From the NCBI GenBank assembly GCA_038904015.1, contig JBCKKZ010000002.1:8369-72368 (forward strand): a stretch of DNA of 64,000 nt, read 5' to 3'. A program made the translations under genes and the position numbers. The notes beneath the pieces are model-generated. The model had not been told where the DNA came from. It made no database searches and saw only the letters and a program-made list of their open reading frames with translations. The stretch is from Burkholderiales bacterium (GTDB taxonomy: Bacteria; Pseudomonadota; Gammaproteobacteria; Burkholderiales; SG8-39). Within the stretch, counting starts at the first letter, position 1, and each line of letters begins with the position of its first letter. Shown piece by piece: positions 1-64,000 of the stretch.

Positions 1-1
1 T

Positions 2-607
2 ATCTTCCGTCGCGGCGGCGGCGAGCAGATGTGCCAGGAGATTGGCGTCCCATTTCTGGGTGCCTTACCTCTCGATGCCGATGTCGTCACCTGCGGTGAT
101 GAGGGTCGTCCGATCGTGGCAGACCAGCCAACGTCGGTCAGCGCCAAGGTGTATGCCGCCATCGCCACGGCGCTCGTGGAGCAGCTCCACGCGGCGGTCA
201 CAGTGCTGAAGCCCTTTGTGTGGAAGTGGGACAGTAACGAGGGGGTGCCAGGCTGGATGGAAGGCGCGGCGCGGTCTGCTGGATCGCAGAAGACCCCGAT
301 CGGTTTCCTGCGTCGCGATCCGCGTACCTTATCCATCCTCTGGGAGGACGGTCATCGCGACGACTTTGACGTCCGTGACCTGCGCTTGGCCTGTCATTGC
401 GCCCTCTGCGTCGAGGAGATGAGCGGACGCAAGCTGCTCGATCCAAAGACCATACGCTCTGATGTGAGCCCGCGACAGATCGTGAGCATAGGCAACTACG
501 CGATCCAGTTCGATTGGAGCGATGGCCATAACAGCGGGATATATTCGTTTAACGACCTGCGTGCCTTAGGCGCGCGCGCTGCGGCGAAGAGCGTTGAAAA
601 TGTCTGA
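2..607 (+). CDS. Mrp/ApbC(NBP35) Fe-S carrier ATPase C-terminus fused to a DUF971 (GBBH-N-like) domain; 5' end outside window
   Basis: IFRRGGGEQMCQEIGVPFLGALPLDADVVTCGDEGRPIV is the Mrp C-terminus; then WEDGH...LRLACHCALC...IGNYAIQFDWSDGHNSGIYSF is DUF971. Confidence 0.85.
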   Translation: MFRRGGGEQMCQEIGVPFLGALPLDADVVTCGDEGRPIVADQPTSVSAKVYAAIATALVEQLHAAVTVLKPFVWKWDSNEGVPGWMEGAARSAGSQKTPIGFLRRDPRTLSILWEDGHRDDFDVRDLRLACHCALCVEEMSGRKLLDPKTIRSDVSPRQIVSIGNYAIQFDWSDGHNSGIYSFNDLRALGARAAAKSVENV

Positions 608-1226
608 TTTCATGCTTGCGGATCTGCCGGTCAGCATTCGCGCGGAGACTTCGCTCAACGACCCCGACACTTGCAAGTTCATCGTGAGCCGTACCTTGCA
701 TCCTGGCGGCCCCTTCTTTTTCGGCAACAAGGAACGGGCAGCCGGTTCGCCGCTCGCCGAGCGACTGTTCGCACTCCTTGGCGTGGCCAACGTGCTCATT
801 GCCGAGAGCGTGGTGACCATCTGCAAGGAGCCTATCGCCTCGTGGTCAGGACTGAAAGCAGCCATCGGGACGGCCATCCGGACGCAGCTGCTGACTGGCG
901 CGCCGGCGATCTTGGAGATGCATGCCTACACCAGCACGCAAGGAAGATCCGATGCAGAGCTTAATACGGCTGTTCAGGAACTCCTGGACAAGCAGGTCAA
1001 TCGTTCAATCGCTAACCACGGCGGGAAGATTTCGATTGTGGAGGTCCGGCAAGGGAAGCTTTTCATCACCATGAGCGGCGGCTGCCAGGGATGCGCGTCC
1101 TCTCAGGTGACGCTGAGGCAGGGATTCGAAGTCATGCTGAAAAGGGTCGCCCCGGAAATCGAGGAAATTGTGGATACGACGAACCACGCAGCGGGGAAGC
1201 AGCCGTACTACCCGCGCCATGAGTAG
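600..1226 (+). CDS. NifU/Nfu-type Fe-S carrier (Nfu N-terminal + NifU C-terminal domain)
   Basis: [18 protein letters not shown] (Nfu-N); [11 protein letters not shown]...[18 protein letters not shown] (CxxC). Confidence 0.85.
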
Positions 1227-3006
1227 CCCTATGACAAATCGACTGTCCCAGGAAACCTCCCCAACCGTCGCGACGCTAGCCGATCTCGCAAAGTTGGCAA
1301 ACTACTCGCTCATGGATACTCTCAACTGCGATCCTGACGCGAAAGCAAACGGAGCCGACCACACGCCGCGACAAGTCTTCACGGGCCACTATGTCCCCGT
1401 CAATCCCACGCCTATCAAAGACCCCGAGTACGTCGCGCACAGCAAAAACTTTTTTCGCGAACTTGGCTTTGCCGACAACATGGCACAGTTGCCCGAGTTC
1501 GTCCGCATGTTCTCCGGCGACATCTCGCACGCTCCGGAGCCGATGCGCAAGGTCGGTTGGGCGTGTGGCTACGCACTTTCCATCTTCGGCACCGAATACT
1601 ACCAGCAGTGCCCGTTCCAAACCGGCAACGGATACGGCGACGGTCGTGCAGTTTCCGTGCTTGAAGCCGTTATCAACGGTCGACGCTGGGAAATGCAGCT
1701 GAAAGGTGGCGGCCGGACGCCATACTGCCGCGGCGCGGACGGTCGCGCCGTCCTGCGCTCGAGTGTCCGCGAGTTCCTGGCACAGGAGCACATGCACGCG
1801 CTCTTCGTTCCAACGTCACGGTCTCTGAGTTTGTACGTTTCAAAAACGGAGAAGGTCAAGCGGCCGTGGTACTCGGAGGGCTCGCGCTCGGAGGATCCCG
1901 ACATGCTTATATCGGAGGCAGTCGCCATCTCGACGCGCGTCGCACCGTCGTTCATTCGGATCGGCCAACTCGAGCTCTTCGGTCGCCGTGCCCGCAAGCA
2001 GGAACACCCGAAAGCAATGGAGGAACTCGAGAAGATTGTGTTGCACTCGATCGATCGTGAGTACGCTGACGTCATCGACAAGAAACTAACCACCGCCGAA
2101 AAAGTGGTGTTGCTCGCGCGCGAGTTCCGCAGCCGCCTTACGTCGCTGGTGGCGAACTGGATCCGCGTCGGCTACTGCCAGGGCAACTTCAACAGCGACA
2201 ACTGCGCGGCCGGTGGCTTCACACTCGACTACGGTCCATTCGGATTCTGCGATGTGTTCAACCCGCACTACCAGCCATGGACGGGTGGCGGACATCACTT
2301 CTCGTTCCTGAACCAACCAGTGGCAGCGGAACGCAACTTCCACATGTTTTGGACGGCATTGCGGCCGTTGCTGACGTCGCATCCGGACTATCTGCGACAG
2401 CTCGACGAGATTCGAAGTGGCTTTTCGAAAGTGATGCAAGCGCAAATGGAGAAGATGTGGGCTGCCAAACTTGGACTTGGCACTTTTCACGCGGCGTTGT
2501 TCAGTGAGCTCGAAACGCTCATGGTGCAAACTCCTGTCGATTACACCATCTTCTTCCGCGAGCTCTCGATGCTACCTGACGACATTGGCCCACTCAAAAA
2601 AAGCTTCTACAAAGACTCGAAGCACGCCATGGCTTCAATGCACCCGACGGTCGAGACAGACCCCGAAGGGATGGACAAGCGCTGGTCCGAGTGGCTCACA
2701 AAATGGAAATCGCTCATCGGCAGCGCCAGCACGACCGACGCGAATGCTGCTCCGCCCCGCTCCCGTGAGGAGCTCTCTAGGCAGATGAAACTCGTCAACC
2801 CAAAATACAGTTTACGAGAGTGGTTCCTTGTGCCTGCGTATCAGCAAGCGACCGCAGGGAACTACTCTCTAGTTCGAGAGCTGCAGGAAGTCATGACGCA
2901 GCCATACGCCGAGCAGTCGAAGGACGTGGAGGCGAAATACTATAGGCTGAAGCCATCTGAGTTCTGTGAGGTCGGTGGATTGTCGTATGTGAGCTGCTCG
3001 TCGTGA
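1219..3006 (+). CDS. selO: SelO/YdiU-family protein adenylyltransferase
   Basis: [53 protein letters not shown]-terminal SCSS; start could be 1231. Confidence 0.9.
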
Positions 3007-4727
3007 GTTTTCAAAAACTGATCGGAGAGGTAGATGCCTCTGCCGAAGAGGTGGTCGTCGCCTACCACGAGCGGACAAAACACCACTTCCACCGCTACGC
3101 CGCCTCGCTTGGCTACATGGACTGGGCGACGCAGCCCGATCCGTTTCGGCGCTACGCGGGAGCGGATCTGGTTCGCCTCCCTCTGCCTAAAGCGGGTCGT
3201 CCGCTGCCCTATTGGCAGCTCTATGCGAGCGCGATCGTGCCGCCGATGCCACTGTCGTTGGCGTCGGTCTCGCTCTTTTTCCGGTATGCACTGTCGCTGA
3301 CGGCGTGGAAGCAATCTGGTGATACCACGTGGCCGTTGCGCGCCAATCCGTCGAGCGGGAATCTTCATCCGACCGAGGGCTATGCCGTACTGCCTGCGGT
3401 CGACCAGATCGGCGCTACGGCCGCCGTGTACCACTATGCGCCGAGGGAGCACGCTCTTGAACGGCGAGCGGTGCTCAATGCTGCGCGGTGGGCCGAGCTG
3501 ACTGGGTCTTTCGCTGAGGGGTCTTTCCCTGAGGGCTCCTTCTTTGTGGGTCTGTCGTCGGTTCATTGGCGAGAAGCCTGGAAGTACGGTGAGCGCGCGT
3601 TCCGTTACTGCCAGCACGACGTTGGACACGCGCTTGCCAGCCTGCGTATCGCGGCAGCGGCGCTCGGCTGGAGATTGGTGCTCCTCGACAGCGTTAGCGA
3701 TGGCACCCTCTCCAGTCTCCTTGGGCTTGACCGCGATGAGGATTTCGCGGCGGCGGAGCGCGAGGAAGCTGAGCTGCTCGTGTTGATTTCACCGGATTTA
3801 CCAGCACCGCTTCTGACGGAATCTAAGCCGCTGACGGCGCATGGCGGTGGCGTTCTTTGGCAGGGCAGGGCCAACACGCTGAGCCCCGAACACAGCGTCG
3901 AGTGGCCCGTGATCGACGCCGTTGCGCAGGCGACGCGACGCTGCGAAAGCTCGCCTATCACTGCAATCCTCGGTAAGGAGGACTTCTCCGGCTTTCCCTC
4001 GGAGGATGAGCTTTTCGGGACACCCATCCGTCAGGGCCTGCTCACCGCGGAGATGGCCATTCTTGGCCGCCGCAGCGCAGTAGCGCTGGATGGTTCGACG
4101 GCGATCTCGCGAGCAGCATTCTTGCGCATGCTCGCCCGACTGATTCCAACACAAGAGCGGCAAGCTATGCCCTGGGACGCGATCCCCTGGCGACCGCGCA
4201 TCCACATCGGGCTTTTCGTTCACCGTGTCGACGGCTTGGCACCTGGCATCTACGCGCTTGCCCGAGATCCGGACAAGGTCGATATCCTCAAGAGAGTGAT
4301 GCATTCAGAATTTTGTTGGCAGCGCGTGTCCGACTGCCCGCCAGGGCTCCCCTTGTACCTCCTCCAGGAGGGGGACTGTCGAGCGCTGGCGACCACCGTC
4401 TCCTGTGGCCAGGACATCGCCGGCGATGGCGCCTTCAGCCTGGCCATGATCGCCGACTACATGGACAGCCTGGCCACATATGGCAGCGGGTTCTACCGGA
4501 ACCTGTTCTGGGAGGCCGGCATGGTGGGCCAGCTGCTTTATCTTGAAGCCGAAGAGGAGGGCATCCGCGCCACCGGGATCGGCTGCTACTTCGACGATCC
4601 AGTCCATGCGGCCTTCGGGATCGAAGCACGCGAGTGGCAAAGTTTCTACCACTTCACTGTGGGCGGCCCGGTTGAAGACGGTCGGCTTACGACCTTGCCT
4701 GCGTACAATTTCGAGGAAGAACAATGA
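3003..4727 (+). CDS. SagB/ThcOx-family two-domain nitroreductase-like dehydrogenase
   Basis: [53 protein letters not shown]; GTGA overlap with selO stop. Confidence 0.85.
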
Positions 4728-4967
4728 GCATCCCGACCACTGTCCCTGCAATTCGGACAGAACCCCGGCAGACCAGAAAGGAGCGGCCACCGGAGGAAGA
4801 AAGTTGAGATGTCTTATATCGGCGGCTGACACTTTCATCCGCACCAAACCTGAATTCGCCGACGCCGCCCGATCCGTTTCGGTGGTACGCAGGAGTGGAT
4901 CTCTCATGACACCAGGTCGTACCGAACACGCAATGTGGCTGGGTAGGTATATGAATGAAGGGCTGGA

Positions 4968-5288
4968 ATGAGTGAGTGGGTGACGGTAGCGCGGGTCGAC
5001 GAACTCGCGCCGGGCGAGTGGCGGGTCGCGGATGTGGACGGCGCGCAGGTCGCGGTATTCAACCTCGACGGCCAACATTACGCCATCGAGGACGTCTGCA
5101 CCCATGATGCTGGACAGCTCACCGGCGGCAGCGTCGAAGGCGACCAGATCGTTTGCCCGCGCCACGGCGCACGCTTCTGCATCAAGACCGGCGCCGCGCT
5201 GACCGCACCCGCTTATGAAGCGACCGCCAAATTCCCCGTGCGCATTGAAAACGGCGTGATCCAAGTACGCGACGACCGCTGGGATTGA
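4968..5288 (+). CDS. Rieske [2Fe-2S] ferredoxin
   Basis: CTH...CPRHGARF Rieske motif, 106 aa. Confidence 0.9.
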   Translation: MSEWVTVARVDELAPGEWRVADVDGAQVAVFNLDGQHYAIEDVCTHDAGQLTGGSVEGDQIVCPRHGARFCIKTGAALTAPAYEATAKFPVRIENGVIQVRDDRWD

Positions 5289-5324
5289 TTCACGTATTGA
5301 ATCCGCCGAAGCAAAGGAACTCTC

Positions 5325-5735
5325 ATGGCAGACTTGGACAAAAACACGCCTTCCCCGACTGAAATCAAGCTGCATCAAAAATCGCGCGTGCTGGTAATTA
5401 CTTTCGCCGACGGCAAGCGCTTCAAGTTGCCCTATGAGTTCCTGCGCGTTTATTCACCCTCAGCGGCAGTGACCGGTCACGGGCCGGGACAGGAGGTGCT
5501 GCAAATCGGCAAGCAGAATATCGAGATCACGCAACTCGAGCCGGTTGGCACGTATGCGGTGCAACCGGTGTTTTCCGACGGCCACAATACCGGTATCTAT
5601 TCCTGGGATTATTTCTACACCCTGGGCATGAACCAGGACGAAATGTGGCAACGCTACTTGCGGCGAATGGAAGAGGCGGGCGCAAGCCGGGAACCCGTGC
5701 TGGGTGCCGTCCCGCAACGCCCCAAATCAAAGTAG
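5325..5735 (+). CDS. DUF971 (GBBH-N-like) protein, copy 1
   Basis: LPYEFLRVYSPSAAVTGHGPGQEVLQ...FSDGHNTGIYSW; RBS aaagga. Confidence 0.9.
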   Translation: MADLDKNTPSPTEIKLHQKSRVLVITFADGKRFKLPYEFLRVYSPSAAVTGHGPGQEVLQIGKQNIEITQLEPVGTYAVQPVFSDGHNTGIYSWDYFYTLGMNQDEMWQRYLRRMEEAGASREPVLGAVPQRPKSK

Positions 5736-5741
5736 CCGCGC

Positions 5742-7205
5742 ATGGATAACCGCGATGATTCCTGCCTGCTAAACAGCGCCGGCGAAGAATATTGGGCAGA
5801 CCCCGCTACGCCGCTCAAGGTCGTACTGATCAATCCCTACGAGCTGGGCCGGCAGCCGTTCGGCCTGGCCGAGCCGTCCGCATGGTTGAAGCAGGCCGGA
5901 TTCAGCGTGCAGTGCATCGACCTCTCTTTGCAAAAACTCGATCCGGCATTGCTTGCCGGCGCGAAGCTGGTGGCGCTGTATGTCGGCATGCACACCGCCA
6001 CCCGCATCGCGGTCGAAGCCATTCCGCGCATCCGTGAAATGGCGCCGCACGCGCATCTGTGCGTGTACGGCCTGTATGCGCCGATGAACCAAAAGCTGCT
6101 GCGCGGCCTCGGCGTGAAAACCATTCTGGGCGGCGAGTTTGAACCGGGACTGCTGAGCCTGGCGCAGCGGCTGCGCGCTGGGGAAACGTGCGATGTGCAA
6201 ATCGAGCCCGTGGTGAATTTAGCCAAAATAGACTTCATCACGCCTGATCGCTCCGGCTTGCCGCACCTGCAACGCTACGCTCATTTGATATTGCCGGACG
6301 GCGCTAAAAAAATACTTGGCTTCATTGACGCAAGCCGAGGCTGCAAGCACCTGTGCCGCCACTGCCCGGTGGTGCCGGTCTATGAGGGCAAGTTTCGCGT
6401 GGTGCCGGTCGATGTGGTGCTGACTGACATCGTGCAGCAGGTACAAGCGGGTGCTGAGCATATTTCCTTCGGCGACCCGGATTTTTTCAACGGCCCGACC
6501 CATGCCATGAAAGTGCTTGCGGCGATGCACGCCAAATTTCCCGACCTGAGCTTTGATGCCACCATCAAGATTCAGCACCTCATCAACCACGCCGAACTGC
6601 TGCCCCGGCTGAAGGCGGCGGGTTGTGTATTCATCCAATCGGCGGTTGAGTCGGTGGATGATAAGGTGCTGGAGTATTTCGCCAAAAACCACACACGCAC
6701 CGATTTTGAACGCGCTTTACAACTGTGCCGTGAAGCTGGCATATCCCTGGCCCCAACGTTTGTGGCATTCACGCCCTGGACCACATTGGCGGGCTACCTC
6801 GACCTGCTGCGCACGCTGGTGCGTTTGCGTCTGGTGGAGGCGGTGCCACCGATTCAGCTTTGCATACGCCTACTGGTGCCGGAAGGCTCCTATTTGCTTC
6901 AATTGCCCGGTTTCCGGGAATTGATTGAGGCGTTCGATGCGAAATTGCTCGGCTATCCGTGGCGGCACGCCGATCCTCGCGTGGACGCTTTGCAGCAGGC
7001 GGTGCAAGCCTGTGCCGCGCACGGCGATCAAGAGGGATTGGCGCGCAGCGACATATTCGAGCAAATTTGGCGGCTCGCGCACGCCGCGCTCGGCATCGAA
7101 GTGTTGCCACTCACCCGGGCGGATTTTGGACAACCCATCGCACGCCTGTCCGAGCCCTGGTACTGCTGCTCCGAGCCCACCGAGCAACAACTGCAGAGCT
7201 TTTGA
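5742..7205 (+). CDS. CUAEP/CCAEP-tail radical SAM protein with B12-binding-like N-terminal domain
   Basis: SRGCKHLCRHC (CxxxCxxC), INPYELGRQPFGLA N-terminus, C-terminal WYCCSEP. Confidence 0.85.
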   Translation: MDNRDDSCLLNSAGEEYWADPATPLKVVLINPYELGRQPFGLAEPSAWLKQAGFSVQCIDLSLQKLDPALLAGAKLVALYVGMHTATRIAVEAIPRIREMAPHAHLCVYGLYAPMNQKLLRGLGVKTILGGEFEPGLLSLAQRLRAGETCDVQIEPVVNLAKIDFITPDRSGLPHLQRYAHLILPDGAKKILGFIDASRGCKHLCRHCPVVPVYEGKFRVVPVDVVLTDIVQQVQAGAEHISFGDPDFFNGPTHAMKVLAAMHAKFPDLSFDATIKIQHLINHAELLPRLKAAGCVFIQSAVESVDDKVLEYFAKNHTRTDFERALQLCREAGISLAPTFVAFTPWTTLAGYLDLLRTLVRLRLVEAVPPIQLCIRLLVPEGSYLLQLPGFRELIEAFDAKLLGYPWRHADPRVDALQQAVQACAAHGDQEGLARSDIFEQIWRLAHAALGIEVLPLTRADFGQPIARLSEPWYCCSEPTEQQLQSF

Positions 7206-7215
7206 GCGGCCGGCC

Positions 7216-7510
7216 ATGAAGCGCGTTCTGCTGCTGTTGCCGACCACCAGTTATCGTAACGACGATTTCCTCGCCGCCGCAAAAAAAAATTGAATGTGGA
7301 TAATATCAGCGTCGCGAATTATTTCCATCAACTGGCGCCGCTATGGGGCATGAGTCCGATTCAGTCGGTGCCGTTCGATCAGCCTGAAGTCGCGCTGCAA
7401 CAGGTGCTCGCCGCGCTGGGACGCAAGCCCGACGTGGTGCTCGCGGTGGACGACAGCGGCCTGGAACTGGCGGCGCTGTTGCGCGAACGCTTGCACCTGC
7501 CGGGCTCACG
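7216..7510 (+). pseudogene. ATP-grasp protein, frameshifted and truncated
   Basis: MKRVLLLLPTTSYRNDDFLAAAKK then a frame change at the A9 run 7281-7289; the other frame continues HQLAPLWG...KPDVVLAVDDSGLELAALL, collinear with the intact paralog at 31041-32336; similarity ends near 7510. Confidence 0.8.
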
Positions 7511-7649
7511 CCGTCACGCCTGCCGCAAGCAAGGCAGGACGAGATCACGCAAACAGCGCACCGCGCCTGTGAACTGGCAGGGCTCACCAGCGGCCCGGTG
7601 CATGCCGGATATTCCCGTCAATCAGGCGAAATCCCCGACGTAAACCCGG

Positions 7650-7880
7650 CTACTCCGCCGGAGCGCGCAGGTCGGGATAATTCTCTTTCACTTCGTGACG
7701 GTTGCCTTCCGCTTCGTACCAGTAGAACTTATCGGGCTCTTCGGTCTTTGCGGTGGTTTTGTGAGTGCTGTCACAAAACGGCTGGTTCTTCGACAACCCA
7801 CAGCCGCATATATACTTGGTTTCCGTGCCCACTGTCACCGGATACGGGCCTGTCCGGGTTCTTTTGACGATCCTTGCCAT
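7650..7880 (-). CDS. CDGSH iron-sulfur domain protein
   Basis: ICGCGLSKNQPFCDSTH matches the CDGSH motif. Confidence 0.85.
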   Translation of the reverse strand: MARIVKRTRTGPYPVTVGTETKYICGCGLSKNQPFCDSTHKTTAKTEEPDKFYWYEAEGNRHEVKENYPDLRAPAE

Positions 7881-8029
7881 GAGCTATCCTTGAAAGTTGT
7901 GTATTAGGTGAATTGAGAAGAGCGCCGATGAGCGCGAATTGCAGCGCGACCACAAAATTGAAACGACTTTGTTCGCTGGGCTCATCATTCAAGTATAGAC
8001 AGAATTCGGCCACTGGTACGAGCGCTCGT

Positions 8030-8773
8030 TTACCAATAAGTCTCAACGGAAATTTGCCCCGGGTCCTTGCGCTTATTGAGCTTAAGGCCGCGACCCTCCA
8101 ACACGGAGCGCGTATCTTTCACCATGTCGGGATTGCCGACAATCATCACGTGCGAATGTTCGGACGAGATTGCGATGCCGGCGCGCGCTTCTAGCCGTCC
8201 GTCCTGGATCGCCGCGGGAACGCGGCCTTTGATGGCGAATGCCGTGTCCTCGCGGCTGATGAAAGGAATAAATTGAAATTGATCGGGATGGCGCTGCTTC
8301 AAAAGCTCTATGGTCTCTTGATAGGTCAGTTCATGGCCGTGGCGCACGGCGTGCACAAGAAAAATTTTCTTGAAACGCTGCCACGGTTCCTCGGTCTTGC
8401 AGATGGAAAGAAACGGCCCCAGCGCGGTCCCCGTTGAAAGTAACCATAGGTGCTCGTTTTGCGGCACGTCGGCGAGCGTGAAAAAGCCGGCTCCCTTGGG
8501 CGCGAGCAGCACCTTGTCACCTGGATTGAGATCATGCAGGCGCGGAGAAAGCGGGCCTTCCGGCACGATGATGGAATAGAATTCGTAGGGTCGCTCGCCC
8601 GGCGCATTCACGAAGGAATAAGACCGCCCCACTATGTCGCCATTGATTTGGAGCGCAAGCCGCCCGAATTGCCCGGCGCGGAACGGTTCGAGATTCGCAT
8701 CGATTTGCAGCGAATAAAGTTCTTTGGTCCAAAGCTTTTTGTTGACGATTTTGCCTTCTATCCATTTACTCAT
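8030..8773 (-). CDS. fpr: Ferredoxin/flavodoxin-NADP+ reductase
   Basis: MSKWIEGKIV, FRAGQF, RSYSFVNAP, LSTGTALGPFLS, C-terminal ETYW; the true start is 8773, not the 9139 ORF start. Confidence 0.9.
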   Translation of the reverse strand: MSKWIEGKIVNKKLWTKELYSLQIDANLEPFRAGQFGRLALQINGDIVGRSYSFVNAPGERPYEFYSIIVPEGPLSPRLHDLNPGDKVLLAPKGAGFFTLADVPQNEHLWLLSTGTALGPFLSICKTEEPWQRFKKIFLVHAVRHGHELTYQETIELLKQRHPDQFQFIPFISREDTAFAIKGRVPAAIQDGRLEARAGIAISSEHSHVMIVGNPDMVKDTRSVLEGRGLKLNKRKDPGQISVETYW

Positions 8774-8850
8774 TGTGTGGTAACCGCGGCAATCGCGGCG
8801 ATCAGCAGGATCGCGGCAAAAAAGTAAAAGATGGCGGTTTCGAAGAACAT
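8770..8850 (-). pseudogene. nuoJ: nuoJ 5' stub (26 aa)
   Basis: MFFETAIFYFFAAILLIAAIAAVTTQ* immediately after nuoI; stop overlaps fpr ATG (ATGA). Confidence 0.75.
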
Positions 8851-8853
8851 CGT

Positions 8854-9342
8854 CTAGCGGTAGGCCGCGTCGGCGGCGCGGTCCTTCGCGATCTGCTCCT
8901 CGTAGCGGTCGCCCACCGCCATCAGCATCGGTTTGGTGTAGATCAGGTCGCCGCGCTCTTCGCCGTGGTACTCGATCACGCGCGTCAAGACGACGGCGTC
9001 CACCGGGCAGGCCTCCTCGCAGAAGCCGCAGAAGATGCACTTGGTGAGGTCGATGTCGTAGCGCGTGGTGCGGCGTGTGCCGTCGGCGCGCGCCTCGGAT
9101 TCGATGTGGATGGCGAGCGCCGGGCACACCGCCTCGCACAGCTTGCAGGCGATGCAGCGCTCTTCGCCGTTGGGGTAGCGGCGCAGCGCGAGCAGCCCGC
9201 GAAAGCGCGGGCTCATCGGCGTCTTCTCCTCCGGGAACTGCACCGTGATCTTGCGCGCGAACAGGTGCCGGCCGGTCAGCATCATGCCGCGCAGCAGATC
9301 CAGCAGCAGGAAGGAACGGAAGAACTCAAGCGTGCGTTGCAT
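8854..9342 (-). CDS. nuoI: NADH-quinone oxidoreductase subunit I (2x[4Fe-4S])
   Basis: [21 protein letters not shown]...[13 protein letters not shown]. Confidence 0.95.
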
Positions 9343-9356
9343 GGCCGGGCCTCATT

Positions 9357-9415
9357 TTGCGTCCGCCGAAGGAATTCCGGAGCGCGTCGTGCAGGCGCTG
9401 CAGCTTGGGCGTCAT
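9357..9415 (-). pseudogene. nuoC: nuoC 5' stub
   Basis: MTPKLQRLHDALRNSFGGR directly after nuoB resembles betaproteobacterial NuoC N-termini; then jumps to the nuoI leader. Confidence 0.55.
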
Positions 9416-9443
9416 GTCGTATTAGCGATCGTCAGAGCGAGCG

Positions 9444-9920
9444 TCAGCGAGCGATCGTATTGGTGCGTTTGATCTTGTTCTGCAGCTGGATAATGCCGTA
9501 GAGCAAAGCCTCGGCCGTGGGCGGGCAGCCCGGCACGTAGACGTCCACCGGCACGATGCGGTCGCAGCCGCGCACCACCGAATAGGAGTAGTGGTAGTAG
9601 CCGCCGCCGTTGGCGCAGGAGCCCATCGAGATCACCCAGCGCGGCTCGGCCATCTGGTCGTAGACCTTGCGCAGCGCCGGCGCCATCTTGTTGCACAGCG
9701 TGCCGGCGACGATCATCACGTCGGACTGGCGCGGGCTCGGCCGGAATACGATGCCGAAGCGGTCGAGGTCGTAGCGCGCGGCGCCGGCGTGCATCATCTC
9801 CACCGCGCAGCAGGCGAGGCCGAAGGTCATCGGCCAGAGCGACCCGGTGCGGGCCCAGTTGATCAGCTTGTCGGCAGTGGTGGTGGCGAAGCCTTCGTGG
9901 AGTACGCCTTCTATTCCCAT
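9444..9920 (-). CDS. nuoB: NADH-quinone oxidoreductase subunit B (cluster N2)
   Basis: MGIEGVL...[12 protein letters not shown]...[12 protein letters not shown]...VPGCPP. Confidence 0.95.
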
Positions 9921-10060
9921 TCCAGGGCTCCTTTCATCCATTCGTAGACGAAACCCACGACAAGGAGCGCGAGGAAAACCATCATCATGACGCGGTCCTG
10001 ACGAGGTCGAGCAGACTCGCCGTCTGCGATAGTGATCGCTGCAGTTGGATGGGACGACAT
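9911..10060 (-). pseudogene. 49-aa chimeric ORF: DUF6522-like start fused in frame to the nuoA 3' end
   Basis: [49 protein letters not shown]; strong RBS GGAAGGAG; overlaps nuoB start. Confidence 0.75.
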
Positions 10061-10091
10061 GGTTAACTCCTTCCTAAATTTCCGCACCGCG

Positions 10092-12017
<1,926 letters not shown>

Positions 12018-12044
12018 ATTCGGTTAGAAGCCAGCAAAGGCGTT

Positions 12045-12374
12045 TCAAGCAGAAGTGGCGCGGAGGGCGTTCCGGGTCTTCAGACTGTCGACGGCGTGCA
12101 CCAGGGGCGCGTCGCCCTGCATCAGGTGGGCGATTGCGCCGTACACCAGCCGCTGGCTATCGAGCATGCTCCTGCCGGCGAACGCGGGCGACGTCACTTC
12201 GATGCTGAAGTGTCCGCCGCCGCCGTTGACCGCGGCCCGTGAATTGGGGATCTGCTGCTCGATGGCCTCGCGCAGCGCGTCGGCCGACAGGCCGAGCTTG
12301 GGCGCGAGCATCTCGGCATCGAGGGTGATCTCGCCGTCTGCGATGGTGATCGCTGATGCGGGAACAGGACTCAT
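12045..12374 (-). CDS. BolA/IbaG-family protein with a DUF6522-like N-terminus
   Basis: GGGGHFSIEVTSPAFAGRSMLDSQRLVY...HAVDSLKT (BolA); N-terminus [23 protein letters not shown]. Confidence 0.75.
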   Translation of the reverse strand: MSPVPASAITIADGEITLDAEMLAPKLGLSADALREAIEQQIPNSRAAVNGGGGHFSIEVTSPAFAGRSMLDSQRLVYGAIAHLMQGDAPLVHAVDSLKTRNALRATSA

Positions 12375-12997
12375 CGCGGTGCGGCTCCGGCGACAGGGCC
12401 CTTCACCGTCATGGGCTTGCCCGGGACGAAGTTGATGCAGACCCCGTCAAGCTCTTCCAGAAGCAGCGGCTCGCTCGCGAACCCGCACGCATAGGGCGCC
12501 TGTCCCTCCCGGCTGCAGCCGTCGCCTTCCAGATGCTTACACGACGCGCAGGTGCCGAAGGGAGGTTTGCCTCTCTCCCACGCCACCTGGCCGAGCATGC
12601 GCTGCAAGGCGTTGGCGAAGTGTCCGCGGACGCCCGAGGGTAGGGCGTCCGCGGCACGGACCAGGGCTTCGAAGAGGTCGTTCACAAGAATGGCCGTGGC
12701 TTTGTCGGTCAGAACAAGCCGGACACTGCGCCGGTCGGCCTCTGAGCGCATGCGTGTCAGATAGCCTTGGGTTTCGAGGTTTTTGATCGTCTGCGACGCC
12801 GTGCCCCGGGTCGTGCCATGGAACGCGGCGAAGGCGGACGGGGTGCGCGAGAAGCGGTTGGCCCGCGCGAAGTATCTGAGCACAGCCCACTGGACTGCCG
12901 TCAGCCCCTCCACGAGCCCCTCGCCGGACGCTATGCGCCCCAAGTGCAAGACCAGCTCCGCGATGGCGCGACTGTCCATTTTCGGCTCCTTGATCAT
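12371..12997 (-). CDS. MarR-family regulator with Cys-rich C-terminal tail, copy 1
   Basis: GLTAVQWAVLRY...TRGTASQTIKNLETQGYLTRMRSEADRRSVRLVLT; tail CASCKH...C...C. Confidence 0.9.
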   Translation of the reverse strand: MIKEPKMDSRAIAELVLHLGRIASGEGLVEGLTAVQWAVLRYFARANRFSRTPSAFAAFHGTTRGTASQTIKNLETQGYLTRMRSEADRRSVRLVLTDKATAILVNDLFEALVRAADALPSGVRGHFANALQRMLGQVAWERGKPPFGTCASCKHLEGDGCSREGQAPYACGFASEPLLLEELDGVCINFVPGKPMTVKGPVAGAAPR

Positions 12998-13004
12998 GCG
13001 CAGA

Positions 13005-13056
13005 TAGTAGCGTTTAAAGATTATATTGACAAGAGGATGGTTTCGAATCGATACTA
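13005..13056. promoter_or_regulatory. Promoter with two putative MarR operators (copy 1)
   Basis: TTGACA 13026-13031, GATACT 13050-13055 (18-bp spacer); boxes TAGTAGC-N5-AAGATTA and TGGTTTC-N5-GATACTA; conserved at 24386-24437. Confidence 0.65.
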
Positions 13057-13143
13057 AAACAGCTTAGTTGCAATACTAAAGCGCGCTGACACGGACTACC
13101 TGAACACACCTCGGCTCACAATTCGCCTACTGCCTACATAATC

Positions 13144-13839
13144 ATGCGTTTAAGCATCTACCGCTACGACCCCGACAAGGACGCCAAGCCCTATATGCAG
13201 GACTACGACGTCCCGCTCGAGCAGTCCGACCGGATGCTGCTCGACGCCTTGGTCAAGGTCAAGGCGCAGGACGACAGCTTCTCCTTCCGGCGCTCGTGCC
13301 GCGAAGGCGTGTGCGGGTCGGACGCGATGAACATCAACGGCAAAAACGGGCTTGCCTGCATTATGCGCGTTGCCGACCTGAAGGAGCCCGTGGCAATCCG
13401 GCCGCTGCCCGGACTGCCGGTAATCCGCGACCTGATCGTGGACATGACGCAGTTCTTCAAGCAGTACGAGTCGATCAAGCCGTATGTCATCAATGACACG
13501 CCGCCGCCCGAACGCGAGCGGCTGCAGTCGCCCGAGGAGCGCGAGAAACTAGACGGCCTGTACGAGTGCATCCTGTGCGCCTGCTGCACGACCGCGTGCC
13601 CGTCGTTCTGGTGGAACCCGGACAAGTTCGTGGGGCCGGCGGGGCTGCTGATGGCCTATCGCTTCCTCGCCGATTCGCGCGACCAGGCCACCAGCGAGCG
13701 CCTCGACAATCTCGAGGATCCGTACCGGCTGTTCCGCTGCCATACCATCATGAATTGCGTCGATGTTTGTCCCAAGGGACTTAATCCGACCAAGGCGATC
13801 GGAAAGATCAAGGAGATGATGGTTCGGCGGATGGTGTGA
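13144..13839 (+). CDS. sdhB: Succinate dehydrogenase iron-sulfur subunit
   Basis: RRSCREGVCGSD, YECILCACCTTACPSFWWNPD, FRCHTIMNCVDVCPKGL. Confidence 0.97.
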   Translation: MRLSIYRYDPDKDAKPYMQDYDVPLEQSDRMLLDALVKVKAQDDSFSFRRSCREGVCGSDAMNINGKNGLACIMRVADLKEPVAIRPLPGLPVIRDLIVDMTQFFKQYESIKPYVINDTPPPERERLQSPEEREKLDGLYECILCACCTTACPSFWWNPDKFVGPAGLLMAYRFLADSRDQATSERLDNLEDPYRLFRCHTIMNCVDVCPKGLNPTKAIGKIKEMMVRRMV

Positions 13840-13841
13840 GA

Positions 13842-13946
13842 ATGGACCGCGTCGCGCGCGAGAAGCTGAAATGGAAGTGCCGCCGGGGGCTGCTCGAGTT
13901 CGACCTCGTGCTCGCGCGCTACATGGAGCGGCACGCAACGGGCTGA
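13842..13946 (+). pseudogene. sdhE: sdhE 5' stub (34 aa)
   Basis: MDRVAREKLKWKCRRGLLEFDLVLARYMERHATG*; RRGxLE motif, truncated. Confidence 0.8.
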
Positions 13947-14000
13947 CTGACGGCTCGCGTTTTCCGACAGGCCAGCGATCTTTAACTTAGAGGAAAAGAA

Positions 14001-15200
14001 ATGGCTAAGGTTGTTTGTGTACTCTACGACGATCCAGTAACGGGTTACCCCAAGTCTTATGCGCGGGATGATCTGCCCAAACTGGAGCGTTACCCCGATG
14101 GCCAGACCCTGCCCTCGCCAAAGGCCATTGACTTCCAGCCAGGCACCCTGCTTGGCAGCGTCTCCGGCGAACTGGGTCTGCGCAAGTACCTGGAGTCCAA
14201 CGGCCATCAACTGGTCGTGACCTCCAGCAAGGACGGCGCCGACAGCGTCTTGGACCGCGAATTGCACGATGCCGAGATCGTGATCTCACAGCCATTCTGG
14301 CCGGCCTATATGACGGCAGGACGCATCGCCAAGGCGCCCAAGCTCAAGATGATCGTGACGGCGGGCATTGGCTCGGACCATACCGACCTGCAGGCCGCCA
14401 TGGACCGGGGCATCACGGTCGCCGAAGTTACCTACTGCAACAGCAACAGCGTGGCAGAGCACGTTGTGATGATGACGCTTGCTTTGGTACGCAACTACAT
14501 CCCGTCATACAACTGGGTAATCAAAGGTGGCTGGAATATTGCCGACTGTGTTGCACGCTCCTACGACCTCGAAGGCATGAACGTGGGCACCGTGGCCGCC
14601 GGTCGCATCGGCCTACGCGTGCTGCGCCTGCTGAAGCCCTATGACGTGAAGCTGCACTACATGGATCGCCACCGCTTGCCGGAGGCCGTCGAGAAGGAGC
14701 TGAACCTCACTCACCACACCAGCCTCGACAGCCTGACCAAAGTATGCGACGTGGTCACGCTCAATTGCCCGCTTTACCCAGAGACGGAGCACATGATCAA
14801 TGCGCAGTCGCTGAAGAACTTCAAGCGCGGCGCCTACCTGATCAACACCGCACGCGGCAAGTTGTGCGACCGCGATGCCATTGCGGCGGCGCTGGAGAGC
14901 GGCCAGCTCGCCGGCTATGCAGGCGACGTGTGGTTCCCCCAGCCACCTCCGGCGGACCATCCGTGGCGGACCATGCCCCACCACGGCATGACACCCCACA
15001 TCTCAGGCACCAGCCTACCCGCCCAGGCACGCTATGCCGCTGGTACGCGCGAGATTCTGGAGTGCTACTTTGAGCAGCGCCCCATCCGCAACGAGTACCT
15101 TATCGTACAAGGCGGCAAGCTGGCCGGCGTCGGTGCACACTCCTACAGCGCTGGCAACGCCACTGCTGGCTCGGAGGAGGCGGAACGGTATAAGGGATAG
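14001..15200 (+). CDS. fdh: NAD-dependent (metal-free) formate dehydrogenase
   Basis: MAKVVCVLYDDP, LLGSVSGELGLRKYLE, SQPFWPAY, AAGRIG, GDVWFPQP, MTPHISG. Confidence 0.95.
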   Translation: MAKVVCVLYDDPVTGYPKSYARDDLPKLERYPDGQTLPSPKAIDFQPGTLLGSVSGELGLRKYLESNGHQLVVTSSKDGADSVLDRELHDAEIVISQPFWPAYMTAGRIAKAPKLKMIVTAGIGSDHTDLQAAMDRGITVAEVTYCNSNSVAEHVVMMTLALVRNYIPSYNWVIKGGWNIADCVARSYDLEGMNVGTVAAGRIGLRVLRLLKPYDVKLHYMDRHRLPEAVEKELNLTHHTSLDSLTKVCDVVTLNCPLYPETEHMINAQSLKNFKRGAYLINTARGKLCDRDAIAAALESGQLAGYAGDVWFPQPPPADHPWRTMPHHGMTPHISGTSLPAQARYAAGTREILECYFEQRPIRNEYLIVQGGKLAGVGAHSYSAGNATAGSEEAERYKG

Positions 15201-15302
15201 GGCTTCTGGACTGCGGGGCCTGTCGTCGCTGCGCAGCGGTCACGCCAACGTCAAAAAGGGTTCGGCGATCGCTGAGACTTGCCCGCTTAGTACTCAACAT
15301 TT

Positions 15303-16952
15303 TTACATATTTGGGTAATTCGGTCCGCCGCCGCCTTCGGGCGTGACCCAAACGATGTTCTGCGTCGGATCCTTGATATCGCAGGCCTTGCAGTGCACGC
15401 AGTTCTGCGCGTTGATCTGCAGCCGCGGATTCGAGCCGTCATCGTTGCGCACGATTTCGTAGACCCCGGCCGGGCAGTAGCGCTGCTCCGGCGCGTCGTA
15501 CAACTCCAGGTTGACGTTGACCGGCACCGACGCATCTTTCAGCGTCAGATGGCATGGCTGGTTTTCGCCGTGGTTGGTGTTCGAGATGAATACCGACGAC
15601 AGCAGGTCGAACGTGAGCATGCCGTCGGGCTTGGGATAGGCGATCGGCTGGGCTTCGGTTTTTTTCCTCAGTGTTTCATTATCCGCGTGCTGGTGATGCA
15701 GCGTCCACGGCGCCCGCCCGCCGAGCACGATCTGGTCGATGCCGAACATCAGGGAGCCGGTGTAGAGCCCCTTGCTCATCCACGGCTTGAAGTTGCGCGC
15801 TTTGTGCAGCTCATCGTAAAGCCAGCTGCTTTTGAATGACTCGGGATAGCTCGCGAGCTCATCGCTCGCGCGTCCCGCCTTGACCGCTGCGAACGCCGAC
15901 TCCGCGGCGAGCATGCCGGACTTGATCGCGCAGTGGATGCCTTTGATGCGCGCGGCGTTCAGGAAGCCGGCGTCGTCGCCGATCAGGCAGCCGCCCGGGA
16001 AAGTCAGCTCGGGCAGCGATTGCAGCCCGCCGGCGGCGATTGCGCGCGCCCCGTAGACGATGCGCTTGCCGCCTTCGAGAAAGATGCGGATCGCCGGATG
16101 GGTCTTGTAACGCTGGAATTCCTCGTAGGGGCTCAGGTAGGGGTTGGTGTAGCCGAGCCCGACCACATAGCCGATCGCGACCAGGTTGTTTTCCATGTGG
16201 TACAGAAACGAGCCGCCGTAGGTGTCGCTGGCTAGCGGCCAGCCGGCGGTGTGGATCACGAGGCCAAGCTGGTGTTTCTCCGGCTTGATTTCCCACAGCT
16301 CCTTGAGCCCGATGCCATAGACCTGCGGGTCCGCGCCGTCACGCAATTTGTAACGCTCCTGCAACTGCTTGCCGAGGTGGCCGCGGCAGCCTTCGGCGAA
16401 AAACGTGTATTTCGCATGCAATTCCATGCCGGGCTGATACGCATCGGTCGGCTTGCCGTCTTTGCCCACACCCATATCGCCGGTCGCCACACCCTTGACG
16501 CTGCCGTGATCGTTGTAGAGAACTGCCGCGGCCGCGAATCCGGGAAAGATTTCGACACCCAGCGTTTCAGCCTGCTGCCCGAGCCAGCGGCACACGTTGC
16601 CGAGGCTGATGACGTAATTACCGTGGTTCTGGAAGCATTGCGGCAGCAGGAGATTCGGCACCTTGAACGCCGATTTTTCGGTCAGCAGCAGGAAGCGGTC
16701 CTCACTCACCGGCGCGTTCAGCGGCGCGTTGAGTTCCTGCCAGTTCGGGAACAGTTCGGCGAGTGCGCGCGGGTCCATTACCGCGCCGGACAGGATGTGC
16801 GCGCCGACCTCCGAGCCTTTCTCGACGATGCATACGCTGACCTCGTGTCCGCGTTCGATGGCAAGCTGCTTCAGGCGGATCGCCGCGGCGAGGCCGGCGG
16901 GGCCTGCGCCCACCACGACTACGTCATATTGCATCGATTCACGTTCAGCCAA
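15303..16952 (-). CDS. Electron-transfer flavoprotein:ubiquinone oxidoreductase
   Basis: VVGAGPAGL, EKGSEVGAHILSGA, RYCPAGVYE, NCVHCKACDIKDP, PEGGGGPNY. Confidence 0.95.
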   Translation of the reverse strand: MAERESMQYDVVVVGAGPAGLAAAIRLKQLAIERGHEVSVCIVEKGSEVGAHILSGAVMDPRALAELFPNWQELNAPLNAPVSEDRFLLLTEKSAFKVPNLLLPQCFQNHGNYVISLGNVCRWLGQQAETLGVEIFPGFAAAAVLYNDHGSVKGVATGDMGVGKDGKPTDAYQPGMELHAKYTFFAEGCRGHLGKQLQERYKLRDGADPQVYGIGLKELWEIKPEKHQLGLVIHTAGWPLASDTYGGSFLYHMENNLVAIGYVVGLGYTNPYLSPYEEFQRYKTHPAIRIFLEGGKRIVYGARAIAAGGLQSLPELTFPGGCLIGDDAGFLNAARIKGIHCAIKSGMLAAESAFAAVKAGRASDELASYPESFKSSWLYDELHKARNFKPWMSKGLYTGSLMFGIDQIVLGGRAPWTLHHQHADNETLRKKTEAQPIAYPKPDGMLTFDLLSSVFISNTNHGENQPCHLTLKDASVPVNVNLELYDAPEQRYCPAGVYEIVRNDDGSNPRLQINAQNCVHCKACDIKDPTQNIVWVTPEGGGGPNYPNM

Positions 16953-17041
16953 TTTTCAACCCTTTTCTAGCCGCCAATGGCTACAAGGGCCACTAGGGAC
17001 GCCAAGGACGTCAAGCAAATAAATTTTGTAGCCATCCGATT

Positions 17042-18505
17042 TCAGCGTGGCAAATCAGAGCAACCCATCAAAAACTCATCCGCCGCACGCGCGGCCTGGC
17101 GACCCTCACGGATTGCCCATACCACCAGAGACTGGCCGCGCCGCATGTCCCCCGCGGCGAATACTTTGTCGACCGAAGTCTGGTAGCAACCGTCGCCATC
17201 GGTGCTTGCTTTGGCGTTGCCGCGCGCATCTTTTTCGACAGCGAACGCATCCAGCACTTGCGCCACCGGCGACACAAAACCCATCGCCAGCAATACCAAA
17301 TCCGCTTTCATTTCGAATTCGGAATTCGGTACCTCCTGCATCTTGCCGTCTTTCCATTCGACGCGGGCCGCAATCAGCTTCTCGACCTTGCCGCCCTTGC
17401 CTTCGAAACGCTTGGTCGCGACCGCCCAATCGCGCTCGCAACCCTCTTCTTGTGACGAGGAGGTGCGCAACTTGATCGGCCAGTACGGCCATACCAGCGG
17501 CTTATTCTCTTGCTCCGGCGGTTGCGGCATCAGCTCAAATTGGGCAAGGCTGGCAGTGCCATGGCGGTTGCATGTGCCCACGCAGTCTGAGCCGGTATCG
17601 CCACCGCCGATAACAACCACGTGCTTGCCGCTCGCCATGATCTGGTCCTTGAGCTTGTCACCTGCATCCACCTGGTTTTGCTGCAGCAGGAATTCCATCG
17701 CAAAATGGATGCCTTTCAGCTCACGACCAGGTACCGGCAGGTCGCGCGGCAATTCAGCACCGCCGGCGAGGATGAAGGCATCGAATTCTTTATCGAGTTG
17801 CTCGGGCGAGATGGTTTCTGTGGCCCAGTTGGTGACGTTGGACGGGAAATCTTTGCCGATCAACACGCTGGTACGGAAGCGCACGCCTTCGGCTTGCATC
17901 TGCTCGACGCGGCGGTCGATATGCGACTTTTCCATCTTGAAGCCCGGAATGCCGTAACGCAGCAAACCGCCAACCCGATCGTTTTTCTCGAACACAGTCA
18001 GGTCGTGACCAACACGCGCGAGTTGCTGGGCTGCAGCCAGACCAGCAGGGCCGGATCCAACCACAGCAATTTTTTTACCCGTCTTGAAGGCGGCCGGTTG
18101 CGGCATAACCCAGCCGTTTTCCCAGCCCTTATCGATGATGAGACGCTCGATTGATTTGATGCCAACCGCGTCGTTGTTGATGGCAAGCACACAGGCAGAT
18201 TCGCACGGTGCCGGGCAGATGCGGCCGGTGAATTCGGGGAAGTTGTTGGTCGAATGCAGCGTCTCTAACGCTGCGCGATAATTGCCGCTATAAACCAGGT
18301 CGTTCCAGTCGGGGATGATGTTATTGACCGGGCAACCGGTCATGCAAAACGGCGTGCCGCAATCCATACAGCGCGCAGCCTCTGTTTTCGCTTGTTCATC
18401 GTTCAACTGCAGGATGAACTCTTTGTAGTTCTTGACGCGTGAAGCGGCCGGTAAATACGATTCTTTCTGACGCTGAAATTCCATAAAGCCGGTTACTTTT
18501 CCCAT
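17042..18505 (-). CDS. gltD: Glutamate synthase small subunit
   Basis: [50 protein letters not shown]. Confidence 0.95.
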
Positions 18506-18506
18506 T

Positions 18507-21500
18507 TTATGCTGCGATTTGTTCTTTCTGCTGACTAGCCATTTGCGCCGCATTCATCTCACCCAATGCGCGCTTGTACTCGTTCGGGAAGACTTTGATA
18601 AATTTGTTGCGGCCATTGGACCAGTCTTCCAGCAAGTTGCGCGCGCGCGTGCTGCCGGTGTACTTGAAATGGCGCTCAATCAGGCGTTTTAGAATCGCCT
18701 CGTCGGTCTCACTTTGGTCGCCACGCAGCTGGCTATGCCAGATCGAGCGAGCGACTTTAGCTTCTTGCTCAGCGCGCGCGAGGACAGGTTCCAGCGTAAC
18801 CATCGCCTTATTGCATTTTTTGGCGAAATCGCCGTCAGGGTCATACACGTAAGCGATACCGCCCGACATACCGGCGGCAAAGTTACGGCCGGTTTCTCCC
18901 AACACCACCACGGTGCCGCCAGTCATGTATTCGCAACCATGGTCGCCGACGCCTTCAACCACCGTGATGGCGCCGGAATTGCGCACCGCGAAGCGCTCGC
19001 CGGCGACGCCGTTAAAAAATGCCTCACCGGCAATCGCGCCGTATAACACGGTGTTGCCGATGATGATGTTGTCGACTGCCGAACCGCGAAACTCTGTATT
19101 CGGACGGACGATAATGCGCCCGCCCGACAAACCCTTGCCGACGTAATCATTGCCTTCGCCGACTAGATCCAGCGTGATGCCATGCGCCAGGAACGCGCCG
19201 GCCGATTGGCCTGCGGTGCCTAGCAACTGGATGTGGATGGTGTCGTCGGGCAAGCCTTCGTGACCGTATTTTTTTGCAACGATGCCAGACAGCATGGTGC
19301 CGACCGTGCGGTTGACGTTCCTGACCGGCAAAATGAATGAGACTTTTTCGCCTTTTTCGAGCGCCGCTTTCGCTTGCGCGATCAGCTTATGGTCGAGTGC
19401 TTTTTCCAGGCCGTGGTCTTGCTCTTCCACTTGATAACGCGCTACGGAAGCAGGCACTTCCGGCTGATAGAAAATTTTGCTGAAATCAAGTCCCTTGGCT
19501 TTCCAGTGTGAAATCGCTTTCGACTTGTCGAGCAAGTCGACGCGGCCGATCAAGTCATCAAACGTGCGGATGCCTAGTTGCGCCATCAACTGCCGCGCTT
19601 CCTCGGCGACGAAGAAGAAATAGTTGACCACGTGTTCCGGCTTGCCGGAGAACTTGGCGCGCAGCACCGGGTCTTGTGTCGCGATGCCGACCGAGCAAGT
19701 ATTGAGGTGGCATTTGCGCAACATGATGCAGCCTTCAACCACCAGCGGCGCGGTCGCAAAACCGATCTCGTCCGCGCCCAGCATAGCTGCGATCACGACA
19801 TCGCGGCCGGTCTTCATTTGGCCATCGGCTTGTACCCGGATGCGGCCGCGCAAACCGTTCAGTACCAGCGTTTGCTGGGTTTCGGCCAAGCCCAATTCCC
19901 ACGGCGTTCCCGCATGTTTGAGCGAAGACAAAGGCGAGGCGCCGGTGCCGCCGTCATGGCCGGCGATCACCACGTGATCGGCCTTGGCCTTGGTGACGCC
20001 GACCGCGACCGTGCCAACCCCGACTTCGGACACCAACTTGACGGAGATCGACGCTCTTGGATTTGCATTTTTCAAATCGTGAATCAGCTGCGCCAAGTCT
20101 TCGATCGAATAAATATCATGATGCGGCGGCGGCGAAATCAAGCCCACGCCCGGCACCGAGAAACGCAATCTGGCGATATATTCAGACACCTTGTAGCCCG
20201 GCAACTGCCCGCCTTCGCCCGGCTTGGCGCCTTGCGCCATCTTGATCTGGATTTGATCGGCGGAATTCAAATACGCTGCTGTCACGCCGAAGCGGCCCGC
20301 CGCGACTTGCTTGATCCTGGAACGCACCGAATCGCCATCTTGCAAGGCAATATCGACTTCAATCTGGTCACGGCCGATGACGGATGCTATGGTCTCGCCC
20401 TGCTTGATCGGGATGCCTTTCATCTCCTGGCGATAGCGGCTCGGATCTTCACCGCCTTCGCCGGTGTTGGACTTGCCGCCGATGCGGTTCATCGCGACCG
20501 CCAGCGTGGCGTGCGCCTCGGTGCTGATCGAGCCAAGCGACATTGCGCCGGTGGCGAAGCGCTTGACGATTTCTTTCGCCGGCTCGACTTCATCCAGCGC
20601 AATCGCCTTGGACGGGTCCAGCTTGAATTCAAACAAACCGCGCAGGGTCAGGTGCCGCTTGCTTTGGTCGTTGATGATCTGCGCATACTCTTTGTAGGTG
20701 CTGAAATTGTTGGATCGGGTCGAATGCTGCAGCTTGGCAATCGCATCCGGCGTCCACATGTGCTCTTCGCCGCGCACGCGGAACTCGTATTCGCCACCGG
20801 CATCGAGCGCATGCGCCAGCACCGGGTCGTTGCCGAAGGCTTGCTGGTGCAGACGCAACGCCTCTTCTGCCACTTCGAATACGCCGATGCCTTCGATATT
20901 GGACGCAGTGCCTTTGAAGTACTTGTCCATCAGCGATTTATTCAAGCCGATCGCTTCGAAAATCTGCGCGCCGCAGTACGACATGTAAGTCGAAATGCCC
21001 ATTTTCGACATCACCTTCAGCAAGCCCTTGTCGAGCGCTTTCTGGAAATTGGTGATGGCTTTTTCCGGCGACAAATCGCCGGGCAATCTGTTGGCCATGT
21101 CCGCCAGCGTATCCATTGCCAGATACGGGTGGATCGCTTCCGCGCCGAAACCAGCGAGCAGCGCGAAATGATGCGTTTCACGGGCAGAACCGGTTTCCAC
21201 CACCAAGCCGGTCGACGTGCGAAAACCCTTGCTGACCAGATGCAAATGGATTGCCGACGTCGCGAGCAAGGCCGGGATCGCCACTTGCTCGGCGTCCACC
21301 TTGCGGTCGGACACGATCAGGATGTTGTGGCCTGCTTTGACCGCATCCACCGCTTTCGCACACAGCGATGCCAGGCGCACTTCCATGCCTTCTTTACCCC
21401 AGGCCACCGGATAGCAAATATTCAGTTCATGCGATTTGAACTTGCCGCCGGTGTGGGCGCTGATGTTGCGCAGTTTGGCGATGTCTGCATAGTCCAGAAT

Positions 21501-23249
21501 CGGCTGCGACACTTCCAAGCGCATCGGCGGATTGAGGTTATGGGTGTCGAGCAGGTTCGGCCTGGGGCCGATGAAGGACACCAGCGACATCACCATCGCT
21601 TCGCGGATCGGATCGATCGGCGGGTTGGTCACTTGCGCGAACATCTGCTTGAAGTAGTGATACAACGGTTTGAGCTTGTTGGACATCACTGCCAGCGGCG
21701 AGTCGTTGCCCATTGAGCCAGTCGCTTCTTCGGCATTCAGCGCCATCGGCGACATCAGTACCTTGAGATCTTCTTGTGTGTAGCCGAATGCCTGCTGACG
21801 GTCGAGCAAGGATGTGGTGGTTTTTTCTGCCGATGTCCGCGTCTTGATGTCATCGAGCTTAATTTCGTTGAGCTTAATACGCACAGAATCGATCCACGCC
21901 TTGTAAGGCTTGGCGTTGGCGTAGGTATCTTTGATTTCCTTGTCATCGATGATGCGACCGGCTTCGAGGTCGATCAGGAACATCTTGCCCGGTTGCAGAC
22001 GCCATTTCTTGATGATCTTGGATTCCGGAATCGGCAACACGCCGGATTCGGATGCCATCACCACCAAGTCGTCATCGGTTACGATATAACGCGCGGGACG
22101 CAAGCCGTTGCGATCCAGGGTGCCACCGATGTAACGACCATCGGTGAACGCTATCGCGGCGGGGCCATCCCACGGCTCCATCATCGCGGCGTGATATTCG
22201 TAGAAGGCGCGGCGGTTGTCGTCCATCAAGGTGTGGTTTTCCCATGCTTCCGGGATCATCATCATCATCGCTTGCGCGATCGGATAGCCTGCCATCAGCA
22301 GCAGTTCAAGCGCGTTATCGAAGCACGCGGTGTCGGACTGGCCTTCGTAAATCAGCGGGAACAATTTTTGCAAATCGTCGCCTAGCACGGCGGATTTCAT
22401 CACGCCTTCACGCGCGCGCATCCAGTTGAAATTGCCCTTGACAGTATTGATCTCGCCGTTGTGGGCGATCAGGCGATAGGGGTGGGCCAGCGGCCATTCC
22501 GGGAAGGTATTGGTCGAGAAGCGTTGATGCACCAGTGCCAATGCGGAAACGCAGCGCGCATCCTGCAAGTCTTCGTAATAGACGCCGACTTGATCCGCCA
22601 GCAGCAAACCCTTGTAGACAATGGTACGGGCCGACATCGACGGCACGAAAAATTCCTTGCCGTGGATCAAATTTAGCGCCCGGATCGCGTGACCGGAAGA
22701 CTTGCGAATCACGTACAGTTTACGTTCCAGCGCGTCGGTCACCATGATGTCTGGACCGCGACCTATGTAGATCTGGCGGATTACCGGCTCTTTTTCACGC
22801 ACCGTGGGCGACATAGGCATCTCGGTGTCGATCGGCACGTTGCGCCAACCCAGCACGACCTGGCCTTCGGCGCGCACCGCACGTTCTATCTCTTGCTCAC
22901 ACGCGATGCGGGATGCGTTTTCTTTCGGTAAAAAAATCATGCCAACGCCATATTCTCCGGGCGGCGGCAGTTCGACACCCTGCTTGGCCATCTCTTCGCG
23001 ATAGTACTGATCCGGCAGCTGAATCAGAATGCCCGCGCCGTCGCCCATCAACTTGTCGGCACCGACCGCGCCGCGATGGGCGAGATTCTTCAGGATGAGC
23101 AAGCCTTGCTCAACGATCGAATGACTTTTATTGCCTTTAATATGGGCGATGAAACCGATGCCGCAGGCATCATGCTCGTTGGCGGGGTTGTACAGGCCGT
23201 GTTGCTGGAGGTGTTGAATTTCGGCTTCGATGCCGTGCTTGTGCTCCAT
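18507..23249 (-). CDS. gltB: Glutamate synthase large subunit
   Basis: [50 protein letters not shown]; start at MEHKHG, preceded by AGAGGA. Confidence 0.97.
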
Positions 23250-23355
23250 AGCGCATTCCTCTATTTTTCGCAGGGCAGATAATGAAAAAGTCCTATCACC
23301 TTCCTCTATCTGCGTGGCAACACCATGCAATCTGCTTTCAGCGAACCATTCTCCA

Positions 23356-23619
23356 TCAGACAGTAAGGGCAGAGGATCGTCTCTTTGTTGCCCATGTCGA
23401 GTTAGGCGTCTCAATGTACCGCTTGAACGCAAGGTAGCTCTCAATGAATCCGCGTCTATATTCTGGCAGGCTCGCATGGCTTGGCTTCGTGAATCCGCGT
23501 TTCCGACTTGTCAATACCGCTTTCCGGTACTGGCTACGACAGTGCATCGCAAATGCATTCGCCCCGGCAATACCGTCACGGTTTTCCACAAACCAAAGTC
23601 GTTGTTTCTCTGCTTCCAT
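23356..23619 (-). CDS. Hypothetical 87-aa protein
   Basis: RBS GGAG + ATG; [16 protein letters not shown]...[21 protein letters not shown]; lies in the operon path between marR2 and gltB. Confidence 0.55.
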
Positions 23620-23635
23620 GTCAATCTCCACACGC

Positions 23636-23755
23636 CTAATCGGTGATCGGTAAGCGCAGTGGGGCGAGCGCTTGAAGATGCGCTCGCAGCCGGCGGGCGA
23701 GCGTTTCAGGCGTGTGGTGCTCAACGGTCGTCGTCGCGGCGGGAACAGGACTCAT
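23636..23755 (-). pseudogene. 39-aa stub after marR copy 2 (MSPVPA start + BolA-like N-terminal fragment)
   Basis: MSPVPAATTTVEHHTPETLARRLRAHLQALAPLRLPITD*; first six codons shared with 12045-12374. Confidence 0.5.
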
Positions 23756-24378
23756 CGCGGTGCGGCTCCGGCGACAGGGCCCTTCACCGTCATCGGCTTG
23801 CCTTGGACGAAGTTGATGCAGACCCCGTCCAGCTCCTCCAGAAGCAGCGGCTCGCTCGAGAACCCGCACGCGTAGGGCGTCTGTCCCTCCCGGCTGGCGC
23901 CGTCGCCTTCCAGATGCTTACACGACGCGCAGGTGCCGAAGGGAGGTTTGCCTCTCTCCCACGCCACCTGGCCGAGCATGCGCTGCAAGGCGTTGGCGAA
24001 GTGGCCTTGGACACTGGGGGGTAGGGAGTCCGCAGCACGGACCAGGGATTCGAAGGGGTCGTTCGCAAGAATGCCCCTGGCTTTATCGGTCAGAACGAGC
24101 CGGACACTGCGCCGGTCGGCCTCTGAGCGCATGCGCGTCAGATAGCCTTGGGTTTCGAGGTTTTTGATCGTCTGCGACGCCGTGCCCCGGGTCGTGCCAT
24201 GGAACGCGGCGAAGGCGGACGGCGTGCGCGAGAAGCGGTTGGCCCGCGCGAAGTATCTGAGCACAGCCCACTGGACTGCCGTCAGCCCCTCCACGAGCCC
24301 CTCGCCGGACGCTATGCGCCCCAAGTGCAAGACCAGCTCCGCGATGGCGCGACTGTCCATTTTCAGCTCTTTGATCAT
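23752..24378 (-). CDS. MarR-family regulator with Cys-rich tail, copy 2
   Basis: Near-identical 208-aa paralog of 12371-12997. Confidence 0.9.
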   Translation of the reverse strand: MIKELKMDSRAIAELVLHLGRIASGEGLVEGLTAVQWAVLRYFARANRFSRTPSAFAAFHGTTRGTASQTIKNLETQGYLTRMRSEADRRSVRLVLTDKARGILANDPFESLVRAADSLPPSVQGHFANALQRMLGQVAWERGKPPFGTCASCKHLEGDGASREGQTPYACGFSSEPLLLEELDGVCINFVQGKPMTVKGPVAGAAPR

Positions 24379-24385
24379 GCACAGA

Positions 24386-24441
24386 TAGTAGCGTTTAGAA
24401 ACTATATTGACAAGACATTAGTTTCGAATAGATACTATAAT
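24386..24441. promoter_or_regulatory. Promoter with two putative MarR operators (copy 2)
   Basis: TAGTAGC-N5-GAAACTA 24386-24404; TTGACA 24407-24412; TAGTTTC-N5-GATACTA 24419-24437 overlapping GATACT/TATAAT. Confidence 0.7.
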
Positions 24442-24512
24442 CTGTCGTCGTGAGATACAAAAAATCTTGCCCGAGTGCGCATATGAGGAATTTACAGAAA
24501 AAGGAGATAGTA

Positions 24513-24680
24513 ATGAGTGCCAAGAAAGAAAAGTTTGTTACTTCAGATACTTATACTTTAATTCAGGAGTTACCGATTTCGTCGCGCCAGCGTGAAGTTG
24601 CGCTGAGTATGTTGGGTAAAACCGAAGTGATAGCCAATGGCATCGTGTGGGTGGTTAACAGGATCAATCATCTGCGATGA
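24513..24680 (+). CDS. Small hypothetical protein (55 aa)
   Basis: RBS AAGGAG; stop overlaps the next ATG (ATGA). Confidence 0.45.
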   Translation: MSAKKEKFVTSDTYTLIQELPISSRQREVALSMLGKTEVIANGIVWVVNRINHLR

Positions 24681-25423
24681 AGGAATTTTCCCGGTGGCCA
24701 ATCACCCAAGAAAGTCAGGCAGCGAAGATGCTTTCCACCTTGGAGCAGGCGATCCGTCAGATGCAGGTGGGGAAACCGGTCATTTTGCTTGATGCCGACC
24801 ACCGGGAGGGCGAAGGCGATTTCGCCATAGCGGCGCAGTTCTGCACACCGGAGCTCATAAACTTTCTTCTATCGAAGGGCCGCGGCCTGGTCTGCCTTTC
24901 ATTGCCTCCGGCCGTTGCCGCCCGTATCGGCGTCAAGCCCATGGTGATCGAGGGTGAGTCGTCTTCGGACACGCCTTTTGGCGTGCCTATCGACATCGAC
25001 GATGGATCCTCCGGTATCGCCGCGTCGGCACGCTGTGCCACGATCAGGGCTGCCTGTGATGAATCCAAGTCCGCACGGCATTTCAAGCGTCCGGGACATG
25101 TCGCCACCCTGCTAGCCAACCCGCACGGGCTTCGAGGCCGTATCGGCCACACCGAAGCAGTGTTGGACCTGCTTCGCCTGGCCGGAATCGCCGGACCGGG
25201 AGTGTTGTGTGAAATCCTGAATGCCGATGGCGAGATCGCGACACCCGATCAACTCTTCGCGATCGGTAAAGAACACGCCATCCCCGTTCTCCACATCGAC
25301 ACGTTGCTCGAGCACCAGAGGCCGCAAGCGCATCGACCAGATTCTGGAGCAGCTCAGACGTCTGGGAACATGGCTGATGCCGTACAGAGTAGTGGAACCC
25401 GCTTGATCCGTTACGGCATTTAA
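24677..25423 (+). CDS. ribB: 3,4-dihydroxy-2-butanone 4-phosphate synthase (divergent)
   Basis: DADHREGEGD, GRGLVCL, RPGHV, RIGHTEA, VLCEI; alternative start 24728. Confidence 0.85.
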   Translation: MKEFSRWPITQESQAAKMLSTLEQAIRQMQVGKPVILLDADHREGEGDFAIAAQFCTPELINFLLSKGRGLVCLSLPPAVAARIGVKPMVIEGESSSDTPFGVPIDIDDGSSGIAASARCATIRAACDESKSARHFKRPGHVATLLANPHGLRGRIGHTEAVLDLLRLAGIAGPGVLCEILNADGEIATPDQLFAIGKEHAIPVLHIDTLLEHQRPQAHRPDSGAAQTSGNMADAVQSSGTRLIRYGI

Positions 25424-25508
25424 AATAGCAAACGACCCAGAATATCCGCGGTATTTCCGCAGTGTTTTCACGGTGCTTCTCTTGGGAAAATAAAATAGGG
25501 CAGGCATA

Positions 25509-26204
25509 ATGCATCCACGTCACTGGGAACAACACCGCTCTGAACGCACCGGCTGGCTTCGCGCCGCGGTTTTGGGCGCGAACGACGGCATCGTTTCCAC
25601 CGCGAGCCTGGTGCTGGGTGTTGCGGCTGCGCAGGCGACTCACAGCACCGTATTGGTCGCGGGGGTTGCCGGCCTGGTCGCGGGCGCCATGTCGATGGCT
25701 GCAGGCGAGTATGTGTCCGTCCACTCACAGGCAGACACCGAACAGGCCGACATCGAGCGTGAACGCAACGAGATCAAGAAGGACTATCCAGGCGAGAGCA
25801 AAGAACTGGCGGCGATCTACGTCGGTCGAGGTCTTGACCCTGCGCTTGCGAAGCAGGTCGCCGATCAACTCATGGCGCATGACGCGGTCGGCGCACATGC
25901 CCGCGACGAACTCGGGATTTCTGAAACGCTTGGTGCGCGTCCGCTTCAGGCGGCCTTTGCTTCCGCCGCCAGCTTCGCTGTGGGCGCAGCCATGCCTCTC
26001 TTTGTCACGGCATTAGCCCCGGAGGCGAGCCTGATCCCCATCGTCTCAGCTACTTCGCTGGTGTTCCTCGCGCTCCTGGGTGGGGTGGCGGCGCGCGCCG
26101 GCGGCGCGCGTGTGACGGTGGGTGCAATGCGCGTCACGTTCTGGGGTGCGCTGGCCATGGGGTTGACCGCTGGCGTCGGAACTCTGTTTGGAACAGTGGT
26201 GTGA
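25509..26204 (+). CDS. VIT1/CCC1-family Fe2+/Mn2+ transporter
   Basis: WLRAAVLGANDGIVS, AGAMSMAAGEYVSV, HARDELG. Confidence 0.9.
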   Translation: MHPRHWEQHRSERTGWLRAAVLGANDGIVSTASLVLGVAAAQATHSTVLVAGVAGLVAGAMSMAAGEYVSVHSQADTEQADIERERNEIKKDYPGESKELAAIYVGRGLDPALAKQVADQLMAHDAVGAHARDELGISETLGARPLQAAFASAASFAVGAAMPLFVTALAPEASLIPIVSATSLVFLALLGGVAARAGGARVTVGAMRVTFWGALAMGLTAGVGTLFGTVV

Positions 26205-26923
26205 GCGAATACAACTCCGCCCGTAAAGTGTCGAGCGCAGCGGAAATTCTTGGACTAAGCAAACCGCCGATCGCCATCGGCTTTTTCGAGTCGCCGCCCG
26301 CTGGCGTACCTCGATGGGAAGGCGGGTCGGTTGCGGCCGGTTGCGTCTTCTGGGACAAAGCGATGAACGGGCAGACCTTTTATACGATTCCATCCGATCA
26401 TTACAACTGCGCGGTTGGGAGTTACACCCACAACATCGCGCTGCCGGCGGAGCGCGCGCACGAACTGAATGACACGATTGCGTTCATGGCTGAAAACAAC
26501 TACGTCGCCACCGCTGAAGTGCCGGGCATCCCCACACTGGCCAAATCCCCTGGTGCTGTGGCCTACGGCCCCGTGGACCGGGCCGGCTTCAAACCTGATG
26601 TGGTGCTGATTGCGGCGAAACCGGCGCAGGCCATGCTGATTTACGAAGCCGCCATCAAGGCAGGGGCAGGTAGCGCTCTCACTAATGCTCTTGGTCGCCC
26701 GGCCTGCGCTGTCCTGCCACTGACAACGACCAACGGCCAAGCGTCAATCTCGCTCGGCTGTAAAGGCAACCGGACATTTACCGGCCTGCCGGACGAAGAA
26801 ATGTATGTGGCCATTCCCGGTGACCAATGGGAAGCTGTCATCGAGAAACTTACCGAAACGCACCGAGCCAACTTGGCGATGGAAAAGTATTACTCGAATC
26901 GAAAGACCCAACTTAACCCTTAA
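26201..26923 (+). CDS. DUF169-family protein
   Basis: AAGCVFW, HYNCAVG, GRPACAV, SLGCKGNR; Cys pattern typical of DUF169. Confidence 0.7.
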   Translation: MSEYNSARKVSSAAEILGLSKPPIAIGFFESPPAGVPRWEGGSVAAGCVFWDKAMNGQTFYTIPSDHYNCAVGSYTHNIALPAERAHELNDTIAFMAENNYVATAEVPGIPTLAKSPGAVAYGPVDRAGFKPDVVLIAAKPAQAMLIYEAAIKAGAGSALTNALGRPACAVLPLTTTNGQASISLGCKGNRTFTGLPDEEMYVAIPGDQWEAVIEKLTETHRANLAMEKYYSNRKTQLNP

Positions 26924-26938
26924 CCTGGGAGAAGGACT

Positions 26939-28900
26939 ATGAGTCTGAATGTCGCGCAGAAGCTGATCCAGTCGCATCTGGTGCACGGCGACATGAAGCC
27001 CGGCGAGGAGATCGGGCTCCGCATCGACCAGACGCTCACCCAGGACGCCACCGGCACGCTGGTGATGCTGGAGCTGGAGGCGATGGGCCTGGACCGGGTG
27101 AGGACTGAGGTTAGCGTCCAGTACGTCGACCACAACATCATCCAGGAGGACTACAAGAACCCCGACGACCACCTCTTCCTGCGCAGCGCCTGCCAGCGGT
27201 TCGGCGTGTGGTACTCGCGGCCTGGGAACGGGGTGAGCCATCCGTGCCACCAGGAGAACTTCGGCAAGCCGGGCAAGACGCTCCTCGGCGCCGACAGCCA
27301 CACGCCGGCGGGCGGCGCGATCGGCATGCTGGCCATCGGCGCCGGCGGGCTGGAAGTGGCGCTGGCCATGGCGGGCGAGCCGTTCTTCACGCGCATGCCG
27401 AAGATATGGGGCGTGAAGCTCACCGGCCGGCTGCCGGACTGGGTGAGCGCCAAGGACGTGATCCTGGAAATGCTGCGCCGCCATGGCGTGGAGGGCGGAC
27501 TTGGCCGGATCGTCGAGTACTACGGACCGGGGCTAGCCACGCTGAGCGCGATGGATCGGCACGTGATCGCCAACATGGGCGCCGAGCTGGGCGCGACCAC
27601 CACCGTCTTCCCTTCCGACCAGGAGGTGCGCCGCTTCCTGCGCGCGTGGCAGCGAGAAGAGGACTGGGTGGAGCTGGACGCGGATCCCGGCGCGACCTAC
27701 GACATGCACGACGAGATCGATCTCGCGAGCCTCGAGCCGCTGATCGCCATGCCGTCCAGCCCGGGGAACGTGCGCCCGGTGCGCGAAGTCGCAGGCGAGC
27801 GGATCTACCAAGCGTACATCGGCTCGTCGGCCAATCCCGGCTACCGCGACTTCGCCGTTTCCGCGATGATGGTGCAGGGCCGGCGAGTGAACGACCGCGT
27901 GTCGTTCGACGTCAACCCCACGTCCCGGGCGCAGCTCGAAACGCTGGTGCGCGACGGGCACATCGCCAGCCTGCTGCACGCCGGCGCGCGGCTGCACCAG
28001 GCCGGCTGCAATGGCTGCATCGGCATGGGCCAGGCGCCCGCCACGCATGAACTCTCTCTGCGCACGGTGCCGCGCAACTTCCCCGGCCGCTCCGGCACGC
28101 GCGAGGACAAGGTGTGTCTGGTCAGCCCGGAGACCGCCACGGCGTCGGCGCTCACCGGCGTGATCACCGACCCGCGCACGCTCGGCATCCCCTACCCGCG
28201 CATCGCGGATCCAGACGACCCGATCATCAACCGCGAAATGTTCGTGTCGCCGTTGCCGCTTGAGGCGGCGCTGCAGGTGGACCTCGTGAAGGGCCCGAAC
28301 ATCGCCTCGCTGCCGGCATTCGAGCCGCTGCCGGATGAGATCGAAGCGCCCGTTCTGCTCAAGGTGGCGGACGACGTGTCCACCGACGAGATCATGCCGG
28401 CCGGCGCGCGGGTGCTGCCGTTCCGGAGCAACATTCCCAGGATCGCCGAGTTCTCCTTCGACATGCTCGATCCCACCTACGCCGCGCGGGCCCGGCAGGT
28501 GAAGGGCCACGTCGTGGTGGGCGGGAACAACTACGGCCAAGGCTCGAGCCGCGAGCACGCCGCGCTGGGCCCGCAGTTCCTCGGCTTGCGCGCGGTCCTG
28601 GCCAAGGGCTTCGCGCGGATCAGCTCGCAGAACCTGAGCAACTTCGGCGTGCTGCCGCTGACCTTTGTCGACCCCGCCGACTACGACGGCATTCAGGCTG
28701 GCGACGTGCTGCGCCTGGCCGGTGTGCGGCGCGCGCTCGCAGAAGGGGGCGAGCTGGCGGTCGAGAACGTCACACGCCAGCGCAAGTTCCAGGTGCGTCA
28801 CTTCATGTCGCCGCGGCAAGTACAGCACTTGCTCAGCGGGGGATTGATCAACTGGATGAAAGAGCGCCTCTCCGGCTCACCCGAGTCTCGCGGCGCATGA
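26939..28900 (+). CDS. Aconitate hydratase (short Aquifex/archaeal-type aconitase family)
   Basis: DQTLTQDATG, VDHN, GADSHT, GCNGCIGMGQAP, RNFPGRSG, NYGQGSSREHAA. Confidence 0.9.
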   Translation: MSLNVAQKLIQSHLVHGDMKPGEEIGLRIDQTLTQDATGTLVMLELEAMGLDRVRTEVSVQYVDHNIIQEDYKNPDDHLFLRSACQRFGVWYSRPGNGVSHPCHQENFGKPGKTLLGADSHTPAGGAIGMLAIGAGGLEVALAMAGEPFFTRMPKIWGVKLTGRLPDWVSAKDVILEMLRRHGVEGGLGRIVEYYGPGLATLSAMDRHVIANMGAELGATTTVFPSDQEVRRFLRAWQREEDWVELDADPGATYDMHDEIDLASLEPLIAMPSSPGNVRPVREVAGERIYQAYIGSSANPGYRDFAVSAMMVQGRRVNDRVSFDVNPTSRAQLETLVRDGHIASLLHAGARLHQAGCNGCIGMGQAPATHELSLRTVPRNFPGRSGTREDKVCLVSPETATASALTGVITDPRTLGIPYPRIADPDDPIINREMFVSPLPLEAALQVDLVKGPNIASLPAFEPLPDEIEAPVLLKVADDVSTDEIMPAGARVLPFRSNIPRIAEFSFDMLDPTYAARARQVKGHVVVGGNNYGQGSSREHAALGPQFLGLRAVLAKGFARISSQNLSNFGVLPLTFVDPADYDGIQAGDVLRLAGVRRALAEGGELAVENVTRQRKFQVRHFMSPRQVQHLLSGGLINWMKERLSGSPESRGA

Positions 28901-28990
28901 TCGGCCGCGGGGCCGACGTGGCCTCGGGCTTCGTGCCGCAGCAGCAGGCCAAATAGCGCCCGCCGCGGGCTGATTCGCGGTCGCTAGGCT

Positions 28991-29419
28991 TCAGCCGTGA
29001 ATGTAGCTCTCGAGCTGGTTGATGATGAATTGCTGCTCGGAAATGATGTCTTTGACCAGATCGCCAATCGACAGGAGGCCCACGACCTGATCATTGGCCA
29101 CCACGGGCAGGTGGCGGATGTGCTTGTCCGTCATCAACGCCATGCAGTCTTCGTTGGTATGGGTCGGGGTGACAAAAACAACGTCCCGCGTCATCACCTC
29201 GCGGACCGGCGTATTGGCTGACGACCTGCCTTGCAAGACAACCTTTCTTGCGTAATCCCTCTCCGAAAACATTCCCACCAGGCGCGGGCCGTCCATGACG
29301 AGTACTGCGCCGACATTCTTTTCCGCCAGCAGCTTTAGCGCGTCCAGCACCGTGGCGTCTGGCGCGATGCCAACGATGCCGCTCGTTTTCAGCGCCAGCA
29401 GTTGTGCAACGGTCTTCAT
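28991..29419 (-). CDS. CBS-domain protein
   Basis: GMFSERDYARKV...IRHLPV...LSIGDLVK. Confidence 0.9.
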   Translation of the reverse strand: MKTVAQLLALKTSGIVGIAPDATVLDALKLLAEKNVGAVLVMDGPRLVGMFSERDYARKVVLQGRSSANTPVREVMTRDVVFVTPTHTNEDCMALMTDKHIRHLPVVANDQVVGLLSIGDLVKDIISEQQFIINQLESYIHG

Positions 29420-29661
29420 TGCGCGCTCCCCGAAAACCGAAGGCTAACCCGCCCGGCCTCAAACAGCATCTCCCCGGGCTTCATGCTGCCCTCCTCAGTT
29501 GCGGATGTTACTCCCGCGTGACACGCCTTTTGCATCGCAAACCAAGATGTGCAGTGCAATATGGCGTTCCGGGAGTAGAGTTTCGCTCGGAGGAGGTGAG
29601 CCATGCCCGGCACCCGACCACCTCCCCTTCCCCCTCCCCCACAGTCTCCGACCACCATGCG

Positions 29662-30585
29662 CTAACCGCTCAGAAAATCCCGGATGTGCTCCGACACCTC
29701 CGGCGCGCGCAGGTATCCGAAGAGCTTGTGATGGTTGGGCTTGCCGTTCGCCTCGTAGTCGTTCAGGATCAGATCGTCTTTCACGGCGACGCCCCCACTG
29801 TTGGGACCATAGTCATCGCTCAAGTGGGTGTCGAACGCGACCGGGTCTTTCCGGTCCGCGAAGTTGATCCAGCTCCGAGTGACGATCGTGGGGGTCCGCA
29901 CCCGCGGATCGTGGGTGTTGATCTTCTCGATGTTGAGCTTGACGTGGGGCAGCCCGAGCGGGGAGCCGATGGTCACGAAATGGCTCACCCGCACACCTGG
30001 GTCTGGCTTGCGGCTTCCCAGCTTGCGCAGCACGTCATAGGCGATGATCGAGCCCATGGAATGGGCGATCAGCATGATGTCGTGCCCCTGGTTTGAGACG
30101 AGCGTCTGATCGAGGTCTTCCTGCAGCACTTCCCGCGCGACCCGCAGTTTGCCTTTGCGGTCCTTGATCCGGCGCGCCGGATCGTAGTAGAACGCGAGAT
30201 CCTTCAGCTTCTGCTGCAGCACGAAATCCGCGGCCTGGTCCATTCCGAGGGTGGATTTCGCGGCATCGAGCGCGCCGCCGAGCAGGCTCTGGGCGCCGGC
30301 GCGCAATCCATCCATGAATCCTTCCTTGTATTTCTTCAACGCCCCGGCCTCGGCGGGCAAGTACGGCTCATCGTCGTAGAGTGAGTCAAAGCTGAACTCG
30401 GGGAGTTGGTGGAGGGGATTCTTGTACAGCAGGTCGGCCCAATAGACGTCGACGAAGCTAAAGTCCAGGTCGAGGTTGCAGTTCTTCCTGCACCCTTCCT
30501 TGATGGAATCGATCCACCACTGCGCCTGAATCGCGCGGGCGGGCTTGTTCGACAGGCCGTGTATTCCGATGATGACCTTTGCCAT
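29662..30585 (-). CDS. Alpha/beta-hydrolase-fold protein
   Basis: IIGIHGL, LIAHSMGSIIAYD, FVTIGSPLG, WINFADRKDPV; RBS GGAG. Confidence 0.75.
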   Translation of the reverse strand: MAKVIIGIHGLSNKPARAIQAQWWIDSIKEGCRKNCNLDLDFSFVDVYWADLLYKNPLHQLPEFSFDSLYDDEPYLPAEAGALKKYKEGFMDGLRAGAQSLLGGALDAAKSTLGMDQAADFVLQQKLKDLAFYYDPARRIKDRKGKLRVAREVLQEDLDQTLVSNQGHDIMLIAHSMGSIIAYDVLRKLGSRKPDPGVRVSHFVTIGSPLGLPHVKLNIEKINTHDPRVRTPTIVTRSWINFADRKDPVAFDTHLSDDYGPNSGGVAVKDDLILNDYEANGKPNHHKLFGYLRAPEVSEHIRDFLSG

Positions 30586-30639
30586 GGAGTTCTCCCTGAC
30601 GGCGCGATCCGGTCTCAATAACAGATAGATCCTATGCAG

Positions 30640-30800
30640 GGCCGCGCGGGTTAGCCTCTGGCGGCATTCTCCACCCAAAGAGGAAGGAGGCCAGAAGATG
30701 AACCCCGCGACCCACGGAACGGAAGGTAGCGCATCGGCGCCGGTGTTGTACATGGCGCTGGAGCTGAGCAACAAAAGCTGGAGGCTGGCGTTTGGCGACG
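30640..30800 (+). mobile_element. IS110-family transposase 5' remnant
   Basis: MNPATHG...VLYMALELSNKSWRLAFGD, then unrelated sequence. Confidence 0.6.
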
Positions 30801-31040
30801 TACCGCAACAGGTTCACGCCGTGGCGGGCCGCTCGCTCTACGCGCACCTCATCAAGCTCGCGCACGATGGACGGGTGACGGAAAAGGACGCAATTCAGCG
30901 TGCCGGCGAGTGGGCAAAACGCACCCCGCCCGCCGAGACGAAGCTCGACAAGCTGGTCGAAAGCGCAGCCCGGCGCGCGGCCAAGCGCGTGTGACGGGAA
31001 ACGTCCGCCTTGACCTGAATTTCCATCCGAGACGGCGAGT

Positions 31041-32336
31041 TCATGCGCTTTCTCGCCCTGCATTTCGATCACGATAGCGCCTACGGCCGGAAGTAAGCGC
31101 GAAGCGCAAGGGCACTTCGGGCCTGATTTTGATTTCGAGCCGTTGCAGTGCGTTACGCAGAGATGCCTCGACGCCAGCGGCGGCTCGCCCCCGCGCAAAA
31201 ATGAAGCCCAGATAAGCGCTGCTCTCGGGCGGCGGCGCCACGATCTGCCCCCGCTCGGCGGTGATGCGGATGCCGGTGACCCCTTTTACTGCGAGCGCCT
31301 TGCCTAGGCCAGTAACCTCATCGAGGATGCCGCGCGCCGGAATCGGGACCATCATCACGCCGCACGCCGCGCGATGGCGTGCCACCGGCAGCGCGCGGCC
31401 GAGCGCATGGCGCAGGATCAATTCCTCCAGCGTCATGCCGAGCGCGTGGGTGAGCACGCTGCCGCACAGGCCCCCGATCGAACGCGGCGCGATTTCCAGC
31501 AGCCAGATGCCGCGCGCATTGATGCGAAACTCGGCATGTACCGGCCCGCTCGCAAGACCGGCATGGCGGCAGGCCTGCGCGACTTCGCGCGCGGCGGCTC
31601 GCTGCACGCGTCGCGGCAGCCGCGACGGCGTGACGTAGATCGTTTCCTCGAAATACGGGCCATCGAGCGGGTCGGGCTTGTCGAACAGCGCGAGCAACCG
31701 CAGGCGCCCGTTCGCGAGTAACCCTTCAAGCGCGTACTCGCGGCCGGGAATGAATTCCTCGATCACCAGGCCGAGCCGCGCGGCGTCGCGATCGCCTTGT
31801 TTCTGGATGCGCCGCACCCGCGCGACTGCGCGGATCAGCCCGGGGCGGTCGTCGGCGCGAATCACGCCGCGGCTCGCCGACAGGCGGCGAGCTTTGACCA
31901 CGGCGGGAAAGCGCACTGCGCGCAACGCTGCAGGATCGGCGTCCGAGCGCAAATGCCGGAACCACGGCTGTTTCATGCGATGGCGCTTCTGCAGCGTTCG
32001 GAACGCAAGCTTATCGCGCAGCAGGCGCACGCTGCCAACCGGATTGCCCGGCTGTCCGAGCCTGCGGCTGAGCAGCGCGGCGAGCTCGACCCCGTGGTCG
32101 TCCACCGCAAGCACCGCGTCGGGCTTGCGTCCGAGATGACGCAGCGCCAGCGCGAGCGCGCGCCGCGGCCGGTCGAACGGCAGCGCCATCAGCGGGTGCA
32201 GGCCCCACTGCGGCGCGAGGCGATGGCAATAGTCGGCGGCCGGGACGATTTCAACGCCGAGCCTTTGCGCCGCCGCGCGGAAGGCGTCGTTGCGGTACGA
32301 GGCGGCAGGCAGCAGCAGCAGTACCTGCTGTTTCAC
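31041..32336 (-). CDS. ATP-grasp domain protein (intact partner of the CCAEP radical SAM)
   Basis: LSASRGVIRAD, IEEFIPGREYALEG, FDKPDPLDGPYFEETIYVTPS, LEIAPRSIGGLC. Confidence 0.88.
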   Translation of the reverse strand: MKQQVLLLLPAASYRNDAFRAAAQRLGVEIVPAADYCHRLAPQWGLHPLMALPFDRPRRALALALRHLGRKPDAVLAVDDHGVELAALLSRRLGQPGNPVGSVRLLRDKLAFRTLQKRHRMKQPWFRHLRSDADPAALRAVRFPAVVKARRLSASRGVIRADDRPGLIRAVARVRRIQKQGDRDAARLGLVIEEFIPGREYALEGLLANGRLRLLALFDKPDPLDGPYFEETIYVTPSRLPRRVQRAAAREVAQACRHAGLASGPVHAEFRINARGIWLLEIAPRSIGGLCGSVLTHALGMTLEELILRHALGRALPVARHRAACGVMMVPIPARGILDEVTGLGKALAVKGVTGIRITAERGQIVAPPPESSAYLGFIFARGRAAAGVEASLRNALQRLEIKIRPEVPLRFALTSGRRRYRDRNAGRESA

Positions 32337-32548
32337 AGGACCGCGAGTTGCTCGTGGGTCGGCTCGGCGCAGCAGTACCAGGGCTCAGACAGGCGCGGAA
32401 TCGCCCGGCTCGCGTTGTTGACGGCCAGCGGCGGCAGGCCGTTGCGCTCGGGTACGATGAAATCCACCTTGCCGCGATGCACGACCGGCGGCGCTTCGGC
32501 ATCGCCCGCGGCGCCATTCAAGTTGACCTGGCAGGCCGTTGGTCTCAT
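32333..32548 (-). pseudogene. In-frame internally deleted CCAEP-tail radical SAM remnant (71 aa)
   Basis: PPVVHRGKVDFIVPERNGLPPL and RLSEPWYCCAEPTHEQL align to two distant parts of 5742-7205; no CxxxCxxC. Confidence 0.8.
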
Positions 32549-32952
32549 TTTGTCTTGGGGCGCGCTTCGAACCCCGGCTGCGGCTCTCGGCTGGCGCCGG
32601 CTTCCTTGAGCCGCTTGAGATATGCGCTCCACATCTCGTCCTGGTGCAGGCCGAAATCGTAGAGCAGGTCCCACGAATACATGCCGGTTTCGTGACCGTC
32701 GGAGAAGTATGGCTGGATGGCGTAGGTGCCGACCGGCTCGATGCTGTTGATATTGACGTTCTGCTTGCCGACCTGCAGCACTTCCTGCCCTGGCCCGTGC
32801 CCGCGCACTTCCGCGGAGGGCGAATAAACGCGCAGCAGCTCGCAGGGCAGCTGGAACGTCTTGCCATCGGCAAACGAGATCTCGAGCAGGCGCGATTTCT
32901 GGTGCAGCTTGATCTCGGTCGGCTGCGGCACGTCTTTGTTCGGTCCCGCCAT
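32545..32952 (-). CDS. DUF971 protein, copy 2
   Basis: LRVYSPSAEVRGHGPGQEVLQ...FSDGHETGMYSW. Confidence 0.9.
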   Translation of the reverse strand: MAGPNKDVPQPTEIKLHQKSRLLEISFADGKTFQLPCELLRVYSPSAEVRGHGPGQEVLQVGKQNVNINSIEPVGTYAIQPYFSDGHETGMYSWDLLYDFGLHQDEMWSAYLKRLKEAGASREPQPGFEARPKTK

Positions 32953-33031
32953 TGCGGCCCTCCGGAGAGGCCCATCTTAATCGAGCCGACGCAAAACAAA
33001 AACTCTGAAGAGAAAAGGGTCTTCGCGGGGA

Positions 33032-33607
33032 CTACTTGAGGGAACCGTCCGATGCTTCGCGGATGGCGCGCATCGCGAGAAACATCGCGGTGGGCCGCGG
33101 CCGGGCGTCCGACTGGCCGTGGACCGCCTCCATCGAAATGAAACCGTGCTTCGCGTAGAACTCCACCGCGCTGCGTTTCGCGTCCATGCCGGCGCTGCGT
33201 TTCGCGTCCATGCCGGCGCCACGCTTCGCGTCCACCACCACGCCGGCGCAACCGAAGTCGCCGGCCATCCGCGAGGCGAGTTGCAGCACGAAACGAAGCA
33301 GCTGCCCGCCGAGCCCCTGCCCTTGGGCCGGCCCGTCCACCGCCAGTCGCGCAAGGCGCAGGACCGGCAAGGGGTATCGGGGCAGCTTTCGGCGCGCGGC
33401 GGCGGGTAGCCCCTCGATCTCGACATGGCCCGGAGCGACGGTCGCAAACCCGAGAATGCGCTCCTCCTCAACCGCGACGTAGGTCACGCCGACGTAGCGC
33501 CTGAACTGGTTCTGCGCCGCGAAGCGGTGGAAGAAACGGTCCAGATCAGGGTCACCGGAGCGGAACGCGGAGCGCTCGTCCGCCTCGCGCAGCGCCCTAA
33601 TCTGCAT
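33032..33607 (-). CDS. GNAT acetyltransferase (TacT/AtaT-like toxin)
   Basis: FRSGDPDLDRFF, LRLARLAVD, QGQGLG, VVVDAK, FYAKHGF. Confidence 0.8.
   Translation of the reverse strand: MQIRALREADERSAFRSGDPDLDRFFHRFAAQNQFRRYVGVTYVAVEEERILGFATVAPGHVEIEGLPAAARRKLPRYPLPVLRLARLAVDGPAQGQGLGGQLLRFVLQLASRMAGDFGCAGVVVDAKRGAGMDAKRSAGMDAKRSAVEFYAKHGFISMEAVHGQSDARPRPTAMFLAMRAIREASDGSLK
33168..33234. repeat. 24-bp tandem repeat (~2.8 units) inside the GNAT gene
   Basis: GCGCTGCGTTTCGCGTCCATGCCG x2 plus a partial third unit; encodes DAKRGAGM DAKRSAGM DAKRSA. Confidence 0.9.
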
Positions 33608-33723
33608 CGCGCATCAGGTCGCGCAGCGCCTTGGTGGGCTTGCCGGTGCGGGTCTGCTTGAGGATCGCCTCGCCGGACTTGCGCGTCACGACAAGCCTGG
33701 GATGCACCACCACGTCGGCGGGT
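33597..33723 (-). pseudogene. 3' remnant of the GNAT-associated antitoxin
   Basis: ADVVVHPRLVVTRKSGEAILKQ...PTKALRDLMRDAD* overlaps the GNAT start; 5' part replaced. Confidence 0.5.
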
Positions 33724-33734
33724 AACTGCTATCC

Positions 33735-34398
33735 CGACAGCAGGCCTCGCAGCTGCTCGTCGATCAGCTTGCCCTGCGCAGAGCGCGCGCACCGGCTCCG
33801 GAATCCCGCCCTCCGCCTCCGCGTCCCCGTCATACAGCGGAATGCCGCGGATCGAGGCCGTCTCCACCGTAAGCCCCGCCGGCGCCGCCTCAATCGCGGC
33901 GCGCAGCAGCGCAGCGTTAAGCGATCCCCGCCGCGTGCGGCTTGGCGTGATGCGCCGACTCCCTCTTCGAATGCGCCTCGCCGGGCGCGCGATCCCGCAG
34001 GTGCGAAGCGACGGCCTCCGCGCCCTTCAGCTCGTCGATGAGATCGGACAGCTTCATCTCGCCGTTCGAGTCCGCATTTTCAAACGCCTTTCACCTGGTG
34101 ACTCAGCTTCTTGAGCCTCGCGAAAGACATCGTGCCGTACTTCCGCGCCGCATCCAGCAGGCAGGCCATGTCCGATCTGCTGAGCAAATCGGTTTCCACC
34201 GCCCCTCTCGCGCTCAGATAGTGATCGTTGACTTCCAGAAGCTCGAACGCCTCCGGAAACTGCAAATCCCACTTGGCGCGCCCATTCGCATACTTGACGA
34301 TTTCGTACGCGCCGCTCGGCACCGGGCCGTGCTCAAGCGCGTTGAACGTGTCACCGTAAATCTGGCGCCCGTATTCCTGCAGGTGTTTTCGGTCGGCA
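33735..34398 (-). pseudogene. Deleted duplicate of the FMN reductase and Panacea genes
   Basis: Near-identical blocks to ~43877-43923, ~44205-44350 and ~44835-45300. Confidence 0.85.
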
Positions 34399-34417
34399 TT
34401 CAATCGGTCTTGGCCGC

Positions 34418-35422
34418 TCATTTGAGGACGTAGCGGCCATGCTTCAATGTACCCACCCGTTCGATCAGCCGGGCCTCGAGCAGCGGACGGATTAAATCCA
34501 TCGCCCCCTGCTTGGAAATCGCGAGGCCGTCCCAGATTTCGCGCGGACTGAGACTGCCGCGCGCCCGCAGCAATTGCAGCAGTTGCTCCTGCTTCGGCCG
34601 CAGCACCAGCTTGGCGCGGCCCGTGGACGCCGAGAGCCGCTGGATGCGCTGCCACACCCGCTCCAGCGTTTGCTGCAATCCCTCCGCGGCGTATTCCAGC
34701 CACGAGGTCAAGTCTTCCCCGTGCTTGCGCACCGCCTCGAGCGCCGCGTAATAGCGCGGCCGATCCTCCCAGTAAAACTCATCCACCGAAAAGATGTGGT
34801 GCGAATCGAACCCGCGCCGGTAAAGCTCCCACAATGCCAGCGCCCGGCCGCTGCGTCCGTTGCCGTCGGCGAACGGATGGATCGCCTCGAACCGGTAATG
34901 CACGATGGCCGAACTCAACACCGGCGACAGCTCCCGCGATTTCGTGTTCCACCACTCCAGCAACTCGAGCATCAGGCCCGGCACCTGCGCCGGCGGCGGC
35001 GGCACGTGCGGACCAACCCGCACCCGGATCGTCCGGTAACGGCCCGCCTCGCCCTGGTCCATGACCCGGCCGGCGATGATGGCGTGAAGCCGAAGAATAT
35101 CCTCGTGCGCAAGGCGCTTCTTCGCCGCGCGCTTCTCGACATGACGCAGCGCGGCAAAGTAGTTCAGCACTTCGCGGCGCGCGTGCGAGGGCACCGCCGC
35201 CAACTCCGGATTGGCTTCCACCGCCCGCACCTGTTCCAGCGTGAGCGGGTTGCCCTCGATGGCGGTGGACGAGTGGGTGTTGCGCGCGCGCGTGTCCTTC
35301 TGCAACGCCGGAATCCACGCCACCTGCACCGCCGCGCCCTGGATGCGTTCGCGCAGCGCGGCAATGGCCTCCACCCGCGCCAGCAACGCGGGCCTGATCG
35401 TGAACCGCGGCCGGTAACTCAT
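34418..35422 (-). CDS. Fic-family protein with C-terminal HTH
   Basis: SSTAIEGN; IHPFADGNGRSGR Fic motif. Confidence 0.9.
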   Translation of the reverse strand: MSYRPRFTIRPALLARVEAIAALRERIQGAAVQVAWIPALQKDTRARNTHSSTAIEGNPLTLEQVRAVEANPELAAVPSHARREVLNYFAALRHVEKRAAKKRLAHEDILRLHAIIAGRVMDQGEAGRYRTIRVRVGPHVPPPPAQVPGLMLELLEWWNTKSRELSPVLSSAIVHYRFEAIHPFADGNGRSGRALALWELYRRGFDSHHIFSVDEFYWEDRPRYYAALEAVRKHGEDLTSWLEYAAEGLQQTLERVWQRIQRLSASTGRAKLVLRPKQEQLLQLLRARGSLSPREIWDGLAISKQGAMDLIRPLLEARLIERVGTLKHGRYVLK

Positions 35423-35477
35423 GGCGCAGATCTTACCAGTCGGTCAAGCGTCGGTCAAGTTATGGGTCAAGCTGTTT

Positions 35478-35633
35478 TCAGCGCCGGCCGCCCAGGATCT
35501 TCATGAACGTCGACTTGCCGCAACCGTTCGCGCCGATCAGGCCATAGCGGTTGCCGCCGCCGAATTTCACGACGACGTTCGAGAACAGGGCCCGAGCCCC
35601 GAACTGCATGGCAATGCCGGAGGCGACGATCAC
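35478..35633 (-). pseudogene. ABC-F ATPase (YbiT-like) 5' fragment
   Basis: [41 protein letters not shown] then stop. Confidence 0.75.
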
Positions 35634-35879
35634 TTGAGAGGTTCCAGAAACTAGAAAGCCGGCCGCAGCCAGCTTGGATTGGGTCTACCTGCGAGGGCGC
35701 ATTGTAGCAGCGTCGCCCGCTACAGCCATGCGCCCGCAATCGGGTAACCGCCTAGATCACCACCGGCTCCAGTTGGCCGCGTGGCGATCGCGCACCTACC
35801 CTCCGGCGATTGACGATCGAGCGGGATATGCGTGAATCGACAGCCGTCGAACACCGTTTCGCGCAGCACCCAGCGGTAC

Positions 35880-36041
35880 TCGTGGCGTGCGCCGTGCTCC
35901 GTAAACACCCACGGCCGACTTCGAGGATCCCTGTGCTGCTGGGAACCGGTCCTGATTGCGCCTGAATCCCTCATTGAAGCGTCTGGTGGTCGTACCGTAC
36001 AACCGTGCCAGATCGGCATCCAGCATGACCTGAGAATACAA
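35880..36041 (-). pseudogene. ORF6N-domain DNA-binding protein remnant
   Basis: QVMLDADLARLYGTTTRRFNE...RRNQDRFP, with RPWVFTEHGA in another frame. Confidence 0.65.
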
Positions 36042-36058
36042 TGCTTACACTTCCTGAC

Positions 36059-38296
36059 ATGGGTGTCGCGGAATTGTCCATGGTGATGCAGGGTTCTTCG
36101 GCGTTCGATGCGCTGCTGACGCAGTGCCGGGACCTCGCGTGCACGCAACTGGACGCGGCGGTCGCCGGCATGCTCAAAAAGACCGACGAAGCGCTCTCGG
36201 AACTGGCCACCAAGACTCAGGATCGCGAAATCCAGAAGCACTACCTGGAAGCGAAGGAGCTGGCGCGCGCCAAGTGCGCGGACTTCGAGAAGCTGTTCCA
36301 CTCGCGCTTCCTGGGTGAATTCCAGCAGCGCACCACCAAGGTGAAGAAGATCGGCGGCAGCTTTTCCGACGCTGACTTCTCCTCGCTCGAGCTCTCGCTG
36401 GTGGCGGACGACGACCTGGACGAAACGCTCAAGTTCAACGAAATGGCGGCCAAGATCCACCGCATCTGCGAAGAGGAGATCAACGCGCTCGACCAGCGCG
36501 TGGGCGTGCTGATCGGCGACGCCGACCTGCAGTCGGAGGACAACCCGTTCAGCCCGCAGGCGATCTGCGACGCCTACAAGAAGACCTGCCGCGAGCTGAT
36601 CGAGAGCCTCGAGTTGCGGGCGATTTTCCTGCGCCTCTTCGACGACCACGTGCTCGACGCCGTCCGCGCGGTCTACAAGGCGGTGAACGAGCTCCTGGTG
36701 CAGAACTCGATCCTGCCGAAGATCCGCTATGGCGCCCCGCGCAAGAACAAAAAGCCCCCGCGCAAGAAAAAGGACAAGGACGGCGTCGAAACCGACGAGG
36801 ACGGGGACACCGCCCAGGACATGTTCGCCGCCCTGCAGAAGCTGATGGCCTCCGCCGCCGGCGGGATGGCTGGCGGCGCGCCGGGCTCGGGCACGGGCGT
36901 CGGCGGCGGCCCGGTGCTGCAGGGCGCGGAGCTGCTCGGTTCGCTCACCCAGCTGCAGCTCGACGGCCTCGCGGCCCTGGGCGCGGGCGCGACGCTGCCC
37001 ACCGGCGAAGGCGGCGGCGCGACGAACATCCTGCACGAGCTGAAGGCTTCCAGCGTCGGTTCGAGCATGGGCCAGATGGACGCGATGACGCTGGACATCG
37101 TCGCCCGGCTTTTCGATCAGCTCTTCGACGACCCGAAGATCCCGCTCGGCGCCAAGGGCCTCATCGGCCGCCTGCAGATCCCGATGCTCAAGGTGGCGAT
37201 CACCGACAAGGACCTCTTTTCCAAGAAGACCCATCCGGCGCGCCTGCTGCTCGACACCCTGGCCGAGATCGCCATCCGCCTGCCCGCCGACTTCAACACC
37301 AAAAGCATGCTGTTCGGCCACCTCGAGACCATCCTGCAGGAGCTGGTGAGCGGCTACAAGGACGACGTCGAGATCTTCGGCACCATCCGCGAATCGCTGA
37401 TCGTGCTCATCAAGCGCGAGGACGAGCGCATCGAGGCCGATTCGAAGGCGGCCGCCGAGCGCGTCCTCCAGGAGGAGGCGCTCGCGGTCGCCAAGACCGC
37501 GGCGCAGGCCGCCGTCAGCGAGCGCGTGCAGGCGCAGCCGCTGCCCGGCCCGGTGCTGGAGTTCATCATCGAGCAGTGGCTCAAGCTGATGATGCTCATC
37601 CACGTCAGGCGCGGCCCGGCGAGCGAGGCCTGGAAAAACGCCATCGAGGCGATGGACCAGCTCATCTGGAGCGTGCAGCCCAAGGAGACCAACGAAGACC
37701 GCCGCAAGCTCGCCACCATCGTGCCGCCGCTGCTCAAGCGCATTACCGCAGGGCTGGAAGTCGCCGGGATCGAGCACGAAATCCGCGAGTTCTTCTTCGC
37801 CGAGTTGATGAAGCTGCACACCAAGATCATGAGCACCCCCCCGAAGGGCGCCGCCGCGGAGCCTGCAGCGCCGAAGGCCCCGGCCGCGGCGCCCGACTTC
37901 ACCAAGAGCGTCACGATCAGGAACCCCTTCGGCGCCGGCGAGGTGCAGGTGAGCGGGCTGGACATCGATCCGGAGGAAACGGCGCTGCCCGTGTCGCGCC
38001 ATGCCCTCGACCCCGACGCCCTCACGGTGGGCGACTGGTTCGAATGGAAGGAAGGGCCCGCCGAAGAACCAATAGTCCGGCCGGTCCGGCTGATCTTCAT
38101 GACCCCGCGCAAGACCCGCTACATCTTCCGCGACCGCAGCGAAAAAGACTACATCGAGTGCACCCGCAACGAAGTCGTCCGCCGCCTGCGCAGCGGCGAG
38201 GCCGTGCTCATGGAAGAAGAGCCCGAAGTGCCGTTCTTCGAGCGCATCATGGGCGGCGTCATTAGCAAGATGCGCGGCGCCACAACGCCGGCGTAG
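36059..38296 (+). CDS. DUF1631-family protein
   Basis: LSLVADDDLDE, NPFSPQAI, IGRLQIPMLKVAI, HPARLLLD, MDQLIWSVQPK; start uncertain (36041-36086). Confidence 0.8.
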   Translation: MGVAELSMVMQGSSAFDALLTQCRDLACTQLDAAVAGMLKKTDEALSELATKTQDREIQKHYLEAKELARAKCADFEKLFHSRFLGEFQQRTTKVKKIGGSFSDADFSSLELSLVADDDLDETLKFNEMAAKIHRICEEEINALDQRVGVLIGDADLQSEDNPFSPQAICDAYKKTCRELIESLELRAIFLRLFDDHVLDAVRAVYKAVNELLVQNSILPKIRYGAPRKNKKPPRKKKDKDGVETDEDGDTAQDMFAALQKLMASAAGGMAGGAPGSGTGVGGGPVLQGAELLGSLTQLQLDGLAALGAGATLPTGEGGGATNILHELKASSVGSSMGQMDAMTLDIVARLFDQLFDDPKIPLGAKGLIGRLQIPMLKVAITDKDLFSKKTHPARLLLDTLAEIAIRLPADFNTKSMLFGHLETILQELVSGYKDDVEIFGTIRESLIVLIKREDERIEADSKAAAERVLQEEALAVAKTAAQAAVSERVQAQPLPGPVLEFIIEQWLKLMMLIHVRRGPASEAWKNAIEAMDQLIWSVQPKETNEDRRKLATIVPPLLKRITAGLEVAGIEHEIREFFFAELMKLHTKIMSTPPKGAAAEPAAPKAPAAAPDFTKSVTIRNPFGAGEVQVSGLDIDPEETALPVSRHALDPDALTVGDWFEWKEGPAEEPIVRPVRLIFMTPRKTRYIFRDRSEKDYIECTRNEVVRRLRSGEAVLMEEEPEVPFFERIMGGVISKMRGATTPA

Positions 38297-38308
38297 TCGC
38301 GCTCAGCG

Positions 38309-41052
38309 CTATTGGGTCTGGATGCCCGCGGCGGCAAACACGCTGCCGCCATCGCCCTGATACGCCTCGTAGACGTGCTCGAACAACACTTCCGACTTCT
38401 TGGCGTATAGCTCCTTCGTATACGCGCGCGGCAGCCCTTCGTCGAGCGTGTCCTCAATGGCGATACGTATCCTGGCGCGCGATTGAATCTTTTGCCGCCA
38501 TCCAAGCACAAGCAGCACATTGAGTCTGTTCAGCAGTTGTCGCGCGACTTTCTTTACTTCTTCCCGTTCCTCCGCCGACAGTCCCGGCCCCGGCCTTGTG
38601 AGGATGTCGAAGATCGTCAGTTCCTCCTCCCTCAGGTGCTCGCGCACGTGTCGATCCTGCTCCTCGGTAAGAACCCGCGTTAGCGCGAGCAAGTCCTTGA
38701 ATATCTCCTCGATATTCCGGCTGCCGTTGTTGTAAGCCTCGATCAGTGCCTCGAATTTCTCCAGGTAATCTGCCCGCGTGCGATTGAGCCGCTCCAGGTC
38801 ACTGCTGGTCGGCTTCTTTTTCTCGAAACGCTTCGCCAGCTTCTCGAAGTCGATCTTCGAGAGGTCGAGGCCCTGGAACCCGGCGCCCTTCTCCTTGATC
38901 TTGAACGGCTCGGCGCCGATCGAGCGGTCGAGCAACTCCTGTATGCCCTTCATCACGCTCGAAATGTCGGGCGGGTCCGTGCGATTGCGTATGTAGTCGG
39001 CAAGCGCTCGGATCGAGCCACAGCGCGTAGCGAACTCGACAGCTACGGGGTCCGGTTTCACCGCACCGTAGAGCGCATCCACTAGCCGCGCCCGCGCGAG
39101 GAAATCCCGCTTCACCGCTTCCGGGTTCAGCAGCCGGTTCGCGCCGTCCTCAACCGCCTGCGCCCGCTCGAACTTCTCGGCTGACGTGCCTTCAATCTTG
39201 GCGAGGTCCACGCCGCGCGCCTTGCAGAACGCCGTCGCATCGGCCACGGCCTGGCGCAATTCCGCCACCAACGCCTTCTTGTCCTTGACCGGCAGCGAAC
39301 CACCCTTGCCCTGGGCGTAGATCGCGAGCGCCCGTTCCAGCGACGCGAACACGTTCGCGTAGTCCACGATCGCGCCGCTGTGCTTGCCCGGAAACACCCG
39401 GTTCGCGCGCGCGATGGTCTGCATGAGGGTGTGGTTGCGCATCGGCTTGTCGAGGTACACGGTCGAGCAGCTCGGCGCGTCGAATCCCGTCAGCCACATG
39501 GCGCAGAGGAACACCAGGCGCAGCGGGTCGGTCGGGTCCTTGAACTTCTCGTCCAGTTCCTGCTCGTTCATGCGCTTGCGGTGCGGCACGATGTCGAGGC
39601 CGAGGGACTTCATCTGCTCGATCTCGTTCTGGCCGGGCGACACCACCACCGCCATGTCCGGCCTGTCCAGCCCCGGCCAGTGCTTGCGCACCTTGTCGTG
39701 CATCCTGAGCGCGGTGGCCTTGTCGATGGACACCACCATCGCCTTTCCCTGGAAGCCCCGGCCCGCGAAATGCCGGGCGATGTCCTGCGCCACCGTGTCC
39801 AGCCGGTCGTCGCGCGTGATGAGGTGGTACTGGCGCGACAGCTCCCTCTCCAGCCGGGCTTCCTGTTCCGAGTCCAGTTGCGCCTGCTCGATCAGGTCGT
39901 AGACCTCGTCGTTAAGGTCCGGATTGACGAGCTGCAGTTCGGGCGTGCGGTTCTCGTAGTAGAGCGGCACCGTGGCGCCGTCCTCGATCGACTGCTGGAA
40001 GTCGTAGATCGAGACGTAGTCGCCGAACACGTCGCGCGTCTTCTCCTCGCCCGCGATCAGCGGCGTGCCGGTGAAGGCGAGGAACATCGCCTTCGGCATC
40101 GCCGCGCGCATATTCATCGCCAGCGTGTCGTACTGGCTGCGGTGCGCCTCATCCGTCAGCACGATCACGTCCGCCCGGTCGCACAGCATCTCGGGCGTCT
40201 GGAACTTGTGGATCAGCGTGAATACGTAGCGGTGGTTCTCGGCCAGGAGCTGGCGCAGCTCCGCGCCGCTGCCGGCGTGGCAGGCGTCGCCCTCCGCCTC
40301 GCTCACCGCGCCGCAGGTCTTGAAGGTCTTGGCGATCTGGTCGTCCAGCTCCACGCGGTCGGTTACCACCACGAAGGTCCAGTTGCCCGGCACCTTGCGC
40401 AGGATCTTCTGCGCGAAGAACACCATCGAGAAGCTCTTGCCGCTGCCCTGCGTCTGCCAGAACACCCCGCCGCGGCCGTGCCCCGCCTTGCGCGCCTCCA
40501 GCGTCGCGGCGATGGCGTTGTTCACCCAGCGACACCCGGCTTCTTCAGCTCGATCACCACCCACGGCAGCCCATTCACGAACCCGATCAGGTCCGGCCGG
40601 CACGTATAGAGCTGCCCCGTGACCGTCATCTGCGAGACCAGCAGGAAATCGTTCGCCGCGGGATTCTCCCAATCCACCACCCGCACCCGCTCGTCCCGCA
40701 TCTCATCCCTCGTGCCGCCGCGCTCCCGGTCCGGCACCGTCACCTTCACGCCATCCTTCAGCAGCGCCCATACCTCCCGGTTCGCACCGGCAAGGGTCAT
40801 CGCCGACCGATCGCGCGTTAGCTCATCCACCGCGCTTGCGATTGCTTCGGTCGGGAGCTTCAGATTTAGCTTCTCCATCGCCGCGCGCCATCGCGGCGCC
40901 AGCACAACCTCGCCCGAAGTTTCGCGCCCGAGCGTGCCGCTCGGCCCGAACACTTCCTCCATCGCCGTCACCGTCTGCCAGCCAAGCTCGCCGAACAGCG
41001 CGATGGCGGGCTGCTCGACGAGCTGGTCTTCGGTGTAGGCGCGGGCGGTCAC
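38309..41052 (-). pseudogene. hsdR: Type I restriction endonuclease subunit R, frameshifted with internal deletion
   Basis: RPDLIGFVNGLPWVVIELKKPG jumps in another frame to WQTQGSGKS; DEAHRSQY; MWLTGFDAP; QTIARANR. Confidence 0.85.
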
Positions 41053-41102
41053 GTCATTTCAGGGTGGCGGCCTTCGGGAGAAATGCCACGATCTGCCAAC
41101 GG

Positions 41103-41558
41103 TCACTTCGACTCGCGCTTCGACCCACGTTCCGCTTCCCAGCCTTTGCAGGCCAGGGCGATATAACGTGGTACGGGCCGGCTGCCGGAGCCATAGGCGC
41201 TCATCGTGCGTGGGGTCATTCCGAGCACCTTGGCAGCTGCCGAGAGTGAAAGGCCGTGACGGGCGCGCCATTGCGCAAACAGCCGCGTATTTTCGTCGCG
41301 CGCATTCTGCGCCTGCGCGTCCAGCCAAAGCGTGTCCGCCCCGATCTGGATGTCGAGGGCTGGCCATTCCACGGTCCAGCCCTCGCCCTCGACGACGAGC
41401 GCCTTGGCGAACGCCTTGGGGTTGCGCAAGGGCGCAAGCGCCGGAAATCTATCGAACTCGCCGGCAAGCGACACCGTGTACATGCTGCCGTCGACAAAGG
41501 TCAGCCGCAGCCGGTGGCCGGAAAGTGCCTTGACGGCAGCAAGCCGCGGGCGTTTCAT
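41103..41558 (-). CDS. DUF2442 + HTH antitoxin
   Basis: RLRLTFVDG...VEWPALDIQIGADTL plus C-terminal HTH. Confidence 0.75.
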   Translation of the reverse strand: MKRPRLAAVKALSGHRLRLTFVDGSMYTVSLAGEFDRFPALAPLRNPKAFAKALVVEGEGWTVEWPALDIQIGADTLWLDAQAQNARDENTRLFAQWRARHGLSLSAAAKVLGMTPRTMSAYGSGSRPVPRYIALACKGWEAERGSKRESK

Positions 41559-41665
41559 CGTTGCCATGATTTCCACTCCTTAATCAGATGAACATGCATC
41601 GGTTCGTGGTCCTTCTCGCGCAGTTGCAACCGGTATTTGTTGCGAAAGCGCTTTTTCGACGTCAT
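41555..41665 (-). pseudogene. DUF4160-type toxin with in-frame internal deletion (36 aa)
   Basis: MTSKKRFRNKYRLQLREKDHEPMHVHL|IKEWKSWQR*. Confidence 0.7.
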
Positions 41666-41810
41666 GGCGGCATGATATAGAAATTATTTCTATATATCAA
41701 ACCACCCAGGGTTCAGCGATGCCTCGGGCGGTCAAGACATCCGGCCACCGTCCGCGAACGCCGAGCCCGCCGGTGAAGGGATTACGAATTACTCAATACG
41801 CTAAGCAAAT

Positions 41811-41987
41811 TTACTCAACGTCCTGAGTAAACCGGAAACGCCTTGAACCATCGAGATTGAAAAGGACCGCGTCGAACAGCAATTCGTCCGCGGTAAAAGC
41901 GTCGAGCGACCGGCCCTTCAGGAAGCGCTCGATCTTCTCCGCGCTGTCAATCAGATCGTCGAGGTAGAGCAGCCAGTCACGCGACAC
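41811..41987 (-). pseudogene. HepT/DUF86 HEPN toxin, truncated
   Basis: MSRDWLLYLDDLIDSAEKIERF...FDAVLFNL then unrelated sequence; no RxxxxH. Confidence 0.75.
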
Positions 41988-42276
41988 CGACCAGGTCCTT
42001 TTCCACGTTCCGCCGCGCCCGGGGTTTGAGACCCCGCTCGGTCACGAGGTCCACCGGCCGGCCGAGCAGCGCCTCGAGATGATCCTTCAGGCCGAAGTAG
42101 CCGTCGAAAGTCGCCGCTCCCTCGAATTCCACCAGGAGGTCGATGTCGCTGCCGTCGCGCAACTCATCGCGCGCCGCGGAACCGAACAGCCCCAGGCGCT
42201 TCACCGCGAAGCGCGCGGCCAGCTCCTGCCGGCGTTCCGCCAGCAGCGCGAGGATCTGTTTTCGGTTCATGGTCAT
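41977..42276 (-). CDS. MntA-type minimal nucleotidyltransferase antitoxin
   Basis: LFGSAARDE...SDIDLLVEF...LLGRPVDLVT. Confidence 0.88.
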   Translation of the reverse strand: MTMNRKQILALLAERRQELAARFAVKRLGLFGSAARDELRDGSDIDLLVEFEGAATFDGYFGLKDHLEALLGRPVDLVTERGLKPRARRNVEKDLVGVA

Positions 42277-42330
42277 GGCGTGTTCCGGGGGAGTTTAACC
42301 CTTGCCGCCCCGCCTTGCCTGAGGCCGCAG

Positions 42331-42846
42331 TCACGCGGGCGCGAGCCGCGCCACCTGCTCGCGCATCGCCCGCGCCGGCCAGAGCGGCTTCCCGTTCGCC
42401 ATCACCGAACGCTCGTTGAGGTGGCGCGACGCCAGCAGCGCGTCAACATCCATGACGTGGTCTTCGCGCGAGACGTACGCCCCCAGGTCCCATTGGGCGA
42501 TGTTCATCGTGCCGAGCACCGAGCGGTCGGTCTTCGCGTCGTAGCGTGCAGGCCCGAGCGCGATTCCCGCCCTCGCGACGACCGGATCGGCGATGCCTTC
42601 CTTGACCAGCGAGGCGAGGAACAACTCCCGATGCCAGCGTCCCAGCTCCGCGAGCTGCGGCGCGCGCAGTCCCGGCAGGAACAGGCAGTAGCGCGTCGCA
42701 TCGTGGCAGAAGAGCACGCACTGGCGGCGCTCGAACCGCACCAAGCTCGCGTGCCAGCTTCCCAGGGCGCCGGTCTCAGCGATCGGCGTGCCCGATACGC
42801 CGGAGAGCTTCCGCGCGAGCTTGCGGGTGCAGTGAAAGACGGCCAC
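42331..42846 (-). CDS. DUF6933-like hypothetical protein
   Basis: HCTRKL...LGSWHA...CVLFCHDATRY...TDRSVLGTMN. Confidence 0.6.
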   Translation of the reverse strand: MAVFHCTRKLARKLSGVSGTPIAETGALGSWHASLVRFERRQCVLFCHDATRYCLFLPGLRAPQLAELGRWHRELFLASLVKEGIADPVVARAGIALGPARYDAKTDRSVLGTMNIAQWDLGAYVSREDHVMDVDALLASRHLNERSVMANGKPLWPARAMREQVARLAPA

Positions 42847-42963
42847 TCAGCGGCTGGGCAGCCTGCCGGAGGCGCGTTCGCTTCGCAGGAAGTCACCGGG
42901 TTTCAGTATCGCGAGCCCATAGCAAGCGGCCAGCAGCACGCTTGAATCCAGAAAAACGTTCAC
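42847..42963 (-). pseudogene. PIN-domain toxin with in-frame internal deletion (38 aa)
   Basis: MNVFLDSSVLLAAC|YGLAILKPGDFLRSER; overlaps the upstream small gene's stop. Confidence 0.65.
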
Positions 42964-43160
42964 GCCCCGCCGCGGTACCCGGCGAGATCGCGCTCATCCT
43001 CCTTGATCCAGGCGTCCATCTCAGCGGACGTGAAACTGCGCGGCGCGGGCAAAGGGCGCCCTTCCTCGCGCAGGCTCGCCGCGAGCGACAGCAGCAAGCG
43101 CCGGCGCTCCTCGGCGCTGAGACGCCGTGCGGCAGATTCGATTTCCAGAAAATTTCCCAT
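42960..43160 (-). CDS. Small putative antitoxin (66 aa)
   Basis: MGNFLEIESAARRLSAEERRRLL...EMDAWIKEDE; coupled to the PIN remnant. Confidence 0.55.
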   Translation of the reverse strand: MGNFLEIESAARRLSAEERRRLLLSLAASLREEGRPLPAPRSFTSAEMDAWIKEDERDLAGYRGGA

Positions 43161-43305
43161 AGCTGCAAGGCTACACCTCGAACCCGGCCTAGACAATGCG
43201 GCCGCCTTCCTGCCGCGCATGGTGAATTCGGCGTCGGAATGAAGCCGCGCGATCGCGCGCCGCTCCTCCGGCGAATGATGCTCGAGCGCAATGTGCGTGA
43301 ATCCC

Positions 43306-43689
43306 CTAGAAGCTGAGCTGAAGATCAACCCCGTCCGCGAGCACGACGGGCTTGAGCGGTGCTCTGCCGCCTTTGCCTTCGGCCTGCGCCGTTACTTGCA
43401 GCTCGACCAGACCATAGCGCTCGAGCGTGTGCAGCGTGCGGGTCAGGTTGCTCGCCGCCCGGCCCGTGATCTCCTGCAATTCCGCGATCGATTCCGGATG
43501 GTGCTCACGGATCGCCTGCAGCAGCGCCTGGTTGTCCTCCGAGAGCACGCTCGCGAGCGACTTGAGCGACGTGAACCAGACCTTCGGCTCGCCGGGAACA
43601 GGCTTGTGCCGCCCCCGCGCGATCGCGATGGTGCGCGCCTTCATCTCCCGGTAGGGCATGACGCCCACCTTCATCACTTTTCTCGCCAT
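43306..43689 (-). CDS. HVO_A0114-like winged-HTH protein (putative antitoxin)
   Basis: PKVWFTSLKSLASVLSEDNQALL...PESIAEL...GRAASNLTRTL. Confidence 0.7.
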   Translation of the reverse strand: MARKVMKVGVMPYREMKARTIAIARGRHKPVPGEPKVWFTSLKSLASVLSEDNQALLQAIREHHPESIAELQEITGRAASNLTRTLHTLERYGLVELQVTAQAEGKGGRAPLKPVVLADGVDLQLSF

Positions 43690-43838
43690 GGCGCTACTCC
43701 TCGCACAGGATTGTATCACTTACTGATAGGTTGAAGCAGCGGCCGGATCTTCTTCACGCCCGTTCAACGCACCAGCTGCCGAAAGGATGACGCGAGGCCG
43801 CGCGCGCCTGCGCCGCGCCGCCACGCCGCGCCGCCACG

Positions 43839-44390
43839 TCAGCGCCGGAGGAACTCGGCGTACCCCGCCATGAAACCCGACAGCAGGCCTCGCAGCTGCT
43901 CGTCGACCAGCTTCCCCTGCGCATCGAACGCCTTGCCGGCGCTTGCCGCCGTGAGCGTGCGGCCGAACCACGGGCGCATGCCCAGCGCGCGCAGCACCGG
44001 CAGCCAGGCGGCCTGGGCGAGAATCGTTCCGCCGCGCCCCGGCGTCGCGCCCATCAGCGTCACCGGCTTGCCGCCGAACACGCGCGGAATGTCGGAGGCG
44101 GGCCGCGACAGCCAGTCGATCGCGTTCTTCATCGCGCCCGGCAGCGAATTGTTGTACTCGGGCGTCACCAGCAGCAGCCCGTCCGCGCCCGCGATGCGGT
44201 CCTTGAGCGCGCGCACCGGCTCCGGAATCCCGCCCTCCGCCTCCGCGTCCCCGTCATACAACGGAATGCCGCGGATCGAGGCCGTTTCCACCGTGAGCTC
44301 CGCCGGCGCCGCCTCAATTGCGGCGCGCAACAGCGCGGCGTTAAGCGAACCCAGCCGTGCGCTGCCTGCAATGCCGATGATCGTGGCCAT
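43839..44390 (-). CDS. NADPH-dependent FMN reductase
   Basis: IAGSARLGSLN, VTPEYNNSLPGAMKNAIDWLSRP. Confidence 0.9.
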   Translation of the reverse strand: MATIIGIAGSARLGSLNAALLRAAIEAAPAELTVETASIRGIPLYDGDAEAEGGIPEPVRALKDRIAGADGLLLVTPEYNNSLPGAMKNAIDWLSRPASDIPRVFGGKPVTLMGATPGRGGTILAQAAWLPVLRALGMRPWFGRTLTAASAGKAFDAQGKLVDEQLRGLLSGFMAGYAEFLRR

Positions 44391-44834
44391 TCAATCCATT
44401 GTCCTGTAACCGGTGAGATTCTTGACGATGATCTTCGCGATGCCGCCTTCCAGCGTCATCGACTCTTTCATGATCTCGATTATCTGCTTCCGTGTCGCCT
44501 CGGAGATGAGACCGTGCGTCCTGGATGGATCCTGCGTCAGTTGCGCCACCGTCTCGTCCAGGTCGAGATCGGCGGCGTAGGTGCAGTCGAGGACCGACGG
44601 CTGGGGATTTGTCAGGAAATCGTAGCCGTCCGCCTTGCCTATGGGGATAAGCTCATCCGACAGGTGCTTCTTGCTTTCTTGCAGCTCAGTCGCGCTCGAA
44701 TTGATCAGCAACCCGAGGCAGCACGGATTCGTCGCCACGACGACGACGAACTTCTCCTTCGGCGGATCGGTGAAGGAACAAAAAAGCCGCAGAACGCGGC
44801 CCGGAACGATCAGCTCTTCAAGCGACTGGATCAC
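44391..44834 (-). CDS. Hypothetical protein, putative Panacea-partner toxin (possibly PemK-like fold)
   Basis: GTGA overlap with the Panacea gene; PGRVLRL...PPKEKFVVVV...LLINS. Confidence 0.55.
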   Translation of the reverse strand: MIQSLEELIVPGRVLRLFCSFTDPPKEKFVVVVATNPCCLGLLINSSATELQESKKHLSDELIPIGKADGYDFLTNPQPSVLDCTYAADLDLDETVAQLTQDPSRTHGLISEATRKQIIEIMKESMTLEGGIAKIIVKNLTGYRTMD

Positions 44835-45412
44835 GCCGCACGCGGCTTGGCGTGGTGCGCCGACTCCCTCTTCGAATGCGCCTCGCCGGGCGCGCGATCC
44901 CTCAGGTGCGAAGCAACGGCCTCCGCACCCTTCAGCTCGTCGATGAGATCGGACAGCTTCATCTCGCCATTCGAGTCTGCATTTTCAAATGCCTTTCCCT
45001 GGTGGCTCAGCCTCTTGAGCCTCCCGAAAGACATCCTGCCGTACTTCCGCGCCGCATCCAGCAGGCAAGCCATGTCCGATCTGCTGAGCAAATCGGTTTC
45101 CACAGCCCCTCTCGCGCTCAGATAGTGATCGTTGACTTCCAGAAGCTCGAACGCCTCCGGAAACTGCAAATCCCACTTGGCGCGCCCATTCGCATACTTG
45201 ACGATTTCGTACGCGCCGCTCGGCACCGGGCCGTGCTCAAGCGCATAGAACGTATCGCCGTAAATCTGGCGCCCGTATTCCTGCAGGTGTTTTCGGTCGG
45301 CGTAGTACAAGCACTTCAGCACGTTGTACACGTTCGCCGGCTTCGGCAGGTGCGTCACCACGAAAAGCATCGCGTGGAGCGCTTTCCGCTGGTCGAATTT
45401 CGTATTAGGCAT
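44831..45412 (-). CDS. Panacea (DUF4065/SocA) antitoxin
   Basis: LKCLYYADRKHLQEYGRQIYGDTFYALEHGPVPS, LKRLSH. Confidence 0.85.
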   Translation of the reverse strand: MPNTKFDQRKALHAMLFVVTHLPKPANVYNVLKCLYYADRKHLQEYGRQIYGDTFYALEHGPVPSGAYEIVKYANGRAKWDLQFPEAFELLEVNDHYLSARGAVETDLLSRSDMACLLDAARKYGRMSFGRLKRLSHQGKAFENADSNGEMKLSDLIDELKGAEAVASHLRDRAPGEAHSKRESAHHAKPRAA

Positions 45413-45483
45413 GTCCTACCCGCATTATAGGAGAGAAATTGCCTGCTTACACGTCGGCTGGTTGGCTGAATTCATAGAATCAG

Positions 45484-48483
45484 CTAAACGTCGTCAGCAG
45501 ACACGGCGACCGCAAACGGCACGCCTAGCGCCTCGAAGTGCCGCAGGCCGCATCGCACCTTGTCCGCTTCTGACGTGCGCAGCTTCAGGAAATCGCGAGT
45601 GCCTTTCGTCTCGCGCACGAAGTAGAGTGTCTTGTCCTCGTGCTTCACAATGGCCCAATCGGGGTTGTATTTCCCGACCGGCGTGTCGATTTGAAACCAG
45701 CCCGGCAGCTTGACGAAAAGCTTGATGTCGGCGCGCTGGTCGAGCTTCTGCGCGAACGCGCGCTCGATCTCTGAATCGTAGACGACATACTCGTAAACGG
45801 ATTTTTGAACTTCGAGGGCGGTCAGATAATTGACGAGCTCCTCGTTCTTGAAGAGCAGCATTTCCCACTCCGCATCAGCGCCGTGACCGGCCATCCGCTC
45901 GTACTTGATGCCATCCACGAGCAGGCGATGCAGCTCGTGTTTGAGGATCGCCGCGACCTGATCGAGAAACCGTTGGGGATTCTGGAAAACATCGGCGAGA
46001 CGTTCCGAGTCCTTGAGGATGCGAACGAGCGTTGAACGGGTCAATTCGGTCTCGTTCTGGAGGTAGGCCAGAATGTCAGGCAGTGCTTTCGTATAATTGG
46101 CGGGCCTCTCCGTGGCCGCGCTAACCGCAGTCGCGGTCACGCCGCCCTTTCGCACCTGCACTTGTCCCGCAGACACCTGAATCTTCGGCGCCTCGATTTG
46201 CTCCATGTGGTTGACGGCCTCTACCGTGCGTCGCACGAGACCATCGGTCTCGAACTCCACACGGTAAGTGGTCTTCGGCTTGATCCGGGTCCAGAGGGCC
46301 TGGAACTCAGGGCTGAGCGTGACCTCCTTTTTCAGCCGATTGACGCCCTCATCCTTGTCTCTGCGAATGTGGCGCTCGATCTGATACGCGGCCAGCAAAT
46401 CCACGACCGCCGGGGCCAAGTCTCGCTGCGCCTCGGGCATATCGAGCTTGAAGTCCTTGCGTTTCGGATCGAACGCGGGCTGGATTCGTCCGTCAGCATC
46501 GAGCATCTTCTGCCCTACCAGCGCGGCTCGTACTGCTTCCGCTGAATCGCGGCCAATGGGTTGCGTTGTCCCATCCACGATCCGCGTGAGCTTGAGGAAC
46601 GCGGTAAACGGCACCTTGCCGAAAGTAACGCCGCAGTCCTCTTCGTATTCTGTTTGCAGCGCCTTGGCGAAGTCCTCGTAGCTCTCGTTGGCCATCACGT
46701 AGAGCTTGTTAATCGACTCATCGAAGACGCGCACGCCCGTCTGGTCTACCGGCAAGCGCAAGCCGCGGCCGATTTCCTGACGTTTCTTCATCACGCTGCG
46801 GCTCTCGTTGAGAGTGCAAATCTGGAAAACATTCGGGTTGTCCCAACCCTCGCGCAACGCCGAGTGACTGAAGATGAACCGCAGCGGCTCGTCCATTGAC
46901 AGAAGCCGCTCCTTGTCCTTCATGATCAGGTTGTAGACCTCGTCGTCGGCCTGGGTGTCGCCGCGGGTGTCCTTGAGAATCTCGACGACCTTGCCCTGCA
47001 CCTTTCGCTTGTCTGCGGCGAAGTAGCCGTTGTGCAGGCGCCCGACCGGCTCCTTGAGCCATTCCAGTTCCCGGTAGCGCTCGTCCTTGGCAAGCTCCGC
47101 GAGTTCCTCCTCGAACACCTGCGCGAACTTCCCCTTGACCGGCTGGCCGTCCGCGCCGTAGTCCCGGTAGTTGGCGACGCGGTCAATGAAGAAAAGAGAA
47201 AGCACCTTTAGGCCCCGAGCCCGGACCTGAAGCTCCTTGTCCAAGTGCTTCTTGACGGTGTGCTTGATTTGCACGCGCCATACGTCCTCGCGCAGCCCGC
47301 CCGTCTCTTCTCCCAGCCGCAACGTGCGACCGTTCGCGAAGCGCAGGTATTCAGCATCCGGTTCCGCGTTGATCTCAGCCACCTCGAAACCGTCGCGGTA
47401 GCTCGCGCGATCGTTTGACAGCGTGAAGAGGTCCGCGCCCTGTTTAACCGTAACTGTCTTCTCCTTCGGCCCTTCGGTAGTCTGTACGTGGATTCGCAGC
47501 TTTGCCTTGATCCCCTTTTTGTAGTCGATCTGCACCACCCGAACGAAGGCGTCGTTGGCGGAGCTGTCAGCCGTGGCGCTCGCCACGACGATCTGCTTGA
47601 CGAGCTTCAGCTCGAAGGCCCGCACTGGGTCCAAGCGGTAGACGAGGTTGTACGGATTGCGGTGCGTGGCCGAGTAACGCAGAGTGCAGAGCGGGTTCAG
47701 TGCCCGGATTGCTTCCTGCGCCTTGTCGGTCGAGTCCACGCTCTGTGGCTCGTCGATGATGACGATAGGCCGCGCCGCCTGCACGAACTCGATCGGCTGG
47801 CGACCGGAGAGCTTGTCGCTCTCCTTGTAGATCACGTTGCTTTTCTGCTCTGCCTCGGTGCCGGTAAAGTTCTTGCGGAACGCGTCGATATTGATGACAA
47901 GGATTTGCAGCGTATTGCTGGTCGCGAACTGGCGCAGCCGATTCACCTTCTTCGCGTCGTAGACGAAGTGCTCGAATGGCAGATTGTTGAAGAGCGCGCG
48001 GAAGTGGTCGGCGGTAATCTCGATGTTCTTGAGCACGCCCTCGCGGATCGCCACGCTCGGGACCACAATGATGAACTTCTGGAATCCGTAGCGCCGCGAT
48101 AGCTCGAAGATCGTTCGCAAGTAGACGTAGGTCTTGCCGGTCCCGGTTTCCATCTCCACCGAGAAGTGAGGGCACGGCCGCGCCTGATTCGCCGGGCCGT
48201 CGAACAATTCCCAGGCCTCGGGCGCGACGGCGAGGTCCGGCACCTCGATGTCATTGCGCGTTTGGATGGCGCGCAGGTTCGCGCGCAGCTTGTCCTCGGC
48301 CAGCAGCAGGCGATTGCCCAGGCCCAGCTCGCTCCGGTCCTGCCCGGCAAAAAGGCCGTCCATCGAGCCGACGTTGATCACGGCATACTCCGGCGCGCCC
48401 TGCGGCTGGCCGACGAAGAGTTCCGTGACGGCTGCTATCGCGTCGAGCTGGAACGCCTGATTCGGGTCGAACTGGAGTTTCAC
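45484..48483 (-). CDS. res: Type III restriction enzyme Res subunit
   Basis: EMETGTGKTY, IIDEPQ, ALREGWDNPN, QEIGRGLRL, YNPDWA...ETK. Confidence 0.93.
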   Translation of the reverse strand: MKLQFDPNQAFQLDAIAAVTELFVGQPQGAPEYAVINVGSMDGLFAGQDRSELGLGNRLLLAEDKLRANLRAIQTRNDIEVPDLAVAPEAWELFDGPANQARPCPHFSVEMETGTGKTYVYLRTIFELSRRYGFQKFIIVVPSVAIREGVLKNIEITADHFRALFNNLPFEHFVYDAKKVNRLRQFATSNTLQILVINIDAFRKNFTGTEAEQKSNVIYKESDKLSGRQPIEFVQAARPIVIIDEPQSVDSTDKAQEAIRALNPLCTLRYSATHRNPYNLVYRLDPVRAFELKLVKQIVVASATADSSANDAFVRVVQIDYKKGIKAKLRIHVQTTEGPKEKTVTVKQGADLFTLSNDRASYRDGFEVAEINAEPDAEYLRFANGRTLRLGEETGGLREDVWRVQIKHTVKKHLDKELQVRARGLKVLSLFFIDRVANYRDYGADGQPVKGKFAQVFEEELAELAKDERYRELEWLKEPVGRLHNGYFAADKRKVQGKVVEILKDTRGDTQADDEVYNLIMKDKERLLSMDEPLRFIFSHSALREGWDNPNVFQICTLNESRSVMKKRQEIGRGLRLPVDQTGVRVFDESINKLYVMANESYEDFAKALQTEYEEDCGVTFGKVPFTAFLKLTRIVDGTTQPIGRDSAEAVRAALVGQKMLDADGRIQPAFDPKRKDFKLDMPEAQRDLAPAVVDLLAAYQIERHIRRDKDEGVNRLKKEVTLSPEFQALWTRIKPKTTYRVEFETDGLVRRTVEAVNHMEQIEAPKIQVSAGQVQVRKGGVTATAVSAATERPANYTKALPDILAYLQNETELTRSTLVRILKDSERLADVFQNPQRFLDQVAAILKHELHRLLVDGIKYERMAGHGADAEWEMLLFKNEELVNYLTALEVQKSVYEYVVYDSEIERAFAQKLDQRADIKLFVKLPGWFQIDTPVGKYNPDWAIVKHEDKTLYFVRETKGTRDFLKLRTSEADKVRCGLRHFEALGVPFAVAVSADDV

Positions 48484-48495
48484 CGGCTAGGGTTG

Positions 48496-50229
48496 CTACT
48501 TTGCAGAGTTCCCGTCGGCTCGTGGCCGCGCTTTCTTGGCGGCTTCGAGGATTGCATCGAGCTTCTCTCGGATTTCAGCGTCGAGCGCCGCGACCGGCAC
48601 ATATTCGGCCAGCACATAGTAGTCGGTCTTTCTCATGAGATTTGGAAGGCCAAGACGTTCGTAGAAGCGTTTGAACACCGGATCGAAAAAGTCGTCAGTT
48701 GCTTTGATGTCCGCGCTCCAAGGCGAAGGTTTGCCCAACGCCCCGAGGGCAGCCTCAATCTCGGTGATGACTTCCTGCATAGTGACACGCCACGATGCAG
48801 CGAACAGGTCTCCCCCTTCTGCGCGGCCTTTCGCCTCCGCGAACGCGAGGAGCGTATCGCGTTGGCAGAGATAGTTTTCAATCTCCCGTTTACGCCACAT
48901 GAGCTGGTTAAGCGCGGGATCTGCCGCTGGCGCCTGGTCGAGTCGATCGAAAAGCGCGATCCCGACAAGATCGGGTTTTGCCTCCTGCAACGCGGAGTAA
49001 TGACCCCGAGCCTTGCTTGGCTGGTTCCCAACGTACTGTACGAAAGGCCGTTCAAGGACTCCCTTCGCAGCATGATTGAGCTTTGCGGCGAACGATTGGA
49101 GCACAGCGAGATCAGTCGATCCTTCTACGTACAGCACCCACCCGACTTCCTCCGCTTGGTAGTAGTGCTCGAAGCCGATTTCCCTGAGAGACTTCAGCAC
49201 CTGGCTACCGCGATCGTCAATTCGATGTGGCTTGCCAACAAAGGCCACCACGACATCGCGGTCTGCGGCTTCGTTCAGAATGACTTCGGAATGACTCGCA
49301 GCGAAAATCTGACTTCCGGTGCGGGCCGCTGTTTCGGTGAGCAGCTGATAAATTTGCCGCTGCCGTAGGATTTCCAGGTGTGCGTCCGGCTCGTCCAACA
49401 GCAGGACCGCGCCGGGATTGACCGTCATGTGCGCTAGGAGCAACAGTGTCTGCTGCTGGCCTCGCCCACTGGACGAAATATCCAGTTGCGCCTTCCCGCG
49501 AGTACGATAAGTCATGACAATCTCGCCGCGTTCCTTGATGTACTTGGGTTCGTCCAAATGGATGCCAAAGAGCGCCTGCATTTTCTCGACGATGTGCTTC
49601 CATTTGGCGTCGCCGTCCTGGGCGGAAAGCACCAGCCAACAGAGATTGCGCAGCGTTTCCGCCGTACGGCCTTCGCCTAAGCGCACATTGATGGCACCCT
49701 CATCCAACCGCAACTCGTTGGCGGCGAGACCCGACATCGGCTGGAGGTATGCGACGCGCAAGTCCGAAAGGTGTGCCGGCACCTCGAGCAGGTTGCCCCC
49801 GGCGTCCTTGACCGGGCGACAGTAGAACGACTCCGCGTTGACGTAGTCGAATTCCAGACCGCATGTCCAGCACTTGCCTTCATCTACACCTTCCACTTGA
49901 ATTTCGATCAGGATGTTTGGGGCGCTAGTCTTTCTCTCTTTGCGTCCACCCTTGCGAACGTGCAGATCGCGCCAAAGAAGATTCGCTGCTGGCACGGGTA
50001 CCGCGATCAAATCGCGGCGGTTGATCATGACGCCGTATCGCTTCTTCGGCACGGGGTGTCCGCGACGCTCTTCGATCCAGCGCTTTACGCCAATATTCCA
50101 GAGGGTCAACGCTTGAAGGGCGGATGTTTTCCCCGTATTGTTCGGGCCAATAAAGACGACGCGGTCCCCTAGTTCGATCTCAACTTCACCGAACAGTTTG
50201 AAATTCCGAATAGTGAGTTTCGTCAGCAC
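48496..50229 (-). CDS. ABC-type ATPase + TOPRIM-like domain (OLD-nuclease-like)
   Basis: GPNNTGKTS, SSGRGQQQ, LLLDEPDAHL, ASHS, YVEGSTD, REIENY. Confidence 0.75.
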   Translation of the reverse strand: MLTKLTIRNFKLFGEVEIELGDRVVFIGPNNTGKTSALQALTLWNIGVKRWIEERRGHPVPKKRYGVMINRRDLIAVPVPAANLLWRDLHVRKGGRKERKTSAPNILIEIQVEGVDEGKCWTCGLEFDYVNAESFYCRPVKDAGGNLLEVPAHLSDLRVAYLQPMSGLAANELRLDEGAINVRLGEGRTAETLRNLCWLVLSAQDGDAKWKHIVEKMQALFGIHLDEPKYIKERGEIVMTYRTRGKAQLDISSSGRGQQQTLLLLAHMTVNPGAVLLLDEPDAHLEILRQRQIYQLLTETAARTGSQIFAASHSEVILNEAADRDVVVAFVGKPHRIDDRGSQVLKSLREIGFEHYYQAEEVGWVLYVEGSTDLAVLQSFAAKLNHAAKGVLERPFVQYVGNQPSKARGHYSALQEAKPDLVGIALFDRLDQAPAADPALNQLMWRKREIENYLCQRDTLLAFAEAKGRAEGGDLFAASWRVTMQEVITEIEAALGALGKPSPWSADIKATDDFFDPVFKRFYERLGLPNLMRKTDYYVLAEYVPVAALDAEIREKLDAILEAAKKARPRADGNSAK

Positions 50230-50238
50230 TGTGCCCCC

Positions 50239-52173
50239 TTACACCGTCTTGAAGCTCGTAACGCTTTTGTTCTTGAAAATCTGCACTGCGTTCGCTTTGA
50301 GTTGATCGTTTCCTGCAAAACCTTCGTCCAAGCACACAACGCGCTCGGGCTTCTTCTCCGCCATAGCGCGAATCAGTTCCAGGGTCAGCTCGCGTTCAAG
50401 GCAGATGAGTAGCGCACTGCCCGACACGCTGTGCACCGTTTTCCCCGTGAGTGTCAGCGTTTCGACGGGCGTAGTCAGCGGAAAACCACTCTTGAGCAGA
50501 ATTTCATAAAGCAGGTCTTTCGGTGCGCGATCTTCGCGAATGTGGTCTACATGCAGTTCGAGCTGCTTCGCAAGTCCCTCAGCGTCTTTGGGTGCTTCGG
50601 CGTTCCAGGGATTAAAGTTGGATTCGGCGAGCTTGAAAACGCGGAAGCCCCGTGCCCGCTCGCTGCTTGAGGCAAGATCCAGTGTGTTGATGTCTTGCTC
50701 GTCAAGTTTCAGAACAACGCGACGCACGCGCTCTTTTGTGATCTCCGTCACGGTCTTATAGTCTTCCCGGTCCGTTGGCTCGGGAAGCTGCACAAGAATA
50801 AATTTACGAGTTCCACCATCCTGTCTATTGAGTTCGAGAATTGCATGCCCAGTCGTTCCCGAACCAGCAAAGAAGTCCAAGCAAATATCGTCCTCATCAA
50901 GCGACTGCTGAATTATTGTCTTGATCAACTCAACGGGTTTGGGCGTAATGGTCGCAATCCCAGGAATCAACGCTTTCAAACTTTTTGTCGCGGCGTCAGT
51001 TGAAAACTCCGGGCCTATCCAAATGGATTTAGGTTTCGCAACCCGTTCTTGTCCATCGGCCTCAAGGTATACGCGGTATGCGATGTTCCAACGATCCTTG
51101 TTTTCAACCTTTGTCGCCCGCAGCGAGGACATAGCTTGCTTTACCCTAGTGCTTCCCCATCGCCAACATCCATCGGAACCGTCACTCTTCAGGGGCATAA
51201 TTTTCTTGGGGAACTTGGCCGATTCTTCCGGTGAACATTCACCAGTTTTGGGATCTGCGAAAATTGGGAAGTACAGTTTCGGGCGAGCATCGCGAGTGTC
51301 CGCACCGCCACGTTTACGCAAATCACGCCACTGAAATTTCAAGCCTGCCTCGTCCTCCGCTCGATACTCAGCGATCTGCTTGCTAGAGAGCGGAAGTCCT
51401 AGAGATTCGAAGTCTGGCTGCGTATACATGAGAAGGTACTCGTGCGCCGTGGCAATATATTTTCGATCGTTTCGGCCCTTCAGGTTGTTGACAACGGCAA
51501 TCTGACCAGCGAAGCATTCCTCCCCAAATACTTCATTCATTAAGCAGCGCAGATTGTTGGATTCATTGTCATCGCAAGAGATAAAGATAACGCCATCTTC
51601 GCGAAGAAGATTCCTCGCGAGATATAGGCGCGGGAACATCATGTTCAGCCACTTGGAATGAAAGCGGCCGTCCGTATCCGTATTTGTACTGAACTTCCGC
51701 CCCTCCGCGTCCACTTGCCCTGTGTACTCCAGGTAGGTCTGTAGGCTCTCGGCGTAATTGTCTGGGTAGATAAAGTCCTTGCCGGTGTTGTAGGGCGGGT
51801 CGATGTAGATCATTTTGACTTTGCCCAGATACGATTTCTGCAAGAGCTTGAGCACCTCCAAGTTGTCGCCTTCGATGATCAGGTTCTCGGTGGTATCAAA
51901 ATTGACGCTCTCTTCCGGGCAAGGACGCAGCGTGCCGAGGCTCGGTGCCTGAATGGTCCGGAAGCACTCGGCCTTGCCTGGCCACGTCATGCCGTAGCGC
52001 TCCTTGCCAACGTCCACCGCCTCGCCCAGCGCGAGCTTCAGCCGGTCGAAGTCGAGCTTGTCGCCCTCGGTGCGGATCTCGGGAAAAAGGCGGAGCAATT
52101 CCCGCCGCTTGTCATCGGCGATATCGTGCGAGCGCAGGTCGAGCTTCTCGGGCTCGTTGGTTTTCTTGCTCAT
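50239..52173 (-). CDS. mod: Type III DNA methyltransferase Mod
   Basis: IEGDNLEVLK, IYIDPPYNTG, LDFFAGSGTT; lower-GC central TRD. Confidence 0.93.
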   Translation of the reverse strand: MSKKTNEPEKLDLRSHDIADDKRRELLRLFPEIRTEGDKLDFDRLKLALGEAVDVGKERYGMTWPGKAECFRTIQAPSLGTLRPCPEESVNFDTTENLIIEGDNLEVLKLLQKSYLGKVKMIYIDPPYNTGKDFIYPDNYAESLQTYLEYTGQVDAEGRKFSTNTDTDGRFHSKWLNMMFPRLYLARNLLREDGVIFISCDDNESNNLRCLMNEVFGEECFAGQIAVVNNLKGRNDRKYIATAHEYLLMYTQPDFESLGLPLSSKQIAEYRAEDEAGLKFQWRDLRKRGGADTRDARPKLYFPIFADPKTGECSPEESAKFPKKIMPLKSDGSDGCWRWGSTRVKQAMSSLRATKVENKDRWNIAYRVYLEADGQERVAKPKSIWIGPEFSTDAATKSLKALIPGIATITPKPVELIKTIIQQSLDEDDICLDFFAGSGTTGHAILELNRQDGGTRKFILVQLPEPTDREDYKTVTEITKERVRRVVLKLDEQDINTLDLASSSERARGFRVFKLAESNFNPWNAEAPKDAEGLAKQLELHVDHIREDRAPKDLLYEILLKSGFPLTTPVETLTLTGKTVHSVSGSALLICLERELTLELIRAMAEKKPERVVCLDEGFAGNDQLKANAVQIFKNKSVTSFKTV

Positions 52174-52187
52174 CGTTTGATACTACG

Positions 52188-55073
52188 TCACGTCAGCCGC
52201 CACTGCACACTGAAGAGCGGCTCCTGCTCCAGCTTCTGTTCGAGCCGCTGGCCGATCTCGTCGAGCAGGGTGTCCTTCTGCCGGTCGATCTCGCGGCTCG
52301 CCTGATCGAAGGCGCGCCATGCCTCGTCGCGTTTGCCCTCCAGGACCCGGGCTTCTCGCTGGCGTTCCAGCTTCTCAGGAAGGGTCGGGGCGAGGCGGGC
52401 TGCCTTCTTGGCAGCCTTGAGTGCGTCGTCCAGTTCGGTGAGTTCCGCCTTGAGGGAGGTACGGCGATCCTCGGCCCAGCGGTCGAGTTTTTCCATCTCC
52501 ACGTCGAACCAGCGCCCATTGCGAATCGCCAGTTCCTCAAGCAGTGCGCGCTGACGGCGCGTGTGGGTGTCCGCGAAGACCGAGGCAATGGCGTCAGGAA
52601 TGGTGCATGTTGGCCCCACGGTGCCCGGGAGGTCGAACAGGCGGCGGCATTGGGCGTCGTCGAGCGGCTGGCCAGTGTCGCTCACGCCAGCGAATAGCAA
52701 ATGGTCCTCCGTCTCCATTGCGTTAACCGTCAGGCGGGCGCAGGCAAGCCAGCCGCCGGTTCCGAGCAAAGGTTCAAGAATCGCGATCTTTTTGCCGCTG
52801 TCGCGATAACGAAAGGTCACCTCGGCCGGTGGCGCGCCAAGGGCACGGCCCAGACCGAGGACACGCTGGGCGAGCGGGTGGCCGACCCGGTAGGTGTTGG
52901 CGTCCTCGGTCCGCTTGCCCATGCGGTACGGACCCGGATGGATCGCTTCGCCGGCGAAGGGATTGGTGTGCAGCATGAAGCTGAAATCCGCATCCTCGAA
53001 GTTGGCGTGCTCGCGCAGCAAGTAGCGGGTCAGGCGCCAGAGGCGGTTGTTGAACTGGTCGAGAACGTCCTGACTCTCGATGCGGACTTTCTCGACCACC
53101 TCCTGATCGAAGTTATCGAGGAGCTTTTCGCGGGCGTCGCGCTGGCCCTCGGCGATTTGCGACTCCAGGTCGCGCTGGAGCTGGTCGAACTCGAACTGGA
53201 TCTGCTCTTCGGTGCGGCACTTCTGGTAGATCGCGGCGATGCGCTTCTCGAAGTCCACGCCCGATTCGACCGCACCGAGCACCTCATCGCTGGCCCCGAA
53301 TACGCCGCTGAAGAGACGGAACTTTTGATCGAGCAGCTCGTAGACGCGTTGGTCGGCGGCGTTGGATTTGTTGAGGAAGTTCACGACAACCACGTCGAAC
53401 TTTTGTCCGTAGCGGTGGCAACGGCCGATGCGCTGCTCAACGCGCTGCGGATTCCACGGCAGGTCGTAATTGACAACCAGATTGCAGAACTGAAGGTTGA
53501 TGCCCTCCGCTGCGGCTTCTGTGGCGATGAGGATGGCGGCCCCGTCGCGGAAGTGCTCCACCAGCGCCGCGCGCATGTCCGCGCTGGGAGAGCCGCTGAT
53601 CCGGTCGGTGCCGGTGTGCCGCTCGACCCAGCGTTGATAGATCGCCTTTGAGTTCGGATCGTTGTTCGTGCCGTTGAAGAGCATCACGCGCCCGGCGAAC
53701 TCGGTCTGCTCCAGCAGACGGAACAGGTACTCCTGGGTGCGGCGCGACTCGGTGAAGATGACCGCCTTCTGCTGTAGCGCCGGACCGAGCTGCGCGGCCT
53801 GGGCCTCGGCGGCGGCGGCAAAACCGCGACGCAGGGCGGTGAGAAGGACTTCACCTTTCGAATTCTTGATGATGGACTTCGCGAGCTCGTGGAATTCGCG
53901 AAGTTCGGCCATCTCTCGCTTGAGGCCGGAGAGCTGCTCGGGCGTGAGCCGCGCACGCTCTTGCGGCGCCACTCCGTCTCCGTCCGCCTCCCATTCGTCG
54001 GTCAGCTCGTCCAGTTGCTCCCAATCCTCCTGCAGGGTCGGCGGCGGAGACTCCACGGCCTCCGCAGCCGTTGCGGCGGCCTGAAGCCGCTGCACCATGC
54101 CATCGAGGGTGCCCGAGATGGCAAAGGTCGAGGATGCAAGGAGCTTCCTTAGAATCAAGGTGACGAGCTGACGCTGGCTTGCGGGCAGCGCGTACAGCGA
54201 CTCCCGCTGAAGATAGCCGGATACGAGGTCATAGAGCCGCTGCTCGTCGGGCGTCGGGACAAACTCCTGCACGAGCGCGTGGCGGTTGGTGTATTTCACA
54301 TACTCAAGCACCTGCCGGCGCAGCGTGCGCTTGCATAGCGGGGCCAGCCGTTCCTTTAGTTCGCTGAAATCGGCGTCGTTGCCGATGCGGGCGAAGCGGC
54401 TGCGGTAGCTTTGAAGATCGCCGAAGGCGAAATCATCAATGATGCTGACAAGACCATACAGTTCCAGCAGGGAATTCTGCAGCGGCGTCGCGGTGAGCAG
54501 TACCTTCGGAAAGGGGGCGACCGCTTGCTTGATCGCCGAGGCGATCTTGCTCGTGTTCTTGTAAACATTGCGCAGTCTGTGGGCCTCGTCGATGACGACA
54601 AGATGCCACGGCGTCTGGCGCAGATAGGCTTCCTTGCTGCGCGCGAATTGATACGAGCAAAGGATGATGCGGTCCTGCTGGAACGGATTGAGATTTCCGG
54701 CACGGATCGCCTCGTTGAAGGTGCGGTTCTCCAAGATCACCGAAGGCAGATAAAACTTGTCCTCCAATTCCTGGCTCCACTGCTTGCGCAGGTTTGCCGG
54801 GAGGATCACCAGCAGGCGCCGCTTGCGCTCGGCCCACTTCTGGGCGAGCAGCAGGCCCGCTTCAATGGTTTTCCCAAGGCCGACTTCGTCGGCGAGGATC
54901 GCACCCTTTGAAAAAGGGCTGCGGAACGCGAAAAGCGCGGCCTCGACCTGATGGGGGTTCAGGTCCACCTGTGCGTCCGCGAGTACCGAGGCGAGCTTTT
55001 CGACGCTATCCGAAGCACAGCGCTTCGTCAGCTCATGGGCAAGGTACTTTGCGTGGTAGTCGGTCAACTCCAT
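52188..55073 (-). CDS. SNF2/RapA-like helicase
   Basis: LADEVGLGKT, IDEAH, LLTATPLQN, EGINLQ, PWNPQRVEQRIGR. Confidence 0.9.
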   Translation of the reverse strand: MELTDYHAKYLAHELTKRCASDSVEKLASVLADAQVDLNPHQVEAALFAFRSPFSKGAILADEVGLGKTIEAGLLLAQKWAERKRRLLVILPANLRKQWSQELEDKFYLPSVILENRTFNEAIRAGNLNPFQQDRIILCSYQFARSKEAYLRQTPWHLVVIDEAHRLRNVYKNTSKIASAIKQAVAPFPKVLLTATPLQNSLLELYGLVSIIDDFAFGDLQSYRSRFARIGNDADFSELKERLAPLCKRTLRRQVLEYVKYTNRHALVQEFVPTPDEQRLYDLVSGYLQRESLYALPASQRQLVTLILRKLLASSTFAISGTLDGMVQRLQAAATAAEAVESPPPTLQEDWEQLDELTDEWEADGDGVAPQERARLTPEQLSGLKREMAELREFHELAKSIIKNSKGEVLLTALRRGFAAAAEAQAAQLGPALQQKAVIFTESRRTQEYLFRLLEQTEFAGRVMLFNGTNNDPNSKAIYQRWVERHTGTDRISGSPSADMRAALVEHFRDGAAILIATEAAAEGINLQFCNLVVNYDLPWNPQRVEQRIGRCHRYGQKFDVVVVNFLNKSNAADQRVYELLDQKFRLFSGVFGASDEVLGAVESGVDFEKRIAAIYQKCRTEEQIQFEFDQLQRDLESQIAEGQRDAREKLLDNFDQEVVEKVRIESQDVLDQFNNRLWRLTRYLLREHANFEDADFSFMLHTNPFAGEAIHPGPYRMGKRTEDANTYRVGHPLAQRVLGLGRALGAPPAEVTFRYRDSGKKIAILEPLLGTGGWLACARLTVNAMETEDHLLFAGVSDTGQPLDDAQCRRLFDLPGTVGPTCTIPDAIASVFADTHTRRQRALLEELAIRNGRWFDVEMEKLDRWAEDRRTSLKAELTELDDALKAAKKAARLAPTLPEKLERQREARVLEGKRDEAWRAFDQASREIDRQKDTLLDEIGQRLEQKLEQEPLFSVQWRLT

Positions 55074-56060
55074 TCACGCCGTCTCCGATCCCCTCATTCG
55101 CTCGCCATCGGTCCGCGGCAGGCTGAAGGGGAAGCGGCGGCCCGGGCCGACGGCGTCCTTGAGGCGCTCCTTGTCCACGGCGTTGACGTTGAATGGCGGA
55201 TTGGCGAGCGCGAAGTCGAAGGCGCCCACGGCCTTGTGCGGGTCGTCGTAGTAGCTGTTGACCTCGCCGCCGTGGCGGATGTCGCCCTCCAGCCCGTGCA
55301 CGGCGAGGTTCATGCGGCACAGGCGCCCGGTCTCGTCGGTCTTCTCGACGCCGAAGATAGAGAGTTCGGACGCGGGGTTCTTCTTGTGCTCGGCGACGAA
55401 GCGCGCGGACTGGACGAACATTCCCCCTGAGCCGCAGGCGGGGTCGAGGATGCGGCCGTGGAAGGGCTCGAGGATCTCGACCATGAGGCGCACGATGGGC
55501 GCCGGAGTGTAGAACTCGCCGCCCTTCTGCCCCTCGGTGCGGGCGAATTGGCCGAGGAAGTATTCGTAGATGCGCCCGAAGGCGTCGTAGTCGAGGCTGA
55601 CGGGGATCTCGGAGACTTTCTTCAGCAACTCCTTGAGCAGGGTGCCGTTGAAGATCTGGTAGTTGCGCGGCAGCACGCCCGCGAGCTGCGCGTTGTGCTT
55701 CTCGACATCGGCCATCGCCTCGTTGACGGCCTTGCCGACGTTGCTCCCTTCCGGACGCTGAAGCAGGAAGTCAAAGCGCGCGTTGGGCGTCAGGAAGAGG
55801 ACGCCCTCGGCCTGGTAGGCCTTGGGATCGTCGATGCGCGATGCGCCACGGCGCGGCGAAGCGCCCGCCTTCTCCAGTTGCGCCCGCCGTTGCGCGAAGC
55901 GCGCCTCGGCGAAGCGCAGGAAGATGAGGCCGAGGACGGGCGCGGAGTACTGCGCCGCCTTCAGCCCGGAGTTGGCGCGGAACTGGTCAGCGGCGTCCCA
56001 GAGGCGCTTTTCCAGCTGATGATTCGCGTCGTCTTTCTCGGTTGGTGCGACCCAGCGCAT
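55074..56060 (-). pseudogene. hsdM: Type I methyltransferase HsdM, C-terminally truncated
   Basis: GEFYTP, LDPACGSGGMF, ANPPFN; similarity ends at LPRTD. Confidence 0.85.
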
Positions 56061-56089
56061 GCGCCCTCCCCTGTCAGTCTGCGTTTCCT

Positions 56090-56425
56090 CTATTCGCCGT
56101 ACATCTCCGTGATCATCCGTCGCAGCAGCGCGGCGGTCGCCGGTTCCAGCTCATCGAGCCGCCGGCCGAGCCGCTGCTTGCTGATGGTGCGGATCTGATC
56201 CACCGCGATCTCGGCCCTGCGCCCCGCGCAGGCGGTCTGAATCCGGCTCCGCCAGCGCGGATGCAGTTTGGACGTAAGCGGACATACGACCACGGTGTCC
56301 AGGAAGCGGTTCATGTCGTCCTGGCTGACGACGACGACCGGCCGGGTCTTGGCGATCTCGCGTCCACGCGTCGGGTCGAGGTCGGCGAGGTACACGCCGT
56401 AGCGCCCGACCGCGCGCGTCACCAT
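56090..56425 (-). CDS. mazF: PemK/MazF toxin
   Basis: LDPTRGREIAKTRPVVVVS...CPLTS...DQIRTISKQRL. Confidence 0.88.
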   Translation of the reverse strand: MVTRAVGRYGVYLADLDPTRGREIAKTRPVVVVSQDDMNRFLDTVVVCPLTSKLHPRWRSRIQTACAGRRAEIAVDQIRTISKQRLGRRLDELEPATAALLRRMITEMYGE

Positions 56426-56712
56426 TTTTCACCGGGCTCGATGCCGTCCGCGACCGTGCCGTCGAGGTCGCTCCAGTCTTCCTTCACGCGCGTCATGTCC
56501 CGATAGGTCTCCTCCCAGGTCATGCGCTTGTCCTTCTTGCCGCGCAGCAGCAGCCCCTCTTCCCGCGCTTCCAGCACGAGGGCGTCCTTGATCTCGTAGC
56601 GCTCCAGCACCGCCTTGGGCAGGCGCACGCCGCGCGAATTGCCGATCCGGATCACTTTCAATTCGACCTTCGCCGGGTTCCTTGGCGCAGCGGGCAGCGG
56701 GTCGCGCTTCAT
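56419..56712 (-). CDS. AbrB/MazE antitoxin
   Basis: IRIGNSRGVRLPK. Confidence 0.85.
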   Translation of the reverse strand: MKRDPLPAAPRNPAKVELKVIRIGNSRGVRLPKAVLERYEIKDALVLEAREEGLLLRGKKDKRMTWEETYRDMTRVKEDWSDLDGTVADGIEPGEKW

Positions 56713-56743
56713 GTAATTACTGTACTTACATCCAGACCGGCCG

Positions 56744-57520
56744 TCAACGCGTTTGATCCAGTTCGTTGAGCGCCGAGTAGAAGAGCTGGATCCAGAGGTA
56801 GTTGGCGTTGTCGGTGCGCGGCAAGCCGAAGGGGAAGCGGCGCGCATTTCCCTTCGCATCGTGGCCGACGGCGTCCTTGAGGCGCTCCTTGTCCACGGCG
56901 TTGACGTTGAACGGCGGATTGGCGAGCGCGAAGTCGAAGGCGCCCACGGCCTTGTGCGGGTCGTCGTAGTAGCTGTTGACCTCGCCGCCGTGGCGGATGT
57001 CGCCCTCCAGCCCGTGCACGGCGAGGTTCATGCGGCACAGGCGCCCGGTCTCGTCGGTCTTCTCGACGCCGAAGATGGAGAGTTCGGACGCGGGGTTCTT
57101 CTTGTGCTCGGCGACGAAGCGCGCGGACTGGACGAACATGCCGCCCGAGCCGCAGGCGGGGTCGAGATGTTGATGCGGGGAGAGGGATGCGCCGAGGAAG
57201 GTTTCGTAGATGCGCCCGAAGGCGTCGAAGTCGAGGCTGACGGGGATCTCGGAGACTTTCTTCAGCAGCTCCTTGAGCAGGGTGCCGTTGAAGATCTGGA
57301 AGTTGCGCGGCAGTACGCCCGCAAGCTGCGAGTTGTGCTTCTCGATGTCCCCCATCGCCTCGTTGACGGCCTTGCCGACGTTGCTGCCTTCCGGACGCGC
57401 GAGCAGGAAGTCGAATCGCGCGTTAGGTGTGAGGAAGAGGACGCCCTCGGCCTGGTAGGCCTTGGGATCGTCGATGCGCGATGCGCCACGGCGCGGCGAA
57501 GCGCCCGCCTTCTCCAGTTG
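56744..57520 (-). pseudogene. hsdM: Second hsdM fragment (internal deletion, both ends missing)
   Basis: Near-identical to ~55120-55880 but lacks the GEFYTP segment. Confidence 0.85.
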
Positions 57521-57612
57521 TGAGGCAAGAGGACTGGAAATCTCTGGTCGGCGATGGGCTCCTGGATTCCCGGGGGCCCTTTGCATTTCCACGGCCCAAG
57601 AGAATTCGAGTC

Positions 57613-58020
57613 CTATCCCCTTTCGACGAACCCCGCCATCGTCATTGCCCGCTCTGGAAACGCCTTGAGCACTGCCTTGTCCGCGGTCACCAGCGGAACG
57701 GCAAGCGCCTTGGCCAAGGCGACGAACTCGGCATCGTAGGCGGAGAGGCTTGTTTCCCCGACGATCTGGAACACGTTTTCGCTGGACGCATGGTGCTCCC
57801 GGCCGGAGAACGCCGTTTCCGCCGCGGTCATGACCTGCGCGATCTGCCTGGCATTGAGGGTGCCGTCACGCAGGTAGCCGGTGAGGATGCTGCGCATCTC
57901 GGAACGCCAAAGCAGCGGCACGTGCCAATCGGGATCCTTCTCCCAGACATTCTGCGCGGCCCCGGTGAGCGGCCCGTTGATCCAGTAATAGGCGATGACG
58001 TTGCTGTCGACTACGATCAC
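57613..58020 (-). CDS. vapC: VapC PIN toxin
   Basis: MIVVDSNV...SAYDAEFVALA...LVTAD. Confidence 0.88.
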   Translation of the reverse strand: MIVVDSNVIAYYWINGPLTGAAQNVWEKDPDWHVPLLWRSEMRSILTGYLRDGTLNARQIAQVMTAAETAFSGREHHASSENVFQIVGETSLSAYDAEFVALAKALAVPLVTADKAVLKAFPERAMTMAGFVERG

Positions 58021-58253
58021 ACCCGGCCCTGGCGCTTGTAGCGGGTCACCTTGGAGTGATCCACCCGGGGCAGCCTGGCGACAAACGCCCTCAGCGCCCG
58101 GGCGTGCGCCTCGACATCGACGACCGGCGCGGCGAACTCGGCCTCGAGGCGCATGAGAATCTCGCTATTGAGGCTGCGCCGGTTCTTCTCGGCGCTTTCC
58201 CTGAGCCGGGCATGAAGCTGCGTCGGAATGTTCTTGAGGGTCAGATTCAGCAT
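58017..58253 (-). CDS. FitA/Arc-like RHH antitoxin
   Basis: LTLKNIP...RRSLNSEI. Confidence 0.82.
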   Translation of the reverse strand: MLNLTLKNIPTQLHARLRESAEKNRRSLNSEILMRLEAEFAAPVVDVEAHARALRAFVARLPRVDHSKVTRYKRQGRV

Positions 58254-58290
58254 GGAGATCTCATTGGAACCAGAATGGAACCATTGTAGC

Positions 58291-59943
58291 TCAGGGCCGC
58301 GGCGCTTTACGCACCTCGCTCCAGGCGGCGCGCAGCCAGTCGAGCGCGCCGTCGCGCTGCCACAACGCGTGATGCGCTTCGCGGTATTCCCACGCCTCTT
58401 GCTTGCCGCCCATGGTGATGCCGGGGCCGGCGTCGGGTTTGGGCTGTTTGGGCGCGGCGGCGAGCAGCATTTCGATCGCGACGCGGTGCTCCTGCGCCGC
58501 AGCGCGCAGTGCGACGAGCGCTTCGCCCCGGCGCTCCAGGGATACGAGGGCGAGGATGCGATTCAGAGCCGGGCCGCAGAAGTCATCCGGATAGCGCTCG
58601 GTGAGCGCCACGACCTTCTCCGGCCAGCCGCGCGCGAGATAGGCGCGCGTCAGCGGTTCGCGCACGAAGTGGTTGTCGCCGGGATTGAGCGCGAGCAGGC
58701 GCTCGGCGACACCGACAAAGCGCTCGTGCGACGCGCTCCGGTCCATGGCCGCGGCCGCGCGGTACGCGAGATGCGCGAGCATGCGCAGCGCCGGCCGGTT
58801 CTCCGGCCAGCCCCATTGCAGCGTAGCGCCGCCCGCGGCGGCGGCGAGGTTGAGTTCCAGCAGCGCGGCGCCGCGCTCTAGCAGCGGCTCGAGGATCGTC
58901 GCCCCCGCACCCATGGGCTGCAGGACGTCCACCGCCATCGCGAGATCGTCGAGCACGTCGAAGCTCTGCCACGCAAGCGCATGGCGCTCGAGAAAATCGA
59001 GCCAGCGCGCAGGCGTGTTCCACATGCCCTCGAAGCCGTGCTGTGTCGCGATCAGGCCCGGCTTGGTTTGCGGAAACACCTTGCGCCAGCGGGATTCGAA
59101 CGCGGCGAGCGCGGCGAGCGGTTCGAGCACCCACCCGGACTCGCCGCGGTCGGCGGCCGTGTACTGTGCCTGCGGCGCGGGCGCCGCGGCGAGCAGCGCG
59201 CCAAGCCGGTCGAGACCCGGAAAGCGCTTGGCGTCGCCTTCGGCCATCGCCGCGTGAGGATCGGCGTGAATTCTGCGCAGGAAACCGATAAAGCCGGCAA
59301 GCTCGGGATCGCGCTTGCGCTCCAGCCGCGAAATCCAGAAGCGCGCGCGTTCGCGTGCCTGCTCGATTTCGCCACGCGAGACGAGCAGCGTCAGCTCGAG
59401 CGTCGCCAGGTTCGGATCTTCGGGGTCCTCGCGCTGCGCATCGCGAAAGCTCTGCCATGCCGCTTCGAGGTCGCCGCGGTCCGCGAGTATCGTGCTGCGC
59501 CGCTCCAATGCGGCGACGCGCAGGCCGCGCTCGCCGCGCACGAGCACCGTGGCGATCAGCCGCGTGCGCTTGCTGTAACCGCTCAGATCGAGCGTGCCGT
59601 GGAGCCGCAGGCAGCAGTGCTTGTACTTGCGGCCCGAGCCGCACAGGCAGGGCTGGTTCCTCCCGGGAACAGCGAGCCGCCGGATTTGAAAGCCCGCCTC
59701 GGGCAGCGGCATCGCGTTGTAGATCGCGATTCCCATCGCCCGGAACGCAAGGCCCGGCGGCCCGGTGCGCGGATCGATCCCGCGCGCGAACTCCGGGGCG
59801 AGGTCCGGACCGTGGCGCGCGATCCAGTCGAGAAACGCCGGCGCGTCGGCGGATTTCGCGAGCAGCTTTGCCGAGGCCTCGAACAACCCGAACAAATCGT
59901 CCTCCGGGCCGTTCTCCTCTGCGCTGCCGGGAGAGCGAATCAT
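58291..59943 (-). CDS. SEC-C motif / TPR-like protein (possibly internally deleted)
   Basis: GRNQPCLCGSGRKYKHCC; WPENRPALR...LNPGDNH. Confidence 0.65.
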   Translation of the reverse strand: MIRSPGSAEENGPEDDLFGLFEASAKLLAKSADAPAFLDWIARHGPDLAPEFARGIDPRTGPPGLAFRAMGIAIYNAMPLPEAGFQIRRLAVPGRNQPCLCGSGRKYKHCCLRLHGTLDLSGYSKRTRLIATVLVRGERGLRVAALERRSTILADRGDLEAAWQSFRDAQREDPEDPNLATLELTLLVSRGEIEQARERARFWISRLERKRDPELAGFIGFLRRIHADPHAAMAEGDAKRFPGLDRLGALLAAAPAPQAQYTAADRGESGWVLEPLAALAAFESRWRKVFPQTKPGLIATQHGFEGMWNTPARWLDFLERHALAWQSFDVLDDLAMAVDVLQPMGAGATILEPLLERGAALLELNLAAAAGGATLQWGWPENRPALRMLAHLAYRAAAAMDRSASHERFVGVAERLLALNPGDNHFVREPLTRAYLARGWPEKVVALTERYPDDFCGPALNRILALVSLERRGEALVALRAAAQEHRVAIEMLLAAAPKQPKPDAGPGITMGGKQEAWEYREAHHALWQRDGALDWLRAAWSEVRKAPRP

Positions 59944-59959
59944 GCCTAGATTTCGACCT

Positions 59960-60361
59960 TCAGGCCCTGGGCGCGGCGACGCGGGGCTGGGCGCCGGCGC
60001 GCGCGGCCTGCTTCGCCAGATCCAGATCGAACGACAGGAAGCGCCCGGCTTTCGCGCTCAGCGCGAGGTGCAACGCATCGGCGATCTCCAGGCCGCCTTC
60101 GGCCCAGCGTAGCGCCTGAAAGACGGCCTCCGCGAGCTGCGGCTTGACGTTGGGCAGCGACAGCAGCTCGCGCAGCGGCCCGATGATCCCGGCGCGCGGC
60201 GTGTTCGCGGAGCGCAGCACCCACGCCAGCTCGAGCGTTACCGTGATCGGAATGAAGTACTCCGCCCCGGCGTCTTCCAGCAGGGCGCGCGCGGCGCGCG
60301 CCTGCGCGGGATCGTCCGCGAGCAGGTAGCGCGCGAGCACATTGGTGTCGAGCGCGATCAC
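59960..60361 (-). CDS. vapC: VapC PIN toxin
   Basis: MIALDTNVLARYL...ELAWVL...IADALHL...SFD. Confidence 0.85.
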   Translation of the reverse strand: MIALDTNVLARYLLADDPAQARAARALLEDAGAEYFIPITVTLELAWVLRSANTPRAGIIGPLRELLSLPNVKPQLAEAVFQALRWAEGGLEIADALHLALSAKAGRFLSFDLDLAKQAARAGAQPRVAAPRA

Positions 60362-60675
60362 CGGCGCCGGCGCGCGCGGGTAGCGCTGGAGGTGCGGCCG
60401 CGCGCATCGTCTTCGGCCACGGCGCGCAGGATCGCCGCGTCATCGGCCCGGGCGGAACCGCGGCCCCGGGCGAAGGGCGACAACGCGCCGGCGAGACGCC
60501 GCACGTGAGTGACGTGAGCGGAGTGACCGGAGGAGCGGATCGAAACCTTGAACGCCTTGCCGGGCAGGAGCTCGACCTCCAGCTCGGTGCCGCTGCGAAT
60601 GCCGAGCGCCTCGCGCACCGCTTTCGGGATCACCATCTGCCCCTTGCTGGAGCTGCGGGTGGATTCCATGCGCAC
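60358..60675 (-). CDS. AbrB-family antitoxin
   Basis: SSKGQMVIPKAVREALGI. Confidence 0.82.
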   Translation of the reverse strand: MRMESTRSSSKGQMVIPKAVREALGIRSGTELEVELLPGKAFKVSIRSSGHSAHVTHVRRLAGALSPFARGRGSARADDAAILRAVAEDDARGRTSSATRARRRR

Positions 60676-60740
60676 CTCAGGTAAGACGTTGAGGTAAGAC
60701 GATACTCCCGCGGGGCGGGGCAGTCAACCGCGCTGCCGGC

Positions 60741-63722
60741 CTAAGCGTCCGTCTCGCGCCACCCCTGGTGCAGCGGGAAATAAAGCCCGCTCTTCGCGCC
60801 GCCGAGCGCCGCGGCGTAGGCGTCCAGCTGCGCGGCGTAGCGCTTGCGCTGTTGGTCGAGAAAACCCTCGATGTCGGCGCCTTCGTGCTCGCTCGTCTTG
60901 TAATCCACGACCCACTGCGTTCCGTTGTCGTCGCGAATCAGCCGATCGATTCGAAAACTGCCAGCGGGCGTACGGATTCGATACTCGCTGCACGCCTCGG
61001 GATGCGGCCCGAGCAGCCATCGTCCCCGCTCGTCGGCTAGGGTGTTTTTCAGCGCGGTGAGCACCAGTTCGGCAGCGGGACCGGGTGACTCGACGCCGCG
61101 GCGGTAGAGGTCGCGCTCGAAGTGGGAGCGCAGCGAGTCCACGCGCTTGGCGTCCCAGCCCTTGAGTTCGTCCTCCGCGATGCGCTGCAGCCAGCGGTGG
61201 ACGACGGTGCCGACGTGGCGGGCGGTTTCGCCGGCCCAGGAGAATTCGATGCGCTCTTCTTCGCGGCCCTCGGGCGGCGCGGCCCATTGGGCGGGAGCGG
61301 GGGGCGGCGGGAGTTGGAAGCTCGCCGGCAGGCGGCGAAGGGATTGTGTCTGGGGCGTGGCTGTGGGGGTTTGCGCGGTTTGTTGTGGAGATGAAATAGG
61401 AAAAACACCGGCTGCAGCGAACCAGGCTTTGGCGAGCAGCGAGCGCTTGTTGGGCGGCTTGACAACGGCACGAGTGCCGTCCTTACCCGTGCCTTTCTCG
61501 TTGGCTTTGGCGCAGCCGAGCAGGTGCAGGTGCGAGATGGCGCGGGTGGCGGCGACGTAGAAGAGGCGCCCGGCTTCGATGTCTTCAGCTTCCTTGTCGA
61601 GGCTGCGGATGAATTCGTAGATCGGGTCTTTGTCGCTGCCGGCTTCGTTGATGGGGGCGAGCAACAGGCTTGAGGTGGTTTGTTTCCAGATCAGGAGCTG
61701 GCGATCACTGGTGCGCGGCGCGCGGTCGAGGCCAGGGACGATGACGGTGTCGAATTCCAGCCCTTTGGCCTTGTGGATGGTCATGATCTCGACCGCATCC
61801 GGGCCGGCGTTGACGTCGGGCAGCGCCCAGAGTTTCTCGAGCTTGTCTTCGAGTACAGCGAGGTCGGGCAGGCCGCCCGCCTGTTCCAGCTTCTCCAGCT
61901 CATCCAGGTAGATGCCGGCGTCTTCGAGGTCGGTGGCGTCTCCGGGTTGGCCACTGAGGCAGGCCGGTCCCCCCAGCGCGAGCCAGACGCCTTCGACGCG
62001 GTCGCGCAGGGTGCCGCGCAGGCGGTTCTCCAGCGTGGGGGCGAGGACCGCACGGAAGCGCTCGAGTCTGGGAATGCCCTGGATTTGCTCCCAGATGGTT
62101 TTCTCAATCTTTCCCTCAAAAAAACTGCTTAATTCGTGTAAGTCCAAACCTACCCACGGCGCCCGCAGGATCGCCAGCCACGCGACGCGGTCGGCGGGGT
62201 GGATGAGCGCGCGCGTGAGGGCGTAGAGGTCCTGCACGATCTGCTTTTCGCCGAGGGTTTCGATATCCACCGCGCGGTAGGGTATGCCGGCTTTCTTCAG
62301 CGCGGGAACGATGCCGTCGAGGTGATTACGGTTACGCACGAGGATCGCGACTTTCCCTTTGGAATTTTTTATTATTTCTATGGTTTTTCTTGCCTCAAAT
62401 TCACGCTCAAAAAAACCATGCCAACGAACAGCGTCGCCGGGCAGCGCGGGATGGTGCGGGGTGGAGGGAGAGTAAGGGACAGCGCCCGACGTTTCATCCT
62501 CGGTTTTATTCAATACACGGGGAAAGGTCGAATTCAACCAATCCACAATTCCATTCTGGGAGCGGAAATTCGTTGTCAGCGTGAGGGGTTCGAGTTGCAC
62601 GCCGCCCAGGCCTTCGCGGCGCGCGCGCAGGAAGAGGCCGACCTCGGCTTCGCGGAAGCGGTAGATGGATTGCATCGGATCGCCGACCAGGAACACGGTG
62701 CGGCCGTCATCAGGCTGCCATCCCGAGGTGAGCAGGCTCAGGAGCCGCCACTGAGTCTGGGACGTATCCTGGAATTCATCCACCAGCACATGGCTGATTT
62801 TCTGGTCGAGCGACAACAGCAGTTCGCTCGGATCGTCGGATGCGCCGAGGGCATGCACCGCAGCGTCCGCGACTTGCGCAAAATCGATCTGGTTGTTTGA
62901 AGAAAAAGTCAGAAACAGCTGCTTCACCGCGGGCAGGAGCAGCGCGAGGATGGCTTCGAGCGCTTCCCACTGCGCCTCCTCATAGGCGGGCGGCGGCAGG
63001 CTGAGGAGCGGGATCAGCGCCTGGCGGACTTCCTCGGCGTCGGGGCGCCTGGAGAGCACCTGCGCGGTCTTGCTCTTCACCTTCCAGGTGTGCTTTTTCG
63101 TCAGCACTTCCTTCGCGAAGTCTTCGGAGGAACCGGCTTGGAGTTTTTTTGCTTTTTCCAAAAATCTATTTCTTTCAAAAAGCAAAGCGGCCTCGAGCTC
63201 CTTGCGCGTGGGCGGATTGCCGGCGTTGCGCAGCCACTGGTCGCGCTTGGCGAGCAGCGCGGCGAGCAGCGTGGCTGCGGCGGAGACGTCGTTATCGAGG
63301 TGGGCCAGGAGCTTTTGCACGGCATCGTTTTCCAGGAACGTCAAGGTCTGAAAAGCAGCTTCAAGATAAAAATCGGAAGCGTCCTCGACGATCCCCGGCT
63401 GCGCTCCGAAGCGCGCCAGCACCGGTACTTGGCGGGTCAGGGATGCGCAGAAGGCGTCGATGGTGAGAATGCGGAGACGGTGCGAGATTTCACTGGAATT
63501 GGGGAGCTTTTCGAGAACGCGCTTGCGCATCTCGGCCGCGGCCTTGCGCGTGAATGTGATGGCGAGGACTTCTTCAGGCCTTTTGACGATGGACAGGAGC
63601 TTGAGATAACGGTCCACCAGCAAGGTGGTCTTGCCCGAGCCCGCGGGCGCCTGGACGATGAAGGACTTCGTGTGATCCAACGCGCGTTCGCGTTCGGTCT
63701 GATCCGCGATTTGCGCGCTCAT
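60741..63722 (-). CDS. addA: AddA-type UvrD helicase/PD-(D/E)xK nuclease
   Basis: QAPAGSGKT, VDEFQDTS, VGDPMQSIYRFR, MTIHKAKGLEFD, YVAATRA, IDR...VVDYKT. Confidence 0.88.
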   Translation of the reverse strand: MSAQIADQTERERALDHTKSFIVQAPAGSGKTTLLVDRYLKLLSIVKRPEEVLAITFTRKAAAEMRKRVLEKLPNSSEISHRLRILTIDAFCASLTRQVPVLARFGAQPGIVEDASDFYLEAAFQTLTFLENDAVQKLLAHLDNDVSAAATLLAALLAKRDQWLRNAGNPPTRKELEAALLFERNRFLEKAKKLQAGSSEDFAKEVLTKKHTWKVKSKTAQVLSRRPDAEEVRQALIPLLSLPPPAYEEAQWEALEAILALLLPAVKQLFLTFSSNNQIDFAQVADAAVHALGASDDPSELLLSLDQKISHVLVDEFQDTSQTQWRLLSLLTSGWQPDDGRTVFLVGDPMQSIYRFREAEVGLFLRARREGLGGVQLEPLTLTTNFRSQNGIVDWLNSTFPRVLNKTEDETSGAVPYSPSTPHHPALPGDAVRWHGFFEREFEARKTIEIIKNSKGKVAILVRNRNHLDGIVPALKKAGIPYRAVDIETLGEKQIVQDLYALTRALIHPADRVAWLAILRAPWVGLDLHELSSFFEGKIEKTIWEQIQGIPRLERFRAVLAPTLENRLRGTLRDRVEGVWLALGGPACLSGQPGDATDLEDAGIYLDELEKLEQAGGLPDLAVLEDKLEKLWALPDVNAGPDAVEIMTIHKAKGLEFDTVIVPGLDRAPRTSDRQLLIWKQTTSSLLLAPINEAGSDKDPIYEFIRSLDKEAEDIEAGRLFYVAATRAISHLHLLGCAKANEKGTGKDGTRAVVKPPNKRSLLAKAWFAAAGVFPISSPQQTAQTPTATPQTQSLRRLPASFQLPPPPAPAQWAAPPEGREEERIEFSWAGETARHVGTVVHRWLQRIAEDELKGWDAKRVDSLRSHFERDLYRRGVESPGPAAELVLTALKNTLADERGRWLLGPHPEACSEYRIRTPAGSFRIDRLIRDDNGTQWVVDYKTSEHEGADIEGFLDQQRKRYAAQLDAYAAALGGAKSGLYFPLHQGWRETDA

Positions 63723-63775
63723 CGAGCAGCCTCAAGAGTAGAATCGTCGGTTATCGAGAGCGCATCGAGACTGTT

Positions 63776-63880
63776 ATGACAACCGATGATCGTATCGAGA
63801 TCAACCCCAATGTCATGGTCGGAAAACCAGTGATTCGCGGCACGCGGGTTCCGGTCGAACTGATCGCGATTGCGACTTAG
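63776..63880 (+). pseudogene. DUF433 antitoxin-like fragment
   Basis: MTTDDRIEINPNVMVGKPVIRGTRVPVELI then stop. Confidence 0.7.
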
Positions 63881-63883
63881 CTT

Positions 63884-64000
63884 GTGAGAGTCATCCCAGG
63901 CGACACCATGCCTGCGATCGACGCCCGCCTCGTGGGCGGCGAGCGCTGGGCGTTGGCGCGCGAGAAGGCGGAGAAGCTGGCGCTGCTCGCGTTCTACCGC
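63884..64000 (+). CDS. Probable AhpC/TSA redoxin, 3' end outside window
   Basis: PGDTMPAIDARLVGGERW...LLAFYR. Confidence 0.5.
   Translation, partial: MRVIPGDTMPAIDARLVGGERWALAREKAEKLALLAFYR

Follow-up and report, generated by a model that had tools for sequence, protein, structure and literature searches.

SufR and IscR are Fe-S-cluster-sensing repressors of suf and isc operons. In E. coli, Fe-S damage is answered through SoxRS, IscR and RyhB, with responses that include fpr, acnA, fumC, ribA, nfsA, ndh and suf, and in mitochondria the late ISC machinery (ISCA1/2, NFU1, BOLA3, GLRX5 and IND1/NUBPL) serves LIAS, SDHB, ACO2, NDUFS7/8 and ETFDH. Fe-S assembly modules have also been reported on the Antarctic Polaromonas plasmids pE3SP1, pE5SP1 and pE10SP1, with similar loci in the chromosomes of Polaromonas sp. 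JS666 and Rhodoferax ferrireducens, and an anti-ROS role in cold, O2-rich habitats has already been proposed for the plasmid modules (Ciok et al. 2018, PMC6015842). The main text of that paper contains no occurrence of MarR and classes aconitase under carbon metabolism; operators, triplicated regulators, lone NuoB, NuoI or SdhB, the grouping of bypass enzymes into a single unit and spread beyond Polaromonas do not appear in it.

The window analysed here is a 64,000-nt stretch of contig C2 of a MAG (63% complete, 0.09% contamination, 123 contigs). It carries most of an Fe-S island of ~42 kb (C2:1-41975), which begins where the contig begins, 8.4 kb before the window, and ends near window position 33,600 (Table 1). 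The 42 ORFs of the whole island comprise 19 Fe-S proteins or assembly/carrier proteins, 3 MarR regulators, 8 allied proteins and 12 without evident Fe-S link; for window positions 1-32952 the 31 ORFs divide into 14, 2, 6 and 9, respectively. Fe-S proteins make up a few percent of bacterial genes, and the enrichment of the island far exceeds chance. The first-pass annotation had described nearly every gene as an Fe-S builder, carrier or client. Each gene that it named was verified by Pfam or NCBIfam, Mrp-DUF971 and SelO included, but "nearly every" overstates a proportion of 14 in 31. Left of the window the island adds SufB, ErpA, an IscA-like protein, IscR (a true IscR by model TIGR02010), the third MarR, NDH-2, FolE, LipA and a rhodanese; the truncated Mrp gene of Table 1 begins there, at C2:7722. 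NuoE, NuoF and NuoG, which are also Fe-S subunits, are absent from the island gene content. Most of the cargo consists of whole enzymes rather than subunits, and the cluster-free bypass enzymes NDH-2 and NAD-formate dehydrogenase (NAD-FDH) are also present, contrary to the suggestion that only Fe-S subunits are supplied.

Table 1. Features of the Fe-S island in window coordinates
Feature	Position	Strand	Remarks
3' part of Mrp/NBP35-type P-loop NTPase with C-terminal DUF971	2..607	+	Pfam ParA/NUBPL + GBBH-like_N
Nfu-type Fe-S carrier	594..1226	+	Nfu_N + NifU
SelO/YdiU-family protein adenylyltransferase	1168..3006	+	present in 13 MarR loci
SagB/ThcOx-type dehydrogenase, 574 aa	3003..4727	+	
Rieske [2Fe-2S] protein	4968..5288	+	
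DUF971 protein	5325..5735	+	paralogue of 32545-32952, 68% aa
ORF matching NCBIfam NF040546	5742..7205	+	606 bits vs cut-off 500
ATP-grasp gene, N-terminal fragment	7290..7643	+	56% identical to 31041-32336
CDGSH iron-sulfur protein	7650..7880	-	
Fpr, ferredoxin-NADP+ reductase, 248 aa	8030..8773	-	GC3 0.66
Stub of region following nuoI in housekeeping operon	8789..8853	-	81% nt to C86:4362-4511; 87-88% to genus nuo loci
Lone NuoI, two 4Fe-4S clusters	8854..9342	-	NCBIfam NuoI, 299 bits
Junction: ~12 nt nuoH stub (to 9354) and ~65 nt nuoC stub (9375-9440)	9343..9440	-	
Lone NuoB, cluster N2 subunit	9444..9941	-	NCBIfam NuoB
nuoA 3' stub	9942..9986	-	Pfam Oxidored_q4 C-terminus; nt homology stops at 9986
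26-nt repeat of MarR-coupled ORF start	10016..10041	-	copy of 12330-12355
ThiC, radical-SAM-like 4Fe-4S enzyme	10092..11975	-	
109-aa ORF: DUF6522-type N-terminal stub fused to BolA domain	12045..12374	-	
MarR1, Cys4-tailed MarR-family regulator	12371..12997	-	
Two 19-bp palindromic operator-like sites	13005..13056 (13005-13023, 13038-13056)	.	inside back-to-back promoter-like elements
Lone SdhB, ORF to 13839, with ~70 nt co-duplicated downstream flank	13144..13912	+	
NAD-dependent (metal-free) formate dehydrogenase	14001..15200	+	NCBIfam NF005750, 703 bits
ETF-ubiquinone oxidoreductase (ETF-QO; 4Fe-4S)	15303..16952	-	76-81% to genus copies
GltD, glutamate synthase small subunit	17042..18553	-	66-70% to genus GltD
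GltB, glutamate synthase large subunit	18507..23477	-	
39-codon stub of 137-aa ORF that follows MarR3	23639..23755	-	
MarR2	23752..24378	-	93% aa to MarR1
Second copy of two operator-like sites and back-to-back promoter-like elements	24386..24437	.	
RibB (DHBP synthase)	24677..25423	+	
VIT1-family iron transporter	25509..26204	+	
DUF169 protein	26201..26923	+	
Aconitate hydratase, 653 aa, PRK07229 type	26939..28900	+	
CBS-pair protein, 80-aa ORF, DUF900-like hydrolase	28991..30774	-	no clear tie to island
ATP-grasp ligase, full-length	31041..32336	-	
3'-end remnant of second radical SAM gene copy	32346..32395	-	inverted repeat
Second DUF971 protein	32545..32952	-	
GNAT acetyltransferase	33032..33607	-	last gene before variable defence-type region

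The island and the Polaromonas plasmid modules are the same element. Two plasmid gene orders are matched, namely A-type carriers-sufBCDS-SufU-BolA-GrxD-NifU-FolE-FdxA-LipA-rhodanese-Mrp-Nfu-SelO-SagB and aconitase<-MarR->NDH-2, and the window is 91% identical in nucleotides to pE3SP1 over 20% of 24.9 kb. The island differs from the plasmids in lying in another genus and in carrying host-derived nuo and sdh genes. It shares Fpr, a stress aconitase, FumC (at the related locus L054), a riboflavin gene, NDH-2 and SUF with the E. coli responses; those regulons are dispersed and chromosomal with unrelated regulators, whereas the island keeps its genes together on a mobile unit with a Cys4 MarR at the head, and the E. 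coli regulons have no known equivalent of its lone respiratory Fe-S subunits. Almost the same set of carriers (A-type carriers, Nfu, BolA, Grx, Mrp/NUBPL-like) and clients (LipA, SdhB, aconitase, NuoB, NuoI, ETF-QO) is found in mitochondrial late ISC, an analogy of content only; the island belongs to bacteria, is mobile and has a transcriptional organisation.

The island comprises three modules, each with a MarR copy at its head on a conserved two-way promoter. The copies are 93-99% identical (MarR3, left of the window, 98.6%); the true start of MarR1 is likely 18 nt downstream, at Met7. All homologues in alignments of 49 and of 30 sequences have the four cysteines of the C-terminal extension (C-x2-C-x17-C-x15-C), which relatives of 37-45% identity also keep. 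Like SufR and IscR, this MarR is a winged-helix regulator with candidate Cys ligands, divergent from suf and probably autoregulated, and it would sense cluster status and set assembly capacity if our model is true. Unlike them, it belongs to the MarR fold family (Pfam), has another Cys spacing and would reach client and bypass enzymes, with a true IscR carried as well; it did not match SufR or Rrf2 models. It shares the MarR fold and a (candidate) palindromic operator with the characterised OhrR/MgrA-type thiol sensors and AdcR/ZitR Zn sensors, and probably also derepression upon modification. It differs from these in the ~65-residue Cys4 extension, which had no solved homologue spanning residues 143-208 and which, outside the subfamily, matched only three long repeat-like proteins (39 representative clusters). 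Alternatively, the Cys4 motif may bind Zn in a purely structural role. A 2024 review gives Zn-sensing MarRs as the sole characterised metalloregulatory members (PMC11672702).

The 60 nt upstream of marR are conserved in all three island copies, and of 44 regions upstream of marR, 28 contain a 19-bp palindrome with at most 3 mismatches at a fixed offset. The palindromic sites fall on promoter-like hexamers of both strands; one site lies over the marR -10 region and the other over the -10 of the divergent promoter. Genome-wide scans covered the 2.06 Mb assembled. A PWM built from the palindromes of marR upstream regions scored 34-37 bits at the three marR promoters, 17-25 bits at the second site 33 nt away and at best 17.7 bits elsewhere. 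Strong operator-like sites were restricted to marR promoters, and control of distal genes therefore rests on predicted long operons. Terminator-like and promoter-like counts in the island were not above those in shuffles, and no MarR or operator-like site was found near window 28,991-33,607. The start of the next ORF overlaps the marR stop by 4 nt in all three island copies and does so with an ATG in 30 of 51 rows across loci. In connection with the 26-nt repeat of the MarR1-coupled ORF start, run X1 shows a joint of 12354 to 10078. The usual riboswitch controls are missing from island thiC and ribB: Rfam searches returned no TPP element at the former and no FMN element at the latter. Of three genus thiC leaders, one gave a TPP match that passed the gathering score and one a sub-threshold match at 41 bits.

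The same MarR (62-88% identical) was found in 57 loci of Beta-, Gamma- and Alphaproteobacteria, usually adjoining a suf operon and accompanied by variable cargo such as LipA, MoaA, IlvD, aconitase, ThiC or lone NuoB, NuoI and SdhB, with NDH-2, FumC and NAD-FDH as cluster-free members. Neighbour families, counted over 58 loci, were led by Grx (22), A-type carriers (21), Nfu (20) and SufB (20), followed by SufS and SufD (15 each), BolA and SelO (13 each), LipA, SufC and NDH-2 (12 each), aconitase (10), MoaA (9), IlvD (4), NuoI and SdhB (3 each) and NuoB and ThiC (2 each). Fe-S genes are thus enriched around MarR homologues elsewhere, as the first-pass annotation had predicted. Its description of the system as new holds only in part: literature searches found no account of the regulator, its sites or the captured subunits, but the assembly part had been reported on the Polaromonas plasmids (PMC6015842).

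The island appears from sequence comparison to be horizontally acquired and mosaic. Cargo is 85-97% identical between proteobacterial classes, Mrp copies in other islands are 91-95% identical, and IS6 transposases border the modules on plasmids. None of 40 relatives and none of 400 further genomes from the order had the MarR. Island ThiC is 94% identical to a copy beside MarR at locus L021 vs 78-80% to genus ThiC. Codon style is heterogeneous, with GC3 of 0.87-0.94 in NuoI, NuoB, SdhB and aconitase and 0.66-0.71 in Fpr, GltD, GltB and SelO, and the several donors suspected earlier are evident. Carriers are mostly bacteria from icy habitats, judging by the titles of records, the sources of three plasmids and the labels of runs in an uncontrolled comparison; the similar chromosomal loci of Polaromonas sp. 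JS666 and Rhodoferax ferrireducens count against this link to the cold.

Lone NuoB and NuoI, placed downstream of marR, were taken independently from each host's nuo operon in three lineages. Island NuoB is 93% (aa) and 91% (nt) identical to the MAG's own nuoB on C64 and 93-96% identical to genus housekeeping copies, vs 84% to a Polaromonas island copy that is itself 95% identical to its host's NuoB; island NuoI is 88-90% identical to genus NuoI (aa), and an Alcaligenaceae island NuoI is 97% identical to that of its host. Broken operon stubs had been reported for both nuo and sdh. The nuo stubs were recovered (45 nt of nuoA, ~65 nt of nuoC, ~12 nt of nuoH and 50-65 nt past nuoI), but at the SdhB locus there was no sdhA stub, only the downstream flank. 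All ligand cysteines are kept (NuoI 8/8, NuoB 6/6, SdhB 11/11), and dN/dS values of 0.10-0.17 for NuoB and 0.21-0.28 for NuoI show purifying selection. The complete housekeeping nuo operon expected elsewhere in the MAG was found, as nuoA-H on C64 and nuoI'-onward on C86, with the contig break exactly at nuoI. LipA, IscR, ErpA and NuoB have second copies, and spare status holds only for NuoB, LipA and, in part, NuoI. Complete thiC, gltBD and sdh loci, likewise expected, were not found; for ThiC, GltBD, ETF-QO, SdhB and the 653-aa aconitase, no copy besides that of the island was seen in the 63%-complete MAG, and "spare" is therefore unproven for them here. This aconitase type occurred in none of 12 genus genomes. 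Copies beside MarR elsewhere are 84-91% identical to it, and two isolates, Glaciecola sp. 33A and Aurantimonas sp. A3-2-R12, have it on top of AcnA/AcnB-size genes.

We consider it fairly probable that the locus is a mobile Fe-S homeostasis island, in which Cys4-MarR-controlled builders, client copies and bypass enzymes counter cluster damage. MarR would repress its own operon and the divergent one: NDH-2...radical SAM and IscR-suf for MarR3, BolA-ThiC-NuoB-NuoI-Fpr-CDGSH and SdhB-FDH for MarR1, and GltBD-ETF-QO and RibB-VIT1-DUF169-aconitase for MarR2. The Cys4 site may hold an Fe-S cluster, or be a redox-active thiol or Zn site, and repression would be lifted when it is damaged or unfilled. 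Induced cells would then gain SUF, the carriers that act late in 4Fe-4S delivery (A-type carriers, Nfu, BolA, Mrp), fresh oxidant-labile Fe-S enzymes and subunits that may replace those of complexes I and II, the cluster-free enzymes NDH-2 and NAD-FDH (FumC in other islands), and reductant, flavin and iron handling via Fpr, RibB and VIT1. Plasmids and units bounded by IS6 would carry the island between bacteria that live in the cold with ample oxygen, and it would acquire genes from its local hosts, nuoB and nuoI among them.

The same architecture might instead be triggered by iron scarcity, as an iron-sparing regulon that shifts the cell to SUF and cluster-free enzymes. NDH-2, NAD-FDH, RibB, FumC and SUF are iron-starvation hallmarks in model bacteria (Fur/RyhB/IscR regulons), and all are in the island except FumC, which L054 carries. 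We regard this as unlikely, because iron-costly clients (GltBD, aconitase, ThiC, LipA, MoaA, SdhB, NuoB/I) are added, as is a transporter of the VIT1 family, which exports or sequesters iron; moreover, the island showed neither a Fur/Irr-type regulator nor genes for iron uptake. Poisoning of clusters by soft metals or metalloids (Cu, Co, Ag, Hg, tellurite, selenite), the stress preferred in the first-pass annotation, would fit the heavy-metal P-type ATPases a few kb from MarR modules on pE3SP1 and pE10SP1 and the selenoprotein-family radical SAM and SelO of the island. Such a trigger is nevertheless improbable, slightly more so than the lack of a common function considered below: neither the island nor the recurrent neighbour families include a metal efflux or resistance gene, and record titles place most hosts in ice, lakes or sea ice instead of places rich in metals.

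The genes might also have no common function, a plasmid-derived suf operon and regulator having gathered unrelated genes and decaying fragments by recombination. The high degree of scrambling, which has left pieces of ATP-grasp, radical SAM, SagB and nuo genes, the 12 of 42 ORFs unrelated to Fe-S and the variation of cargo between loci are in keeping with this. We think it improbable all the same, given that Fe-S enrichment recurs in 57 loci and three plasmids, NuoB/NuoI were captured independently in three lineages and placed downstream of marR each time, the lone subunits are under purifying selection with all ligand Cys kept, and marR with its promoter is triplicated, one ahead of each module. 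Least probable, and very much so, is an artefact of assembly or binning, with a chimeric contig or another organism's plasmid contig in the MAG. The MAG is fragmented, its nuo operon is split exactly at nuoI, and none of the 40 relatives searched had the MarR. However, contamination is low, island NuoB and NuoI are closest to the MAG's genus, and finished plasmids show these gene orders too. The odd junctions were spanned, as the first-pass annotation had supposed, in contigs from two other studies' runs (X4, X5; ~98% identical), which bridge Fpr-NuoI, NuoB-nuoA'-ThiC, ThiC-BolA and SdhB-FDH-ETF-QO-GltD, and genomes of the same genus align to the contig's right arm with 86-92% nucleotide identity.

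The best-supported reading of this region is a mobile Fe-S homeostasis regulon in which each module would be run by a MarR with a four-cysteine tail (Cys4 MarR) from a two-way promoter. The cluster occupies C2:1-41975 of a 2.06-Mb metagenome-assembled genome (MAG) in 123 contigs, which is 63% complete with 0.09% contamination, and it extends past the left edge of the window into a further 8.4 kb of genes. Pfam and NCBIfam scans verified every gene named in the first-pass annotation. Its statement that nearly every gene concerned Fe-S clusters was too strong, although the enrichment is extreme: among 42 ORFs, 19 encode Fe-S proteins or Fe-S assembly or carrier proteins, 3 encode MarR, 8 are allied and 12 have no evident link. 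The allied genes, classed by their established functions, encode NDH-2 and the NAD-dependent formate dehydrogenase (NAD-FDH) as cluster-free bypasses, Fpr, RibB, VIT1, rhodanese and two DUF971 proteins. Codon heterogeneity was confirmed, with GC3 running from 0.66 (Fpr, GltD) up to 0.94 (NuoI).

Features of the island, its surroundings and related loci. Positions are in the window unless a contig or locus is named.
Feature	Position	Strand	Content
Window	G000:C2:8369-72368		
Block left of the window	8.4 kb of C2		SufB (cut by contig end), ErpA, IscA-like carrier, true IscR (TIGR02010), third MarR, 137-aa ORF, NDH-2, FolE, LipA, rhodanese
Block ending in MarR1, left to right		minus	CDGSH, Fpr, NuoI, NuoB, ThiC, BolA-domain ORF, MarR1
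Next block, after MarR1		plus	SdhB, NAD-dependent formate dehydrogenase
Next block		minus	ETF-QO, GltD, GltB, MarR2
Next block, after MarR2		plus	RibB, VIT1, DUF169, 653-aa aconitase
Rightmost island block		minus	CBS, DUF900, ATP-grasp, DUF971, GNAT (less clearly related)
nuoI homology (nt)	8789-9354	minus	~12 nt nuoH + nuoI + 50-65 nt beyond
nuoB homology (nt)	9375-9986	minus	45 nt nuoA + nuoB + ~65 nt nuoC; 91% to contig C64 of the MAG
thiC	10092-11975	minus	
MarR1	12371-12997	minus	
MarR2	23752-24378	minus	
Start of ORF behind MarR2	23639-23755		first 39 codons of the 126-155-aa ORF
126-155-aa ORF	L001:3752-4165		C2, left of the window
ribB	24677-25423	plus	
DUF971 - radical SAM - ATP-grasp sets	5325-7643; 31041-32952		inverted copies
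SagB + ATP-grasp gene remnants	G000:C19:14269-15894; C1:15506-15563		
Break in housekeeping nuo operon	C64:1-53; C86:4362-4511		first ~136 codons of nuoI missing
SdhB-like paralogue and following ORF	G000:C11:1-1824		
DUF6522-Nfu fusion	L110:10795-12054		plasmid of Octadecabacter arcticus 238
Broken aconitase	L047:8738-9857		Brumicola pallidula DSM 14239; two pieces, covering just residues 1-338 and 610-646
FMN-reductase + SocA/Panacea duplicate	33733-34397; 43876-45301		partial direct duplicate, 92-96% nt, two internal deletions
Restriction and toxin-antitoxin-type genes	38309-50229		type I (HsdR), type III-like (ResIII + endonuclease, 999 aa)

The island has two sets of DUF971 - CC-tail radical SAM - ATP-grasp genes with complementary decay, one copy being without most of the ATP-grasp gene and the other without the radical SAM gene; short remnants of the SagB and ATP-grasp genes lie on two other contigs. 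Relatives of the radical SAM protein include the arsinothricin enzyme ArsL (251 bits); with a GNAT gene also close by, the set may represent a small-molecule pathway.

The three MarR copies are 93-99% identical to one another. Pfam matches above cut-off (MarR_2, 47 bits; HTH_27, 38 bits; MarR, 33 bits) and a PDB profile search identify a MarR-family winged helix-turn-helix protein. Profile matches to MarR structures reach only position 142, and the same search gave no solved-structure match for the residues beyond it. A C-terminal extension carries four invariant cysteines, C-x2-C-x17-C-x15-C, in an alignment of 49 homologues; the same four are invariant in a second alignment of 30 homologues with identity down to 48%, and the motif is kept in 37-45% identical relatives on Octadecabacter and Ruegeria plasmids. 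When the tail alone was searched against 1.84 billion representatives, 39 clusters were returned, nearly all of MarR-length proteins or fragments. NCBIfam matches to MarR at E<=1e-3 contained no SufR model; they were weak generic MarR equivalogs far under their cut-offs, and no equivalog fits. The layout is SufR-like, as marR stands divergent from an A-type carrier-sufB... module in about 20 loci with the C-terminal cysteines present; in this MAG, iscR sits between marR and the divergent suf genes. According to a 2024 review, Zn-sensing proteins are the only characterised metalloregulatory MarRs (PMC11672702). The Cys4 protein is a candidate for a new metallo/redox-sensing MarR subfamily, directly testable in cultivable strains such as Polaromonas sp. 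E3S/E10S, Octadecabacter arcticus 238 and Glaciecola sp. 33A.

Every marR duplication includes 60 nt of upstream DNA. These conserved 60 nt hold a 19-bp near-palindrome, found at a fixed offset with three or fewer mismatches in 28 of the 44 marR upstream regions examined. A weight matrix made from the palindromes gave the three marR promoters 34-37 bits, and a second site, 33 nt off, reached 17-25 bits. Scores at sites used to train the matrix are circular; its informative part is genome-wide specificity, the top score elsewhere in the genome being 17.7 bits. On C2, no additional operator-like site of at least 17 bits was found before other island genes, outside the marR promoters. Promoter-like elements lie back to back on both strands at the conserved 60 nt, each -10 overlain by one palindrome; totals of the promoter/terminator scan do not exceed those of shuffles, and only the overlap with the conserved 60 nt was used. 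The palindromes, which overlie promoter-like elements and in this genome occur solely at marR promoters, are putative operators.

The ORF after marR begins with a 4-nt overlap of the marR stop in all three copies here, and across loci 30 of 51 rows have an ATG at this point. The coupled ORF encodes a 107-aa DUF6522 protein in about a dozen loci, most of them alphaproteobacterial. Just the first 6-45 codons of such an ORF are left in betaproteobacterial islands, fused to differing cargo (the non-regulator genes) at junctions that vary in position within those codons, which indicates that cargo exchange occurs immediately downstream of marR. A bolA stub was rejected as the identity of the piece repeated behind marR, which corresponds to the N-terminal part of a DUF6522-type ORF in translational coupling with marR and is fused in this island to a BolA domain. 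On an Octadecabacter arcticus 238 plasmid, DUF6522 and a complete Nfu (Nfu_N + NifU) form one fusion protein, which as a Rosetta-stone clue hints at a role of DUF6522 in Fe-S delivery. No paper mentioning DUF6522 was found in the literature, and the islands offer a functional lead for this family and for DUF971. Several islands also have a conserved 126-155-aa ORF after marR and before NDH-2, with a weak VMAP-M0 match below cut-off; MarR2 retains only its beginning.

A set of 5.8 billion proteins contained 2016 MarR homologues at E<=1e-3, the best 120 all being at least 81% identical, and 57 loci were recovered from species-representative genomes. The hosts include Burkholderiales (among them Polaromonas, Ramlibacter and Usitatibacteraceae), Methylobacter, Methylomonas, Glaciecola sp. 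33A, Brumicola pallidula DSM 14239, Methylophaga, Brevundimonas, Aurantimonas, Hyphomonas and Paracoccaceae, and Gemmatimonadota have homologues at 49-52% identity. Within the order, MarR was found in none of 24 same-genus genomes, 16 further same-order genomes or 400 other genomes sampled. Recurrent neighbours were determined by tblastn and flank clustering, and families absent from this island were named from one representative each. Counted over 58 loci, these were monothiol Grx (22), A-type carriers (21), Nfu and SufB (20 each), SufS and SufD (15 each), BolA and SelO (13 each), LipA, SufC and NDH-2 (12 each), aconitase (10), rhodanese, SufU and MoaA (9 each), FolE, Mrp and Rrf2 (7 each), NAD-FDH (6), IlvD (4), NuoI and SdhB (3 each) and NuoB and ThiC (2 each); FumC, FdxA and TenA likewise occur. 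Cargo proteins are 85-97% identical between classes (SufB, 89-97%), pointing to recent transfer. The aconitase beside marR appears broken in B. pallidula and is intact in Glaciecola sp. 33A.

Fe-S homeostasis is usually pictured as a regulon scattered over the chromosome. In this island, one transferable unit with a dedicated regulator would cover cluster assembly and delivery, fresh clients, bypasses that need no cluster, and the handling of reductant and iron, and it has spread across three proteobacterial classes. The island's content mirrors the SoxRS/IscR/RyhB responses of model bacteria in a single transferable block, and its carriers and the clients paired with them are nearly those of the mitochondrial late ISC network.

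The only precedent found in the literature is the report of isc/suf/nif-like modules and LipA on the Antarctic Polaromonas plasmids pE3SP1, pE5SP1 and pE10SP1, proposed there to help against ROS under high UV and oxygen solubility (Ciok et al. 2018, PMC6015842). The main text of that report never mentions MarR and handles aconitase as carbon metabolism; MarR genes may be listed in its Supplementary Table S9. The region had been put forward as undescribed, which does not hold for such Fe-S modules; for the Cys4-tailed MarR and for the island NuoB, NuoI and SdhB genes standing without the rest of their operons, our literature search found no description. The Polaromonas plasmids bear two to three copies of MarR (74% identical), aconitase<-MarR->NDH-2, two suf modules, LipA-rhodanese-Mrp-Nfu-SelO-SagB in the island's order, MoaA, VIT and IS6 transposases, and pE3SP1 matches the window at 91% nt identity over 20% of 24.9 kb. 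By gene order and this identity, the module is of the type reported on those plasmids (iscA-like, sufBCDS, U-type scaffolds and LipA on a mobile replicon). The O. arcticus 238 plasmid carries FdxA, a lone SdhB, aconitase and MarR->Mrp->Nfu-DUF6522, flanked by IS6 copies.

Misassembly or mis-binning was rejected as an explanation. Parts of window 7600-14000 occur in 20 public runs from 14 studies, and the runs richest in them are labelled ice, sediment, biofilm and microbial-mat metagenomes. Six metatranscriptome runs contained just 6-7% of the sequence words sampled. Contigs of two metagenome runs, about 2% divergent and hence from other strains, bridge CDGSH-Fpr-NuoI, NuoB-nuoA'-ThiC, ThiC-BolA and SdhB-FDH-ETF-QO-GltD, and three runs contain an alternative joint in which marR is followed at once by nuoA'-NuoB. 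Only parts covered by these contigs were counted as evidence. In patches, the contig's right arm aligns to same-genus genomes at 86-92% nt; NuoB and NuoI are genus-like, and gene orders match those of the plasmids. As to the means of transfer, domain scans of island ORFs showed neither an integrase nor a transposase, and the IS6 transposases and tyrosine recombinase of the plasmids gave no tblastn match on C2. Integron-like capture was rejected, there being no integrase, attC-like repeats or transposase in the island, as was a tRNA-targeted integrative element, since the 64-kb window has no tRNA or tmRNA (the contig end truncates the left border).

The lone NuoB (274 bits, cut-off 116) and NuoI (299 bits, cut-off 135) belong to their NCBIfam families and keep the cysteines shared with housekeeping copies (6 of 6 and 8 of 8); SdhB keeps all 11. 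Neither nuo gene lies inside a nuoA-N operon, the flanks being only 12-65-nt stubs of nuoA, nuoC, nuoH and the post-nuoI region. SdhB has about 70 nt of downstream flank; a suspected sdhA stub was not found, homology starting at 13153. A housekeeping nuo operon exists elsewhere in the MAG, with nuoA-H on contig C64 and, on C86, everything from the final 26 codons of nuoI on. The assembly breaks exactly at nuoI, presumably because the island copy behaved as a repeat. Values of dN/dS against housekeeping copies were 0.10-0.17 (NuoB), 0.21-0.28 (NuoI) and 0.18 (SdhB), with all cysteines kept; the lone genes are functional rather than debris.

Island NuoB shares 93-96% identity with the housekeeping NuoB of the genus and 84% with the marR-following NuoB of a Polaromonas MAG, which is itself 95% identical to its own host's nuo-operon copy. 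Island NuoI is 88-90% identical to genus copies and 72-77% to the others, and the marR-following NuoI of an Alcaligenaceae MAG is 97% identical to that of its host. These matrices indicate at least three independent captures of NuoB/NuoI, each from the local host. Genus copies of SdhB share 90-93% identity with one another, and the island SdhB matches them at 84-85%; two alphaproteobacterial islands share their own SdhB (88%), distinct from host copies (72-79%). NuoE, NuoF and NuoG likewise bear Fe-S clusters, and none of them is in the island kit. Repeated recruitment of exactly nuoB and nuoI would make a natural experiment on which complex I parts limit survival at cluster failure. Contig C11 begins within an SdhB-like paralogue 40% identical to island SdhB, followed by an unusual ORF joining Sdh_cyt membrane-anchor and TctC solute-binding domains.

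Evidence that the clients are spare copies, as first proposed, differs by gene. The MAG holds second copies of NuoB, NuoI (partial), LipA (66%), IscR (62%) and ErpA (78%), but in this 63%-complete assembly no second ThiC, GltB/D, ETF-QO or SdhB was found. Duplication of four of eight checked functions is expected from completeness alone, so no conclusion on replacement of housekeeping genes follows. Two isolates, Glaciecola sp. 33A and Aurantimonas sp. A3-2-R12, carry AcnA/AcnB-size genes besides the island aconitase, and B. pallidula has such genes as well. Several clients are foreign to the genus by sequence identity: ThiC (78-80% to genus ThiC versus 94% to a marR-adjoining copy in a gammaproteobacterial MAG), GltD (66-70%), ETF-QO (76-81%) and the 653-aa aconitase, a type present in 0 of 12 genus genomes. 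Neither a TPP riboswitch at island thiC nor an FMN riboswitch at ribB was found; no RNA family reached gathering score in 1-36000, or E<=1 in 11900-13200 or 23400-24750. Among three same-genus thiC leaders, a TPP element exceeds the gathering score in one (57 bits), and another gives a sub-threshold match (41 bits). Riboswitch-free thiC and ribB fit a move to different control.

Under the regulon reading, the Cys4 site would hold an Fe-S cluster, the signal would be oxidant damage rather than iron scarcity or metals, and lone NuoB, NuoI and SdhB would be swapped into existing complexes. A more far-reaching proposal, which we consider rather unlikely, is that the Cys4 MarR represents a new sensor class, responding to an Fe-S cluster or to cluster status, and that the lone genes encode MarR-controlled, stress-induced replacement subunits for cluster-damaged complexes I and II. 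If true, respiratory complexes would be repaired at the level of single subunits, by way of a mobile element that takes up the subunit genes concerned from every new host. The regulon may offer a mechanism for the oxidative-stress adaptation that has been proposed for cryosphere bacteria, testable in cultivable strains. The original idea of a spare-parts kit survives its own refutation tests where these could be run. It is too narrow, leaving out whole and bypass enzymes, mobility and host-gene capture, and also too broad, since part of the system had been described before and several of the genes here are not proven spares.

To the right of the island, the decayed FMN-reductase/SocA duplicates flank a 9.5-kb segment with Fic, DUF1631, type I restriction HsdR, DUF2442-HTH, nucleotidyltransferase and DUF6933 genes, which looks like an inserted defence islet. 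The right arm as a whole is a defence-rich variable region, only patchily common to same-genus genomes.

Follow-up and report, generated by a model that had tools for sequence, protein, structure and literature searches.

Near the 5′ end of a 64,000-nucleotide stretch of DNA from a Burkholderiales bacterium, hereafter the window, seven genes run in one direction from an iron-sulfur carrier of the Mrp type to a radical SAM protein with two adjacent cysteines in its C-terminal tail. Do these genes serve a single pathway, and what chemistry would it perform? An earlier sequence-only reading had taken them, with an ATP-grasp protein, for one operon that may act on a metal(loid). The window belongs to G000, a metagenome-assembled genome (63% complete, 123 contigs, estimated contamination 0.09%). 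The account favoured here, which we hold to be somewhat better than an even chance, is that two things have been joined at this locus: a string of iron-sulfur genes and a widespread cassette, the latter present in decayed, complementary copies and probably devoted to carboxypropyl transfer and ligation. For domain and family matches as strong as those in Table 1, chance is not an issue.

Genes of the window

Table 1. Features discussed in the text, with window coordinates, strand and supporting matches.
Feature	Position	Strand	Evidence
Mrp/ApbC-type P-loop NTPase, iron-sulfur carrier, fused to DUF971	2..607	+	3′ part of gene
Nfu-type iron-sulfur carrier	594..1226	+	Pfam NifU 68.7 bits, Nfu_N 59.5 bits
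Divergent SelO-like pseudokinase/AMPylase	1216..3006	+	Pfam SelO 212.5 bits
Tandem nitroreductase-fold, SagB-type dehydrogenase domain	3003..4727	+	TIGR03605 96.8 bits (cut-off 78.4), Pfam Nitroreductase
Rieske [2Fe-2S] ferredoxin	4968..5288	+	Pfam Rieske 70.4 bits
Stand-alone DUF971	5325..5735	+	Pfam GBBH-like_N 105.1 bits
CUAEP/CCAEP-tail radical SAM, intact, Cys form	5742..7205	+	NF040546 606.2 bits (NCBIfam cut-off 500)
ATP-grasp (L-amino-acid-ligase type) pseudogene	7216..7612	+	tblastn, blastn vs L033
ATP-grasp ligase, L-amino-acid-ligase type, intact, 431 aa	31041..32336	-	Pfam ATP-grasp_4 94.8 bits, LAL_C2 55.8 bits
Second CCAEP-tail radical SAM, remnant, 62 residues	32333..32515	-	NF040546 28.4 bits, tblastn
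DUF971b, second stand-alone DUF971	32545..32952	-	Pfam GBBH-like_N 109.1 bits

The genes named by the sequence-only reading are all present on the plus strand, except that the intact ATP-grasp lies outside the string; the description "largely overlapping" suits the first four genes, from Mrp to SagB (overlaps of 14, 11 and 4 nt), but not the 240-nt gap between SagB and Rieske. The Mrp-DUF971 gene starts upstream of the window and in full (G000:C2:7722-8975, 417 aa) scores 324.5 bits with Pfam ParA/NUBPL and 83 bits with GBBH-like_N. In the Nfu protein, the Nfu_N domain is followed by the NifU C-terminal domain. The SelO-like frame opens with TTG at 1168, its first ATG being at 1216, and it remains under all three NCBIfam SelO/YdiU cut-offs (YdiU, 277 bits against 431). 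Neither YcaO nor a precursor gene is found near the SagB-type gene. A MarR gene precedes the longer co-directional run to which these four genes belong, and a rhodanese gene lies upstream of the string.

The radical SAM protein closes the string with the vicinal-cysteine tail that had been read from the letters (C475-C476 within WYCCSEP; the chain ends in SEPWYCCSEPTEQQLQSF before the stop), and the HMM search confirmed its place in the CUAEP/CCAEP-tail family. It carries the cluster motif C201-x3-C205-x2-C208 and retains all invariant columns of the family alignment. Its AlphaFold2 model (mean pLDDT 92.9) has AprD4, OxsB, TsrM and MiaB as nearest solved folds, and the tail, with a pLDDT of 82-85, is predicted to be docked rather than disordered. 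The family tail, W[YF]C[CU][AS]EPT, has two conserved thiol/selenol positions; as the sequence-only reading had stated, many members contain selenocysteine, found at the second position in 29 of the 114 loci compared (in-frame TGA after the Cys, hairpin downstream). This protein is a full-length member in which Ser replaces Ala, as elsewhere among the 114 loci only in L033 (CCSEP) and L104 (C-TGA-SEP). The preprint by Haft names the family as a radical SAM (seleno)protein and leaves it uncharacterised (bioRxiv 10.1101/2022.07.06.499078), and the literature searched yielded no functional study of the radical SAM-ligase cassette.

DNA similarity to the nearest relative, locus L033, begins exactly at the start codon of the Rieske gene (4968), which opens a block common to both (window 4968-7505 and L033 9226-11763, 80.9% identity). 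Within it the DUF971 stop lies 6 nt ahead of the radical SAM start. The family's usual ligase partner is next door, but as a pseudogene: a frameshift and stop occur at an A9 run (7281-7293), 414 bp are deleted internally at 7505/7506, and homology ends at about 7607. With tblastn, residues 3-24, 26-98 and 235-270 are recovered in three different frames, and the collinear blastn alignment skips 11764-12177 of L033, where the ATP-grasp copy is an open frame.

The intact ATP-grasp that had been thought to end the string is part of a second cassette, which lies on the minus strand at a distance of 24 kb. No other intact copy turned up in the G000 assembly (sole match at E<=1e-40). The protein lacks none of the 59 columns that are invariant in alignment A2, and it stays under the cut-off of every NCBIfam model. 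Identity to every relative, same-genus genome included, is 57-63%, and a comparison of the two cassettes' ligases across 73 residues gives 56%. The start of this ligase overlaps the stop of a radical SAM remnant that matches NF040546 at model positions 443-467 only. The remnant keeps, in one frame, residues ~147-176 and 456-487 only (two short tblastn segments), including the terminal SEPWYCCAEPTHEQLAVL, and blastn alignments with L113, L034 and L033 reach no further than about 60 nt into the 3′ end of the radical SAM gene. The neighbouring DUF971b is 68% identical to the first stand-alone DUF971 (93/136 residues, BLASTP); two DUF971 paralogues, one beside the radical SAM gene and the other beside ubiE, occur in three of five genomes checked. 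Two divergent cassettes thus appear to have decayed in complementary fashion, as read from the assembly sequence of one contig of a 63%-complete genome: copy 1 would have kept the radical SAM and lost the ligase, copy 2 the reverse, which leaves one complete enzyme pair split over 24 kb. Being so far apart and on opposite strands, the two genes need not be co-expressed, and the products of the two cassettes may not work together.

Conservation of the cassette

Gene neighbourhoods were surveyed over 6 kb around 113 CC/CU-tail radical SAM loci from several phyla, and phyletic distribution in 301 genomes of the order to which G000 belongs. An ATP-grasp of the L-amino-acid-ligase type lies within 6 kb of the radical SAM gene in 79/113 loci, and within 3 kb in 78 of the 97 with at least 1.5 kb downstream. 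Adjacency in the latter set is complete in Betaproteobacteria (49/49), nearly so in Acidobacteriota (23/26), partial in Gamma- and other Proteobacteria (4/11) and nil in Chloroflexota (0/6) and Actinomycetota (0/2); since 19 of the 97 loci lack it, the pair is not universal. Other carboxylate-activating enzymes stand beside the radical SAM gene in some loci without the ATP-grasp (GCS2 in L067, an NRPS A-T module in L110). Across the order the radical SAM gene occurs in 39/301 genomes; all 38 ATP-grasp-positive genomes are among those that have it, and none of the 261 genomes without a radical SAM match carries the ATP-grasp. The proposed partnership of the two families is therefore real.

The genes that recur in these neighbourhoods serve iron-sulfur maintenance: DUF971, YggX, aconitase and DUF169. 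DUF971 lies upstream within 6 kb in 41/113 loci, all of them betaproteobacterial, YggX within 6 kb in 35/113 across several phyla, and aconitase within 3 kb in 13 of the 20 Acidobacteriota loci having 3 kb on both sides. The annotated recurrent clusters include no ars or mer genes. TlpA-type thioredoxin-fold genes are found upstream in 9/113 loci, paired with a signal-peptide protein and hence probably periplasmic. No conserved candidate gene for a peptide substrate occurs near the radical SAM gene; clusters of small upstream ORFs were discarded as antisense artefacts. The Rieske-DUF971-radical SAM-(ATP-grasp) block is best explained as a copy of a widespread cassette whose core is the CC/CU-tail radical SAM and the L-amino-acid-ligase-type ATP-grasp, and beside which small iron-sulfur maintenance proteins commonly stand (DUF971 in Betaproteobacteria, YggX in several phyla).

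The rest of the string does not travel with this core, and the notion of seven genes in one functional operon fails here: within 6 kb of the radical SAM gene, the 113 loci contain Rieske four times, SagB three times (always on the opposite strand), Nfu twice, full-length Mrp once and SelO never. Around SagB itself, SelO occurs in 2 of 14 loci from other genomes and the remaining window genes in none. The Mrp/DUF971-Nfu-SelO-SagB run is best explained as a string particular to its lineage, made up of iron-sulfur and redox genes and separate from the cassette. Nonetheless, SagB-type genes are present in 19/39 radical-SAM-positive genomes of the order against 32/262 others, an enrichment that is a hint only, because related genomes are not independent, and that leaves room for a looser SagB link than this explanation grants.

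Proposed chemistry and its alternatives

How SAM is cleaved, which atom accepts the group and what the ligase joins are all inferred. By homology to ArsL, the [4Fe-4S] cluster would cleave SAM at the Cγ-S bond, and its 3-amino-3-carboxypropyl group would pass to a soft atom (S, Se or a metalloid) that the flexible Cys-Cys or Cys-Sec tail presents. The product would be a methionine-like amino acid, which the ligase would then couple to a second amino acid. The simplest role for Rieske, DUF971, YggX and Nfu would be to look after the radical SAM enzyme's oxygen-sensitive cluster, by reducing, inserting and repairing it, without carrying out a chemical step themselves; the Rieske ferredoxin is a possible electron donor.

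It seems very unlikely that the seven genes and the distant ATP-grasp make up one pathway that uses the Cys-Cys tail to alkylate or sequester a metal(loid) (As, Se, Te or Hg). Common orientation, the four overlapping genes, the kinship with ArsL, the upstream rhodanese gene and the SagB enrichment agree with it, as do the CU dipeptides of HgcA, MerB-like and MerT selenoproteins (bioRxiv 10.1101/2022.07.06.499078). Nevertheless, linkage is nearly absent, SagB's own neighbourhoods are not conserved, the tail has two thiols and not three, and many ordinary bacteria of soil and water carry the family. At L141, the sole true ArsL locus seen (682.9 bits on NF040542, RCCLKC tail), ArsM-like genes are present, whereas the window has neither ArsM nor ars genes near the radical SAM gene. 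Nothing in the window or in the annotated recurrent neighbour clusters points to a metal(loid); what stands of the earlier interpretation is the family, its selenocysteine, the ArsL kinship and the ATP-grasp partner, not the single operon.

A canonical 5′-deoxyadenosyl radical enzyme, modifying an amino acid or a ligase-made dipeptide, is unlikely but deserves some weight. Its Cys-Cys or Cys-Sec tail would be a redox or hydrogen-atom-donor arm and not a substrate holder, for which the C-terminal Gly-Cys-Sec-Gly of thioredoxin reductase offers a comparison. The replacement of Cys by Sec, confined to a single position, hints at catalysis by the tail, whether redox or nucleophilic, the nearest folds include canonical 5′-dA enzymes, and the docked tail of the model and the TlpA genes are compatible with such an arm; however, the latter are probably periplasmic, a conserved peptide substrate gene is absent, and the closest characterised relative, ArsL, yields methylthioadenosine and no 5′-dA (bioRxiv 10.1101/2024.02.01.577332). 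Quite unlikely, too, is that both cassettes are decaying relics whose surviving enzymes are uncoupled or, as a variant, that a chimeric assembly produced the arrangement. Each cassette does contain a clear pseudogene, the survivors are distant and on opposite strands, the ligases of the source lineages differ strongly, and the genome is an incomplete, fragmented bin in which G+C over the contig's first 35 kb is 0.58-0.62 against a mean of 0.639. Yet the surviving genes are full length with all invariant residues kept, random loss would not predict an exactly complementary decay, the deletions fall inside genes, away from the repeat boundaries at which assemblers switch, and estimated contamination is minimal.

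Comparison with known systems

ArsL, which forms the C-As bond in arsinothricin biosynthesis (NF040542, the RCCLKC-tail radical SAM), is the closest characterised relative of the radical SAM protein, as the sequence-only reading had sensed (hhalign probability 100%, E 1.8e-65, 28% identity over 395 columns). Homology between the two is continuous as far as residue ~419, and both have a CX3CX2C motif and a Cys-rich tail; the true ArsL locus L141 also has an ATP-grasp of the ligase type nearby. The window protein was rejected as an ArsL on its score (250.9 bits, cut-off 450) and its two conserved tail cysteines. ArsL binds its substrate atom with the tail (bioRxiv 10.1101/2024.02.01.577332), whose three cysteines hold As (10.64898/2026.04.29.721666). 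ArsL is also rarer (1 genome against 39 among the 301), and DUF971, YggX and a dedicated ligase are partners of the window family, unlike ArsL. Dph2 of diphthamide synthesis, whose fold differs from that of the radical SAM protein, is tied to it by proposed chemistry only, by way of ArsL. It is the other enzyme known for the 3-amino-3-carboxypropyl radical and lacks CX3CX2C (bioRxiv 10.1101/2024.02.01.577332).

For the ligase, the closest solved sequence relative is BL00235 (3VOT; E 5.4e-33), listed as making Met-Gly and Met-Met (PMC6920838). The L-amino acid ligases BL00235 and BacD share its ATP-grasp_4 and LAL_C2 domains; the window family is set apart by its strict co-occurrence with the radical SAM gene in the order sampled. 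As for DUF971, one preprint reports cofitness with Mrp, BolA and YggX (bioRxiv 10.1101/072470). Set beside HCF101/Mrp-DUF971 and the stand-alone "FeS cluster maintenance" proteins, the window has one fusion, with an architecture like that of HCF101, and two stand-alone forms; the cassette-linked DUF971 is free of Cys, whereas the Mrp-fused domain bears CxCxxC.

The radical SAM protein and its family

The radical SAM protein of the window belongs to the CUAEP/CCAEP-tail family (NF040546), as proposed by the sequence-only reading. It scores 606.2 bits against a cut-off of 500, covers model positions 1-467 of 468, and carries both the cluster motif and the tail motif (C-terminus ...SEPWYCCSEPTEQQLQSF; tail WYCCSEP). 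Among 30 diverse members, the sole invariant cysteines are the CX3CX2C triad (C201, C205, and C208) and the tail residue C475, and all 33 invariant columns of the family alignment are kept in the window protein. The position after C475 is occupied by Cys or, in many members, by a TGA codon: the tail is Cys-Cys in 82 of 114 loci and Cys-TGA in 29, with [A/S]EP reading on in frame past the TGA. In the latter loci a hairpin begins approximately 15 nt past the TGA, and the 60 nt starting at the second tail codon fold with a mean energy of -19.4 (29 TGA loci) versus -13.0 (81 Cys loci). The statement of the sequence-only reading that some members contain selenocysteine is thus supported. None of the 29 Cys-TGA records is labelled Proteobacteria, and the window protein has the Cys-Cys tail, not the selenocysteine form; the family definition allows the Cys form. 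The hairpin stems, for example in the family loci L063, L083, and L102, show compensatory changes (GGGACC/GGTCCC, GGAGC/GCTCC, and GCGACC/GGTCGC) and are similar to bacterial SECIS elements.

The AlphaFold2 model of the protein has a mean pLDDT of 92.9 and a pTM of 0.90, with values of 82-85 in the last two 10-residue blocks, which bear the tail. The predicted fold corresponds to a Rossmann-like N-terminal domain followed by a radical SAM barrel, and the solved structures closest to it are AprD4, OxsB, TsrM, and MgmA, then MiaB and RimO. The family is called uncharacterised in a previous preprint (Haft, bioRxiv 10.1101/2022.07.06.499078), and literature searches retrieved a single brief mention of NF040546 and no functional study.

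Gene content around the radical SAM gene

The radical SAM gene closes a string of seven genes that had been described as a co-oriented, largely overlapping operon. The co-orientation holds, and the first four genes overlap by 14, 11, and 4 nt; however, a gap of 240 nt separates the SagB-type gene from the Rieske gene. A scan of 4500-8300 found no promoter or terminator on the + strand of this gap, the terminator counts in that region being at the level of shuffled sequence, and Rfam gave no match at the gathering threshold in window 1-34000. The ORF at 4480-4971, which overlaps the SagB-type gene and matches no family, was treated as spurious. The window covers positions 8369-72368 of the source contig (G000:C2), and the 8.4 kb upstream of it are co-directional with the string and contain, in order, genes for MarR, an unassigned ORF, an NDH-2-like flavoprotein, GTP cyclohydrolase I, a lipoyl-synthase-like radical SAM protein, a rhodanese, and the start of Mrp.

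Features of the window and of the upstream contig DNA (window positions unless marked G000:C2, the source contig)
Feature	Position	Strand	Basis or remark
MarR repeat copy	G000:C2:3069-3768	+	
Mrp/ApbC-type NTPase fused to DUF971, 3' end	2-607	+	ORF listing and family scans
Nfu	594-1226	+	ORF listing and family scans
SelO-like protein	1216-3006	+	ORF listing and family scans
Tandem nitroreductase with SagB-type domain	3003-4727	+	ORF listing and family scans
Rieske ferredoxin	4968-5288	+	ORF listing and family scans
DUF971 protein, Cys-free	5325-5735	+	ORF listing and family scans
Radical SAM protein	5742-7205	+	ORF listing and family scans
ATP-grasp pseudogene	7216-7612	+	start codon 10 nt after radical SAM stop
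MarR repeat copy	12358-13057	-	
MarR repeat copy	23639-24437	-	
Intact ATP-grasp, 431 aa	31041-32336	-	start overlaps stop of radical SAM remnant ORF
Radical SAM remnant	32342-32416 (tail match)	-	only residues ~147-176 and 456-487 kept; ends SEPWYCCAEPTHEQLAVL
DUF971b	32545-32952	-	68% identical to first DUF971

The SagB domain scores 96.8 against a cut-off of 78.4. A SagB/TOMM peptide-maturation system was considered and rejected because the scanned neighbours include no YcaO cyclodehydratase, no precursor peptide gene, and no other RiPP family. The SelO-like protein falls below all NCBIfam SelO/YdiU cut-offs (277 versus 431). The third-last residue of its C-terminus (...VSCSS) is a Cys, at a position that would match the selenocysteine site of eukaryotic SelO.

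Conservation of the neighbourhood

The conservation of these genes was examined in 80 loci with radical SAM relatives, taken from a genome collection at the species level (Beta- and Gammaproteobacteria, Acidobacteriota, Chloroflexota, Actinomycetota, and others), and in 34 further loci of the order to which the window belongs, a total of 114, or 113 without one true ArsL locus. Neighbours were counted by tblastn with the window proteins and representatives of recurrent neighbour clusters, within 6 kb and with at least 50% query coverage. The seven-gene string is refuted as a conserved unit: SelO accompanies the radical SAM gene in 0 of the 113 loci, full Mrp in 1, Nfu in 2, SagB in 3, and Rieske in 4. 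The most frequent neighbours are the ATP-grasp (79), DUF971 (41), YggX (35), and ubiE (18), followed by TlpA-like (9), DUF169 (7), and class I methyltransferase genes (4). Among the 97 loci with at least 1.5 kb of downstream sequence, 78 have the ATP-grasp within 3 kb: 49/49 in Betaproteobacteria, 23/26 in Acidobacteriota, 4/11 in Gamma- and other Proteobacteria, 2/3 in other or unlabelled records, 0/6 in Chloroflexota, and 0/2 in Actinomycetota. The same partnership is visible at the genome level. At E<=1e-50 the radical SAM protein has matches in 40 of 301 genomes of the order, one of which is an ArsL; the 39 family carriers thus represent about 13% of the sampled genomes. The ATP-grasp occurs in 38 of the 301, all among the 39 carriers, and in 0 of the remaining 261. 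The sole carrier without a ligase match is the unpublished genome G026, on which the tallies that include it rest. In the species collection, an estimated 5,600 stored stretches match the pattern.

The nature of the recurrent neighbours bears on the earlier proposal that the cassette handles a metal(loid), since DUF971, YggX, aconitase, and DUF169 point instead to iron-sulfur maintenance. The YggX neighbour is the oxidative damage protection protein NF003817. A divergently transcribed aconitase gene, annotated in the family locus L066, lies within 3 kb in 13 of the 20 Acidobacteriota loci that extend 3 kb on both sides, and DUF169, with occasional Nfu and Rieske genes, is also recurrent beside the radical SAM gene. 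The most economical reading is that the helpers (DUF971, YggX, DUF169, Nfu, and Rieske) support the radical SAM enzyme's oxygen-sensitive cluster in aerobes. In the window itself, one gene each of the DUF169 and aconitase families is found at 26201-28900, 2-5 kb from the second cassette; in other phyla, members of these two families are repeatedly found next to the radical SAM gene.

Other associations were less consistent. In most Betaproteobacteria loci with ubiE, the pair is placed between ubiE and Tim44-like, ubiJ, or ubiB genes; a link to ubiquinone genes was rejected, as the cassette occurs elsewhere without ubi genes and a separate DUF971-ubiE pair exists in three of the five genomes checked. 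The apparently conserved clusters "unk99," "unk102," and "unk141" result from translating the aconitase, DUF971, and YggX genes out of frame or on the antisense strand. The cluster "unk180" has a signal-peptide-like N-terminus and travels with a TlpA-type gene, for which reason both are probably periplasmic bystanders. The nine annotated loci without an adjacent ligase have no neighbour in common. SagB-type genes were found in 51 of the 301 genomes; of 14 such loci compared with the window, 2 have SelO alongside and 0 have any other window gene, and the copy in genome G238, which is 85-86% identical, has no neighbour in common with the window. In this order-level sample, the SagB-type tandem nitroreductase is present in 19/39 radical-SAM-positive genomes versus 32/262 negative ones, and in the 3 of 113 loci where it lies within 6 kb it is on the strand opposite to the radical SAM gene. 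The association is loose, and shared ancestry or lifestyle may explain it.

Two half-decayed cassettes

In the genome from which the window comes, the family model gives two matches: one is the intact gene, the other covers 25 residues of a tail on the minus strand, and each belongs to a cassette that has lost part of its genes. Copy 1 comprises the Rieske, DUF971, and intact radical SAM genes followed by an ATP-grasp pseudogene; copy 2 comprises DUF971b, the radical SAM remnant, and an intact ATP-grasp. The sequence-only reading, which had paired the radical SAM protein with the intact ATP-grasp, was correct in that the ATP-grasp family is a real partner, but this gene belongs to the second, minus-strand cassette. 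In the pseudogene the frame is broken at an A9 run, with a stop at 7291-7293; residues 26-98 resume in another frame, 99-234 are absent, 235-270 lie in a third frame, and 271-431 are absent, the homology stopping near 7607. In L033, the nearest relative locus, the ATP-grasp is an open frame; window 4968-7505 is collinear with this locus at 80.9% DNA identity, and past 7505 the alignment skips 414 bp of its ATP-grasp. The two ligase copies of the window share 56% identity over 73 comparable residues, and the cassettes are therefore old paralogues or xenologues. The two cassettes have lost complementary genes, an observation specific to the window and made on one 63%-complete bin as assembled; none of the 20 sequencing runs listed contained more than 0.40 of the sampled words.

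The surviving ligase has ATP-grasp_4 and LAL_C2 domains with an intact core and keeps all 59 invariant columns of its family alignment. In the PDB, the sequence that matches it best is that of the L-amino acid ligase BL00235 (3VOT, E 5.4e-33), for which a review table lists the products Met-Gly and Met-Met (PMC6920838). In two actinomycete loci that lack the ATP-grasp, other genes adjoin the radical SAM gene: a GCS2-type carboxylate-amine ligase in L067 (8135-9664, minus strand) and an NRPS adenylation-carrier (A-T) module in L110 (11711-14269, plus strand).

Base composition and repeats

Copy 2 lies in genome-typical DNA: its G+C content is 0.646-0.655, where the genome averages 0.639 (sd 0.031, 5-kb windows), and its tetranucleotide distance is 0.128-0.137, where the background averages 0.171. 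Copy 1 falls within the first 35 kb of the contig (G000:C2:1-35000), a stretch with a G+C content of 0.58-0.62 and tetranucleotide distances of 0.185-0.285, two of its 5-kb windows being near or above the 95th percentile. Acquisition of this DNA as an island would account for these values, as would a join made during binning or assembly, and they prove neither.

A repeat of 700-800 bp with a 208-aa MarR gene is present in three copies (98.3% and 94.4% identity). Behind every copy follow co-directional genes for iron-sulfur or flavin enzymes, namely NDH2-FolE-LipA-like-rhodanese-Mrp-Nfu-SelO-SagB..., ThiC-NuoB-like-FNR, and GltB-GltD-like-ETF-QO, which together resemble a set of iron-sulfur enzymes under MarR control. 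The ThiC gene (10092-12370) lies directly behind a MarR copy and has no TPP riboswitch by Rfam. Direct repeats of 94-98% identity were also found (33733-34397 versus 43876-45301; 55145-55880 versus 56863-57520), one of which overlaps a region with SocA/Panacea-domain and Fic-domain genes (34080-35422).

Proposed chemistry and significance

A three-step chemistry can be proposed because of the homology to ArsL. The CC/CU-tail enzyme would generate a 3-amino-3-carboxypropyl radical, as ArsL does, or an organometallic intermediate; a soft atom X held by the tail would be coupled to it to give a 2-amino-4-X-butanoate; and the ligase would join this product to a second amino acid. The use of methionine by the closest solved relative of the ligase fits this scheme, as do the ligase-type ATP-grasp beside ArsM-like genes in a true ArsL locus and the GCS2 and NRPS A-T genes that adjoin the radical SAM gene where the ATP-grasp is lacking. 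A bolder reading, which we consider unlikely, is that the pair makes a methionine-like amino acid containing sulfur or selenium, and the dipeptide derived from it; this product itself would act together with DUF971 and YggX in protecting or rebuilding iron-sulfur enzymes such as aconitase in aerobes, and the genome would run a hybrid pathway, with the radical SAM enzyme of an acquired cassette and the ligase of the second one, after reciprocal gene loss.

For expression, the seven-gene string is the wrong unit; the relevant one is DUF971, the radical SAM protein, and the ligase, from a relative in which all of them are intact. NF040546 was already known as a named family; what is specific to the window is the refutation of the operon as a conserved unit and the complementary loss, of which the half-decayed pair is a natural example. 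The family product could be an unknown metabolite tied to iron-sulfur or oxidative stress.

Comparison with ArsL

Two reports describe how ArsL splits SAM into methylthioadenosine and a 3-amino-3-carboxypropyl radical and how its C-terminal Cys motif binds arsenite, the removal of this motif ending product formation but not SAM cleavage (bioRxiv 10.1101/2024.02.01.577332; 10.64898/2026.04.29.721666). Among radical SAM enzymes that have the classic cluster motif, ArsL is described as the only one for which donation of SAM's amino-acid part, and not of the adenosyl part, has been demonstrated (bioRxiv 10.1101/2024.02.01.577332). A genuine ArsL locus, L141 (G263:C62, 800-6430, minus strand), scores 682.9 bits on NF040542, has a KRCCLKC tail, and further encodes two ArsM-like methyltransferases, an MFS exporter, and a ligase-type ATP-grasp, with an IS4 transposase adjoining. 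This gene content suggests that a ligase may also build dipeptides from arsinothricin-like amino acids.

The resemblance to ArsL noticed from the sequence was confirmed by profile comparison of the true ArsL with the window protein (probability 100%, E 1.8e-65, 28% identity over 395 columns), although the alignment ends before the tail, and no ArsL chain appeared among the sequence or fold matches of the radical SAM protein. The window protein is nonetheless not an ArsL, because the score, tail, and ArsM-context tests all failed: it reaches 250.9 bits on NF040542 against a cut-off of 450; its tail has two vicinal Cys and no third conserved one, whereas the RCCLKC tail of ArsL has three arsenic-binding Cys; and the scanned window genes gave no ArsM-type match. 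Two ligands in place of three, together with the frequent selenocysteine, are evidence against a tail that simply reproduces arsenite binding. The CC/CU-tail family is a much larger sister of ArsL, with selenocysteine in several phyla, a ligase partner, and iron-sulfur maintenance neighbours, and the identity of its product, if shown, would provide a second example of ArsL-type chemistry.

Follow-up and report, generated by a model that had tools for sequence, protein, structure and literature searches.

Respiratory complex I is treated as the all-or-none product of a 14-gene operon. Why, then, should an operon keep intact genes for just two of its subunits, NuoB and NuoI, between remnants of their former neighbors? 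We addressed this question in a stretch of 64,000 nt from a Burkholderiales bacterium (hereafter the window; assembly GCA_038904015.1, contig JBCKKZ010000002.1, positions 8,369 to 72,368), in which a first-pass annotation, made from the sequence alone, had described a nuo operon pared down to its two quinone-proximal Fe-S subunits.

Anatomy of the nuoB-nuoI operon

The gene order given in that annotation, a nuoA 3′ stub, nuoB, a nuoC 5′ stub, nuoI, a nuoJ stub, and fpr, was confirmed by ORF anatomy and profile matches, as was the absence of nuoD through nuoH from the stretch between the nuoC stub and nuoI. On the minus strand, the genes run in the order thiC, a 49-codon ORF, nuoB, the nuoC stub, nuoI, the nuoJ stub, fpr, and a gene for a CDGSH protein. 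Two points can be added to this description: a foreign leader is translationally fused to the nuoA stub, and the stretch lies inside a longer operon headed by a gene for a MarR-family regulator.

The first gene of this operon encodes a 208-aa regulator (MarR copy B; 12371..12997, minus strand; Pfam MarR_2), and a sigma-70-type promoter, TTGTCA-17-TACTAT (13004..13032, minus strand), is predicted upstream of it solely by consensus match. The marR stop codon overlaps (ATGA) the start of a fusion ORF (12045..12374, minus strand), which by Pfam joins a DUF6522-like 5′ part of ∼41 codons (a weak match over residues 8-41) to a BolA-like C-terminal part (residues 48-95). Next comes thiC (10092..11975, minus strand), which encodes a 627-aa radical-SAM-family Fe-S enzyme (Pfam ThiC_Rad_SAM, E = 3.9e-186) and for which no TPP riboswitch was detected in an Rfam scan of the whole window. 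The 49-codon ORF (9911..10060, minus strand) is composed of 15 DUF6522-like leader codons, a 9-codon linker, and the final ∼25 codons of nuoA. A 26-nt piece of this leader is repeated at 12330-12355. In the alignment to chromosomal nuoA, nucleotide homology starts at ∼9990, and the last 26 residues match positions 74-99 of the 99-position Pfam Oxidored_q4 (NuoA) profile. The sequence AGGAAGGAG precedes this ORF, which itself carries the ribosome-binding site of nuoB.

The intact nuoB (9444..9941, minus strand) has a full-length family match. It forms an ORF of 165 codons, but its likely start is the ATG at 9920, which follows AAAGGAG, overlaps the stop codon of the 49-codon ORF, and gives a protein of 158 aa. 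Alignment to the chromosomal gene identified the short ORF downstream of it (9326..9415, minus strand) as a nuoC 5′ stub of 19 nuoC codons followed by 10 out-of-frame codons; its 3′ part covers the final nucleotides of the nuoH-nuoI spacer and ends 17 nt inside nuoI. The latter gene (8854..9342, minus strand; 162 aa) is also intact with a full-length family match, and behind it lies a 26-codon nuoJ 5′ stub (8770..8850, minus strand; chromosomal alignment), whose TGA overlaps the ATG of fpr. This gene (8030..8773, minus strand) encodes a 247-aa ferredoxin/flavodoxin-NADP+ reductase (Pfam NAD_binding_1), which scored 276.1 bits against NCBIfam PRK10926, under the equivalog cut-off of 390, with query residues 12-258 aligned to profile positions 1-248 of 248. 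The operon ends with a gene (7650..7880, minus strand) for a 76-aa CDGSH-type iron-sulfur domain protein (Pfam zf-CDGSH).

Because there is one predicted promoter upstream of marR and the intergenic gaps are short, the genes from marR through the CDGSH gene appear to form one operon. A terminator scan placed one weak minus-strand site within it, in the nuoA stub, and returned nine matches overall against a shuffle expectation of 5.2 (SD 2.6). No Rfam family and no tRNA was found anywhere in the window; with no Rfam match, the native regulation appears to have been stripped. The deletion end-points hug the nuoB and nuoI ORFs, sparing their start regions and stop/start overlaps, and the junctions contain no long shared repeat able to mislead an assembler.

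The two encoded proteins were then compared with their families. NuoB (PF01058, NF005012) scored 98.8 bits against Pfam (cut-off 27) and 273.6 bits against NCBIfam (cut-off 116; residues 13-163), although it is flanked only by the 25-codon nuoA tail and the 19-codon nuoC head and not by a nuo operon. It has the N2-type cysteines, two in a tandem CC, one in SCANGGG, and one in PGCPP, which we take to be the four ligands of cluster N2. These cluster cysteine columns are invariant in the genus alignment, in which only three residues are specific to the island copy, all at variable positions. NuoI (TYKY; NF004538 equivalog, 299 bits, cut-off 135, residues 3-162) has both CxxCxxCxxxCP motifs, which align to those of solved chains. 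The window protein has Leu51 in place of the His of RFRG-x-HALRRY and Leu119 in place of the Glu of PVDAIVE, two residues that bacteria and mitochondria have in common and that are kept in 16 of 16 genus orthologs and in the solved chains 8qby_I, 6x89_S8, and 7zm7_I. They are retained as well in the island-borne NuoI proteins of an independent metagenome contig (L111), of another genome (G042), and of Polaromonas-type islands. The Leu51/Leu119 variant recurs in three database proteins (P0002 to P0004) of 97-98% identity.

Recurrence, origin, and selection

The first-pass annotation had raised the doubt that the arrangement might be confined to this assembly; it is not. The independent contig L111, which differs from the window by ∼5% in sequence, has the same leader::nuoA fusion and the same nuoJ′::fpr junction, and since a second assembly shares these junctions, the observation is more than chance. 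Its gene order is MarR, leader::nuoA, nuoB (98% at the amino acid level), a nuoC′::′nuoH remnant, nuoI (90%), the same 26-codon nuoJ stub, fpr, and, in the same position, a CDGSH protein 95% identical to that of the window. The remnant is longer than the window's nuoC stub, and in it ∼106 nuoC codons continue in frame into the final ∼11 nuoH codons. Elsewhere, the ATP-grasp gene of the window lacks an internal segment that L111 has.

Across other assemblies, 137 loci marked by the MarR (1.31 Mb) contained intact copies of just two nuo genes, nuoB (four loci) and nuoI (three loci); NuoA, NuoC, NuoD, and NuoH were present as stubs only, and NuoE, NuoF, NuoG, and NuoJ to NuoN gave zero matches. 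The missing nuoE, nuoF, and nuoG, to which the first-pass annotation had drawn attention, are a loss specific to the window's lineage. In a related partial operon (G041:C204), nuoF and nuoG are still present and only nuoH is deleted. None of 40 related genomes had nuoB adjoining nuoI, and a megablast of 7600-12400 against plasmids gave thiC matches only. The MarR of the island was found in none of 33 other genomes of the genus, so the island is accessory in this genome. Two NuoB matches at E ≤ 1e-50 were present in only one of 49 MarR-bearing genomes (G041); extra copies are therefore rare among island carriers. Nor is NuoI always maintained, as dead fragments of it occur in two loci (L067 and L069) and in plasmid pE3SP1.

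The host's ordinary nuo operon lies on other contigs, one with nuoA to nuoH (C64) and one with the nuoI tail, nuoJ, and nuoK (C86), and its nuoI breaks in the assembly exactly where identity to the island copy begins. Island and chromosomal NuoB of the window's host are 93.3% identical, compared to 82-88% for other genomes. The corresponding values are 94.6% compared to 81-84% for the NuoB of G041, and 96.6% compared to 77-87% for the NuoI of G042. In the NuoI tree, the island and chromosomal copies of G042 pair at 100/100, a Polaromonas-type trio (100/100) stands beside the chromosomal copy of G041, and the window and L111 (100/99) fall inside the genus; in the NuoB tree, the window and L111 join the genus clade at 95/95. 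Island copies thus cluster with the chromosomal genes of their own host lineage, and identities and trees together indicate at least two captures of nuoB and at least three of nuoI. On this evidence, the window's nuoB and nuoI are shown to have been copied from a nuo operon of the host's own genus, and their independent capture from different host lineages is supported. With regard to gene conversion of nuoI, segment identities are only suggestive, and the break in the chromosomal assembly is the better hint.

Between the window and L111, nuoB yielded an omega of 0.05 (Nd 3.5, Sd 19.5; binomial test against neutrality, p = 4e-9) and nuoI an omega of 0.22 (Nd 23.5, Sd 29.5; p = 1e-6). For the nuoB of two Polaromonas-type islands (L020 and L140), which have the nuoA 3′ stub in common, omega was 0.06 at a dS of 0.8. 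The terminal branch of the window nuoI carries nine nonsynonymous and eight synonymous changes, compared to 40 and 162 on the pooled chromosomal branches (Fisher p = 0.004). The marks of pseudogenes (truncation, frameshift, or neutral evolution) were seen in the nuoA, nuoC, and nuoJ pieces but not in nuoB or nuoI. Gene conversion from the chromosomal copies could mimic purifying selection. That no other nuo gene is intact in the 137 loci, and that the two were captured independently and evolve under purifying selection, nevertheless supports the view that they have been kept by selection and are not chance survivors.

The iron-sulfur island and its regulator

The island around the operon has spread horizontally and combines genes for Fe-S biogenesis with genes for Fe-S enzymes; in it, the 208-aa Cys-tailed MarR is found near suf/iscA/erpA, NDH-2, aconitase, lipA, Nfu, Mrp, and SelO genes. 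The Fe-S cargo of the island is general and comprises ThiC, LipA, aconitase, GltBD, and a radical SAM protein, with IspH in relatives; Polaromonas-type islands have the order IspH-′nuoA-nuoB. Divergent from marR copy B is a stand-alone sdhB (13144..13839, plus strand; 231 aa; Pfam and NCBIfam), the second lone Fe-S subunit of a respiratory complex on the island. The idea that the current host is in every case the source of complex subunits fails for SdhB, which is 81-85% identical to the genus copies and 86% identical to a copy from another family. No ferredoxin or flavodoxin was found as a separate gene among the window ORFs scanned; plasmid pE3SP1 carries fdxA.

The MarR has a C-terminal extension with Cys150, Cys153, Cys171, and Cys187, all four of which are invariant in 134-135 homologs. 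The contig has three near-identical copies, all preceded by the same ∼85-bp region, and the predicted marR promoter sequence is conserved in all three modules; copy C (23752..24378, minus strand) heads gltB-gltD-ETF-QO. These features define a new candidate Fe-S- or redox-sensing MarR regulator, a putative sensor.

The Fe-S assembly modules of the Polaromonas plasmids pE3SP1, pE5SP1, and pE10SP1, as presented in the main text of Ciok et al. 2018 (PMC6015842), are of the same island type. Plasmid pE3SP1 shares with the window MarR, NDH-2, aconitase, iscA/erpA, sufBCDSU, bolA, grxD, nifU, folE, and lipA, and further the rhodanese, P-loop NTPase, SelO, and SagB-like genes, with IS6 copies on the flanks; it differs in having only a dead NuoI fragment. 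In the passages devoted to these modules, the suf/isc/nif and lipA genes are described as extra assembly capacity, and the word “NADH” is absent from the main text (Ciok et al. 2018, PMC6015842). Apart from that paper, nothing in the full-text literature searched described this island or nuoB and nuoI standing alone. The term “DUF6522” appeared in none of the papers searched. The island defined here is widespread and barely described.

Possible roles for spare NuoB and NuoI

The first-pass annotation had explained the choice of subunits by their clusters, those nearest the quinone site. Selective keeping of nuoB and nuoI is borne out by the 137 loci, the captures, and the omega values; quinone proximity is not, given the general Fe-S cargo of the island and the nuoF and nuoG kept in G041:C204. 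For these same two reasons, a rule by which Fe-S-bearing polypeptides are kept and cluster-free partner subunits are dropped fits better. The suggested use of the island proteins as swap-in subunits for chromosomal complex I is plausible as a hypothesis.

We propose that the stretch functions as a sub-operon within an “iron-sulfur island” that has spread horizontally, and we give the explanation as a whole a probability of about one half. The comparisons above show that nuoB and nuoI came to lie downstream of the MarR promoter and the DUF6522-like leader of the island, and that the sequence between and around them was then deleted stepwise; the residual stubs still supply ribosome-binding sites and overlapping stop/start codons, and the same two subunits were recruited independently in other host lineages. 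The MarR would sense Fe-S cluster or redox status via its four invariant C-terminal cysteines and release the operon when conditions destroy or starve Fe-S clusters. Synthesis of fresh NuoB (N2) and NuoI (N6a, N6b) would then coincide with that of Suf, A-type carriers, Nfu, Mrp/NUBPL-like proteins, Fpr, and further enzymes that bear clusters, and the extra subunits would feed the host's complex I. Most likely, they would keep labile cluster-bearing subunits from limiting new complex I assembly; less likely, they would replace damaged subunits in place, and as NuoB and NuoI are buried in the Q-module, exchange within the assembled complex is doubtful. Capture from the host lineage would keep both proteins compatible with the host's other twelve complex I subunits. 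The rare extra copies, the dead NuoI fragments, the Leu51/Leu119 NuoI, and its raised nonsynonymous change count against this explanation.

A bolder version, which we put forward tentatively and regard as somewhat doubtful, would make the island a “spare-parts kit” for the iron-sulfur proteome, transferable and controlled by a cysteine sensor. Enzymes that stand alone would travel with the kit, whereas respiratory cluster subunits would be re-captured from each new host's operon and perhaps matched by gene conversion; complex I would thereby be kept running under cluster-destroying stress through supply of its labile subunits alone, with the Leu51/Leu119 NuoI as a hardened stress-time isoform.

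Alternatively, NuoB and NuoI might act outside complex I as soluble or peripheral electron carriers in an island circuit, with NuoI, for example, serving as an 8Fe ferredoxin-like Fpr acceptor that supplies radical-SAM enzymes, IspH, or cluster repair. A nuoB-nuoI-fpr-CDGSH unit is indeed conserved in two island variants, the scanned window ORFs lack the separate ferredoxin that pE3SP1 has as fdxA, and a NuoI that lost His51 and Glu119, shows raised nonsynonymous change, and persists as a variant in P0002 to P0004 would suit such a role. We nonetheless consider it unlikely: NuoB shows no such change, the other island NuoI proteins keep His and Glu, that of G042 is nearly identical to its host's copy, and repeated capture from the own host is needed by a complex-compatible part, not by a free carrier.

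The genes could also be functionless leftovers of a nuo piece dragged in by illegitimate recombination and still under deletion, nuoB and nuoI being merely unhit so far. Both ORFs, however, are intact with all cluster cysteines, both lineages yielded low omega values, only these two genes survive intact across the 137 loci after two to three or more independent captures, and the end-points spare start regions and stop/start overlaps. We therefore hold this reading to be rather improbable, even though the nuoA, nuoC, and nuoJ stubs, a window more pared than L111, its shortened ATP-grasp gene, the NuoI fragments in three other islands, and the rarity of second copies all agree with it.

It is more improbable still that the extra proteins serve outside complex I as a 4Fe-4S cluster buffer or sink, or as decoys for assembly or proteolysis factors. 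As small proteins with 4Fe-4S clusters only, co-encoded with the cluster carriers ErpA/IscA, Nfu, Mrp-DUF971, BolA, and CDGSH, they would be suited to it, but generic ferredoxins would do equally well, repeated capture from the host's own operon is left unexplained, and we know of no precedent and found none. An assembly chimera is very improbable, for although the source is a 63%-complete metagenome bin of 123 contigs, with three ∼750-bp near-identical repeats on the contig and a chromosomal nuoI broken where it matches the island copy, the junctions are found again in the independent L111, three further database proteins carry the NuoI variant, and the junctions lack long shared repeats.

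Returning to supply of complex I as the preferred role, the repeated pick of NuoB and NuoI from the host operon and the carriage of SdhB suggest that cluster-bearing subunits limit respiration under stress and that cells may benefit from producing them separately. This raises the questions of whether bacterial complex I is repaired or topped up subunit by subunit, and which Fe-S proteins give way first in oxygen-rich or otherwise cluster-damaging habitats. To our knowledge, maintenance of single subunits has been described only for the mitochondrial N-module and photosystem II.

Like the products of a canonical nuoA-N operon, the window's NuoB (PSST/NDUFS7) and NuoI (TYKY/NDUFS8) are full-length with all cluster-binding cysteines, and they are 93% and 83-92% identical, respectively, to same-genus orthologs. 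Unlike in that operon, their genes are not accompanied by nuoC-H and nuoJ-N, are preceded by a promoter and leader of foreign origin, and lie on a mobile island, and in the NuoI both the conserved His51 and the conserved Glu119 are replaced by Leu. Diverse cargo behind one promoter, varying between relatives, is reminiscent of integron-type cassette arrays, but no integrase domain was found in the scanned ORFs, nor any boundary repeat family; the window junctions are instead scars of illegitimate recombination inside genes. The extra psbA (D1) copies of cyanobacteria and cyanophages likewise provide a spare, host-fitted copy of a damage-prone membrane-complex subunit on a mobile element. Turnover and exchange of D1 have been demonstrated, and we know of nothing comparable for bacterial NuoB or NuoI. 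Finally, SoxRS (acnA, fumC, fpr) and OxyR/IscR-Suf of Escherichia coli are stress regulons by which robust or additional Fe-S-related proteins are brought in, with a sensor de-repressing cluster assembly, an NADPH reductase, and replacement enzymes. The regulon of the window would differ from these in being mobile, headed by a MarR, and equipped with the single respiratory subunits NuoB, NuoI, and SdhB.

Structure and control of the nuoB-nuoI operon

The MarR-headed operon of this mobile Fe-S island contains nuoB and nuoI genes that are intact, under selection and derived from the host lineage, and the same recruitment of nuoB and nuoI has occurred repeatedly. Reading along the minus strand, thiC (10092-11975; ORF and profile search) is followed by a 49-codon fusion ORF (9911-10060; Pfam Oxidored_q4 match), nuoB (ORF 9444-9941; profile match), a 29-codon ORF opening with 19 nuoC codons (9326-9415; ORF and alignment), nuoI (8854-9342; profile match), a 26-codon head of nuoJ (8770-8850; ORF and alignment), fpr (8030-8773; profile match), and a CDGSH iron-sulfur domain gene (7650-7880; profile match). 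The 49-codon ORF joins a DUF6522-like leader (15 codons) through a 9-codon linker to the final ~25 codons of nuoA, which match positions 74-99 of the 99 in Oxidored_q4. Break-points were placed by aligning the window to the host chromosomal nuo operon and that of one relative: nuoA homology begins near 9990, the nuoC head abuts the final bases of the nuoH-nuoI spacer, and the nuoJ head is joined a few bases 5' of the fpr ATG. Each stub ORF terminates at, or slightly within, the start of the following gene. The stop of the 49-codon ORF overlaps the likely nuoB ATG at 9920, which is preceded by AAAGGAG; the nuoC' ORF extends 17 nt into nuoI; and the nuoJ' TGA overlaps the fpr ATG. The first-pass annotation had described a pared nuo gene order, and ORF, profile, and alignment evidence bears it out, with the foreign leader to be added. 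NuoB and NuoI are members of their families by sequence; their operon context is not that of the families, and the window NuoI lacks two conserved family residues.

Contig C2, which holds the window, carries three near-identical modules, each consisting of ~85 bp of upstream sequence, a gene for a 208-aa MarR, and an ORF starting on the marR stop. The MarR genes (window 12371-12997 and 23752-24378; contig C2 3129-3755, left of the window) encode proteins with 93-99% amino acid identity. The ORFs that follow begin "MSPVPA" and are then fused to different genes: an unknown one of 137 aa, a stub of the same gene, or part of BolA. Their DUF6522-like 5' end has the look of an expression platform used repeatedly and of a recombination hot spot. 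The sole predicted sigma-70-like site on the operon strand (13004-13032) lies upstream of marR, and terminator-like matches in a scan of the window did not rise above shuffle expectation. At gathering thresholds the window gave no match to any Rfam family, so that neither a TPP nor an FMN riboswitch was detected for the island thiC and ribB (24677-25423). From this null result and the general pattern of thiC and ribB regulation, we read the cargo as stripped of native control. Of the five cysteines in the C-terminal extension of MarR, Cys150, 153, 171, and 187 do not vary among 134-135 homologues, and Cys161 is present in 120 of 134; we infer that MarR is an Fe-S cluster or redox sensor.

Cargo and distribution of the island

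The genes near the MarR modules include, for assembly and regulation, sufBC, two A-type carriers, and iscR. They also include those for NDH-2, folE, lipA, a rhodanese, an Mrp/NUBPL-like NTPase fused to DUF971, Nfu, SelO, a SagB-like dehydrogenase, a CUAEP/CCAEP-tail radical SAM protein, the nuoB-nuoI operon, a lone sdhB, a SerA-like dehydrogenase, ETF-QO, gltBD, ribB, a VIT1 transporter, DUF169, and aconitase. The Mrp/ApbC (NUBPL-like) P-loop NTPase fused to DUF971 (GBBH-like_N) is encoded at window 1-607 and contig C2 7722-8975, and a second, free DUF971 gene lies at window 5325-5735. SelO, the SagB-like dehydrogenase (574 aa), DUF971, and the radical SAM protein (NCBIfam NF040546, 606 bits; tail reading CCSEP) are encoded at 1168-7205, a cluster that accompanies the island in other genomes. 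The lone sdhB (13144-13839), divergent from marR copy B and without sdhA, sdhC, or sdhD, gives the island another respiratory complex represented by one Fe-S subunit alone. Its product is 81-85% identical to SdhB of the host genus and 86% identical to that of another family; being no closer to the genus, it indicates that not every complex subunit was taken from the present host. Beyond the island lies a defence-type region (34400-64000), with a Fic protein, a type I restriction R subunit split in two ORFs (38309-41052), two partial HsdM genes, a type III-like methylase/helicase set, an AAA ATPase, a SocA/Panacea antitoxin domain, and a UvrD/PD-(D/E)XK protein.

Among species-representative genomes, those of Beta-, Gamma-, and Alphaproteobacteria have MarR at 57 loci (62-88% identity), and a handful of further loci are more distant; a MarR relative is also encoded by 212 stretches of metagenome contigs, the best 80 of which were taken. 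The cargo proteins accompany it at 85-98% identity. MarR was present in none of 33 other genomes of the host genus, and nuoB lay beside nuoI in none of 40 relatives. The Polaromonas plasmids pE3SP1 and pE10SP1 carry an island of the same type as that in the window, with IS6 copies on its flanks; their suf/isc/nif and lipA genes are described by Ciok et al. 2018 (PMC6015842). Literature searches turned up no description of nuoB/nuoI standing alone, and none of the island other than that paper.

Capture of nuoB and nuoI from host lineages

A variant of the island is found on L111, a 12-kb contig from a microbial-mat metagenome, with the order MarR, the same leader::nuoA fusion, nuoB, nuoC'::'nuoH, nuoI, the same 26-codon nuoJ stub, fpr, and CDGSH. 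Amino acid identity to the window is 98% for nuoB, 90% for nuoI, and 95% for both fpr and CDGSH; nucleotide identity is ~95% for nuoB, 97-98% for fpr, and 82-93% for nuoI. The common junctions indicate descent from one capture. The L111 nuoC' remnant (~106 codons) is fused in frame to the final ~11 codons of nuoH; the window later lost most of this fusion, so the paring was stepwise. The window island is also more deleted at a second place (6925-7643), where the gene that comes after the radical SAM one is disrupted, leaving a short N-terminal part and a 117-aa ORF whose end matches the C-terminus of its 510-aa L111 counterpart.

A set of 137 MarR loci (1.31 Mb) was screened with the full complement of 14 Nuo proteins. 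Full-length NuoB was found at four (L020, L111, L140, and L147) and NuoI at three (L111, L142, and L029, the last cut at residue 145 by the contig end), with NuoI fragments at two (L067 and L069); NuoA, NuoC, NuoD, and NuoH occurred as stubs only, and NuoE, F, G, and J-N gave no match. In Polaromonas-type islands nuoB lies 3' of ispH, the nuoA 3' tail again being kept upstream. Second copies are rare (two NuoB in 1 of 49 island-carrier genomes).

In each case compared, the island copy is nearest in identity to its own host's chromosomal copy. For NuoB the values are 93.3% in the window's bin (91% for DNA; 82-88% to other genomes) and 94.6% in the Polaromonas bin G041 (81-84%), and for NuoI 96.6% in G042 (77-87%) and 88.5% for contig C204 of G041. 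Maximum-likelihood trees paired the G042 island and chromosomal NuoI (100/100), joined NuoI of L142, C204, and pE3SP1 (100/100) adjoining the G041 chromosomal copy, and placed NuoI of the window and L111 (100/99) inside the host genus. NuoB of the window and L111 joined the genus clade (95/95), and four Polaromonas-type NuoB formed one clade (99/97). Together, identities and trees indicate that nuoI was captured at least three times and nuoB at least twice. Contig C204 (L089, 1-4648) reads nuoF'-nuoG-nuoH' (98 codons)-nuoI, then unrelated DNA; this partial operon has 80-82% DNA identity to the same bin's own nuo operon, and its NuoI clusters with the pE3SP1 fragment and with that of L142, a contig that also carries MarR. 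In this lineage only a membrane subunit is deleted, and Fe-S subunits F, G, and I are kept.

The source genome is a bin, 63% complete in 123 contigs, with chromosomal nuoA to nuoH on contig C64 and the nuoI tail, nuoJ, and nuoK on contig C86. The chromosomal nuoI is without its central ~390 nt in the assembly, and both contigs (the first 120 nt of C64 and the last 211 nt of C86) break off at the point from which it matches the island copy exactly. Such ends are consistent with a tract common to both copies, arising via gene conversion or repeat collapse in assembly.

Proposed function and alternatives

We propose, at a probability of about 0.5, that the extra NuoB and NuoI of this MarR-headed operon supply host complex I. 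MarR would respond to Fe-S cluster or redox status, and induction of the operon would coincide with that of cluster assembly, cluster carriers, and Fpr. Host complex I would then be fed by the added subunits, probably easing a shortage of labile, cluster-dependent subunits in new assembly rather than replacing buried subunits in place, and their host-lineage origin would confer compatibility.

The window NuoI departs at eight positions invariant in the 14-16 genus orthologues covering them, the most striking changes being His51 to Leu and Glu119 to Leu. His and Glu occur in all 16 genus orthologues, in the solved complex I chains 8qby_I (Paracoccus-type), 6x89_S8 (plant), and 7zm7_I (fungal), and in NuoI of L111, G042, and the Polaromonas type. 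The Leu/Leu form is not an error: three other database proteins (P0002-P0004), 97-98% identical, from three contigs and mutually different at a few sites, also carry it. It may represent a hardened isoform, divergence from a role in complex I, or the allele native to the host species.

Among the alternatives, a soluble electron-carrier role of NuoB and NuoI with Fpr is unlikely, and that nuoB and nuoI are functionless remnants is marginally less probable; NuoI has decayed in some islands. Between the window and L111, nuoB shows 3.5 nonsynonymous and 19.5 synonymous differences (omega 0.05, p = 4e-9) and nuoI 23.5 and 29.5 (omega 0.22, p = 1e-6; binomial against neutrality), an apparent constraint that gene conversion from chromosomal copies, bringing in already-filtered changes, would inflate. 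Polaromonas-type nuoB gave omega 0.06 at dS 0.8 (L020 versus L140). Against genus orthologues, island nuoB has a median pairwise omega of 0.093, equal to that of chromosomal pairs (0.099), whereas that of island nuoI is higher (0.175 versus 0.111). The terminal branch of island nuoI carries 9 nonsynonymous and 8 synonymous changes, versus 40 and 162 on pooled chromosomal branches (Fisher p = 0.004), and that of nuoB shows no excess (4 and 15 versus 27 and 134; p = 0.75).

A cluster buffer or decoy formed by NuoB and NuoI is less probable again. An assembly artefact, which the incompleteness of the source bin would favour, is very improbable: the arrangement is not unique to this assembly, the same junctions being found in L111.

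The supply of spare subunits to complex I is our preferred reading, and the logic of the island is like that of the SoxRS and OxyR/IscR-Suf responses of E. coli. The notion of a mobile element carrying a spare copy of a subunit prone to damage likewise resembles psbA in cyanophages.
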